A stretch of DNA of 47,744 nt from Comamonadaceae bacterium (GTDB lineage: Bacteria; Pseudomonadota; Gammaproteobacteria; Burkholderiales; Burkholderiaceae_C), in assembly GCA_037447395.1 (NCBI GenBank), contig JBBIGT010000001.1, positions 1-47,744 on the forward strand, written 5' to 3'. The position numbers and the translations under genes are program-made. Under the pieces are notes generated by a model that ran no database searches, had not been told where the DNA came from, and saw nothing but the letters and a program-made list of their open reading frames with translations. This document shows positions 1 to 47,744 of the stretch, one piece after another (position 1 is the first letter of the stretch; the number at the start of each line of letters is the position of its first letter).

Positions 1-1062
1 GTCCTTCAATAACCAAACCCAGCGGCCGGCAAAAGACCAGCGGCCCCAGACTCCGATGGCGAATTTGTCACCACAAGATAGCAGGTTCAAGGTTTGTTCG
101 GGCGGTTGGTAAGCACGGGGTTCGACACCACCCATCACGGCCCGCAAATTGTTGGCCAGAGGCAAGCCGGCGCGTACCGCATATACGCCGCTGCGCGCCA
201 GCTTGCGATCGACGCGCGTGCTGACGTCACCCGCGGCAAACACCGCGCGGTGACTGGTTGAGCGTTGGTACATGTCGACTGCTACAAAACCTTGGTCGTC
301 CAACGCCAAGCCACTGCCTTGCAGCCAGCTTGGCGCTTGGGTACCGACGGCGATGACTGGTACGTCACAGGCGAGACGTGCGCCGTTGGCGAGTTGCACC
401 GTGTCCGCCGAAATGCCGACGGCGCGTTCCTGCAAGACGGTGATTCTGCGTAACTTCAGCGCCTGCGCGATACGGTTCTGCGCGGATGATGGGTAAGCGG
501 CGCCCGGTGGCGTCTCGCCGGCGACCACGGTGACAGTCGCGGTCGGCAGTCGGTAGGCCATGGCACAAGCCAGTTCGATACCTGCGGCACCCGCGCCGAT
601 GACGGTCACGCGCAGCGCGCGACTTGTCGCCAACTCAACCACTTTGGGCCACAGTTCGGCGAACCGCTCGATCGGTCGCACGAACAACGCGTGACGGGCT
701 GCACCGGGAATCCAGCGCTCAATTTGTTGCCGATCTTGCGTCGCACCAGTATTGATCGACAAGACGTCGTAGCCCAGTGTGCTGCCGTCGTCGAGCGTCA
801 GCTGACCGGTTGGCGCGTCCAATGCCGCCACGCTGCGCTGCAGGTATGCAACGCCACTGCCGTCCAGCAACGCAGCCAGGGCGATGCTGCATTCGTCAAG
901 GTGGTAGTGCCCGGCGACAAACCCGGGCACCATGCCCGAATACAGTTGCCGCGGGTAGGGCGCCACCAGCGTTACCTGTCGGCCAGGCAGGGGTTGTCGC
1001 GCCAGCGATGCCAGCAGGTTGATGTGCGCGTGACCCGCACCAAGCAGAACCAGATGTTTCAT
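1..1062 (-). CDS. FAD-dependent pyridine nucleotide-disulfide oxidoreductase (SelD N-terminal-domain-like / NDH-2-like); 3' end runs off the window
   Basis: Manual translation from ATG at 1062: MKHLVLLGAGHAHINLL...YSGMVPGFVAGHY...VIGAGAAGIELA...VFAAGDV...RSGVYAVRAG. Two Rossmann GxGxxG-type motifs; open to position 1. Absent from the ORF track because there is no stop in the window. Confidence 0.85.
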   Translation of the reverse strand, partial: MKHLVLLGAGHAHINLLASLARQPLPGRQVTLVAPYPRQLYSGMVPGFVAGHYHLDECSIALAALLDGSGVAYLQRSVAALDAPTGQLTLDDGSTLGYDVLSINTGATQDRQQIERWIPGAARHALFVRPIERFAELWPKVVELATSRALRVTVIGAGAAGIELACAMAYRLPTATVTVVAGETPPGAAYPSSAQNRIAQALKLRRITVLQERAVGISADTVQLANGARLACDVPVIAVGTQAPSWLQGSGLALDDQGFVAVDMYQRSTSHRAVFAAGDVSTRVDRKLARSGVYAVRAGLPLANNLRAVMGGVEPRAYQPPEQTLNLLSCGDKFAIGVWGRWSFAGRWVWLLKD

Positions 1063-1114
1063 GCAGGCAGTTTGGTTTGACTTGGCTGATTTTGCGCTGG
1101 ATTGGCCAAAGCAA

Positions 1115-1147
1115 AACGGGTTAGCGACACTGAGTCACTAACCCGTT
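1115..1147 (-). terminator. Hairpin downstream of tRNA-Pro (probable intrinsic terminator)
   Basis: AACGGGTTAG...CTAACCCGTT inverted repeat followed by a T run on the minus strand. Confidence 0.6.
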
Positions 1148-1155
1148 GATTTGTG

Positions 1156-1232
<77 letters not shown>

Positions 1233-1256
1233 AAAATTTTCACCGTTGTTCAATCG

Positions 1257-2240
1257 TCAAGCCCGACGATCCAACAGCTGAGCCGCTAATTGTAGCAAAG
1301 CAGAAGTGTGATCGTTGGCTGGGAGTAAATTTGCCGCAGCGATGGCGCGTGCTGCCTCGGCGCTGGCGGCGCCTCGCGCCACATCGAGGGCGCCTGTTTC
1401 CTTGACGATGGCGACGACCTGTTCGATTTGCTTGACGTCACCGGTTTCAATGGCTGAGCGGATCAACTGACGCTGGGCATCACTGCCACGTTGCATGGCG
1501 GCGATTAAAGGCAGGGTGGTTTTGCCTTCGCGCAGGTCGTCGCCCAGGTTTTTTCCCATCACTGTTGCGTCACCGGTGTAATCGAGAACGTCGTCGACGA
1601 TCTGGAACGCAGTGCCCAGCGCTTGCCCATAGCTGGCGCAGGCGTCTTCGATCGTCGAATTCGCGCCACTCAGAATGGCCCCAACGCGGGCGCTGGCTTC
1701 GAACAATTTGGCGGTTTTGGAGCGAATGACCTGCACGTAGCCGGCCTCGTCGAGTGCTGGGTTGTGCATGTTCATTAACTGCAGGACCTCACCCTCGGCG
1801 ATGACGTTGGTGGCATCGGCCAGAACGCTCATGATGGGCATGCTCCGTGCATCGACCATCATCTGAAAGGCGCGGGAATACAAAAAATCGCCGACCAGTA
1901 CACTGGCCGGATTGCCAAACGCTTCGTTGGCGGTGGCGTTGCCGCGGCGCATCGACGAGTCGTCGACGACGTCGTCGTGCAATAACGTGGCGGTATGAAT
2001 GAATTCCACGACCGCGGCGAGGTTGAAGCGCTGTTCGCCCTTGAACCCCAACGCGCCGCAGATCAGCAACAGGAGCGCCGGGCGCAGTCTTTTTCCGCCG
2101 GCTGAAATGATGTAGTGCGACACCTGTCCGACCAGCGGAACGCCAGAATCGAGCCGCTTGGCAATCACGGTATCAACGTCGCGCATGTCCTGCGAAATCA
2201 GCGAAAGCGGTGATGAAGAAGGCGAGACAGAGGCTTGCAA
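1257..2240 (-). CDS. ispB: Octaprenyl/polyprenyl diphosphate synthase
   Basis: [15 protein letters not shown] and FQIVDDVLD aspartate-rich motifs; divergent from rplU as is usual. Start codon uncertain. Confidence 0.93.
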
Positions 2241-2387
2241 GACGGTGGACTCAGAAGTTTGCGGCGATTATAGAAAGCTCGGTGAAGTGCAAAACACGCT
2301 GCGCCAAGCGGCGTGACGTTGCGACGCCGGCCGCCCGCTGACGCTTTGCACGACTGCGCCACCGCTGCTACGTCACCAGACTTATGC

Positions 2388-2393
2388 GATAAT
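2388..2393 (+). promoter_or_regulatory. Putative sigma70 -10 element (GATAAT) with GC-rich discriminator for rplU-rpmA
   Basis: GATAATCCACGGC about 50 nt upstream of the rplU start; similar elements precede rpsP, rplS and the helicase. Confidence 0.45.
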
Positions 2394-2442
2394 CCACGGC
2401 TCTGCGGAAATTCGTTCGTAGAGATTCATTCAAGAGGTTCAT

Positions 2443-2754
2443 ATGTACGCGGTCATAAAAACCGGTGGCAAGCAATACAGGGTTGCCACTGGCGAAAAGA
2501 TTAAGGTAGAACAGATTGCTGCGGACGTTGGCCAAGAGATCGTGCTGGATCAGGTTCTTGCTGTCGGTAGCGGCGCAGAACTGAAAGTCGGCACCCCCTT
2601 GGTGTCCGGCGCAAAGGTCAGTGCCACGGTGGTGGCACACGGTAAGCACGACAAGGTCACCATCTTCAAGATGCGTCGTCGTAAGCATTATCAAAAGCGC
2701 CAAGGGCATCGTCAGCAGTTCACCGAATTGCTGGTAGGCGCTATTTCTGCATAA
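2443..2754 (+). CDS. rplU: 50S ribosomal protein L21
   Basis: [14 protein letters not shown]...[10 protein letters not shown]. Confidence 0.98.
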
Positions 2755-2766
2755 GGAGCGAGAGTC

Positions 2767-4199
<1,433 letters not shown>

Positions 4200-4229
4200 G
4201 GCGTTTGTTGAGGCTGCGTCAAAAGCCGA

Positions 4230-4751
4230 CTAGCCGGCTGGGCGGTGATCGGCCTGCCCTAGTGCCTTATCCATGAGCACGACGTCAAGCCAACGGTCAA
4301 ACTTCCAGCCGCACGATTTCAGCACGCCAACCGGCGCAAAACCACAGCGGCGGTGCACGCCGATGGAGCTGTGGTTGGCCGAATCGCCGATCACGGCAAT
4401 CAGTTTGCGCACGCCGGCGCGCTCGGCCTGCGTGCACAGTTCAGTCAACAGGGCCCCGCCCAGTCCGTGACCCGCAAGATCTGGGCGCAGATAGATTGAG
4501 TCTTCAGCGCTGAAACGGTACGCCGGGCGCGGTTTGAACCAGTTGCAGTAGGCATAGCCGAGCACCGAGTGACCGTTGACTGCCACCAGGTAGGGCAAAT
4601 GTTTGACCAAAACGTCAACCCGACGTTGCGCCATGTCGGCGGTCGAAGGCGGGTCGATTTCGAATGTTCCGGTACCGCAACGCACGTGATGGGCGTAAAT
4701 CTCTGTGATTTGCGCGAGATCTTGTTCTTGACTTGGACGGATAAGGGCCAT
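4230..4751 (-). CDS. GNAT N-acetyltransferase (phosphinothricin/methionine sulfoximine acetyltransferase family)
   Basis: TFEIDPP, RPAYRFSAEDSIY, GHGLGGALL, GWKFDRWLDVVLM. Confidence 0.88.
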   Translation of the reverse strand: MALIRPSQEQDLAQITEIYAHHVRCGTGTFEIDPPSTADMAQRRVDVLVKHLPYLVAVNGHSVLGYAYCNWFKPRPAYRFSAEDSIYLRPDLAGHGLGGALLTELCTQAERAGVRKLIAVIGDSANHSSIGVHRRCGFAPVGVLKSCGWKFDRWLDVVLMDKALGQADHRPAG

Positions 4752-4765
4752 GGTGTACTACTCGT

Positions 4766-4771
4766 TATAAT
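4766..4771 (+). promoter_or_regulatory. Putative sigma70 -10 (TATAAT) for the rpsP operon
   Basis: Perfect TATAAT followed by GC-rich CGCCGG. Confidence 0.55.
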
Positions 4772-4882
4772 CGCCGGTTGCCTGATGTGTCGCTGGCCGG
4801 GTGGTCATGTCGCGTGTCTCAAGCGTTGGGCAAGGTGGACAAATTTCGTGGCGTGTGAACGCCATTTCCCAAAGGATAAATT

Positions 4883-5143
4883 ATGGTCGTCATTCGACTC
4901 GCCCGTGGTGGTGCCAAGGCCCGCCCGTTTTTCAACATTGTGGTGGCTGACAAGCGTACGCGCCGCGACGGCCGCTTTATCGAACGCATTGGTTTTTACA
5001 ACCCGATCGCTACCGCCAATGAAGAAGGCCTGCGCATCGCGCAAGACCGCCTGACTTACTGGAAAAGCGTGGGCGCACAGGCCTCGCCGACCGTTGAACG
5101 TCTGGTGAATCAGGCTGCCCAAACGGCCAAGGTCGCGGCTTAA
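4883..5143 (+). CDS. rpsP: 30S ribosomal protein S16
   Basis: [17 protein letters not shown]...[14 protein letters not shown]. Confidence 0.98.
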
Positions 5144-5146
5144 GCT

Positions 5147-5716
5147 GTGACCATGCCTCCCGGCCTCGAGCCTGCCGAATTGCCGGCAGACGCCGTCGAA
5201 GTCGGGCGCATTTTGGATGCCTGGGGCATCAAAGGCTGGTTCAAGGTCCAGCCCTACAGCGCCGAGTCCGAGGCGCTTTTTTCTTGCAAACGCTGGTTAT
5301 TGCTGCCCGCCGCAAAGGGCCGCAAAGCGTTTGACGATGTGGCCCTGCTTCGTATCAAACAAGCCAAGGTGCATGCCGACACTGTCGTCGCGTGCGCGCA
5401 CGACGTCGATGGCCGCGACGCTGCCGATGTGTTGCGCGGCTGTCGAATTTTCGTCGCCCGGTCGAGTTTTCCGACGCCGAGTCCGAACGAGTTTTATTGG
5501 GTCGATCTGATCGGTTTGTCGGTGTTCAATCGACAAGATGTCCGACTCGGCCAGGTGCGCGAACTGCTCAGCACGGGCCCGCAGACGGTGCTGGTCATCG
5601 ACGATGTGCAAGACGGCCAAGCGCGTCAGCGCATGATTCCGTTTGTCGCCGCTTATGTCGACGACGTCGATCTGGCGGCCAAGCGTATCGTCGTCGATTG
5701 GCAGCCAGAGTATTGA
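5147..5716 (+). CDS. rimM: Ribosome maturation factor RimM
   Basis: VGRILDAWGIKGWFKV, EFYWVDLIGL, MIPFV; position in the operon (start may be ATG 5153). Confidence 0.95.
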   Translation: MTMPPGLEPAELPADAVEVGRILDAWGIKGWFKVQPYSAESEALFSCKRWLLLPAAKGRKAFDDVALLRIKQAKVHADTVVACAHDVDGRDAADVLRGCRIFVARSSFPTPSPNEFYWVDLIGLSVFNRQDVRLGQVRELLSTGPQTVLVIDDVQDGQARQRMIPFVAAYVDDVDLAAKRIVVDWQPEY

Positions 5717-5734
5717 TGTAACTGGTTTCGCGAC

Positions 5735-6478
5735 ATGCGCTTTGACGTTGTCACGCTGTTCCCCGAGTTGTTCACGCCGTTTTTGACGACGGGTATCACG
5801 CGGCGGGCGTTTGCGTCCGAATTGCTCGACGTCCGACTGCACCAGTTGCGTGATTTTGCCGACGGCAACTACCGCCGTGTCGACGATCGACCGTTTGGTG
5901 GTGGCCCCGGCATGGTCATGATGGCCGAGCCGCTGCTGCACTGTTTGCAGCAGGTCCGGCAGCAGCGCGGTGACGCGGCACCGGTCGTTCTGTTTTCTCC
6001 GACGGGGCAAATGCTGAATCACGCGCAGGTTGAGCGCTGGGCGCACAGCGCCGGCGCCGTGCTGATCTGTGGTCGCTACGAAGGCATCGACCAACGTTTC
6101 ATCGACCGCCACGTCACCGAGCAAGTCAGCCTGGGCGACTTTGTACTGTCGGGTGGCGAGATTGCCGCCGTGGCGCTGCTCGACGCGGTGGCTCGTCTGC
6201 AGCCGGGCGTGTTGGGTGATGCGCAGAGCCACGTGCAAGACAGTTTTAACCCGGCGCTCGACGGTCTGCTCGATTGCCCGCATTACACCCGGCCCGAAAC
6301 CTGGCAGGGACAAAGCGTGCCAGACGCTCTGCTGTCAGGACATCACCAACACATTGAGCGCTGGCGGCGCGAACAGCGCCTGCTGGTCACCCAGCGCTTG
6401 CGACCGGACCTGATCGCCCAGGCACGCGTCGCGCAGGCCTTGAGCGCCGCCGACGAAGCGTTTCTTGCCACGCTATAA
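5735..6478 (+). CDS. trmD: tRNA (guanine37-N1)-methyltransferase
   Basis: VDDRPFGGGPGMV, CGRYEGIDQR, SLGDFVLSGGE, PHYTRP. Confidence 0.98.
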   Translation: MRFDVVTLFPELFTPFLTTGITRRAFASELLDVRLHQLRDFADGNYRRVDDRPFGGGPGMVMMAEPLLHCLQQVRQQRGDAAPVVLFSPTGQMLNHAQVERWAHSAGAVLICGRYEGIDQRFIDRHVTEQVSLGDFVLSGGEIAAVALLDAVARLQPGVLGDAQSHVQDSFNPALDGLLDCPHYTRPETWQGQSVPDALLSGHHQHIERWRREQRLLVTQRLRPDLIAQARVAQALSAADEAFLATL

Positions 6479-6479
6479 T
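6474..6479 (+). promoter_or_regulatory. Putative internal -10 (TATAAT) for rplS, overlapping the trmD stop codon
   Basis: TATAATGCGC contains the trmD TAA; ~95-nt gap before rplS. Confidence 0.5.
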
Positions 6480-6573
6480 GCGCAGCTTTTCGATCCTCTA
6501 CCCGACCGCCTGAAATCGTTTTGGGCATGCGCCATTGGGGCGCTGGTGCTGGCAAGATCTTTTGAGGACTCCC

Positions 6574-6951
6574 ATGAATCTGATCCAAACCCTTGAGCAA
6601 GAAGAGATTGCTCGTCTGAACAAAACCATCCCCGACTTCTGCCCTGGTGACACCGTGGTGGTCAGCGTCAACGTCGTCGAAGGGAACCGCAAGCGCGTTC
6701 AGGCCTACGAAGGCGTCGTCATTGCCAAGCGCAATCGCGGCCTCAACAGCGGCTTCACCGTGCGCAAAGTTTCCAGCGGTGAAGGCGTCGAACGCACGTT
6801 CCAGACCTATAGCCCCTTGATCGCCAGCATCGAAGTCAAGCGCCGTGGTGACGTGCGTCGCGCCAAGCTGTATTACCTGCGCGATCGCAGCGGCAAGTCG
6901 GCACGTATCCAGGAAAAGCTGCCTGCACGCAAGGCCACCGTGGCGCAGTAA
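6574..6951 (+). CDS. rplS: 50S ribosomal protein L19
   Basis: [12 protein letters not shown]...GVERTF...RRAKLYYLR; GAGGA RBS. Confidence 0.98.
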
Positions 6952-6972
6952 GCCTGCTTCGGCGCAAACTGG

Positions 6973-7007
6973 AAACCGTCAGCTGTTCGCAGTGACGGTT
7001 TTTTTTT
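6973..7007 (+). terminator. Intrinsic terminator after rplS
   Basis: AAACCGTCA...TGACGGTTTTTTTTT. Confidence 0.85.
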
Positions 7008-7036
7008 GTCTGCGTCGACCCGTGCCTTCTGCTTAA

Positions 7037-7726
7037 ATGGCCGCCATGTCGACGTCTAAATCGGGTCTTGTCAATCCACATGAAGTCGCCGTCCTGCGCG
7101 TCGATCGCGATTTGCCGGCGGTGCCGGCTGCCGCGTTGGCAGCGCCGGCCTTGCGCCAGCGTTTCATGGCCCCGCCGCGCTGGACGCCCGAAGTGCGCGC
7201 CGAGCCGCGTTTTCTCGACCGCGCGCCGACGCCGGCGGCGGTGTTGCTGGCGATCGTTGGTCACGCACAACCGACTGTGCTGTTGACCCAGCGTACCGCG
7301 CATCTGTCAACGCACGCCGGGCAGATTGCTTTTCCGGGCGGCAAGTGCGACGCCGGCGACGTCGACGCCGTGGCCGCAGCGCAGCGCGAGGCGGCCGAAG
7401 AGGTCGGCCTGTCGGCGCAGGACACCGAGATTTTGGGAACCTTGCCAATCTACACCACCGGTTCGCAATTCATCGTGACCCCGGTGGTGGCGCTGGTGCA
7501 ACCAGGCTACCGTGTCGCCATCAACGCGCAGGAAGTGTCGGAGGTGTTTGAAGTGCCGCTGGCTTTCCTGATGAACCCGGCCAACCATCTGCACCACGAG
7601 GTGCTCTGGCAAGGTGAATTGCGTCATTGGCTGTCGATGCCGTACCACGACGGCACGCAAGAGCGTTTCATTTGGGGTGCCACCGCTGGCATGCTACGCA
7701 ATTTTTACCGGTTTCTGGTCGCCTGA
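7037..7726 (+). CDS. CoA pyrophosphatase, Nudix (NudL/PCD1 family)
   Basis: LLTQRTAHLSTHAGQIAFPGG, Nudix box REAAEEVG, IWGATAGML. Confidence 0.9.
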   Translation: MAAMSTSKSGLVNPHEVAVLRVDRDLPAVPAAALAAPALRQRFMAPPRWTPEVRAEPRFLDRAPTPAAVLLAIVGHAQPTVLLTQRTAHLSTHAGQIAFPGGKCDAGDVDAVAAAQREAAEEVGLSAQDTEILGTLPIYTTGSQFIVTPVVALVQPGYRVAINAQEVSEVFEVPLAFLMNPANHLHHEVLWQGELRHWLSMPYHDGTQERFIWGATAGMLRNFYRFLVA

Positions 7727-7764
7727 GGCCAGGTCCGCAGCGGTGCAACCGCTATCATCCCCGC

Positions 7765-8718
7765 ATGAGTTTTGTCTCGGTTCTGTTTGCGTTGATGCTT
7801 GAGCAGGTGCGCCCGCTGCAGCGCGGCAACCTGCTTCATGCGGGCCTGCGCGGCTGGGTGCGTTGGTGCACGCGCAGTCTCGACGCCGGCCGCCCGCTGC
7901 ACGGCTGGTTGACTTGGTCGGCGGCAGCGTTGATGCCGGCGCTGGCGTCGATGGCCATCTACTGGGCGCTAGACCTCTGGGTCGGCTGGCCGCTGGCCTT
8001 GTTGTGGAGCGCGTTGGTGCTGTACGCGACGCTGGGCTTTCGCCAGTTTAGCTTTCATTTCACGCAGATTCGCGACGCGCTGGCCAGTGGCGACGAAGAA
8101 CTGGCGCGGCGCCTGTTGGCCGATTGGCAGCACCGCGAGGTCAACGACGCGTCGCGCAGCCAGGTCGTCGGCCAGGTCATCGAGGCCTCGACGCTGGCGG
8201 CGCATCATCATGTGTTTGGCGTGCTGGCGTGGTTTTCGGTGCTGGCGGCTTTCGGCTTTGGCCCGCTGGGTGCCGTGCTGTACCGGCTGAGCGAGTTTGT
8301 CGTGCGCTACTGGCGGCACCAGAGTCAGGCGCAGCATCAGCCGGTGAGCGCCGCCTTGCTGGTCAGCGCCGATTTGGCGTGGCAGCGCATCGACTGGATT
8401 CCGGCACGCATCACCGCCTTGAGTTTTGCTGTCATGGGCAATTTTGAGGAAGCGGTGGACAGTTGGCGCCGTTACGCGCAGCGCGTTGACGCCGTCAACG
8501 ACGGCGTTGTCCTGGCGGCCACGGCCGGCGCGCTGAACATCCACCTGGCCGAGCCGCAAGCCAACGCCACGCCGCCTACGCCAATGGCGCCCTTGGAGGA
8601 CGCCCGCCCGATGCCTGATCTGCCGCATCTGGCGGTGGTCGTTGGGCTGGTGTGGCGCACAGTGGTGCTGTGGGTGGTGTTGCTGGCCTTGTTGACGCTG
8701 GCCCGTTTGCTGGGTTGA
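7765..8718 (+). CDS. CobD/CbiB (AmpE-like) family membrane protein
   Basis: Hydrophobic ORF with HHHVFGVLAWF, DWIPARITALSFAVMGNFE; usual position after nudL in Burkholderiales. Confidence 0.8.
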   Translation: MSFVSVLFALMLEQVRPLQRGNLLHAGLRGWVRWCTRSLDAGRPLHGWLTWSAAALMPALASMAIYWALDLWVGWPLALLWSALVLYATLGFRQFSFHFTQIRDALASGDEELARRLLADWQHREVNDASRSQVVGQVIEASTLAAHHHVFGVLAWFSVLAAFGFGPLGAVLYRLSEFVVRYWRHQSQAQHQPVSAALLVSADLAWQRIDWIPARITALSFAVMGNFEEAVDSWRRYAQRVDAVNDGVVLAATAGALNIHLAEPQANATPPTPMAPLEDARPMPDLPHLAVVVGLVWRTVVLWVVLLALLTLARLLG

Positions 8719-8721
8719 TAA

Positions 8722-8785
8722 GTTTGAATGTTTTTGGCATCTAGCCCTTATTTTTAATGGGCATGTAGCTATATTATCAGTAGTA
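8722..8785 (+). repeat. Dispersed fixed-spacing AT-rich motif, copy 1 (intergenic, immediately upstream of hisC)
   Basis: Core 8742-8785: TAGCCC TTATTTTTAAT GGGC ATGT AGCTAT ATTATCA GTAGTA. Confidence 0.85.
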
Positions 8786-8789
8786 TTTT

Positions 8790-9899
8790 ATGACCACACA
8801 GTTCTTCAGTCCGGTGCTGGCGCAGCTGACGCCCTACGTGCCCGGCGAGCAGCCCAAGATCAGCAATCTGGTCAAACTCAACACCAATGAGAACCCGTAT
8901 CCGCCGTCGCCGCAGGTGGTGTCGGCGATCGTCGCCGCGGCGCAGCAGGGCTTGCAGCTGTACCCCGACCCACAAGCCAGCGCCTTGCGCCAGGCCGTCG
9001 CCGGGCATCTGGGTTTGACGGCGCAGCAGGTCTTTGTCGGCAATGGTTCCGACGAAGTGCTGGCGCACGCGTTCTTTGCCTTCTTCCAGCAAGACTGCCC
9101 ATTGCTGATGCCCGACATCAGCTACAGTTTTTATCAGGTGTATTGCCGTCTCTACGGCATCAACGTGCGCCAGGTGCCGCTCACCGCCGACCTGCGCTTG
9201 CGCGTGGCCGACTACGCTGGCGCAGCCGGCGAGCGGGTGGCCGGTGTCGTCATCGCCAACCCCAACGCGCCGACCGGCATTGGCTTGCCGCTGCAAGACG
9301 TCGAGGCGCTGCTGCAGCTGCATCCGCGCTGCGTCGTGCTGGTCGACGAGGCCTACGTCGACTTCGGCGGCGTCAGCGCCGTCGGCCTGATCGACCGCTA
9401 TCCCAACCTGCTGGTGGTGCACACCTTGTCCAAGTCGCGCTCGCTGGCGGGCTTGCGCATCGGCTACGCCTGCGGCCAGCGGCACCTGATCGACGCGCTG
9501 GAGCGCGTCAAAGACAGCTTCAATTCCTACCCGCTGGACCGCCTGGCCTTGGCCGGCGGCGTGGCGGCGTTTGCCGACGCGGCACACTTTGAGCAGACGC
9601 GCCGCGCTGTCATGTCCAGCCGCGAGGGCCTGACGCTGGCGCTGGAAGACCTGGGATTTGTGGTCCTGCCGTCGCAAACCAACTTTGTCTTTGCTCGCCA
9701 TCGGGCGCGCGACGCCGCCGGGCTGGCCGCCGGCCTGCGCGCGCAGGGTGTGCTGGTGCGCCATTTCAAGCAGCCGCGCATCGACGCCTACCTGCGCATC
9801 AGCATCGGCACGCCGGCGCAGTGCGAGCGCCTGGTGCACGCATTGACTGAGTTGCTGCAGACGCCGGCGACAACCAGCGAACACGCGACAGCTACTTAG
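8790..9899 (+). CDS. hisC: Histidinol-phosphate aminotransferase (PLP class I/II)
   Basis: [50 protein letters not shown]. Confidence 0.88.
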
Positions 9900-9951
9900 G
9901 ACGACGGGCTGGTCACGACACCGGTGCTGCATGGCGCCCCGGCGGGGCCGC

Positions 9952-10872
9952 TCAATAGCGTCGGGCCTGGCTGAGTTGGGCGTATAAATCGCTATAAATT
10001 TTGTATCTGCCGGCGCTTATGTAGCCTTGGCTATAGGCTGATTTGACTGAAGAAATTACGCCGCAGCCCGGTTCGTGCAGGTGGCTGCAGTTGTAGAAGC
10101 GGCACTGCGCCACGTGCGGCAAGATGTCGGGCATGTAGGCGGCCAACTGCGCCGGGTCGATGTGCTGCAGGCCAAATTCCTGAAAACCCGGCGAGTCGAG
10201 CAACGCCGTGGTTTTGTCGGCGTCGAGCCAATACCAGGTGGTGCTGGTCGTGGTGTGCTTGCCCGACTGCAGCGCTTGCGACAGCGCCCCGGTTTGCGCC
10301 AATGCGCCGGGGATCAGGCAGTTGATGAGCGTGCTTTTGCCGGCGCCCGACGGGCCCAGCACCAGTGTCGTTTTGCCGGCCAGGTGTTGCCGCAGCGTGA
10401 CGCGGTCGGCAGCGCTGGCCTGCGCCAGCGACAATCCCAGCACCGCGTAGCCCATGTCGCGGTAGGCGACCAGCTTGTCCCAGGCGCGGGCGAAGGGTGC
10501 GGCCAGATCGCTCTTGTTCAGGGCGATCAGCGGGGTGATGTGCTGCGCCTCGGCGGCGATCAGCGCGCGCGACAGTTGGTCGGCGGAGAACTCGGGTTCA
10601 GCGGCGATCAGGATCAGCACCTGATCCAGATTGGCGGCGAACGACTTGGTGCGGACCTCGTCCTGGCGGTACAGCAGATTGCGCCGCGGCTCGATACGCT
10701 CGATGGTGCCTTCGTCCTGGGAGGCCAGCCACTGCACGCGGTCGCCCACCACCGCCTGGCTTTTCTTGCCGCGCGAGTGGCAGATGCGCCGCGCCCCGTC
10801 GCCGCTCTCCAGCAAAAAATGGCGGCCGAAATTGCCGACGATCAAACCCGGCTGAAGCGCGGCAGCGGTCAT
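9952..10872 (-). CDS. rsgA: Ribosome small subunit-dependent GTPase A
   Basis: Circularly permuted GTPase: NKSD, GPSGAGKST, GKHTTT, DSPG, zinc site CRFYNCSHLHEPGC. Confidence 0.96.
   Translation of the reverse strand: MTAAALQPGLIVGNFGRHFLLESGDGARRICHSRGKKSQAVVGDRVQWLASQDEGTIERIEPRRNLLYRQDEVRTKSFAANLDQVLILIAAEPEFSADQLSRALIAAEAQHITPLIALNKSDLAAPFARAWDKLVAYRDMGYAVLGLSLAQASAADRVTLRQHLAGKTTLVLGPSGAGKSTLINCLIPGALAQTGALSQALQSGKHTTTSTTWYWLDADKTTALLDSPGFQEFGLQHIDPAQLAAYMPDILPHVAQCRFYNCSHLHEPGCGVISSVKSAYSQGYISAGRYKIYSDLYAQLSQARRY
9990..10053 (-). repeat. Dispersed motif, copy 2 (inside the rsgA 3' end, sense to the gene)
   Basis: Minus-strand core 10033-9990: TAGCCA AGGCTACATAA GCGC CGGC AGATAC AAAATTT ATAGCG, preceded by CAAAT-CAGCCTA. 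Confidence 0.8.
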
Positions 10873-12155
10873 CAGGCGGGCGCGTTCAGGCGCGCCAACC
10901 GCTCCGACGCGCCGGGGTGCGAGTAGTAGAACGCCACGTACAGCGGGTCGGGCGTCAGCGTCGACGCGTTGTCCTCGTACAGTTTGAGCAGGGCGTTGGT
11001 CAGGTCGCGTGCGCTGGTCAACTGGGCGGCAAAGGCGTCGGCCTGGAACTCGTGCTGACGCGACAGTTGCGCCCACAGCGGTGTGACGAAGAAGGTGAAC
11101 ACCGGCAGCACCAGCACAAACAGCAGCAACGCCAGCGCGTCGTTGGCGCCCAACGCGTTGGGCAGTACGCCCAGCCCGGTGTAGAACCCGCTTTGCTGCG
11201 CCAGCCAGCCCAACAGCGCAAAGCCCGCCAGGCTCAGGGCAAATAGCGCGACGATGCGTTTGAGCACGTGACGGTGTTTGAAGTGACCCAGCTCATGCGC
11301 CAGCACGGCGTCGACCTCGGCGGCGCTCAGCCGGCTGAGCAAAGTGTCGAAAAAGACCACCCGCTTGGCTGCGCCAAAGCCGGTGAAGTAGGCGTTGGCG
11401 TGGGTGCTGCGCTTGCTGCCGTCCATCACGAACAGCCCCTTGGCGGCAAAGCCGCAGCGCTGCATCAAGGCGGTCACACGGGCTTTCAGCGACGCGTCTT
11501 CAAGCGGTGTGAATTTGTTGAACAGCGGTGCAATCAGCGTCGGGTAGATCACCAACAGCAACAGGTTCAAGCCCATCCACAGTAGCCAGGCCCACAGCCA
11601 CCACAGGCCGCCGGCCGCACCCATCAGCCACAGCAGCAGCGCCGCAATCGGCAGGCCAATGGCCGCGCCCATCAGCGTCGATTTGGCCAGGTCGGCCAGC
11701 CACAACTTGACGGTCATCTTGTTGAAGCCAAAGCGCTGTTCAATGACAAAGGTCTGGTACAGCGCCAGCGGCAGGTCAAGCAGGCCACTGATCAGCGCGA
11801 AGGAGCCGAGCAACGCCACCTGCTGCCACAGGCCGGCGCCCAGCCAGTGCAGCAGCGCCTGGTTGAGCAGCGACAAGCCGCCCAGTAGCGTCCAGCACAC
11901 CAGCAGGGCGCTGGTCAGAATCAATTGCAGCGTCGCCAGGCGGCCTTTGGCCAGCGTGTAGTCGGCGGCCTTCTGGTGTGCGCCCAAGGCAATGGTCTGG
12001 GCAAAGGCTGTGGGCACGGCGCTGCGATGCTGCAGCACGTGGCGCATTTGCCGGGTGTTGAGCCAGAATTTGACGACCAGTGTCAGCAGCAGCGCCAGCG
12101 CAAAAGCCAGCGTCAGCAGCATCGACGGTTCCAACCAGGTGCGGGGTTCAAGCAT
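10872..12155 (-). CDS. M48 (Ste24/CAAX protease-like) zinc metalloprotease
   Basis: NAYFTGFG, HELGH, EFQADAFA, YYSHP; multiple TM segments (start 12155 or 12122). Confidence 0.92.
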   Translation of the reverse strand: MLEPRTWLEPSMLLTLAFALALLLTLVVKFWLNTRQMRHVLQHRSAVPTAFAQTIALGAHQKAADYTLAKGRLATLQLILTSALLVCWTLLGGLSLLNQALLHWLGAGLWQQVALLGSFALISGLLDLPLALYQTFVIEQRFGFNKMTVKLWLADLAKSTLMGAAIGLPIAALLLWLMGAAGGLWWLWAWLLWMGLNLLLLVIYPTLIAPLFNKFTPLEDASLKARVTALMQRCGFAAKGLFVMDGSKRSTHANAYFTGFGAAKRVVFFDTLLSRLSAAEVDAVLAHELGHFKHRHVLKRIVALFALSLAGFALLGWLAQQSGFYTGLGVLPNALGANDALALLLFVLVLPVFTFFVTPLWAQLSRQHEFQADAFAAQLTSARDLTNALLKLYEDNASTLTPDPLYVAFYYSHPGASERLARLNAPA

Positions 12156-12192
12156 GGCGGCGAAGTTTAGGTGATCGGCGACAATTTGCCGC

Positions 12193-12783
12193 ATGCCCAC
12201 CATCGACGCCCCCACACCGCTTGCCCCCACCCTGGGCAAATCTGATCAGAACCTGGTCTGGCTCGACTGCGAGATGACCGGGCTGAACCCCGAGGTCGAC
12301 CGCATCATCGAGATTGCCGTCGTCGTCACCGACGCGCAGCTGCAATACCGCATCGACGGCCCGGTGCTGGCGCTGCACCAGAGCGACACCTTGCTCGACG
12401 GCATGGACAAGTGGAACAAGAGTACGCACGGCAAGAGCGGCCTGATCGACCGGGTACGCGCGTCGACGTTGGGCGAAGACGCCGCACAAGAGCAACTGCT
12501 CGACTTTCTGCGCCTGTACGTACCCAAGGGTGCGGTGCCAATGTGCGGCAACACCATCGGCCAGGACCGGCGTTTTTTGGCCCGTTACATGCCGCGCCTG
12601 GAGGCCTATTTCCATTACCGCAACGTCGACGTCAGCACACTCAAGGAGCTGGCCAAACGCTGGGCGCCGACGGTGCAAAAGAGCTTCAAGAAAAAGCAGC
12701 GGCACACGGCGCTGGCCGACGTGCACGAGTCGATCGACGAGCTGGAACATTACCGCGCGCACTTCATCCGCGTCCCGGGTTAA
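12193..12783 (+). CDS. orn: Oligoribonuclease
   Basis: [49 protein letters not shown]. Confidence 0.97.
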
Positions 12784-12816
12784 AAAATAAAACTCAGTAG
12801 AAACCCGAATCCCGGG

Positions 12817-12822
12817 TATACT
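12817..12822 (+). promoter_or_regulatory. Putative -10 (TATACT) for the DEAD-box helicase, implying a ~220-nt 5' leader
   Basis: TATACTGCGCGGC, with an A-rich tract upstream. Confidence 0.45.
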
Positions 12823-13046
12823 GCGCGGCTTTGCTGCACACAGCGGCAAATTATTTGCGCATCTCCCAACATTCAACGGGTCCCGGGGCCAGCCGATCAC
12901 GGCTTGCTCCAAAAAATTGACCCCCCAGCGTCCGGTTGTCCGCTTCAGCGGCAAAACCCGGCCTGAGTCCGTTTGCTGGTTGATGTTTTTTAACCAGTAA
13001 CGGAGTCCTCCGCAGACTTTGCGGACCTCCCTTTGCGAGAAAAATC

Positions 13047-15044
13047 ATGACTGACGCTTCCATTGCGACAGACGCTCTGTCGTCTGCTGAAAACCTGTCC
13101 AACGATCTGCACCTCATCGCCGAGCCGGCGTTGTCGCTGGCCGCTGCCGAGCCCGCGGACACCGCCGCCGCGACGGCGCCAGCGCCCAACGGCTTTGTCA
13201 CCCTGGGCCTGGCGCCCGAACTGCTGGCCGCGGTGGCTGACCTGGGCTTTAGCCAGCCGACCGCCGTGCAGCTGAAAACCATTCCGCTGGCCATGCAGCA
13301 ACCGGGCGAGGCGACGGCGTCGGTGCGCTTTACCGACCTGATGGTCTCCAGCCAGACCGGTAGCGGCAAGACCGCCGCCTTCCTGCTGCCGGTGCTGCAC
13401 ACCTTGCTGGCCCAGCAAGCGCAGGCCGAAGCCAAGGCACGCGCCGACCATGAACGCGCCGCCGCCGAGGCCGCCGCGCGTGGCGAGGCGCCGCCCAAGC
13501 GCCCCAAGCGCAAGGACCCGACCAACCCACGCCATTTCATCGCGCCGACGCCCGGCGCGCTGGTGTTGTGCCCGACGCGTGAGCTGGCGCAGCAGGTTGC
13601 CCATGACGCCATCGACCTGGTGCAGCACTGCCGTGGCCTGCGCGTCGCCAACGTTGTCGGTGGCATGCCCTACCAGTTGCAAATTGCCAAGCTGCAAAAC
13701 GCCAATCTGGTGGTGGCCACGCCTGGGCGTTTGCTCGACTTGCAGCGCTCGATGCAGATCAAGCTCGACCAGGTGCAGTTCCTGGTGGTCGATGAGGCCG
13801 ACCGCATGCTCGACCTCGGCTTTGCCGACGATCTGGCGGAAATCAACCAGCTCACCGCCGAGCGGCGCCAGACGATGATGTTCTCGGCCACATTTGCGCC
13901 GCGCATCCAGCAATTGGCCGCCCGCGTCATGCGCGAGCCGCAACGCGTCACCATTGACAGCCCGCAAGAGAAGCACGCCAACATCAAGCAAGTGCTGTTC
14001 TGGGCTGACAACGCGCAGCACAAGCGCAAGCTGCTCGACCATTGGCTGCGCGACAAAACCATCAATCAGGCGATTGTTTTTGCCAGCACGCAGATCGAAT
14101 GCGACGGCCTGGCCAACGACTTGCAGCAAGACGGCTTTGACGCCGTGGCGCTGCACGGCGCCTTGAGCCAGGGTTTGCGCAACCGCCGGCTGATGGCGCT
14201 GCGCCAGGGCCGGGTGCAAATTTTGGTGGCCACCGACGTGGCCGCGCGCGGCATTGACGTGCCGACCATCACCCACGTCTTCAACTTTGGTCTGCCCATG
14301 AAGGCCGAGGACTACACGCACCGCATCGGCCGCACCGGGCGCGCCGGCCGCGACGGTCTGGCCGTCACCTTTGCTGAGCTACGCGACCGTCGCCGCGTTT
14401 TCGACATCGAAGCCTTCACCCGTCAGCCGCTCAAGGCCGAGGTTATTCCCGGGCTGGAGCCGCAAATGCGCGCGCCGGCGGCGCCGCGTGGCGGTTTGGG
14501 TGGTCGCGGTGGGCGCGGCGGTTTTGGCGAACGTGGCGGCTTCAGTGAGCGCGGCGGCTTCAGTGAGCGCGGCGGCTTTGGCGACCGCGGCCACGGCAAC
14601 GACCGTGGCGGTTTTGCCGAGCGCCGACCCGCCGGGCCGCGCATTGTTGGTGACGCTGGCGAGCGCGGTGGCTTTGGCGAACGCGCCGGTGGCTTTGCGC
14701 CGCGTGCACCGCAACGGTCGGCGCCGGCGCGCGACGGTTTCAGCTACGAGCGCAAAGGCGGCTTCAACGACCGTTTCCCGGGTGATCGCCATGCCGCCCC
14801 GCGTGGCGACTTTGCGCCCCGCGCTGAGTTCGCACCACGCGGCGAGTTTGCTTCGCGCGGTGCGTTCGCGGCACGCGGCGACGGTGCGCCGCGTCAGCAA
14901 ACGTTTGGCAAGCCGGGCTTTGACCGCCCCGCGTTTGGCAAGCCGTCCGCTGGCAAGCCGACGTTTGGCAAGCCGGGCGCCAGCGGTAGTAAACCGTTCG
15001 CCGCGCGTGAGCCGCAAAAGCGTTTCGGCAAACGCGACCACTGA
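13047..15044 (+). CDS. DEAD-box ATP-dependent RNA helicase with long RGG-rich C-terminal tail
   Basis: SQTGSGKT, PTRELA, TPGR, DEAD, SAT, ARGID, HRIGRTGRAG. Confidence 0.96.
   Translation: MTDASIATDALSSAENLSNDLHLIAEPALSLAAAEPADTAAATAPAPNGFVTLGLAPELLAAVADLGFSQPTAVQLKTIPLAMQQPGEATASVRFTDLMVSSQTGSGKTAAFLLPVLHTLLAQQAQAEAKARADHERAAAEAAARGEAPPKRPKRKDPTNPRHFIAPTPGALVLCPTRELAQQVAHDAIDLVQHCRGLRVANVVGGMPYQLQIAKLQNANLVVATPGRLLDLQRSMQIKLDQVQFLVVDEADRMLDLGFADDLAEINQLTAERRQTMMFSATFAPRIQQLAARVMREPQRVTIDSPQEKHANIKQVLFWADNAQHKRKLLDHWLRDKTINQAIVFASTQIECDGLANDLQQDGFDAVALHGALSQGLRNRRLMALRQGRVQILVATDVAARGIDVPTITHVFNFGLPMKAEDYTHRIGRTGRAGRDGLAVTFAELRDRRRVFDIEAFTRQPLKAEVIPGLEPQMRAPAAPRGGLGGRGGRGGFGERGGFSERGGFSERGGFGDRGHGNDRGGFAERRPAGPRIVGDAGERGGFGERAGGFAPRAPQRSAPARDGFSYERKGGFNDRFPGDRHAAPRGDFAPRAEFAPRGEFASRGAFAARGDGAPRQQTFGKPGFDRPAFGKPSAGKPTFGKPGASGSKPFAAREPQKRFGKRDH
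14514..14591 (+). repeat. 18-bp coding tandem repeat (RGGF[G/S]E units)
   Basis: GGCGGCTTCAGTGAGCGC twice exactly, with degenerate flanking copies. Confidence 0.8.
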
Positions 15045-15056
15045 GTCGCCACAAAC

Positions 15057-15096
15057 AAAAAAAGCCCGTCGGTGTACTGCCGGCGGGCTTTTTTTT
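15057..15096 (+). terminator. Intrinsic (potentially bidirectional) terminator after the helicase
   Basis: A7-GCCCGTCGG...CCGGCGGGC-T8. Confidence 0.85.
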
Positions 15097-15131
15097 GGGC
15101 TGTTGATGGGTGTTGGTGACGCGGCCCGGCT

Positions 15132-15147
15132 TGTCTCAATTTGAGAA
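15132..15147. promoter_or_regulatory. Palindromic putative activator site upstream of the AOR operon
   Basis: TGTCTCA-ATT-TGAGAA (TCTCA-N3-TGAGA inverted repeat), ~150 nt upstream of the first ATG. Confidence 0.5.
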
Positions 15148-15171
15148 TTTCGCCGTGCACAAGGCACTGCG

Positions 15172-15186
15172 TCAGGGTTTGTCCTA
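15172..15186. promoter_or_regulatory. TCAGGGTTTRYCCTA motif, copy 1
   Basis: TCAGGGTTTGTCCTA; 13/15 identical to 35921-35935. Confidence 0.5.
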
Positions 15187-15298
15187 GGTGGTCGTGACGG
15201 CAAAATCAGAACAATGCCTAGGCATCCAGTTTCATAGGAAATCCGTTGCATAAGCACGGTTCGGGCTGGTTCGTTCAAACCCTTCAGGAGATACCCCC

Positions 15299-15775
15299 AT
15301 GCAAAAGGTGTTGCACATCAACGCAGACAAATGCACCGGCTGTCTGCAGTGCGAAATGGCCTGTTCCTTTGAGAACTACGGCACCTTCGCCACCGCCAAA
15401 TCGCGCATCAAGGTTTTCAACTTTCACCATACCGGCAAGAAAGTGCCCTACACCTGCACCCAGTGCGACGAAGCCTGGTGCCTGCACGCCTGCCCCGTTG
15501 AAGCCATCACCGTCGACAAACTCACCGGCGCCAAAGTCGTCAACGAGGCCACCTGTGTCGGCTGTAAGGTCTGCACCATCGCCTGCCCGTTTGGCACCAT
15601 CAACTACATGCAGGAAACCGGCAAGGTGCAAAAGTGCGACCTGTGCGGGGGCGAACCCGCATGCGCCGAAGCCTGCCCGACCGGCGCGATCACCTTTATC
15701 GACGCCAACTGGACGGGGCTGGGCAAGATGCAGCAGTGGGCTGACAAGCTGGGCAACCAGACTGCCACCGCCTGA
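15299..15775 (+). CDS. 4Fe-4S multicluster electron-transfer subunit of aldehyde oxidoreductase (AorA-like)
   Basis: CTGCLQCEMAC, CTQC...CLHACP, CVGCKVCTIACP, KCDLC...CAEACP; AGGAG RBS. Confidence 0.93.
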   Translation: MQKVLHINADKCTGCLQCEMACSFENYGTFATAKSRIKVFNFHHTGKKVPYTCTQCDEAWCLHACPVEAITVDKLTGAKVVNEATCVGCKVCTIACPFGTINYMQETGKVQKCDLCGGEPACAEACPTGAITFIDANWTGLGKMQQWADKLGNQTATA

Positions 15776-15799
15776 CCTCAACACCTAAGGAGAATCACT

Positions 15800-17653
15800 A
15801 TGTCATGGGCTGGAAAAATCCTTCGCGTCAACCTCACTGCGGGCAGCGTCAAATCTGAACCTCTCAACATGGAGTGGGCCAAAGCCTACATCGGTTCACG
15901 TGGCCTGGGTACCAAGTATCTGGTCGAAGAAGTCGATGCCAAGGTTGACCCCTTGGGCGCGGCCAACAAGATCATCTGGGCCACCGGCCCGCTCACCGGC
16001 ACGATGGCCAGCACCGGCGGGCGCTACACCGTCATCACCAAAGGCCCGCTCACAGGGGCCATTGCCTGCTCCAACTCGGGCGGCTACTGGGGCGCCGAGC
16101 TGAAGATGGCTGGCTGGGACATGGTGATTTTTGAGGGCAAGAGCGCCAAACCGGTGTACCTCTACATCAACGACGACGTGGCCGAATTGCGCGACGCCGC
16201 GCACCTGTGGGGCCGAAGCGTCTGGCAGACCGAAGAGCTCATCAAGAAAGGCCTGCAAGACCCGCTGGTGCGTGTGTCATCGATCGGCAAGGCCGGTGAG
16301 AACAAGGTCTTGTTTGCCGCCGTGGTCAACGACCTGCACCGTGCCGCCGGCCGCTCGGGCGTGGGCGCAGTCATGGGCAGCAAAAACCTCAAGGCCATTG
16401 CCGTACGCGGCACCAAGGGCGTGGGCAATGTACGCGACCCCAAAGCCTTCATGGCTGCCACCAAAGCTGCCAAAAAGGTACTGGCAGACAACGGCGTCAC
16501 CGGGACCGGCTTGCCCGCCATGGGTACGCAGGTGCTGATGAGCGTGATCAACGAGGTCGGCGGCCTGCCCACCCGTAACCACCGGGACAACCAGTTTGAA
16601 GGTGCCATGGACATCGGCGCCGAAGCCATGGCCAAGCCGCGCGCCAGCGACGGCAAGAAACACCTGGTGACCAACCAGGCGTGTTTTGGCTGCACCATCG
16701 CTTGCGGGCGCATCAGCAAGATGGACGAGAGCCATTTCACCATCGAGAACAAACCGCAGTACCGCGGTGCCAACGGTGGCCTGGAATACGAGGCCGCCTG
16801 GGCGCTGGGCGCGGCCAACGGCGTCAACGACCTCGAATGCCTGCAGTACGCCAACCTGCTGTGCAACGAGGAAGGCATCGATCCGATCAGCTTTGGTGCC
16901 ACCGTGGGCGCGGTCATGGAGCTCTACGGCATGGGCGTGCTGACCAAAGAGCAGATCGGCATCGAGGCACCGTTTGGCTCGGCGCGCGCGCTGGCCTTTT
17001 TGGCCGAGGAAACGGTCAACGGCCGCGGTTTCGGCGTCGAGATTGGCCAAGGCTCCAAGCGGCTGTGCGCCAAGTACGGCCACCCGGAACTGAGCATGTC
17101 CAGCAAGGGTCAGGAATTTCCGGCCTACGACGGTCGTGCCATCCAGGGCATCGGTCTGGCGTACGCCACCAGCAACCGCGGCGGCTGCCACCTGCGCGGC
17201 TACACCATCGCCTCCGAAGTGCTGGGCATCCCGGTCAAGACCGATCCGGCGGAAAGCCAGGGCAAGCCCGAACTGGTCAAGGCGTTCCAGGACGCGACCG
17301 CCGCGTTTGACTCGTCTGGCCTGTGCATCTTCACCACCTTTGCCTGGGGCTTGCAGGATTTGGCGCCGCAAATGCAGGGTGCCTGCGACGCGCAATACAC
17401 CGTCGAAGAACTAGCCAAGATCGGCGAGCGCATCTGGAACATGGAGCGCGAGTTCAACAACCGCGCCGGCTTCACCAAGATGGATGACAGCCTGCCCGCG
17501 CGTCTGACCACCCCCGCAGGCGCTTGCAAGACTGGCCCCATGAAGGGCAAGTTCAACGAGCTTGCCACCATGCTGCCCAAGTACTATGAGGCGCGTGGCT
17601 GGGACGCCGAGGGCCGCCCCACAGCGGCGACCAAGCAGCGCTTGAGCCTGTAA
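15800..17653 (+). CDS. Tungsten-containing aldehyde:ferredoxin oxidoreductase catalytic subunit (AorB-like)
   Basis: KILRVNLT, GPLTG, SNSGG, GRSGVGAVMGSKNLKAI, CFGCTIAC, EYEAAW, RGGCH, DSSGLC: AOR-family motifs. Confidence 0.95.
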   Translation: MSWAGKILRVNLTAGSVKSEPLNMEWAKAYIGSRGLGTKYLVEEVDAKVDPLGAANKIIWATGPLTGTMASTGGRYTVITKGPLTGAIACSNSGGYWGAELKMAGWDMVIFEGKSAKPVYLYINDDVAELRDAAHLWGRSVWQTEELIKKGLQDPLVRVSSIGKAGENKVLFAAVVNDLHRAAGRSGVGAVMGSKNLKAIAVRGTKGVGNVRDPKAFMAATKAAKKVLADNGVTGTGLPAMGTQVLMSVINEVGGLPTRNHRDNQFEGAMDIGAEAMAKPRASDGKKHLVTNQACFGCTIACGRISKMDESHFTIENKPQYRGANGGLEYEAAWALGAANGVNDLECLQYANLLCNEEGIDPISFGATVGAVMELYGMGVLTKEQIGIEAPFGSARALAFLAEETVNGRGFGVEIGQGSKRLCAKYGHPELSMSSKGQEFPAYDGRAIQGIGLAYATSNRGGCHLRGYTIASEVLGIPVKTDPAESQGKPELVKAFQDATAAFDSSGLCIFTTFAWGLQDLAPQMQGACDAQYTVEELAKIGERIWNMEREFNNRAGFTKMDDSLPARLTTPAGACKTGPMKGKFNELATMLPKYYEARGWDAEGRPTAATKQRLSL

Positions 17654-17677
17654 CGCGCACTGACCCAAACGCCAGAT

Positions 17678-17729
17678 GAAATTGGGGTCAGATCACCGCC
17701 CAAGGGGCGTGTGCTCTGACCCCAATTTC
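17678..17729. repeat. Long inverted repeat (REP-like hairpin) between aorB and aorC
   Basis: GAAATTGGGGTCAGA...TCTGACCCCAATTTC, perfect 15-bp arms extended by CAC/GTG and CGCCC/GGGCG. Confidence 0.85.
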
Positions 17730-17764
17730 GTCGGGCAAGACTAAAAACTCTTTGGAGACTTCCC

Positions 17765-19060
17765 ATGACCCACCACGTCATTCTTGGCGCTGGCCCGGCC
17801 GGTGTCATCGCCGCCGAAACGATTCGCAAACTGGCGCCGCAGGACAGCATCACGCTGATCGGTGACGAACCCGAGCCAGCGTATTCACGCATGGCCATTC
17901 CCTACCTGCTGATGGGCAACATCGGTGAATCGGGCACCTACCTGCGCAAGACCGCCACCCACTTTGACAATTTAAAGATCAAAGTGCTTCGAGACCATGC
18001 AGATGCTGTGCAGACAGCTACAAAACAGATAGTTCTCCAAAGCGGCCAAACGCTGGCATTTGACACGCTGCTGATCGCCACCGGGTCGCACCCGGTCAGC
18101 CCGCCGATACCGGGCATCGCGTCTGCTGGCGTGCACACCTGCTGGACGCTGAAGGACGCGCGCGCCATCATGGCGCTGGCCAAGCCCGGTGCGCGCGTGC
18201 TGCAGCTCGGTGCCGGTTTTATCGGCTGCATCATCATGGAGGCACTGGCCGCGCGCGGCGTGCGCTTGAGTGTGGTGGAGATGGGCGACCGCATGGTGCC
18301 GCGCATGATGGGGCCGACGGCCGGTGGCATGATCCGCGACTGGGTGGCGGCCAAAGGGGTGGAAGTGTTCACCTCAACCCGTGTCGAATCGATTGCGCCG
18401 GGGCAACCGCTCACCGTGACGCTGTCCAATGGCACAACCATGCAGGCCGACCTGGTGATCAGCGCCGCCGGGGTGCGCCCCGCTATTGGCTTCCTGAAAG
18501 ACTCGGGCATCACCTGCTTGCTCGGTGTGCTCACCGACGGCCACCTGCAAACCAACGTGCCGGGCATTTTTGCCGCTGGTGACTGCGCCGAAGCCTTGGA
18601 CAAGGTCTCAGGCAAAACCATGGTCAGCGCCATCCAGCCCAACGCGGCCGAGCAGGCGCGCATCGCCGCGGCCAACATGGTGGCGTTTGCCCGTGGGCGC
18701 GCGGCGCACGCGGAGCTCAAGGGTGTGACACAAATCAACGTGCTCGACACGCTGGGCCTGATTTCCAGCAGCTTTGGCGACTGGCAGGGCGTGCCCGGTG
18801 GTGAGCATGTGGAACTGACCGACAAGGCTGAAGGGCGGCATTTGAGCCTGCAGTTCAAGGACGACGTGCTGGTGGGGTGCAACAGCGTCGGCTGGACCGA
18901 CCATGTGGGCGTGATGCGCGGCCTGGTCGAAGGTCAGGTCAAGCTGGGTCACTGGAAAGACAAGCTCAAACAGGACCCGACGCTGCTGATGGAGGCTTAC
19001 CTCGCCAGCGCGCAGGGGCAAGGCGACTGGTCGGGGGCGGCGGATGCGCGGCGCAGGTAA
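17765..19060 (+). CDS. FAD/NAD(P)-dependent oxidoreductase (AorC-like)
   Basis: ILGAGPAG, ATGS, LGAGFIG, FAAGDC; third gene of the AOR operon. Confidence 0.92.
   Translation: MTHHVILGAGPAGVIAAETIRKLAPQDSITLIGDEPEPAYSRMAIPYLLMGNIGESGTYLRKTATHFDNLKIKVLRDHADAVQTATKQIVLQSGQTLAFDTLLIATGSHPVSPPIPGIASAGVHTCWTLKDARAIMALAKPGARVLQLGAGFIGCIIMEALAARGVRLSVVEMGDRMVPRMMGPTAGGMIRDWVAAKGVEVFTSTRVESIAPGQPLTVTLSNGTTMQADLVISAAGVRPAIGFLKDSGITCLLGVLTDGHLQTNVPGIFAAGDCAEALDKVSGKTMVSAIQPNAAEQARIAAANMVAFARGRAAHAELKGVTQINVLDTLGLISSSFGDWQGVPGGEHVELTDKAEGRHLSLQFKDDVLVGCNSVGWTDHVGVMRGLVEGQVKLGHWKDKLKQDPTLLMEAYLASAQGQGDWSGAADARRR
17971..18034 (+). repeat. Dispersed motif, copy 3 (inside aorC, sense)
   Basis: Core 17991-18034: GAGACC ATGCAGATGCT GTGC AGAC AGCTAC AAAACAG ATAGTT; local AT-rich codon patch. 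Confidence 0.65.
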
Positions 19061-19065
19061 GCTTT

Positions 19066-19125
19066 GCGACAAATCAAGCGACAACCCAAGCGATAAACCA
19101 AGCGATAAACCAAGCGATAAACCAG
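19066..19125 (+). repeat. 12-bp tandem repeat x5 (GCGAYAAMYCAR), intergenic
   Basis: GCGACAAATCAA GCGACAACCCAA GCGATAAACCAA GCGATAAACCAA GCGATAAACCAG. Confidence 0.9.
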
Positions 19126-19138
19126 ACGACGCCAGGCG

Positions 19139-19393
19139 ATGCAGATCACCCTCAAACTGTTTGCCACGCTGACCGACTATCTTCCGGCTGAAGCCGAGTA
19201 CACCAATTTTGTCGAGCTGACTTTGCCCGACGGTGCAACCGTCGCCGACGTCATCACGCAGCAGCGCCTGCCAGAGAAATGGGTGCACCTGGTGCTGGTC
19301 AACGGCCACTACATCGCCGCGCAGGTGCGCGCGACAACGGCGCTGGCGGACGGTGACACGCTGGCCATCTGGCCGCCGATCGCCGGTGGCTAG
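19139..19393 (+). CDS. MoaD/ThiS-family sulfur carrier
   Basis: MQITLKLFATL...LVLVNG...DGDTLAIWPPIAGG with C-terminal GG. Confidence 0.9.
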   Translation: MQITLKLFATLTDYLPAEAEYTNFVELTLPDGATVADVITQQRLPEKWVHLVLVNGHYIAAQVRATTALADGDTLAIWPPIAGG

Positions 19394-19457
19394 TTATATA
19401 AGAAATTGGCCTATAGCCCATATAAATAAAGCGCAAACAGCTATTGAATATGGAGTA
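19394..19457 (+). repeat. Dispersed motif, copy 4 (intergenic, right arm overlaps the ATG at 19450)
   Basis: TATAAGAAAT TGGCCTA TAGCCC ATATAAATAAA GCGC AAAC AGCTAT TGAATAT GGAGTA. Confidence 0.88.
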
Positions 19458-19743
19458 CCCAGAGAGCTTTGAACGCGACATGGCGTGCCAGGAGGTCGAC
19501 TGGCTGCGCTGGTTGTCGGGGGCCATCGGCGACAACTTTTTCAAGTTGCACCCCGGGCGCGCCGGTGTGCGTCTGGGCGACGGGGCGCTGGGCTTGCGCT
19601 GGCAGGTGGCCGAGCCGCGCGTCATCGGTCTGGTGCGCCTGCCGCGGTTGCTGGTGCAGTTTCGCTTTGGCGGCGTCAGTGACGCGGATCGGCAGGCGTT
19701 TATGGCGCGCTTTGACCTCTTTATGCAGCGCGGCGGCGGGTAG
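19450..19743 (+). CDS. Hypothetical protein ending in QRGGG
   Basis: ORF with host-like codon usage: MEYPESFERDMAC...LVRLPRLLVQFRF...FDLFMQRGGG. Confidence 0.75.
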   Translation: MEYPESFERDMACQEVDWLRWLSGAIGDNFFKLHPGRAGVRLGDGALGLRWQVAEPRVIGLVRLPRLLVQFRFGGVSDADRQAFMARFDLFMQRGGG

Positions 19744-19768
19744 GTGTCGGTTAAATAATCGCGAAACT

Positions 19769-19790
19769 GTGCGCATCACTTAATGCGCAT
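19769..19790. promoter_or_regulatory. Paired TGCGCA palindromes, putative antitoxin operator
   Basis: GTGCGCAT-CACTTA-ATGCGCAT directly upstream of the ccdA-like ORF. Confidence 0.5.
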
Positions 19791-19801
19791 TGAAAGTTGC
19801 C

Positions 19802-20143
19802 ATGCCCTGCGTTCAAACAACCGCACCCAAACGCAGCGTGTGGGCTCGCCAGCCCTTAAAAAGAGCCATCAATTTGAGCCTGAGTGCCGGCGTACTCGAT
19901 GCCGCAAGGACACTGGAGCGCAATATCTCGAAGGTGTGCGACACGCACTTGCGTGAACTGGTCACGCAAGAACAGAAGCGTCGCTGGCAACCTGACGCAA
20001 CTCAGCCCAGCGTCAACTTTGACTATGTCAAGCCAGATGACGAAAAAAGCTTGGCAAATTGGTTCCTGCGAGTCGCCCCAAGTCACCGTAAAGCCGCTCG
20101 CAGTCTTGGGTTGCAGGCGATGGGCCGTACCACTCGGTTTTGA
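19802..20143 (+). pseudogene. ccdA: CcdA-family antitoxin, C-terminally truncated/fused; no toxin gene seen
   Basis: KRAINLSLSAGVLDAARTLERNISKVCDTHLRELVTQEQKRRW resembles the CcdA ribbon-helix-helix domain; the sequence afterwards does not resemble CcdA. Confidence 0.65.
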
Positions 20144-20215
20144 CGATGTCACCCATGAAGCCTTCCGCCCATTTTCCCCAGTTGCCCTGGTCAACCTCAC
20201 TCGTCAAGTCGTCAT

Positions 20216-20602
20216 TCAAGCGCCACTTGCGGCAATGAATAAGGTCGCCGTTTTGATGCCTGCCAGCGTCAGCAGCAGCGAGCCAAACAAATGCAACGCG
20301 GCGGTGCCAAAACCCAGCAGGTAGCGCTGCTGGCCGAGCATGCCGACCACCTCCGCAGAAAAACTTGAAAACGTCGTCAGCGCGCCCAGAAAACCGGTAA
20401 TGATGGCCAGCCGCCACGCCGGGTCCAGGTGCGGCAGCGCCTGGAATACGGCCACGGCGATGCCGATCAGGTAGCCGCCGATCCAGTTCGCCGCCAACGT
20501 GCCCAGGGGCAGCGCGACGCCCGGGTTCAGCCAGAGCCCCAAGCTCCAACGGCTCAGGGCGCCCAAGCAGGCGCCGACGCAAATGGCGGCAACAGACATC
20601 AT
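20216..20602 (-). CDS. crcB: Fluoride efflux channel Fluc/CrcB
   Basis: [41 protein letters not shown]. Confidence 0.93.
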
Positions 20603-20639
20603 GATGTTGTGATCATATCGGGCAATGCGTTGTGGGCAC

Positions 20640-20662
20640 AAAAAAACCCGCCGTAGCGGGTT
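20640..20662 (-). terminator. Intrinsic terminator after the comEA-like gene (lies inside the apparent fused ORF)
   Basis: Minus strand AACCCGC-TACG-GCGGGTTTTTTT, near-identical to the ompA terminator. Confidence 0.8.
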
Positions 20663-20684
20663 GCTTGACCGGTGAGGGGGCCTG

Positions 20685-21196
20685 TCACTTGTGGTCGCGC
20701 TGGCCTTGGCGGCTGCCTTGGCAGCGGCCTTTTCTTCCTTGGCTTTTTTGGCGGCTTCGGCTTTGGCGGCTTTTTCGTCAGCCTTGGCTTTCTTGGCCGC
20801 TTCTTTGTCAGCAGCGGCTTGTGCCTTGGTATCGACCTTCATGTCTTTGGTTGCTGCGGCTGCCGCAGCCGGCGCGGCTACTTTTGCATCGGTCTTCTTG
20901 GTGTCTGCCTTTTTAGCCGCAGGTGCCACGCCCTTGAATGTGTCGCCGTTGACGGTCAGGCCTTCGGCTGAGAATTTGGCGGCATTGCCTTCGCCCACGC
21001 CCTTGACGCGATTGACAAAGTCAGTCCAGTCCTTGAAGCTGCCTTTCTTGCGTTCGTCCAGAATCTTGGTTGAAATGCCTGGGCCAATGCCCTTGATGCC
21101 ATCGAGCTCGGCGGCCGTCGCTTTGTTGACATCGACCGCGGCAAAGCAAGCGGCGGCATACAACATGGCCAGGGTGGCCAGAATTTTTTTCAACAT
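20685..21196 (-). CDS. ComEA-family helix-hairpin-helix DNA-binding protein with signal peptide and Lys/Ala-rich tail; expected stop (TGA 20687-20685) is out of frame
   Basis: [12 protein letters not shown] signal, [19 protein letters not shown]...VKGVGE HhH motifs; AGGAG RBS. Confidence 0.85.
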
Positions 21197-21337
21197 GGGT
21201 GTTTCTCCTGAAGGGTGAGGGTAAATATGCAATGGCGACCTGAAACAAGGTATTCAAGCCGAAGCGCTTAACGGATGTTCGGGCAGCAGGTTGACGGGCA
21301 GCGTGACATATTGTTGTCAGCGCTGCATTTGGGCGGA

Positions 21338-22357
21338 CTAAACCTGCCGTGCCAGCCAAGCAACATAGCTGGCCGCACCGGTTTGGACATCGGCAAAAGT
21401 GTGGTCGCAGCCGGTGGCGCGCAACGCAGTGAGGTCGGCTTGTGTGTAGCACTGGTATTTGCCGCGCAGCGCGTCGGGGAACGGCACGTATTCCAGCAGA
21501 CCTTGCGCGACCAGTTGTTCCAGCGACAAGGGCGCCTGGCCGGCCAGCGCGCGCAGCGCGTTGACGGTGCTGCTGGCCACGTCGTTGAACGGCTGCGCCC
21601 GGCCGGTGCCCAGGTTGAAGATGCCGGAGACGCCAGGGTGGTCAAAGAACCACAGGTTGACCGCGACGACGTCGTCAACAAAGACAAAGTCGCGCAGCTG
21701 CGCACCGGGGCCGTAGCCACCGTAGTCGGCAAACAGCTTGACTTTGCCGTCGGTTTTGAACTGGTTGAACTGGTGAAAGGCGACGCTGGCCATGCGGCCC
21801 TTGTGTTGCTCGCGCGGGCCGTAGACGTTGAAGTATCTGAAGCCCACCACCTGCATGGTCTTGCCGGCAAACGCGCGTTGAAATTCGTTGCCGCATTCGC
21901 GGCGCATGCGCTGGTCAAACAACAGTTTGGAGTAGCCATAAACATTCAGCGGCCGCTCAAAAGCGGGCTCTTCGCGAAACGTGTCCGAGCCGCCATAAGT
22001 TGCGGCGCTGGAGGCGTAGAGCAGGCGCGCGCCGCGACGCTGGCACGCCTGGTACAACTTGACCGAGGTGGCAAAGTTGTTTTGCATCATGTATTTGCCG
22101 TTCATCTCCATGGTGTCGCTGCAGGCGCCTTCATGGAAGATGGCTTCGACCTGGCCAAAGTCGCCGCCGGCGTAATCGTCGTAGAACACGTCGGCGTCGA
22201 CGTAGTCGGTGATCTGCAGGTCGGCGATGTTGCGGAATTTGTCGCCTTGCGTCAGGTCGTCCACCGCGATGATGTCGGTGATGCCACGGGCGTTGAGGCC
22301 CTTGACGATATTGCTGCCGATAAAGCCGGCGGCGCCGGTGACGACGATACGGGTCAT
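21338..22357 (-). CDS. hldD: ADP-L-glycero-D-manno-heptose 6-epimerase
   Basis: [52 protein letters not shown]. Confidence 0.96.
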
Positions 22358-23283
22358 GCAAACAACTCCTCGTAAGAAACGGTGGCGGTACCAAACTTGC
22401 CGACGACGATGCCGCCGGCGCGGTTGGCCAGCGGCATTGCCTGGCGCAGACTTAAACCCGCGGCGACCATGGCCGCCAGCGTGGCGATGACGGTGTCGCC
22501 AGCGCCGGTCACATCAAACACCTCGCGCGCCTGGGCGCTGACGCTGACTTGACCGGCGTCGTCAAACAGCGTCATGCCTTCCTCGCTGCGCGTCAGCAGG
22601 ATGGCGCCGATGTGGTGTTGCTGGCGCAAGGCCTGGACCTTGGCTTGCAGCTCGTCTTCACTTTGCCAGGCGCCAATCACCTGTTGCAGCTCGGCGCGGT
22701 TGGGGGTGATGACGCTCGCGCCCTGGTAGCGCGTGTAGTCGCTGCCCTTGGGGTCGACGAAGATCGGCACGGCGGCGGCGCGCGCGCGGGCGATCATGTC
22801 GGGGATGTGCGCCAGCCCGCCTTTGCCGTAGTCAGAGAACAGCACCGCCTGGTGCTGCGGCAGCAGGCGGGTGAACGTGGCGGTTTGCGAGGCCAGCACC
22901 TCGGTGCGCGGCGTGTTCTCAAAGTCCATGCGCAGCAATTGCTGCTGGCGGCCAATGACGCGCAGCTTGACGGTGGTCTTCAGGTCGGCGTCGCGGCCAA
23001 AGTAAGTCTGGATACCGGTGTTGGCGACCAGCGCCTCGAGCTTGTGGCTGGCCTCGTCTTCGCCGACCACGGTCAGCAGGCTGGCCTGCGCGCCCAGCGT
23101 GAGTACGTTGTAGGCGACGTTGGCGGCGCCACCGTTGCGCTCTTCTTCGCGCGTGACGCGCACCACCGGCACGGGGGCCTCGGGGCTGATGCGATCGACC
23201 GCGCCGTACCAGTAGCGGTCGAGCATGACGTCGCCGACGACCAGCACGCGGGCGGTGGCCAGGGTTAGTTTGGAAATACTCAT
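22354..23283 (-). CDS. hldA: D-glycero-beta-D-manno-heptose-7-phosphate kinase (RfaE1/HldA)
   Basis: [39 protein letters not shown]; no adenylyltransferase domain. Confidence 0.93.
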
Positions 23284-24431
23284 AGTTCTTCGACCCGTTT
23301 GGCCGGGTAACTGTCCCAGGTCTGACAACCCGGGCACTGCCAAAAATGTTGGTTGGCGGTAAAACCGCAAGAGGCGCAGCGGTACTTCAGCAAGGGCGTG
23401 ACCGCATGATCGAGCGCGCGCTGCACCATCGGGTGGAATTGCTCGTGTTCGAGCTTTTCCTGGGCAATCCAGCGCGTGGCCGCGACCAGCGAGGGCTCGC
23501 GCGCCAGATGCTGGGCGTAGAGCTCGCGCTCGCTCAAGGCGGTGTTGCCGTTGGCCAGCCGCGCCAGGGCAACCAGCACGTCGAGCGACGGCGCTTGCGC
23601 GTACAGCGCCTGCAGCCGGGAAAAGGCCGTGGCCGTGGCGCCCACCTGCAAGCTGAGGTCGGCCAGCGGCGCGGCGACCAGCGCCGCGGCCGTGGGCGCG
23701 GCGTCCAGGGCGTCGAGTAGCGTTTGCTGCGCCGCCGGCGCGTCGCCCTGCGCCTGTTGCAGCTGCGCCAGGGCGATGCGCGGGCGCGGCGCGTCGGGCG
23801 CTTGGGCGATGGCGCGGGCCAAAAAACTGCGCGCCGCGTCGAACTGGCCGGCCGCTTGGGCGCTGGCGGCCTGCTCGCACAGGTAATGCGCCAGGCGCGG
23901 GCTGAAGGTGCCCGGCGCCGCCTGGTCGAGTTTGCTGGCCACGTCGGCGGCGAGTAGCCAGTCGCGGCTACGCTCGTAGTTGGCCAGCAGCGCCAGCCGG
24001 GCTTCGTGCTCAAAGGCCGTGCCTTCGAGCTTGCGCAGCGCGTCTTCGGCGCGGTCGAGCAGACCGGCCTTGAGAAAGTCCAGCGCCAGCGCATGTTGTG
24101 CCCGGTGGCGGTCTTTGGCGCTCAGGTCGCCGCGTGACAGCAGGTGCTCGTGCACGCGCACGGCCCGCTCGTACTCACCGCGGCGGCGAAACAGGTTGCC
24201 CAGGGCAAAGTGCAGCTCCGAGGTGTCGGGGTCGCTCTGCACCGCTTCGATGAAGGCGTCGATGGCTTGGTCTTGCTGCTCGTTGAGCAGATAGTTCAGA
24301 CCCCTGAAATAGGCCTTGGGCGCTTGGCGGTCTTCCAGACGGATTTGCCGCAAGTCAAAGCGCGAGGCCAGCCAGCCTAGCGCAAAGGCCAGTGGCAGGC
24401 CGAGCAAAATCCAGCCGAGATTAAAGTCCAT
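23280..24431 (-). CDS. lapB: Lipopolysaccharide assembly protein B
   Basis: YFRGLNYLLNEQQDQAIDAF, TPR repeats, C-terminal CASCGF...WQCPGC rubredoxin motif. Confidence 0.95.
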   Translation of the reverse strand: MDFNLGWILLGLPLAFALGWLASRFDLRQIRLEDRQAPKAYFRGLNYLLNEQQDQAIDAFIEAVQSDPDTSELHFALGNLFRRRGEYERAVRVHEHLLSRGDLSAKDRHRAQHALALDFLKAGLLDRAEDALRKLEGTAFEHEARLALLANYERSRDWLLAADVASKLDQAAPGTFSPRLAHYLCEQAASAQAAGQFDAARSFLARAIAQAPDAPRPRIALAQLQQAQGDAPAAQQTLLDALDAAPTAAALVAAPLADLSLQVGATATAFSRLQALYAQAPSLDVLVALARLANGNTALSERELYAQHLAREPSLVAATRWIAQEKLEHEQFHPMVQRALDHAVTPLLKYRCASCGFTANQHFWQCPGCQTWDSYPAKRVEEL

Positions 24432-24735
24432 CGCTGTAGGCCGGTTGCGTGGCTGGCGCGGCGGTAGCGTTGCCGTCTGGGTTGGCGCCGGCCGGGTTAG
24501 TGGCGCTGGGCGTGGGTGGGCGTTGGCTCAGGCGCCACGGCACCATGCCAACGACGCCGATGGCCACGCCAGCGGCAAAGGCGATCAACACCACCAGCAC
24601 CTGCGGCGCCTGCCAATGCTGGCCAAAGAAAAAGTGCACGGTGACGGTCTGCTGGTTATTCAGCGCAAAGGCAAACAGCGTAAAGAAGACGGCGGCCTTG
24701 AGTAACCACTTGAGTAACCAGAGAATGTTCTTCAT
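24421..24735 (-). CDS. lapA: LapA-family inner membrane protein
   Basis: FALNNQQTVTVHFF, two TM segments; between ihfB and lapB. Confidence 0.85.
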   Translation of the reverse strand: MKNILWLLKWLLKAAVFFTLFAFALNNQQTVTVHFFFGQHWQAPQVLVVLIAFAAGVAIGVVGMVPWRLSQRPPTPSATNPAGANPDGNATAAPATQPAYSDGL

Positions 24736-24821
24736 GGCGGTGTGGGGGCGTCGCAAAAATTTTAATTGTCAGTGGCGCGTTCGACGCGCGCCTGGAGCAT
24801 GGAGGTCTGTCCGCTGCTGCG

Positions 24822-25133
24822 TCAGGCCGACGGCTGCTGCAGCAATTCTTGTGTGCGTCGGTCGACGGCTTCGCGCAGCGCCTTGCCCGGTTTGAAGTGC
24901 GGCACGCGTTTTTCCGGGATCGCCACGCTTTCGCCACTGCGCGGATTGCGCCCCTGGCGCGGCGCACGGTAGTTGACCGAGAAGCTGCCAAAGCCGCGCA
25001 CCTCGATGCGGTGGCCGCGCGCCAGCGCTTCGTTCATCGCGTCGAGAATGGTTTTGACGGCAAACTCGGCGTCGCGCTGCGTCAGCTGACCAAAGCGGGC
25101 GGCGAGTTCTTCGACCAGGTCTGAGCGGGTCAT
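24822..25133 (-). CDS. ihfB: Integration host factor beta
   Basis: MTRSDLVE...[10 protein letters not shown]...GRNPRSGE...[11 protein letters not shown]. Confidence 0.97.
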
Positions 25134-25154
25134 GTCGGTACCTCTTGGGAGAGC

Positions 25155-25193
25155 AAAAAAACGACCGGTGAATGCAGGGCACGCACCGGTCGT
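25155..25193 (-). terminator. Terminator/attenuator between rpsA and ihfB
   Basis: ACGACCGGTG...CACCGGTCGT stem followed by a T run on the minus strand. Confidence 0.75.
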
Positions 25194-25215
25194 CCGATTT
25201 GTCAGGCGGTCAAGC

Positions 25216-26895
25216 TCAGTTGTTGTCCAACTTGGCGCGCAGCAGGGCACCCAGGCTGGTGGTGCCAGCGTTTTCACGGGACGACTGTTGGCTCAAACTG
25301 GCCATGGCTTCGCTCTGGTCGGCGGCGTCCTTGGCCTTGACCGACAACTGGATGTTGCGCGCCTTGCGGTCAACGTTGACGACAACGGCGGTGACCTCGT
25401 CGCCGACCTTCAGCACGTTGCGCGCGTCTTCGACGCGGTCACGGCTGATCTCAGAGGCACGCAGGTAACCGACCACGTCTTCACCCAGGTCGATCTCGGC
25501 GCCACGGGCGTCGACGGTCTTGACCTTGCCGCTGACCACGGCACCCTTGTCGTTAATCGACGCGAAGGTGCTGAACGGGTCGCCGTCGAGCTGCTTGATG
25601 CCCAGCGAGATGCGTTCGCGGTCGACGTCGATGGCCAGCACGATGGCTTCCACTTCCTGGCCCTTCTTGTACTCGCGCACGGCTTGTTCGCCGGGTTCGT
25701 TCCACGACAGATCAGACAGGTGCACCAGACCGTCGATGCCGGCGGCCAGGCCGACGAACACACCAAAGTCGGTAATCGATTTGATCGGGCCCTTGACGCG
25801 GTCACCGCGCTTGGTGTTTTGCGCAAACTCTTGCCACGGGTTGGCCTTGCATTGCTTCATGCCCAAGCTGATGCGGCGCTTGTCTTCGTCGATGTCGAGC
25901 ACCATGACTTCGACTTCGTCGCCCAGGGCAACGATCTTGGCCGGCGCGACGTTCTTGTTGGTCCAGTCCATTTCAGAGACGTGCACCAGGCCTTCGATGC
26001 CGGGTTCGAGTTCGACAAACGCGCCGTAGTCGGCAATGTTGGTGATCTTGCCAAACATGCGCGTGCCTTGCGGATAGCGGCGGTTGACGCCCATCCACGG
26101 GTCGTCGCCCATCTGCTTGAGACCCAGTGACACGCGGTTTTTCTCGGTGTCGAACTTGAGGATCTTGGCGGTGATTTCCTGACCGGCGGTGACCACTTCG
26201 GACGGATGACGCACGCGGCGCCAGGCCATGTCGGTGATGTGCAGCAGGCCGTCGATGCCACCGAGGTCGACGAAGGCGCCGTACTCGGTGATGTTCTTGA
26301 CCACGCCTTGGACGATGGCGCCTTCGCGCAGCGTTTCCATCAGCTTGGCGCGCTCTTCGCCCATGGAGGCTTCGACCACGGCGCGGCGGCTCAGCACCAC
26401 GTTGTTGCGCTTGCGGTCGAGCTTGATGACCTTGAATTCCAAGGTCTTGTTCTCATACGGTGACAGGTCTTTGGTGGGGCGCGTGTCGACCAGCGAACCG
26501 GGCAGGAAAGCGCGGATGCCGTTGACCAGCACGGTCAGACCACCCTTGACCTTGCCGCTGGTGGTGCCGGTGACGAAGTCGCCGGTTTCCAGCGCTTTTT
26601 CCAGGCTCATCCACGACGCCAGGCGTTTGGCGGTGTCGCGGCTCAGAATGGTGTCGCCGTAGCCGTTCTCGATCGAGCCGATGGCCACCGAGACGAAGTC
26701 GCCAACCTGGACTTCGATTTCACCCTGATCGTTCTTGAACTCTTCCAGCGGCACGTAGGCTTCAGACTTCAGGCCGGCGTTGACGACGACGAAGCTGTGG
26801 TCGATGCGCACGACTTCGGCGGTAATGACCTCGCCGGGGCGCATTTCGGTGCGTTGCAGGGATTCCTCAAACAGGGCGGCAAAAGATTCAGACAT
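25216..26895 (-). CDS. rpsA: 30S ribosomal protein S1
   Basis: [12 protein letters not shown]; repeated S1 domains (YGAFV..G..GLLHI). Confidence 0.98.
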
Positions 26896-27028
26896 GGTGT
26901 GATGCGGTGTGAGCCGCAGGTTAAATCACGGTTTGACCCGTGGGGTTACGTTGTGGTGAACCGCGCCTGAGGCGCATCGTTGCGATGCAGTGAGTCGGGT
27001 GCGGGCCGGGTTCCTGGGGCTTGCGCCC

Positions 27029-29020
27029 TCAGGTTGTGCCTTGCCACCAGCGCAACACCTGATCAACCGATTGCTCAACCGTTAGTTCAGAGTTGTCCAG
27101 CAGCTTGGCGTCTACGGCAGCTTGCAGGGGCGCGGCGCTGCGCGACGTGTCGCGCGCATCACGCGCCTGCAGGTCTGCGCGAAGGGACGCGAGTGTAGTC
27201 GAAATTCCCTTTGAAATCAACTGCTTGTAGCGGCGATTTGCCCGCTGCTCGGCGCTGGCGGTCAAAAACACCTTGAGCCGCGCGTGCGCAAAGATCACTG
27301 TGCCCATGTCGCGCCCGTCGGCGACCAGCCCGGGCAGGCGGCGAAAGCGGTGTTGCAGGCCGACCAGCGCGGCGCGCACCGCCGGCAGCGCCGAGATACG
27401 CGAGGCGTTCATGCCGCATTCTTCGCTGCGGATGGCGTCGGTAATGTCCTCGCCTGCCAACCGGACCCGGTCGCCGTCAAACGCGATCGGCAAGCCTGCG
27501 GCCAGACGGGCGATGGCCGCTGCACCGCTGGCGTCCAGCGGCAATTGCGCGCGCGCCGCGGCCAGGGCGGTGATGCGGTAGAGCGCGCCGGAATCGAGCA
27601 GGTGGTAGCCCAAGCGCGCGGCCACTGCCGCCGCCAGCGTGCCCTTGCCCGAGGCGGTCGGGCCGTCAATGCACAGCACCGGAATCGCCTCTGCCGGTGT
27701 CTGTACCACGGAAAACAGCGTCTCGAAATAGTCGGGGAAGGTTTTGGCGACGCACTTGGGGTCGTTGATGCGGATGGTGCGCTGGGCCGGGTTGAACGCT
27801 GCCAGCGCAAAACACATGGCCATGCGGTGGTCGTCGTAGGTGTTGATCGTCGCGGCGCGCCAATCCACCGTGTGCGCGGGCGGCGTGATACGGATGAAGT
27901 CGGCGCCTTCGTCGACGCTGGCGCCGAGCTTGCGCAGCTCGCAGGCCATCGCCGCCAGTCGATCGGTTTCCTTGACGCGCCAGCTGGCGATGTTGCGCAA
28001 GGTGCTCGGGCCGTCGGCGTACAGCGCCATCAGCGCCAGTGTCATGGCGGCGTCGGGGATGTGGTTGCAGTCCAGGTCGATGGCCTTGAGTGGCCAGTCG
28101 CCCTGGCAGATTTCCAGCCAATTGGCACCGCTGCTGATGCGCGCGCCCATGGCGCGGGCGGCGTCGATGAAGCGGATGTCGCCTTGAATGGAATCGGCAC
28201 CAACACCCAAAAGCTTGATGCTATTTTTGCCATTAGCCCATGCGGCGATTGCGCCAGCAGCTATAAAATAACTAGCACTTGAGGCGTCGGCCTCGATGTG
28301 GATTTCGCCTGGCGATTGCAGCGCACTGCCCTTGGGAATGGTGAATCGCTGCCAGCCCTGGCGCTGCACGCCGACGCCAAAGCGCTGCAACAGTTTGAGC
28401 GTGATGTCGATGTAGGGGCGCGAGATCAGCTCGCCGATGACGTCGATCTGGATGTCTTGTCGGGCCACCAGCGGCAGCGCCATCAACAAGGCGGTGAGGA
28501 ACTGGCTTGACACGTCGCCGCGCACCTGGATCGGCGCGCTGATCTGCAACTGCGCCTGACCGATGTGCAGCGGCGGGTAGCCGATTTGGCCGAGGTAGTC
28601 GACCTGGCAACCGAGTTGCCTGAGCGCGTCGACCAGGTCGCCGATTGGGCGCTCGTGCATGCGCGGCACACCGCGCAGTTCGAAGTCACCGCCGAGCACC
28701 GCCAACGCCGCGGTCAACGGGCGAATCGCCGTGCCGGCGTTGCCCATGAATAGCTGCGCCTGGCGCACCGGTAGTTGACCGCCCAAGCCGTCGATGGTGA
28801 CGGTGTGGCCGGCCTTGGCGACGCCACAGCCCAGCGCCGCCAGCGCGTCGAGCATGACGCGGGTGTCGTCCGAGTCGAGCACGTCGTGTACGGTGGTGCG
28901 ACCCTGACACAGCGCCGCCAACAGCAGCACGCGGTTGGAGATGCTTTTGGAGCCGGGCAGGGTGACGCAGCCGTTGGCCGCCTGCAGTGATGGCAGGTCG
29001 AGAAATTCGGTGGCAAACAT
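27029..29020 (-). CDS. aroA: Bifunctional EPSP synthase / cytidylate kinase
   Basis: [41 protein letters not shown], then [25 protein letters not shown] (Cmk). Confidence 0.96.
27192..27227 (-). promoter_or_regulatory. Putative rpsA promoter inside cmk (TTGATT-N17-TACACT) overlapped by an IHF consensus site
   Basis: -35 at 27220-27215, -10 at 27197-27192; plus-strand AATCAACTGCTTG (27215-27227) matches WATCAANNNNTTR. Confidence 0.6.
28214..28277 (+). repeat. Dispersed motif, copy 5 (inside aroA, antisense to the gene)
   Basis: Core 28234-28277: TAGCCC ATGCGGCGATT GCGC CAGC AGCTAT AAAATAA CTAGCA. Confidence 0.85.
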
Positions 29021-29022
29021 GG

Positions 29023-29892
29023 TCAGGAAAGTTCGGTCATGCGCCAATGCGCGCGGGTGGTGCTGGCCTGGGTGATCAGTGCTTCCAGTGTGCGCTGGTC
29101 TTGCCCACGCATCGCCGCTTCAAACAGCGACAGCTGGTCGCGCAGCAGCTGACATTGCGCCAGCACCTCGGCACTGTTGGACAGGAAGATGTCGCGCCAG
29201 ACGCACGGGTCGCCGGCGGCGATGCGCGTGCTGTCGCGAAAACCAGGGCCGGCCAGCGCCAGAAAGTTTTGCCCGCGGGCCTGGCCGGTGACGGTGTTCA
29301 TCAGCGCAAACGCCAGCAGGTGCGGCAGGTGGCTGACGGCGGCAAAAGTTGTGTCGTGCGCCTCGGGGGTCATGTGCACGACCTTGCTGCCAATGGCGCG
29401 CCAGACTTCTTCGGCGCGGCGCACCTGCGCGGCTTGCGTCACCAGCGTCGGCGTCAGGATCACTTGGCGGCTCCGGTACAGGTCGGCGTCGGCGTGCTCG
29501 ACGCCGGCGCGCTCTTTGCCGGCGATCGGGTGCGCCGGCACGAACGAGCCGACCTGCTCGCGCAAGCCGTTTTGCGCCGCTTGCACCACGTCATTTTTCG
29601 TCGAGCCGACGTCCATGATCAGCGTCTGCGGCGTGACCATGTGGCGGATCGCCTTGAAGGTGGCCTCGGACGACGCCACCGGCACGGCGATCAGCACGAT
29701 GTCGGCGCCCGACACCGCCAGCAGCGCCGACGGCGCCTCGACGTCGATGACGCCAAGCTGGCGCGCGCGCTCGGTGGTCGAGGGTGACTTGCTGTAGCCA
29801 ACGACGCGCTGTACCAGGCCCGCCTTTTTCAGGGCCAGGGCGAACGAGCCGCCCATCAGGCCGCAACCAATCAGACCGAGTTGTTCAAACAT
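29023..29892 (-). CDS. tyrA: Prephenate/arogenate dehydrogenase
   Basis: [24 protein letters not shown]...[16 protein letters not shown]. Confidence 0.93.
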
Positions 29893-29894
29893 GG

Positions 29895-30977
29895 TTACTC
29901 CGTCACCGGGTAGGTGCCCAGCACCTTGTAAAACGCGCACAGGCGGTGCAGCTCGTCCAGCGCCGCGGCGACGTTGGCTTGCGACGGATGGCCGGCGAGG
30001 TCGATGTAGAAGTAGTACTCCCACTGGCCCGAGCGCGCTGGGCGTGACTCAAAGCGCGTCATCGACACGCCGTGTTTTTTCAGCGGCACCAGCAGGTCGT
30101 GCACGGCGCCGGGGCGGTTTTGCACCGAGACGATCAAGCTGGTGCAGTCGTTGCCGGTGGCGGCCGGCGCGGCCATGATCTGCGGCAGGCAAATGATGGC
30201 AAAACGCGTGCGGTTGAAGGCGTCGTCCTGGATGGCGTAGGAGGCCACGTGCAGGCCAAACTCGCTGCCGGCGCGTTCGCTGGCAATGGCTGCCCAGGCG
30301 GGGTTGGTCGCGGCCAGCCGGGCGCCTTCGGCATTGCTCGGCGCGGCGCGGCGGTCGGCGTGCGGCAGATGCGTGGTCAGCCAGTCCTGGCATTGCGCCA
30401 GCGCTTGCGGGTGCGCGTAGACCGCTTCGATGTCGTGCAGCGCCGGCTCCAGGCGCAACAGGTTGTGGCGCACCAGAAAGCTGGTTTCGCCAATGATGTG
30501 CAGCGGCGAATTGAGCAGCAGGTCCAGCGACCGTGAGATCACGCCCTCGGACGAGTTTTCGATCGGCACAACGCCAAACTCGGCGCTGCCGGCGGCCGTG
30601 GCGCGGAACACTTCGTCGATGCTGACGCACAAGATGCGCGCCATGCTGCCGCCAAAGAACTGGATCGCTGCCTGCTCGCTGAAGGTGCCTGCCGGGCCGA
30701 GAAATGCCACGCGCTGCGGCGCCTCCAGGGACCGGCAGGCCGACATGATCTCGCGCCAGATGATGGCCACGCTGAGCTGTTTGAGCGGCCCCGGGTTGAG
30801 CGCTTGCAGGTTGGCGATGACCTGGTTTTCGCGGTCGGGGCGAAACACCGGTGAGCCATCGACTTTTTTCACCTCGCCGACCTCATGCGCCAGTTGCGCG
30901 CGCCGGTTCAACAAGGTGATCAGCTCGCGGTCCACCGCGTCGATCTGGTCGCGCAGTTCGGGCAGTGTTTTGGCCAT
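29895..30977 (-). CDS. pheA: Chorismate mutase / prephenate dehydratase (P-protein)
   Basis: LRDQIDAVD CM domain, LGPAGTFSE, PIENSSEG, NRTRF, ESRP ACT domain. Confidence 0.96.
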   Translation of the reverse strand: MAKTLPELRDQIDAVDRELITLLNRRAQLAHEVGEVKKVDGSPVFRPDRENQVIANLQALNPGPLKQLSVAIIWREIMSACRSLEAPQRVAFLGPAGTFSEQAAIQFFGGSMARILCVSIDEVFRATAAGSAEFGVVPIENSSEGVISRSLDLLLNSPLHIIGETSFLVRHNLLRLEPALHDIEAVYAHPQALAQCQDWLTTHLPHADRRAAPSNAEGARLAATNPAWAAIASERAGSEFGLHVASYAIQDDAFNRTRFAIICLPQIMAAPAATGNDCTSLIVSVQNRPGAVHDLLVPLKKHGVSMTRFESRPARSGQWEYYFYIDLAGHPSQANVAAALDELHRLCAFYKVLGTYPVTE

Positions 30978-31074
30978 GGTGCGGGTTTACTTGAAAGGAC
31001 CGATGTATCAGCCAGCCGTTGTCATGCCGGACATGTTCCGGCGGCCAGAACGACGAGCTTGAGAAAAATAGCTG

Positions 31075-32169
31075 TCATTGCCCATGCTGGGCCTCGAACT
31101 CGCGCAGGTAGTCGACCAGCGCTTGCACGCCTGCCAGCGGCATGGCGTTGTAGATGCTGGCGCGCATACCGCCGACAGACTTGTGGCCCTTGAGCTGCAG
31201 CAGGCCGCGCGCGTGTGCACCGGCCAGAAAGGCGTCGTTCAGGCGCTCGTCGCGCAAATAAAACGGCACGTTCATGCGCGAGCGACAGTGCCGCGCCACT
31301 TTGTTGAAGTACAGCGCCGAGTCGTCGATGGCCTGGTACAGCAACTGCGCCTTGGCGATGTTGGTCGCCTCGACCGCCTGGATGCCGCCCTGGCGCTTGA
31401 GCCACTTGAACACCAGGCCGGCGATGTACAGCGAATACGTCGGTGGCGTGTTGAACATCGACTGGTTGGCGGCCACCGTTTTGTAGGTGAAGGCGCTCGG
31501 GCAAATCGGCAGCGCACGATCGAGCAGATCGTCGCGCACGGCAACCAGTGTCAGGCCAGCAGGGCCGAGGTTTTTTTGCGCGCCGCCAAAGGCCAGCCCG
31601 ACGCGCGACCAGTCGACCCGGCGCGAGGCGACGTGCGACGAGAAGTCGATCACCAGCGGCGCGTCGCAGCCCAGCGCGCGCAGGTCGGGCAGCTGGTGGT
31701 ACTCGACGCCGTCGATGGTTTCGTTCGAGCAGATGTGCACGTACGCCGGCTTGGCGCTGAGCTGCCACTGCGCCGGCTCGAGCAAGGTGGTGAAGGCGTC
31801 CTGGCGGGTGTTGCCGGCCTCGTGCACGGTGCAGTAGCGCTGGGCCTCCTGCGCCGACTTCTGGCTCCAGCTGCCGGTGACGACAAAGTCAGCCGTCTCG
31901 CCCCGCGAGAGGTTCAACGGCACGATGGCGTTTTCGGCCAGACCGCCGCCTTGCATGAACAGCAATTTGAAGTGACCGGGCACGGCCAGCAGTTCGCGCA
32001 GGTCGGCCTCGGCCTCGGCGTAGATCTGGCCAAACTCCTTGCCGCGGTGACTCATTTCCATGACGCCCATGCCGCTGCCGTGCCAGTCGCGCATCTCGGC
32101 GGCGGCCTGCGTCAGCACTTCTTCGGGCATGGCCGCCGGGCCGGCGGAAAAGTTATACGGTCGTGTCAT
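31075..32169 (-). CDS. serC: Phosphoserine aminotransferase
   Basis: [47 protein letters not shown]. Confidence 0.97.
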
Positions 32170-32176
32170 TAAAACA

Positions 32177-32240
32177 ATTTATAAGAAATCACGCGCTAGC
32201 CCTTATTTATAAAGCGCAAGCAGCTATTTAATCAATAGTA
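32177..32240 (+). repeat. Dispersed motif, copy 6 (fills most of the gyrA-serC intergenic gap)
   Basis: TATAAGAAAT CACGCGC TAGCCC TTATTTATAAA GCGC AAGC AGCTAT TTAATCA ATAGTA. Confidence 0.9.
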
Positions 32241-32253
32241 ATCAATTGTGCCT

Positions 32254-34899
<2,646 letters not shown>

Positions 34900-35145
34900 T
34901 GGGGGAGGGCTGATGCAAATGCGGGAGTGCCCGGCCATTTTATGCGGTGGCGTTGTGGTCGCCGGGCAACGTCCAGCCGCGCCAGCAGCCCCTTGCCGGC
35001 GGCGCAAAGCGATTGGCGCGGCGCGGCTGCTTTACTTGCTGTAGCGATGTGGCACAATGGTTTCAACGCCCAGGCACGATCGTTTTGAGCGTCTGTTTTG
35101 TTTATTAATTGCCGCTTCGCTGCGGTCTTTTCCCTTAGGAGAATC

Positions 35146-35802
35146 ATGAAAAAGCTGAATAAATTGTCGCTATTGATCGCCACCGCAGCTCTGGCCACCG
35201 CAGCCGGTGCCCAGTCAATCGACAACTGGCGCGCCGCCGACGGCACGGTCTGGAAGAACGGTACCAATGAACTCTGCTGGCGTGACGCCAACTGGACGCC
35301 GGCGACTGCCGCGGCCACGTGTGACGGCGCCATCGTTGCGCCCAAGCCGGCTCCGGTGGTGGCTCCGGCGCCTGCTGCGGCTCCAGCTCCGGTTGCTGCG
35401 CCAGCGCCCGCTCCGGCACCTGCGCCCGTGGTTGCGCCCGCTGCGCCGGCCAAGGTAACCTACGCTGCTGACGCGTTCTTCGACTTTGACAAGGCCGTTC
35501 TCAAGGCCGAAGGCAAAGCCAAGCTCGATGATCTGGTTAGCAAGGTCAAGGGCATCAACCTCGAAGTCATCATTGCCGTCGGTCACGCCGACGCCACTGG
35601 TGCCGACGCCTACAACCAAAAGCTGTCGGTGAAGCGTTCTGAAGCCGTCAAGGCCTATCTGGTGTCCAAGGGCATCGAAAAGAACCGCGTCTACACCGAA
35701 GGCAAGGGTGAGAAGCAACCCGTTGCCGACAACAAGACCGCCGCCGGCCGCGCCAAGAATCGCCGCGTTGAAGTTGAAGTGGTTGGTACCCGCGGCAAAT
35801 AA
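35146..35802 (+). CDS. ompA: OmpA-family outer membrane protein
   Basis: Signal peptide, Pro/Ala linker, FFDFDKA, YNQKLS..R, NRRVEVE; divergent from gyrA. Confidence 0.93.
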   Translation: MKKLNKLSLLIATAALATAAGAQSIDNWRAADGTVWKNGTNELCWRDANWTPATAAATCDGAIVAPKPAPVVAPAPAAAPAPVAAPAPAPAPAPVVAPAAPAKVTYAADAFFDFDKAVLKAEGKAKLDDLVSKVKGINLEVIIAVGHADATGADAYNQKLSVKRSEAVKAYLVSKGIEKNRVYTEGKGEKQPVADNKTAAGRAKNRRVEVEVVGTRGK

Positions 35803-35821
35803 TTGCCTCGGCTGCCTAGCA

Positions 35822-35853
35822 AACAAAAAACCCGCTGCGGCGGGTTTTTTGTT
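35822..35853 (+). terminator. Intrinsic terminator after ompA
   Basis: AACAAAAAACCCGC-TGCG-GCGGGTTTTTTGTT. Confidence 0.9.
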
Positions 35854-35920
35854 GCCCTTTTTTTGAACTGACGGTTTTGAAGAGTCCGCACATCCCAGCG
35901 CGTCGATATCGTTTCGGTGA

Positions 35921-35935
35921 TCAGGGTTTACCCTA
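35921..35935. promoter_or_regulatory. TCAGGGTTTRYCCTA motif, copy 2
   Basis: TCAGGGTTTACCCTA (near-palindrome AGGGTTTACCCT), 55 nt upstream of maoC/pta. Confidence 0.5.
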
Positions 35936-35989
35936 AAATCTCCAGCCCTTGCAGACCGGTGCCGTGCTGGCCCAAACCCTGGATCGTCC

Positions 35990-37411
35990 ATGACCGCCCA
36001 AACTGACACTGAACTGATCGAAAACTACGTCTTTGACGACATTTCCGTGGGCCAGTCGGCCCGCCTGTTGCGGGCGTTGACGCTGGAAGACATTCGCGCG
36101 TTCGCTGCCGTCTCTGGCGACACCAACCCGGCGCACATGGACCCCGAGTACGCCAGCGACACGCTGTTCCACGGCGTCATTGCCCACGGCATGTGGAGCG
36201 CGGCGCTGATTTCGGCCGTGCTGGGCACCGAGTTTCCCGGGCCGGGCACGATTTATCTGGACCAGGCGCTGCATTTCGCCAAACCGGTGCGCGTCGGTGA
36301 CACCGTCACCGTCACCGTTACCGTCACCCGCAAAAATCCGCAGGACCACAGCCTCGAGTTGGACTGCCAGGTGGTCAACCAGCGCGGTGTTTGCGTGCTC
36401 AGTGGCACCGCGCGCGTGCTGGCGCCGATGACCAAGGTGCGCCGGGCGCGCGTGGTGGCACCGCGCATCCAGGTGTTTGACCCGCAGGCCCGCTTCAGTC
36501 AGTTGCTGGCCATGGGCAGTCAGCTCGAGGCGGTGCGCTGCGCCGTGGTGCACCCGTGCGACGCCGGCTCACTCAGCGGCGCCATGGATTCTGCCCACCA
36601 TGGTTTGATTGTGCCGGTGCTGATTGGCCCGGAGGAACGCATTCGCCACGTCGCCGCCGACGCCGGTATCGACCTGCGCGGCGCCGAGATCGTGGCGCAG
36701 CCGCACAGCCATGCCGCGGCCGAAGCCGGCGCCGAGCTGGCCGCCAGCGGGCAGGTCGAGATGTTGATGAAGGGCAGCCTGCACACCGACGAGCTGATTC
36801 GCGCGGTGCTGTCCAAGCCGCAGCTGCGGACCGGCCGGCGCATGTCGCACGTGTTTCGCTTTGACGTGCCGCTGTACCACAAGCCTTTGCTGATTACCGA
36901 CGCAGCGCTGAACATCCGCCCGACGCTGCAGGACAAAATCGACATTGTGCAAAACGCCATCGACTTTGCGCGCATCATGGGCGTCAAGGTGCCCAAGGTA
37001 GCCATTCTGGCGGCGGTTGAAGTGGTCAACCCGAGCATGCCGTCGACGCTGGACGCCGCGGCGCTGTGCAAAATGACCGACCGCGGCCAGATCACCGGCG
37101 GCGTGCTCGACGGGCCGCTGGCCTTTGACAACGCTATTTCGATGGCCGCGGCGCAGATCAAGCACATTGAGTCACCGGTGGCCGGGCACGCCGATATTTT
37201 TCTGGTGCCCGATCTGGAGAGCGGCAACATGCTGGCCAAGCAGCTCGAATACCTCGCCGGTGCCAGTGGCTCCGGGCTGGTGCTGGGCGCGCGCGTGCCG
37301 ATTGCGTTGACCAGCCGCGCCGAGGGGCCGTCCAACCGCGTCGCCTCGGCCTTGCTGGGCTTGATGGTCGCGCACAACGCCCGGCGCACGCGCTCGCGCG
37401 TCGTCTGGTAG
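35990..37411 (+). CDS. Bifunctional MaoC (R)-enoyl-CoA hydratase / phosphate acetyl(butyryl)transferase
   Basis: FAAVSGDTNPAH...AHGMW...PGPGTIY (MaoC), then LMKGSLHT, DGPLAFDNA, PDLESGNMLAK, LTSRA (Pta/Ptb). Confidence 0.93.
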   Translation: MTAQTDTELIENYVFDDISVGQSARLLRALTLEDIRAFAAVSGDTNPAHMDPEYASDTLFHGVIAHGMWSAALISAVLGTEFPGPGTIYLDQALHFAKPVRVGDTVTVTVTVTRKNPQDHSLELDCQVVNQRGVCVLSGTARVLAPMTKVRRARVVAPRIQVFDPQARFSQLLAMGSQLEAVRCAVVHPCDAGSLSGAMDSAHHGLIVPVLIGPEERIRHVAADAGIDLRGAEIVAQPHSHAAAEAGAELAASGQVEMLMKGSLHTDELIRAVLSKPQLRTGRRMSHVFRFDVPLYHKPLLITDAALNIRPTLQDKIDIVQNAIDFARIMGVKVPKVAILAAVEVVNPSMPSTLDAAALCKMTDRGQITGGVLDGPLAFDNAISMAAAQIKHIESPVAGHADIFLVPDLESGNMLAKQLEYLAGASGSGLVLGARVPIALTSRAEGPSNRVASALLGLMVAHNARRTRSRVVW

Positions 37412-37421
37412 GGAGCGGTCG

Positions 37422-38606
37422 ATGGCCATTTTGGCGGTTAACGCGGGGTCTTCCTCGCTCAAGTTTTCGCTCTACCCGGTGCGGGCGCACGTGGTCGGCG
37501 CGCGGGTGCTCGACGGCAACATCGAAGGTCTGGAGCCCGACGGCGCGCCGCAGATGTCGTGGAGTTACCAGGGCCAGCGCCGGCAGCGGGCCATGACCGC
37601 GCGCGACGGCCACGGCTTCGCCACCGCGCTGGACAGTTTGCAGGCGCTGCTGGGCGAGTTGCCTGGCGTGCCGGCGCTGGCCGCGGTGGCACATCGGGTG
37701 GTGCACGGTGGCGCCCTGTACCGCAACAGCGTCGTCGTTGACGACACCGTGCTGGCGCAGTTGACGGATTTTGTCTCGCTGGCGCCGCTGCACCAGCCGC
37801 ACAACCTGGCCGGCATCCGCGCCTTTCGCGCGGCGTTTTCCCAGGTACCGCAAGTGGCCTGTTTTGACACCGCCTTTCACGCCACCTTGCCCGCGGTGGA
37901 TTACCGATTTGCTCTGCCGCAAGCGCTCTATGAGCAGGGTTTGCGCCGCTATGGTTTCCACGGCTTGTCGTACCAGTACGTCATGGGCACCTTGCAGCAG
38001 TGTTCGCCGCGTGCGCAAGGGCGCGTGGTGATGGCCCATCTGGGCAACGGCGCCAGCTTGTGTGGCGCCGTGGCGGGTCAGAGCCGCGCCACGACGATGG
38101 GTTTTTCGGCGCTGGACGGCTTGATGATGGGCACCCGCACCGGCGCGCTCGACGCCGGCGTGCTGCTGTACTTGCTGGAGCAGGGCTGGGACCACGATCG
38201 GTTGCAGACCTTGTTGTACAAACAAAGTGGGCTGCTGGGTGTGTCGGGCAGCTCCGCTGACATGCGCCGGCTGCGCGGCGACGACAGTGCGGGCGCGCGC
38301 CTGGCCATCGACATGTTCACCTACCGCGTGGTGCGTGAATGCGGCGCCTTGGCAGCGTGTTTGCAGGGGCTGGACGTGCTGGCCTTCAGCGGGGGCATCG
38401 GCGAGCACGACGTGCGCCTGCGCGCCGACGTTGCGCAACGGCTTGCATGGATGGGCGTGGCCATCGACGCCGATCGCAATGCGCAAGCCACCGGCGAGGG
38501 GTTGATGTCGATCCACGCCAGCGACAGCCGCGTCGAGGTCTGGGTCGTGCCGACCGACGAAGGCGTGGTCGCCGCGCGCGCGGCCGTGCAACTCGTCGGC
38601 GTCTGA
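37422..38606 (+). CDS. ackA: Acetate/propionate kinase
   Basis: VNAGSSSLKF, HRVVHGG, APLHQP, FDTAFH, RYGFHGLSY, HLGNGAS, MGTRTG, FSGGIGE, PTDE. Confidence 0.95.
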   Translation: MAILAVNAGSSSLKFSLYPVRAHVVGARVLDGNIEGLEPDGAPQMSWSYQGQRRQRAMTARDGHGFATALDSLQALLGELPGVPALAAVAHRVVHGGALYRNSVVVDDTVLAQLTDFVSLAPLHQPHNLAGIRAFRAAFSQVPQVACFDTAFHATLPAVDYRFALPQALYEQGLRRYGFHGLSYQYVMGTLQQCSPRAQGRVVMAHLGNGASLCGAVAGQSRATTMGFSALDGLMMGTRTGALDAGVLLYLLEQGWDHDRLQTLLYKQSGLLGVSGSSADMRRLRGDDSAGARLAIDMFTYRVVRECGALAACLQGLDVLAFSGGIGEHDVRLRADVAQRLAWMGVAIDADRNAQATGEGLMSIHASDSRVEVWVVPTDEGVVAARAAVQLVGV

Positions 38607-38668
38607 GGCGCCGCCGCCAGCGCCGCCCGAGGCCGGCCAGTGCAGCGCTACTTTGCGATACTGTGACC

Positions 38669-39430
38669 ATGCAACTGCAGGACATTCTTTACAGCCAAGG
38701 CTTTGGCACGCGGCGCGTCTGCGCTGGTTTGATCCAGCAGGGCTGGGTTGAGGTTTATGAACAAAACGGGCAGAAATCCCCCGTAAAACATACGCTAGCA
38801 GCTACTGAATTTGAAGCGCCTGGGTTGCGCTTCAGGGTTCAGGGCGTCGATTGGTGCTATAGCGAGCGCGCCTACATCGTGCTGCACAAGCCGGCGCAGA
38901 CCGAGTGCTCGCAAAAACCCTCGACCTACCCCAGCGTCTACGCCTTGTTGCCGGCGCCGCTGCGTCAGCGGCCGCAAAAAGGCGCGCTGCAAGGTGTGCA
39001 GGCGGTTGGCCGGCTCGACCAGGACACCACCGGTTTGTTGCTGCTGACCGACGACGGTCAGTTCATCCACCGCATGAGCTCGCCGCGCCACCACGTGCCC
39101 AAGGTTTATGAGGTCGGCGTCAAGCATCCGCTTGACGAGCGTCAGGTGGCGCGCTTGCTGGCCGGCGTGGTGCTTGACGACGACCCCAAACCGGTGCGCG
39201 CGGCTGCCTGCGCGGCGGTGTCACCAACGCACCTGCGCCTGACGCTGCTCGAGGGCAAATACCACCAGGTCAAGCGCATGGTCGCCGCCGTCGGCAACCG
39301 GGTCGAAACCTTGCATCGCAGTCAGATCGGCGGCTGGTGCTTGCCCGACGACTTGTTGCCGGGGCAGTGGCGCGCGCTGACCGTCACTGAGCTGGCGCTG
39401 ATCGATCCGGCCTACCGTTACCACCTGTAA
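38669..39430 (+). CDS. RsuA-family rRNA pseudouridine synthase
   Basis: S4-like N-terminus, VGRLDQDTTGLLLLTDDG, EGKYHQVKRM. Confidence 0.92.
   Translation: MQLQDILYSQGFGTRRVCAGLIQQGWVEVYEQNGQKSPVKHTLAATEFEAPGLRFRVQGVDWCYSERAYIVLHKPAQTECSQKPSTYPSVYALLPAPLRQRPQKGALQGVQAVGRLDQDTTGLLLLTDDGQFIHRMSSPRHHVPKVYEVGVKHPLDERQVARLLAGVVLDDDPKPVRAAACAAVSPTHLRLTLLEGKYHQVKRMVAAVGNRVETLHRSQIGGWCLPDDLLPGQWRALTVTELALIDPAYRYHL
38755..38818 (+). repeat. Dispersed motif, copy 7 (inside the rsuA-like gene, sense)
   Basis: Core 38775-38818: AATCCC CCGTAAAACAT ACGC TAGC AGCTAC TGAATTT GAAGCG, preceded by TGAACAAAAC-GGGCAGA. Confidence 0.75.
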
Positions 39431-39489
39431 CTGTTGCTGACGCCGCCCCACCCCGGTGTGCGCTGGGGCGCTCGGGTATGCTTGGCCGC

Positions 39490-40416
39490 ATGAGGTTGTT
39501 GTTTGATTCTTTCTGGCGTGCGCTGGCCTACTGCTTTGCCCCCCGGGTGATGCTGCTGTCGCTGGCGCCCTTGGCGCTGCTGCTGGTGCTGGCCTCCGGT
39601 CTGGCCTACCTGTACTGGGAACCGGCGGTGCTGGCCCTACGCAATGCGTTGGAGGCATCGCTGCTTGTCGGCACCGTGAACGGATGGCTGCAGGCGTTGG
39701 GGCTGACCGTGGTGACGACCTATCTGGCGCCGCTGGCCCTGGTGTTTGCCGTGACGCCGCTGTTGCTGGTGTTGTCGTTGCTGGCGGTAGCCCTGCTGAT
39801 GACGCCGATGCTGACCGAGCGGGTGGCGACGCGGCGCTTTGCCAGTCTGGAGCGCAAGAACGGCGGCTCGTTGCTGGCCAGCATCAGCTGGTCGATGTGG
39901 TCGACGCTGCTGGCGCTGGTGGCGCTGGTGGTGTCAATACCGCTGTGGGTTGTGCCACCGCTTATTTTTGTGTTGCCGCCGCTGATCTGGGGCTGGTTGA
40001 CCTACCGGGTGATGGCGTTCGACGCCCTGGCGGCGCACGCCAGCGTCGAAGAGCGGCAAACCATTTTTCGTCGCCACCGCATGACGTTGCTGCTGATGGG
40101 CGTGGTCTGTGGCTTCCTGGGCGCGGCGCCCAGCGTCATTTGGGCCTCGGGGGTGTTGTTTGCTTTTGCGTTCGTGCTGCTGATTCCGGTGGGCGTCTGG
40201 CTCTACACGCTGGTTTTTGTGCTGTCGTCGCTGTGGTTTGTCCATTTCTGCTTAGCTGCCCTGGCCGACTTGCGCCGCGAACGTTTGCAGCGCACAGATC
40301 GCCGCGCCGTGCCTGCGACTGCAGCTACGGCGCCTGCGCCGGTTGCCGCTGCGGCGCTACCATTGGCGTATGACGTCCACGCCAACACCCCAAACCCCAC
40401 TCAGCCCGGCCACTGA
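39490..40416 (+). CDS. EI24/CysZ-like membrane protein
   Basis: MRLLFDSFWRALAYC, multi-TM, WGWLTYRVMAFDALA. Confidence 0.75.
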   Translation: MRLLFDSFWRALAYCFAPRVMLLSLAPLALLLVLASGLAYLYWEPAVLALRNALEASLLVGTVNGWLQALGLTVVTTYLAPLALVFAVTPLLLVLSLLAVALLMTPMLTERVATRRFASLERKNGGSLLASISWSMWSTLLALVALVVSIPLWVVPPLIFVLPPLIWGWLTYRVMAFDALAAHASVEERQTIFRRHRMTLLLMGVVCGFLGAAPSVIWASGVLFAFAFVLLIPVGVWLYTLVFVLSSLWFVHFCLAALADLRRERLQRTDRRAVPATAATAPAPVAAAALPLAYDVHANTPNPTQPGH

Positions 40417-41221
40417 AACCCGGCCGAACTTTGCCCTGCTGATCATCGGCGACGAGATTCTGTCGGGCCGGCGCGCCGACAAACATTTGCCCAAGGTCAT
40501 CGAGCTGTTCAAGGCGCGCGGCCTGCAGCTGGCCTGGGCCGAATACGTTGGCGACGACCCGCAGCGCATCACCGCGGCGCTACAACGGGCTTTTGCCAGC
40601 GGCGACGTGGTGTTCTCGACCGGAGGCATCGGCGCCACGCCGGACGACCATACGCGCCAGTGTGCGGCGCGGGCGCTCGGGGTCGAGCTGGCGCTGCACC
40701 CGCAGGCCAAGGCGTTGATCGAGCAGCGCATGCACGAGGTAGCGCGCGAGCAGGGCAAAACGTACGACGCGCTGGCGCCAGACAACCTGCACCGCCTGAA
40801 CATGGGCGTGTTCCCGCTCGGCGCCACGCTGATTCCCAACCCGTACAACAAGATTCCCGGATTCAGTTGCCGCCGGGTGCACTTTGTGCCCGGCTTTCCG
40901 GTGATGGCCTGGCCGATGATCGAATGGGTGCTCGACACCCAGTACCACGCCTACTTCACCAGTCAGGCCTGGCAAGAGCGTTCGGTCATCGTTTTCGGCG
41001 CAATGGAGGCCACACTGACACCGCTGATGGAGCAGATCGAGCGTGACTTCGCCGGCGTCAAGGTGTTTAGCCTGCCCAGCGTCGACCACCCGCTGTTTGG
41101 CCGCCATATCGAACTCGGCGTCAAGGGCGCGCCCGGTGTGGTGGCGCCGGCGTACACCGCGCTGCTGGCTGGCCTGGCGCCGTTCAACCTCAAGCTTGGC
41201 CCCGAATTGGTGCAGCCGTAA
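40370..41221 (+). CDS. CinA N-terminal / molybdopterin-binding domain protein
   Basis: LIIGDEILSGRRAD, VGDD, TGGIGATPDDHT, FVPGFP. Confidence 0.88.
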   Translation: MTSTPTPQTPLSPATETRPNFALLIIGDEILSGRRADKHLPKVIELFKARGLQLAWAEYVGDDPQRITAALQRAFASGDVVFSTGGIGATPDDHTRQCAARALGVELALHPQAKALIEQRMHEVAREQGKTYDALAPDNLHRLNMGVFPLGATLIPNPYNKIPGFSCRRVHFVPGFPVMAWPMIEWVLDTQYHAYFTSQAWQERSVIVFGAMEATLTPLMEQIERDFAGVKVFSLPSVDHPLFGRHIELGVKGAPGVVAPAYTALLAGLAPFNLKLGPELVQP

Positions 41222-41264
41222 CGCATTGCTTTGGTGCATTGACGGTGTGCTCGCTGTTGGTGCG
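41198..41264. promoter_or_regulatory. Three putative NtrC binding sites upstream of glnA
   Basis: GC-N9-GTGC boxes ending TTGGTGC at 41198-41214, 41222-41238 and 41248-41264, resembling TGCACC-N5-GGTGCA. Confidence 0.7.
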
Positions 41265-41384
41265 TCACCCGGTGAGCGCGGTTTGCCTCAAGCGCCGCTG
41301 GCGGTGCCCGCGGTGTGACGCTACAGAGCACCGATCTCGGGGCACAATAGGCGCCGTTCCGGTTTCTGGGGCGCCCAGCTGTGC

Positions 41385-41400
41385 TGGCACAGAATCTGCG
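41385..41400 (+). promoter_or_regulatory. Sigma54 (-24/-12) promoter of glnA
   Basis: TGGCAC-AGAAT-CTGC; GG-N10-GC spacing is exact. Confidence 0.85.
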
Positions 41401-41449
41401 TATTTTTCGCTGATCCACTTTTTAACAACGTTTCTTTTTGGAGAAATTC

Positions 41450-42865
41450 ATGGCAAAGACCGTCGCAGACGTGATGAAGATGGTGAAAGACAACGAAGTC
41501 AAATTCGTTGACTTCCGTTTCACCGATACCCGTGGCAAAGAGCAGCACGTCACCGTGCCGATCTCGGCTTTTGACGAAGACAAATTCACCGGTGGCCATG
41601 CGTTTGACGGCTCGTCGGTGGCCGGCTGGAAAGGCATTGAAGCGTCGGACATGCAACTCATGCCCGACCCCAATACCGCCAACATCGATCCGTTCTATGA
41701 AGAGACCACCTTGTTCCTGCAATGTGACGTGGTCGAGCCCGGTGACGGCAAAGCCTACGACCGTGATCCGCGCTCGATCGCGCACCGCGCCGAAGCCTAC
41801 CTGAAGGCCTCTGGTATTGGTGACACCGCTTACTTCGGCCCCGAACCCGAATTTTTCATTTTTGACAACGTCTACTGGAAAAACGAGCCCGGCAACGTCG
41901 GCTTCCAGATCGAAGAGTACGAAGCGCCCTGGAACAGTGGTGCCAAGCTCGAAGGCGGCAACCGCGGCCACCGTCCGACCGTCAAGGGTGGTTATTTCCC
42001 GGTGCCGCCGGTCGACAGCACGCAAGACATGCGCGCCGAGATGGTGCTCATTCTGGAAAGCTTGGGCATTCCGGTCGAAGTGTTCCACCACGAAGTCGCC
42101 GGCGCCGGTCAGAACGAAATCGGCACCAAGTTCAGCACGCTGGTTGAGCGCGCCGACTGGACGCAGGTGTTGAAGTACGTGGTCTGGAACGTCGCCAACG
42201 CCTACGGCAAGACGGCCACCTTCATGCCCAAGCCCTACGCCGGTGACAACGGTAGCGGCATGCACGTGCACCAGTCGGTCTGGAAGGACGGCAAGAACCT
42301 GTTCGCCGGCGACGGCTACGCTGGCTTGAGCGACTTTGCGCTGTACTACATCGGCGGCATCATCAAGCACGCCCGTGCGCTGAACGCCATCACCAACCCC
42401 GGCACCAACAGCTACAAGCGTCTGGTGCCTGGCTTTGAAGCACCGGTGAAACTGGCCTACAGTTCACGCAATCGTTCCGCCTCGATCCGCATTCCGCACG
42501 TGGCCAATCCCAAGGGCCGCCGCATCGAAGCGCGCTTCCCCGATCCGTCGGCCAATCCGTACCTGTGCTTCTCGGCCTTGCTGATGGCGGGTCTGGACGG
42601 TGTCGAAAACAAGATCCATCCGGGCGAGGCCGCCACCAAGGACCTGTACCACCTGCCGCCGGAAGAAGACGCCAAGATCCCAACCGTTTGCCACAGTCTT
42701 GATCAGGCGCTGGACTACCTCGACAAGGACCGTGGCTTCCTGACCAAGGGCGGTGTCTTCTCCGAGACCATGCTTGACGCCTACATCGAGCTGAAGATGG
42801 CCGAGGTGCAACGCTTTCGCATGGCGCCGCACCCGGTCGAGTACGACATGTACTACTCGTTGTAA
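41450..42865 (+). CDS. glnA: Glutamine synthetase type I
   Basis: [46 protein letters not shown] adenylylation site. Confidence 0.98.
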
Positions 42866-42881
42866 TCCACGCAACACCCCC

Positions 42882-42911
42882 AAAAAAGGACGGCTGGCCC
42901 GTCCTTTTTTT
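42882..42911 (+). terminator. Intrinsic terminator after glnA
   Basis: AAAAAAGGACGG...CCGTCCTTTTTTT. Confidence 0.88.
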
Positions 42912-42990
42912 ATGTGGGAAACTACGTGCGCACTTCTGCTGAAAAACGCGGTCATGGCAAAGTTTGATCGCCAACAAGCGCGGGACATTT

Positions 42991-43500
42991 ATGAAGCAAT
43001 CGTTGATCTTGACTTTTTCCTTGCTTGTGTTGCTGGCCCCGGCCGTTGCGCAGGAGCCGATCTACCGCTGCGGCAACGAGTACACCAACACCCGGCCCGA
43101 CGCGCGTGCCAAAGGCTGCAAATTGGTCGAAGGCGGCAACCTGACGGTGATCCAGGCGGTCAAGCCCGGCAAAGGCGCGTCGCCCAAGGTCTCTGGTGCG
43201 GCGACCAATGGCGCCAGCAGCGCGCCGCGCGTCTCCAGCACGGAACAAAATGCCCGCGACCAGGACGCGCGCCGCATCCTGCAGGAAGAGCTCAAGCGGG
43301 CGCAGGCGCGCCAGGACGAGCTGAAAAAGGAATACAACAACGGCGAGCCGGAGAAGCGCGCCGAAGAAACGCGCAACCATCAAAAATACCTTGACCGCGT
43401 GGCCGAACTGAAAGCCAACTTGGCGCGCAATGAGAGCGACATCGCCGGCATCCAGCGCGAGCTGGCGCGCCTGCCGGGCGGCGCCGGCACCGGCCAATGA
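42991..43500 (+). CDS. Exported coiled-coil protein (DUF4124-like) between glnA and ntrB
   Basis: Signal peptide, IYRC...YTN...GCK, QNARD..ARRIL..EL, RNHQKYLDRV. Confidence 0.75.
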   Translation: MKQSLILTFSLLVLLAPAVAQEPIYRCGNEYTNTRPDARAKGCKLVEGGNLTVIQAVKPGKGASPKVSGAATNGASSAPRVSSTEQNARDQDARRILQEELKRAQARQDELKKEYNNGEPEKRAEETRNHQKYLDRVAELKANLARNESDIAGIQRELARLPGGAGTGQ

Positions 43501-44591
43501 CTGAGTCCCCCCGACCTCCGGTGGCCTTATCTGAACCCGCTGCGGCTGAGCGCTACAAGGCGCTGGACTTGCTGGCCACCCTGGTGGCGGTGGTCGATGC
43601 CGGCGGTGTGGTGCTCTTTGCCAACGCCGCGCTGGAGGACGCGCTGGGCATTTCCCGGCGGACGATTGTGGGCTCGCATTTTTGTGACAGCTTTACCGAG
43701 CCCGCGCAGATACACCAGGCCCTGAAGGGTGTCGGCGCAAGCGATTTTTCGGTGCTGCGCTACGACGCGCTGTTGGTACGCATGGCGCGCGAGGCCTTGC
43801 CGGTGCACGTCATCGTCTCACTGGTCGATGGCGGAGACGTGCTGGTCGAGCTGTTGCCGGTGGCGCAACAGGTGCGCCAAGACCGCGAGGAGCGGCTGGC
43901 CGAGCAGGCGCAGGCCAACAAGGAACTCATCCGCAACCTGGCGCATGAGATCAAGAACCCGTTGGGTGGCATCCGTGGTGCGGCGCAGTTGCTGGAGCTG
44001 GAGCTGACGGCGCCCGAACTCAAGGAATACACCCGGGTGATCATTGGCGAGGCCGACCGCCTGCAGTCGCTGGTTGATCGCTTGCTGGCGCCGCACCGCA
44101 AGGCACACGTCGTCGGTGACGTCAATATTCACGAAGTTTGCGAGCGCGTGCGCGCGCTGATTCTGGCCGAGTTCCCCAGCGGCCTGACGCTGCTGCAAGA
44201 CTACGACACGTCGCTGCCCGAGTTTCGCGGTGACGCCGAGCAACTGATCCAGGCGCTGCTGAACATCGCCCACAATGCCTGCCAGGCGCTGACCGAGCGC
44301 ATGATGCAGGGTGATGCGCGTCTGATCTTTCGCACCCGGGTGGCGCGCCAGATCACCTTTGGCAAGCAGCGCTACCGGTTGGCACTGGAATTGCATGTCA
44401 TCGACAACGGACCCGGCGTGCCCGCTGCGATCAAAGACCGCATCTTCTACCCGCTGGTGTCCGGACGTGAAGGTGGATCGGGCCTGGGGCTGACCCTGGC
44501 GCAAACCTTTGTGCAACAACACCATGGCTTGATCGAGTGCGACAGTGCGGCCGGCTTGACGGATTTCAAAATCCTGATTCCGCTGCCGTGA
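43497..44591 (+). CDS. glnL: Nitrogen regulation sensor kinase NtrB
   Basis: PAS domain, LAHEIKNPLGGIRGAAQLL, DNGPG, GGSGLGL. Confidence 0.96.
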   Translation: MTESPRPPVALSEPAAAERYKALDLLATLVAVVDAGGVVLFANAALEDALGISRRTIVGSHFCDSFTEPAQIHQALKGVGASDFSVLRYDALLVRMAREALPVHVIVSLVDGGDVLVELLPVAQQVRQDREERLAEQAQANKELIRNLAHEIKNPLGGIRGAAQLLELELTAPELKEYTRVIIGEADRLQSLVDRLLAPHRKAHVVGDVNIHEVCERVRALILAEFPSGLTLLQDYDTSLPEFRGDAEQLIQALLNIAHNACQALTERMMQGDARLIFRTRVARQITFGKQRYRLALELHVIDNGPGVPAAIKDRIFYPLVSGREGGSGLGLTLAQTFVQQHHGLIECDSAAGLTDFKILIPLP

Positions 44592-44621
44592 CGACAGGCC
44601 AGGAAAGAGCGCTGAAACCCT

Positions 44622-46277
44622 ATGAAATCCATCTGGATTGTTGACGACGACCCGTCGATCCGCTTTGTTCTGGAGAAAGCGCTGGCGCGCGAGGGCCTGC
44701 CCACGCGCAGTTTTGCCAGCGCGCGCGAGGTGCTGACGGCGCTGGACGCCGCCGACGACCGCGGCCCGCAGGTGATGGTCAGCGACATCCGCATGCCCGG
44801 CGCCTCGGGGCTGGAGTTGCTGGAAAAAGTCAAAGTGCGCTTGCCCGGCCTGCCGGTGATCGTCATGACCGCGTACTCTGATCTGGACAGCGCGGTGTCG
44901 GCGTTTCAGGGGGGCGCCTTCGAGTACCTGCCCAAACCGTTTGACCTGACCAAGGCCGTCGAGCTGATCCGCCGCGCGGTGGACGAAAGCCGCCGCGAAG
45001 AGGTGGTTGAAGAGCAGGCGGCGCCGGCACCCGAGATGCTCGGCCAGGCGCCGGCCATGCAAGACGTCTTCCGCGCCATCGGCCGCCTGAGTCAGAGCAA
45101 CGTCACGGTGCTGATCACCGGCGAGTCGGGCTCCGGCAAAGAGTTGGTGGCGCGCGCCTTGCACAAGCACTCACCGCGCGCGGGCGGGCCGTTCATCGCC
45201 ATCAACACCGCGGCGATCCCCAAGGACTTGCTGGAGAGCGAGCTGTTTGGCCACGAGCGCGGTGCCTTCACCGGCGCCCAGACCATGCGTCGGGGCCGCT
45301 TCGAGCAGGCCGACGGTGGCACGCTGTTTCTCGACGAAATTGGCGACATGCCGTTCGACCTGCAAACCCGGCTGCTGCGCGTGCTCTCTGACGGCCACTT
45401 TTACCGCGTCGGTGGTCACAGTGCGGTCAAGACCAACGTGCGCGTGATCGCCGCGACGCACCAGCATCTGGAGCAGCGCGTCAAGGACGGCAGCTTCCGT
45501 GAAGACTTGTTTCACCGCCTCAACGTCATCCGCCTGCGCCTGCCGGCGCTGCGCGAGCGCCGCGAGGACATTGCCGCGCTGACGCGCCACTTTCTGCAAC
45601 AAAGCGCGGCGCAGCTGGGCGTCGAGGCCAAACGCATCTCTGAGGTGGCGCTGGCGAGGCGCCGCGAGGACATTGCCGCGCTGACGCGCCACTTTCTGCA
45701 ACAAAGCGCGGCGCAGCTGGGCGTCGAGGCCAAACGCATCTCTGAGGTGGCGCTGGCGTGGCTGGGTCGCTTTGACTTCCCCGGCAACGTGCGCCAGCTG
45801 GAGAACATGTGCCACTGGCTGACGGTGATGGCGCCGGCACAGCTCATCGAGGCCAAAGACTTGCCGCCGGAAGTTGGCGTTGCGGTGGACCAGGGTTATA
45901 CACAAAATATGCCCCTAGCCCATATAAATAAATGGCAGGAAGATACAGAACTAATAGCGCAAGACGGCGCGGTGGGGGCCCCGCCGGATGACGTGGCGTC
46001 GCTCGGGGCAGGGCTGGCCGGGGCGGGTGCCGCAGCGGGTCACAGCGGGGCGCCGACACCGGCGTTGACCTGGGAGCTGGGCTTGCAGGCCGACGCCAAC
46101 GCATTGCTGGCGGCCGACCGCGGCGACGTGTGGGACGTGCTGACGCGCCGCTTTGAGGCGCGGCTGATCGAGGCGGCGTTGGCCAACACCCGCGGGCGGC
46201 GCGTTGAGGCGGCGCAAAAGCTTGGCATCGGCCGCAACACCATCACGCGCAAGATTCAGGAACTGGGCCTGGAGTGA
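44622..46277 (+). CDS. glnG: Nitrogen regulation response regulator NtrC (carries a 34-aa internal duplication)
   Basis: Receiver domain, GESGSGKE, ESELFGHERGAFTGA, FPGNVRQLEN, HTH LGIGRNTITRKI. Confidence 0.96.
   Translation: MKSIWIVDDDPSIRFVLEKALAREGLPTRSFASAREVLTALDAADDRGPQVMVSDIRMPGASGLELLEKVKVRLPGLPVIVMTAYSDLDSAVSAFQGGAFEYLPKPFDLTKAVELIRRAVDESRREEVVEEQAAPAPEMLGQAPAMQDVFRAIGRLSQSNVTVLITGESGSGKELVARALHKHSPRAGGPFIAINTAAIPKDLLESELFGHERGAFTGAQTMRRGRFEQADGGTLFLDEIGDMPFDLQTRLLRVLSDGHFYRVGGHSAVKTNVRVIAATHQHLEQRVKDGSFREDLFHRLNVIRLRLPALRERREDIAALTRHFLQQSAAQLGVEAKRISEVALARRREDIAALTRHFLQQSAAQLGVEAKRISEVALAWLGRFDFPGNVRQLENMCHWLTVMAPAQLIEAKDLPPEVGVAVDQGYTQNMPLAHINKWQEDTELIAQDGAVGAPPDDVASLGAGLAGAGAAAGHSGAPTPALTWELGLQADANALLAADRGDVWDVLTRRFEARLIEAALANTRGRRVEAAQKLGIGRNTITRKIQELGLE
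45557..45758 (+). repeat. Exact tandem duplication, 100 bp x2, period 102 bp, in frame
   Basis: 45557-45656 is identical to 45659-45758; protein RREDIAALTRHFLQQSAAQLGVEAKRISEVALA appears twice. Confidence 0.95.
45896..45959 (+). repeat. Dispersed motif, copy 8 (inside the ntrC AAA+-HTH linker, sense)
   Basis: TACACAAAAT ATGCCCC TAGCCC ATATAAATAAA TGGC AGGA AGATAC AGAACTA ATAGCG. Confidence 0.85.
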
Positions 46278-46290
46278 AAGGGTTTTCGTC

Positions 46291-46833
46291 ATGACTGCCG
46301 AGGCACAAACCATCGTTCTTGCTGGTGGTTGCTTCTGGTGCACGGAGGCGGTCTACGTCAACGTCAAAGGCGTGCTCGACGTCGAATCGGGCTACAGCAA
46401 CGGCCATGTGCAGCAGCCCACCTACGAGCAGGTGTGCAGCGGGCGCAGCGGCCACGCGGAGGTCGTTAAATTGGTGTTCGATTCGGCACAAATCAGCCTG
46501 CGCGAGATTCTGGAAATCTTCTTTGTCATCCACGACCCGACGACGCGCAACGCGCAGGGCAACGACCACGGCACGCAGTACCGCAGCGGCATCTACACCC
46601 GCACCGCCGCGCAGGCTGAGGTCGCGCACGCGGTGCTGGCCGAGTTGAGCGCCAGTGGCATTTACAGCCGCCCGGTGGTGACCGAGGTGCAGCCGCTGGC
46701 CAATTACTGGCCCGCCGAGGATTACCATCAGGACTTCTTTGCCCGCAACCCGCAGCAAGGCTATTGCCTGGCCGTGGCCGCACCCAAGGTGGCCAGGTTT
46801 CGCCAGACATTTGCCCGGCTGGTGCGCGACTGA
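46291..46833 (+). CDS. msrA: Peptide methionine sulfoxide reductase A
   Basis: GGCFWCTE, PTYEQVCSG.SGHAEVV, HDPT, QGND.GTQYRSGIY, AEDYHQ. Confidence 0.96.
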   Translation: MTAEAQTIVLAGGCFWCTEAVYVNVKGVLDVESGYSNGHVQQPTYEQVCSGRSGHAEVVKLVFDSAQISLREILEIFFVIHDPTTRNAQGNDHGTQYRSGIYTRTAAQAEVAHAVLAELSASGIYSRPVVTEVQPLANYWPAEDYHQDFFARNPQQGYCLAVAAPKVARFRQTFARLVRD

Positions 46834-46851
46834 ACCGACCGGGTGGCGCGG

Positions 46852-47721
46852 TCAGTTCAGCGCCATACCGGCGGCCAGCGCCGCGATGTTGTGGCGCATC
46901 ATCTGCAAATACGTTGGGGCCGGTTCGTTGGCACCGGACAGCGCGTCGACGTAAAGCGTTGGCCCCAGGCGCACACCGGTGTCGCGGGCAATTTGGGTGA
47001 GCAACTTGGCGTCGCGCAGGTTCTCGACGAACACCGCCTTGATGTGCTCGCGCTGGATCTGTCGGATCAGTTGCGCGACCGCTTTGGCGCTGGGCTGGGC
47101 GTCGGGGTTGACGCCTTGCGGTGCCAAAAATTTGATCTGGTAGCGCGCGGCCAGATAGCCCAACGCATCGTGTGAGGTGATGGCGCGGCGCTGCGGCGGG
47201 CGCAGCGCGGCAAACTGGCGGCGCGCCCACAGATCCAGGTCACGCAGCTCGGCAATGTACTTTTCGCTATTTTGTTGATAGCTACTGGCACCCTGTGGAT
47301 CAAGTTGGCTGAGCGCTTGGCTGATGTTCTGCACGTAAATCTCGACGTTGCTCGGGTCCTGCCAGGCGTGCGGGTCCCGCGCGCGCGCCGCAATTCCCTG
47401 GCTAGCCACCAGCGTGCGGCCTGTGTAGTTGGCCGAGCGCGCCAGTTTCTCCGCCCACGGCTCGAACGCCAGGCCGTTGATGACCAGCAAACGCGCGTTC
47501 AGCAGCGCGCGGGCGTGCGCTGGCGTCGGGGCAAATTCGTGGGCGTCGGCGTTGGCGCCGACCAGGGTCGTCACCCGCACCCGTGCGCCGCCGACGCCGC
47601 GCACCAGGTCGGCCAGGATGCTGAAGCTGGCGACCACCGGCAGCGCTTCGCCGGCCGGCGCGCGCGCCAGCACGCCGGTTGCTGCCGCGCCTGCCAGCCA
47701 TTTCAAAAATTGACGTTTCAT
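46852..47721 (-). CDS. Zn/Mn ABC transporter substrate-binding protein (TroA/ZnuA family)
   Basis: VVASFSILAD, DAHEF, DPHAW, TSHDALGY, VFVE, YVDALS. Confidence 0.92.
   Translation of the reverse strand: MKRQFLKWLAGAAATGVLARAPAGEALPVVASFSILADLVRGVGGARVRVTTLVGANADAHEFAPTPAHARALLNARLLVINGLAFEPWAEKLARSANYTGRTLVASQGIAARARDPHAWQDPSNVEIYVQNISQALSQLDPQGASSYQQNSEKYIAELRDLDLWARRQFAALRPPQRRAITSHDALGYLAARYQIKFLAPQGVNPDAQPSAKAVAQLIRQIQREHIKAVFVENLRDAKLLTQIARDTGVRLGPTLYVDALSGANEPAPTYLQMMRHNIAALAAGMALN
47265..47291 (-). repeat. Dispersed motif, copy 9 (partial; inside the metal-binding protein gene, sense)
   Basis: Minus strand GTGC CAGT AGCTAT CAACAAA ATAGCG; the TAGCCC half is not recognisable. Confidence 0.65.
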
Positions 47722-47744
47722 GGGGGGGTGATGGATCAGGGTTG

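What the first reader, a model, noticed from the sequence alone, without database searches (positions are those of the whole stretch)
8722..47291. Unannotated ~60-bp fixed-spacing DNA motif, about one per 5 kb, in both intergenic DNA and coding sequences
Seen: nine AT-rich patches in GC-rich DNA align with no gaps to (A/T tract)-N7-TAGCCC-N11-GCGC-N4-AGCTAY-N7-ATAGC. The 44-bp cores start at 8742, 9990(-), 17991, 19414, 28234, 32197, 38775 and 45916, with a partial copy at 47265(-). It contains a GCTAT-N7-ATAGC palindrome, a weaker GCCC-N11-GSGC palindrome and alternating AT/GC blocks. Spacer sequence varies but spacer length does not. No transposase, target duplication or terminal inverted repeats are visible. 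Inference: strict spacing with a degenerate sequence fits a site bound by a protein complex across several helical turns (nucleoid organisation, DNA wrapping, topoisomerase or segregation site, or an uptake-type signal) better than a simple MITE. I cannot name a described family for it.
Basis: partly seen in the sequence, partly recalled or inferred. Interest (0 to 1): 0.92.

Follow-up and report, generated by a model that had tools for sequence, protein, structure and literature searches.

The report
Genome-wide 65-base overprinted DNA signal
Many Comamonadaceae bacteria carry a 65-base DNA motif every 5 to 7 kb, written over their own core genes without changing gene length and absent from the resident conjugative-plasmid DNA sampled, and it is likely a previously unnamed 'self-DNA' signal that would spread because cells preferentially take up DNA carrying it.

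Summary
Real, and larger than the window. It is not an insertion: 41 of 57 alignable coding copies have no net indel against a motif-free relative, orthologous sites persist in motif-positive species and decay in negative ones, and copies show no subfamilies, RNA covariation or replichore polarity. The core GCTAY-N7-RTAGC is invariant; the left arm has lineage dialects. It was found only in Comamonadaceae among those searched, lost repeatedly (34 of 81 Rhodoferax), is densest in native genes, absent from 150 kb of conjugative plasmids and one Rhodoferax phage, and is the best-kept part of DUF1010 integron cassettes (71 of 74), which are amplified in arrays and show no protein-level selection. 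These are the genomic hallmarks of DNA uptake sequences, so a transformation-driven self-DNA signal is my best reading (0.5); a chromosome-organising protein site is the main rival (0.3). No reader protein was identified, and competence genes occur in negatives too. Fragments were listed unexplained in 2017 (PMC5217627). Interest 0.8.

The parts
8722..8789 (+). Full copy filling the 71-bp gap between a CobD/AmpE-like gene (ends 8718) and an aminotransferase gene (starts 8790)
   Evidence: 70.7 bits; genes
9986..10053 (-). Full copy inside the 3' end of the RsgA GTPase gene (9952-10872, -); no net indel against G007
   Evidence: 58.2 bits
17971..18038 (+). Weaker full copy inside an FAD/NAD(P) oxidoreductase gene (17765-19060, +)
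   Evidence: 37.7 bits
19394..19461 (+). Best copy in the genome, from the stop of a ThiS/MoaD-family gene into the start of the next ORF
   Evidence: 79.4 bits
28214..28281 (+). Full copy antisense inside aroA-cmk (27029-29020, -); same site in 6 of 6 positive genomes, decayed in 5 of 5 negative
   Evidence: 50.7 bits
32177..32244 (+). Full copy between the gyrA stop and the serC start; same site in 6 of 6 positive genomes, not found in 5 negative
   Evidence: 77.4 bits
38755..38822 (+). Full copy inside an RsuA-family pseudouridine synthase gene (38669-39430, +); same site in 6 of 6 positive, decayed in 3 of 3 negative with a peptide imprint left in G008
   Evidence: 48.4 bits
45896..45963 (+). 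Full copy in the variable linker of ntrC (44622-46277, +); found at this place only in this genome among 11 compared
   Evidence: 61.2 bits
47266..47282 (.). Half-site only (GCTAT-N7-ATAGC) inside a ZnuA gene

Best explanation
The motif is a fixed-length double-stranded DNA signal written in place over core genes and gene gaps, and it is likely a self-DNA uptake signal: competent cells would take up or keep DNA fragments that carry it more often, so every base change towards the consensus would be handed on by recombination (molecular drive). Shown: in-place origin, an invariant 17-bp dyad with a one-sided arm of about 45 bp of alternating AT and GC blocks, dialects, repeated loss followed by decay, absence from the conjugative-plasmid DNA sampled, amplification on integron cassettes. 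Inferred: a two-fold symmetric reader on the dyad with bending or wrapping of the arm, acting while the DNA is still double-stranded (pilus, secretin or periplasm).
For: (1) 52 bits of information where 13.7 would locate the sites; coding copies alone hold 47 bits and pull GC3 from 0.80 to 0.35. (2) 186 of 339 copies lie inside genes, evenly along them, on both strands, in two preferred frames (79 of 97 sense, 61 of 89 antisense). (3) Overwriting, not insertion: 41 of 57 sites without net indel, none above 13 aa, 45% amino-acid identity against 73% in control stretches. (4) Density rises fourfold from foreign-looking to native genes, 0.63 to 2.55 per 10 kb. (5) No polarity: 91 same and 84 opposite neighbours; uniform round a complete chromosome. 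(6) Conserved core with lineage dialects. Items 2, 4 and 6 match what PMC2817400 (passages) and PMC3630211 (passages) report for USS and DUS, item 5 what PMC1939737 says (passages); item 3 fits their preference for poorly conserved positions. (7) 0 copies in 150 kb of conjugative plasmids from two motif-rich species against 8 in 50 kb of a replicon with ribosomal genes; 0 in the 36-kb Rhodoferax phage P26218. (8) DUF1010 cassettes: 71 of 74 full copies carry the motif, pN/pS 1.0 outside it and no codon periodicity, up to 18 matches in one genome, 8 of 9 carrier genomes motif-positive; chromosomal integrons can recruit cassettes from transforming DNA (PMC12614218, abstract). (9) The hardware exists: PilP in 80 of 80, ComEC in 78 of 80; this genome has ComEA, ComM and a FimT-like pilin with a GRAR tail (GRxR motif in PMC8897410, passages).
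Against: Competence genes do not separate positive from negative genomes: ComEC, PilP and ComP_DUS-family pilins are in both, DprA, ComM and ComEA in 4 of 4 negatives, and aligned PilE pilins show no positive-specific feature. This genome's own dprA has an in-frame TAA and comEC is not in the 86.6%-complete assembly, yet its density equals that of its sisters; the stop could not be checked against reads. A 65-bp signal with a palindromic core is unlike the 10-32 bp DUS and USS and suggests a dimeric cytoplasmic protein. Close pairs are depleted here (0 gaps under 400 bp against 16 expected) but not in the G177 sample (5 under 500 bp against 5.6). Selected phage contigs do carry it, 7.4 dyad hits per 100 kb beyond the seed against 11.9 in this genome and 1.7 in its control. 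I found no paper on self-preferring uptake in this family.
Confidence: 0.5

Rival explanations
1. A chromosome-organising site: a dimer or tetramer (LysR-like geometry, T-N11-A core with a weaker second site 22-23 bp away, or another DNA-bending protein) binds and bends about 65 bp every few kb, and selection keeps each site.
For: Odd-spaced palindromic core, A or T tract in either orientation at -11 to -9, peaks of AT/GC periodicity near 8 and 11 bp; avoidance of divergent promoter gaps, 8 against 42 expected by length, and excess in convergent gaps, 25 against 16; sites kept at the same places for long times; presence inside phage genes. The T-N11-A rule for LysR sites is recalled, not from a call.
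Against: Fourfold excess information; dispensable in 34 of 81 Rhodoferax genomes with interleaved phylogeny; 250-350 kb resident plasmids lack it in the 150 kb sampled; cassette arrays pack copies 260-320 bp apart, closer than any pair on this chromosome; a Crp/Fnr and a LysR candidate are present in negatives.
Confidence: 0.3
2. Drive through another transfer route: the motif marks DNA for packaging or export (transducing particles, vesicles, conjugation-like chromosome transfer) or licenses incoming DNA for recombination, with the same overwriting result.
For: Explains the same drive signatures, the palindromic core and the lack of correlation with competence genes. A dynamin-like GTPase between mutM and mutY is present in 40 of 47 positive and 7 of 34 negative Rhodoferax genomes.
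Against: A second gene picked the same way (DUF853 ATPase) correlates as well, 43 of 47 against 13 of 34, so the link may be general gene loss plus kinship; 20 of 33 low or negative genomes across the family keep the dynamin; no joints or molecule ends seen at the sites in contigs (weak test).
Confidence: 0.12
3. A transcription-factor regulon or an RNA element.
For: Many intergenic copies touch stop or start codons.
Against: 55% coding, both strands, avoids divergent gaps; no covariation in either dyad over 338 copies; consensus fold energy -0.06 kcal/mol with no compensatory pair; no Rfam match.
Confidence: 0.05
4. A decayed MITE, REP or RPE-type inserted element.
For: Some intergenic copies fill the whole gap, and a few coding sites show 3-13 extra residues; on DUF1010 cassettes the motif does travel by copying.
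Against: No 22-residue insertion at any of 57 sites; median nearest-neighbour identity 66%; no linkage between left and right halves, Mantel r 0.02, p 0.21; no mention of these genera in the main text of a REP survey (PMC3733652, term search).
Confidence: 0.03

Closest known systems
DNA uptake sequences: USS of Pasteurellaceae and DUS of Neisseriaceae
   Same: About 1% of the genome, most copies in genes with reading-frame bias, at poorly conserved positions, rare in acquired DNA, no orientation bias, dialects around a fixed core, GC core with AT-rich flanks.
   Different: 65-70 bp instead of 10-32 bp; palindromic core; one per 5-7 kb rather than about one per kb; no inverted terminator pairs; lost repeatedly inside one genus; no receptor or uptake bias shown.
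Unexplained spaced motifs of Tong, Schliekelman and Mrazek 2017 (PMC5217627)
   Same: GCTTAT(N)5AAGCG of Acidovorax ebreus maps to positions 4-19, ATAGCT(N)22CAAAAG of Polaromonas naphthalenivorans to positions -3 to 30 on the other strand, and supplement pairs such as GCTAT_TATAG d=6 to the core dyad; the paper also notes the excess between convergent genes.
   Different: In the sections and rows I read they are separate pentamer pairs, treated as mainly intergenic, not joined into one element or one family, with no coding overprint, loss pattern or mechanism.
DUF1010 (Pfam PF06231) integron cassettes, such as the one in plasmid R751
   Same: The Pfam profile begins at the translation of the motif; the cassette holds a 56-bit copy.
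   Different: Filed as a protein of unknown function; here the frame is mostly open (63 of 68) but evolves without amino-acid constraint, which points to a cis-acting DNA cassette.
REP/BIME, Correia and Rickettsia palindromic elements (features recalled)
   Same: Hundreds of dispersed copies with dyad symmetry, some in genes.
   Different: Those are inserted, near-identical or hairpin-covarying; this one is overprinted, degenerate and has no covariation.
Chromosome-organising sites: KOPS, Chi, matS, parS, Noc/SlmA sites, LysR-type nucleoid proteins (features recalled)
   Same: Protein-read DNA sites, often in genes.
   Different: Those are 8-16 bp and polar or regional; this is 65 bp, unpolarised and genome-wide.

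Membership tests
DNA uptake sequence (DUS/USS) | Causes preferential uptake or transformation of DNA that carries it | not testable with these tools
   Needs an uptake assay; no paper found
DNA uptake sequence (DUS/USS) | Hundreds to thousands of copies, many in genes with frame bias, arisen in place | tested here: met
DNA uptake sequence (DUS/USS) | Rare in horizontally acquired DNA, no strand polarity | tested here: met
DNA uptake sequence (DUS/USS) | Competence machinery in the host | tested here: inconclusive
   Present across the family, in negatives too; dprA has a stop and comEC is not assembled in this genome
DNA uptake sequence (DUS/USS) | A specific pilin receptor that tracks the motif | tested here: inconclusive
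   PF16732 in 77 of 80 genomes, no feature of positives in 34 aligned pilins; other pilins not compared
DNA uptake sequence (DUS/USS) | Short non-palindromic core (9-12 bp) | tested here: not met
   17-bp palindromic core in a 65-70 bp element; so it is not a member of the DUS or USS sequence families, whatever it works like
MITE / REP / RPE | Full-length insertion relative to empty orthologues | tested here: not met
   41 of 57 no net indel, maximum 13 aa
MITE / REP / RPE | Near-identical copies or subfamilies; covarying hairpin | tested here: not met
Polar or regional chromosome sites (KOPS, Chi, matS, parS) | Replichore polarity or regional clustering | tested here: not met
   (20 samples of a complete chromosome); one draft genome shows uneven density
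Transcription-factor operator (LysR-type or other) | Located at promoters of a coherent regulon | tested here: not met
   8 of 144 flanked intergenic copies in divergent gaps against 42 expected
Nucleoid-protein or topoisomerase site | Bound in vivo by an architectural protein | not testable with these tools
   Needs pull-down or ChIP; two candidate regulators rejected by presence in negatives

The most novel reading that the evidence does not exclude
A third, independently evolved system of self-DNA recognition in bacteria, in a dominant freshwater and wastewater family, read by a two-fold symmetric protein over six helical turns, switched off repeatedly in evolution, and parasitised by a protein-less integron cassette (DUF1010) that has carried the signal onto about 1,800 plasmid records of clinical enterobacteria.
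Probability: 0.4. Interest if true: 0.93.

Novelty: new variant of a known kind. Interest (0 to 1): 0.8.

Why it matters
Sequence-specific DNA uptake is described for two families only (bioRxiv 10.1101/2025.10.24.684340, passages). A third case, five times longer and with sister species that have and lack it, would make the open question of why such signals arise (drive or selection for sex) testable by direct comparison. If instead it is a chromosome-organising site, a 65-bp site that rewrites 20 residues of proteins such as EPSP synthase would be without precedent known to me. Either way it reshapes about 1% of these genomes, explains odd peptide stretches in their proteins, reinterprets a Pfam family as a DNA element and gives a provenance mark for DNA of Comamonadaceae origin, integron cassettes included.

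Tried and rejected
Replichore polarity: the all-plus rows look like a listing artefact (each second block starts just after 3.0 Mb); direct sampling shows none. A weak link to contig GC skew in this genome (179 against 125) was not seen with KOPS-like words (111 against 90) or in G177. Differential gene content: only about 47% of the negative genome G007 was obtained, so the 94 plus 168 candidates cover part of the genome and were judged by eye; four were tested. Crp/Fnr (2 of 3 negatives have it) and LysR (3 of 3) rejected; dynamin-like GTPase and DUF853 ATPase correlate equally and neither is established. Single-sequence fold of the dynamin was unusable (pLDDT 39). ESM Atlas did not answer. 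ComEC, PilP, PilE, DprA, ComM, ComEA: no discrimination. Sequencing runs: no RNA holder listed; contigs confirm the assembly over four copies but show no informative joints. BLAST of one copy against named phages gave only chance hits. My first ORF-status count for DUF1010 had a frame error and is replaced. Literature searches without a description of the element; one search found PMC5217627. Supplements of PMC3733652 and of the bioRxiv paper were not seen, and of PMC5217627 only the first rows per term; subscription papers are not searched.
Full report
Observation. The nine places exist and align without gaps. An iterated 68-bp profile seeded on seven window copies converged on 339 sites of 22 bits or more in the 2.29-Mb, 239-contig genome; reversed DNA gave 2 hits at 20 bits and 0 at 25. 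Eight window copies are full, the ninth is a half-site. Synonymous and codon-order shuffles reduce 191 coding hits to 3-11 and 0. The closest named homologues of one of its proteins are from Rhodoferax, and I call the genus so on that basis.

Anatomy (position 0 is the T of TAGCCC). T-rich shoulder at -24 to -17; an A or T tract at -11 to -8 that occurs as AAA or TTT; GGCC at -6 to -3; AGCCC at 1-5; AT-rich spacer; GCGC at 17-20; AGCTAY at 25-30; WWW at 33-35; RTAGC at 38-42. Total information is 52 bits against 13.7 needed to find the sites. The 30 strongest column pairs are all within 4 bases of each other, and neither dyad shows complementarity beyond expectation over 338 copies; the alignment fold has no compensatory pair; Rfam has no match. 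It is therefore read as double-stranded DNA.

Placement. 186 of 339 copies lie wholly inside genes of my own gene calls, evenly along them and on both strands, with two preferred frames; by eye the hosts include leuS, topA, uvrA, mutS, recN and smc (names recalled from sequence). Of 144 flanked intergenic copies 111 are between co-oriented, 25 between convergent and 8 between divergent genes, against 86, 16 and 42 expected by length. Neighbours are not co-oriented (91 same, 84 opposite). Twenty 20-kb samples of the complete chromosome G177 hold 73 hits, evenly and on both strands of both replichores. Density follows nativeness, 0.63 to 2.55 per 10 kb across GC3 quintiles. Close pairs are missing here (0 gaps under 400 bp against 16 expected) but not in the smaller G177 sample.

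Origin. The aroA and RsuA coding sites and the serC-gyrA site are at the same place in 6 of 6 positive genomes; the coding sites align without a gap or with a 3-residue gap to negative genomes, where they have decayed. Against 47% of the negative genome G007, 64 coding sites had an orthologue, 57 were alignable, 41 had no net indel and none more than 13 residues; identity at sites was 45% against 73% elsewhere. Left and right halves of 148 non-redundant intergenic copies are unlinked. The motif arises and is kept by point changes in place.

Range. The full pattern matched 126 of 301 genomes of the family, 0 to 889 times, and 0 of 12 genomes of other families in the order. Several apparent negatives are dialects: the strict dyad occurs 398, 392, 320, 303 and 207 times in five of them against 1-6 in controls, with the tract, GGC and GYC kept at the same distances and the GCGC block changed. 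Inside the genus the state is bimodal: 47 of 81 genomes at 1.5 times control or more, 34 below. A seven-protein tree of 11 genomes puts negatives as sisters of positives (support 100, 99 and 70; midpoint root), so the signal was lost more than once.

Mobile DNA. 150 kb of conjugative plasmids from R. ferrireducens and P. naphthalenivorans hold none, a Comamonas replicon with ribosomal genes 8 in 50 kb, and a 32-kb R. antarcticus record 10. Phage P26218 has none, its host's state being unknown. 56 viral loci were selected by the pattern; copies lie inside terminase, virion and primase genes, and 35 of those records have 7.4 further dyad hits per 100 kb; 10 of the 35 are classed as proviruses. 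A BLAST of one copy hit 1,808 plasmid records, 37 of the 40 listed being plasmids of other families and 35 of them over a DUF1010 gene. The R751 cassette holds a 56-bit copy and the Pfam profile starts at its translation. In 52 metagenome loci 71 of 74 full DUF1010 copies carry the motif; they are 260-320 bp attC cassettes, in tandem up to 8 in 3.3 kb, several beside integrases 51-61% identical to IntI1. The high-information positions are 91% conserved against 80% elsewhere in the cassette; the frame is open in 63 of 68 (found by a protein query, so biased) but pN/pS is 1.0 downstream of the motif. DUF1010 was found in 9 of 80 genomes, 8 of them positive, with 18 matches in one (only 65 candidates per genome were scored).

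ComEC (78 of 80), PilP (80 of 80) and ComP_DUS-family pilins (77 of 80) are general; DprA, ComM and ComEA are in 4 of 4 negatives. This genome has pilMNOPQ, a FimT-like pilin with GRAR, ComEA and ComM, but a dprA with an in-frame stop and no assembled comEC or major pilin. From a partial synteny-loss list, a dynamin-like gene between mutM and mutY is in 40 of 47 positive and 7 of 34 negative genomes, but a DUF853 ATPase chosen the same way gives 43 of 47 and 13 of 34; kin are not independent and both were picked for absence in one negative, so neither is evidence of a partner.

Mechanism. Excess information, overwriting of core proteins in tolerated frames, nativeness, lack of polarity, dialects round a fixed core, absence from the conjugative-plasmid DNA sampled and selfish-looking amplification on cassettes are what biased uptake plus recombination predicts, and most are listed for DUS and USS in PMC2817400, PMC3630211, PMC1939737 and PMC3458573 (passages read). 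The palindromic core, the length and the untelling competence genes keep an architectural protein site at 0.3 and another transfer route at 0.12. The step from pattern to uptake is inferred, not shown.

Prior knowledge. PMC5217627 (abstract, section 13, passages, first supplement rows) lists two fragments as potential novel motifs and gives R. ferrireducens the most spaced pairs of 569 genomes, without joining them. Other searches found no description. Earlier AI notes of this scan describe what appears to be the same family and one mentions an integron cassette; they were read after my tests and are not independent support.

Verdict. A real, unnamed, family-wide DNA signal; not a member of the DUS or USS sequence families, but most likely working like them. 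New variant of a known kind, interest 0.8.

Noticed in passing
window 20216-21196 (-): A ComEA helix-hairpin-helix protein runs in one frame into a CrcB fluoride-channel domain; relatives have a short ComEA (95-116 residues matched, stop soon after), so this looks like a lost stop or a fusion.
   Followed up: partly
G000:C17:13784-14926: dprA has an in-frame TAA inside a conserved stretch, with neighbouring codons also changed; real loss or assembly error not resolved. The gene also carries a motif copy.
   Followed up: partly
G000:C4:20159-22111: Dynamin-like GTPase between mutM and mutY, cleanly deleted in G007 and missing in 34 of 81 genomes of the genus; function unknown.
   Followed up: yes
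L300-L309: comEC itself carries the motif at shared positions in 9 of 9 positive genomes shown and in none of 3 low or negative ones.
   Followed up: partly
G191:C1: 20 of 23 sampled dyad hits fall between 1.13 and 2.55 Mb of a 3.26-Mb contig; possible regional bias in this genome, unlike G177.
   Followed up: no
G000:C3:1829-9159: Low-GC (0.55) minor-pilin cluster fimT-pilV-pilW-pilX-pilY1-pilY2-pilE between nrdR and ribD.
   Followed up: partly
L480:227-2880: Eight diverged DUF1010 cassettes in 3.3 kb; each also keeps a GC-rich hairpin downstream of the motif (DNA fold z -3.8).
   Followed up: partly
L499 (NZ_CP083452.1): A record filed as a plasmid of Comamonas odontotermitis carries the spc and alpha ribosomal operons and recG; chromid or piece of chromosome.
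   Followed up: no
L311:14849-14933: In G188 one copy has a second full dyad 67 bp upstream.
   Followed up: no
window 15299-19743: Aldehyde:ferredoxin oxidoreductase-like cluster (Fe-S protein, oxidoreductase, FAD reductase, MoaD) holding two motif copies; naming of the first two genes is recalled from sequence.
   Followed up: no
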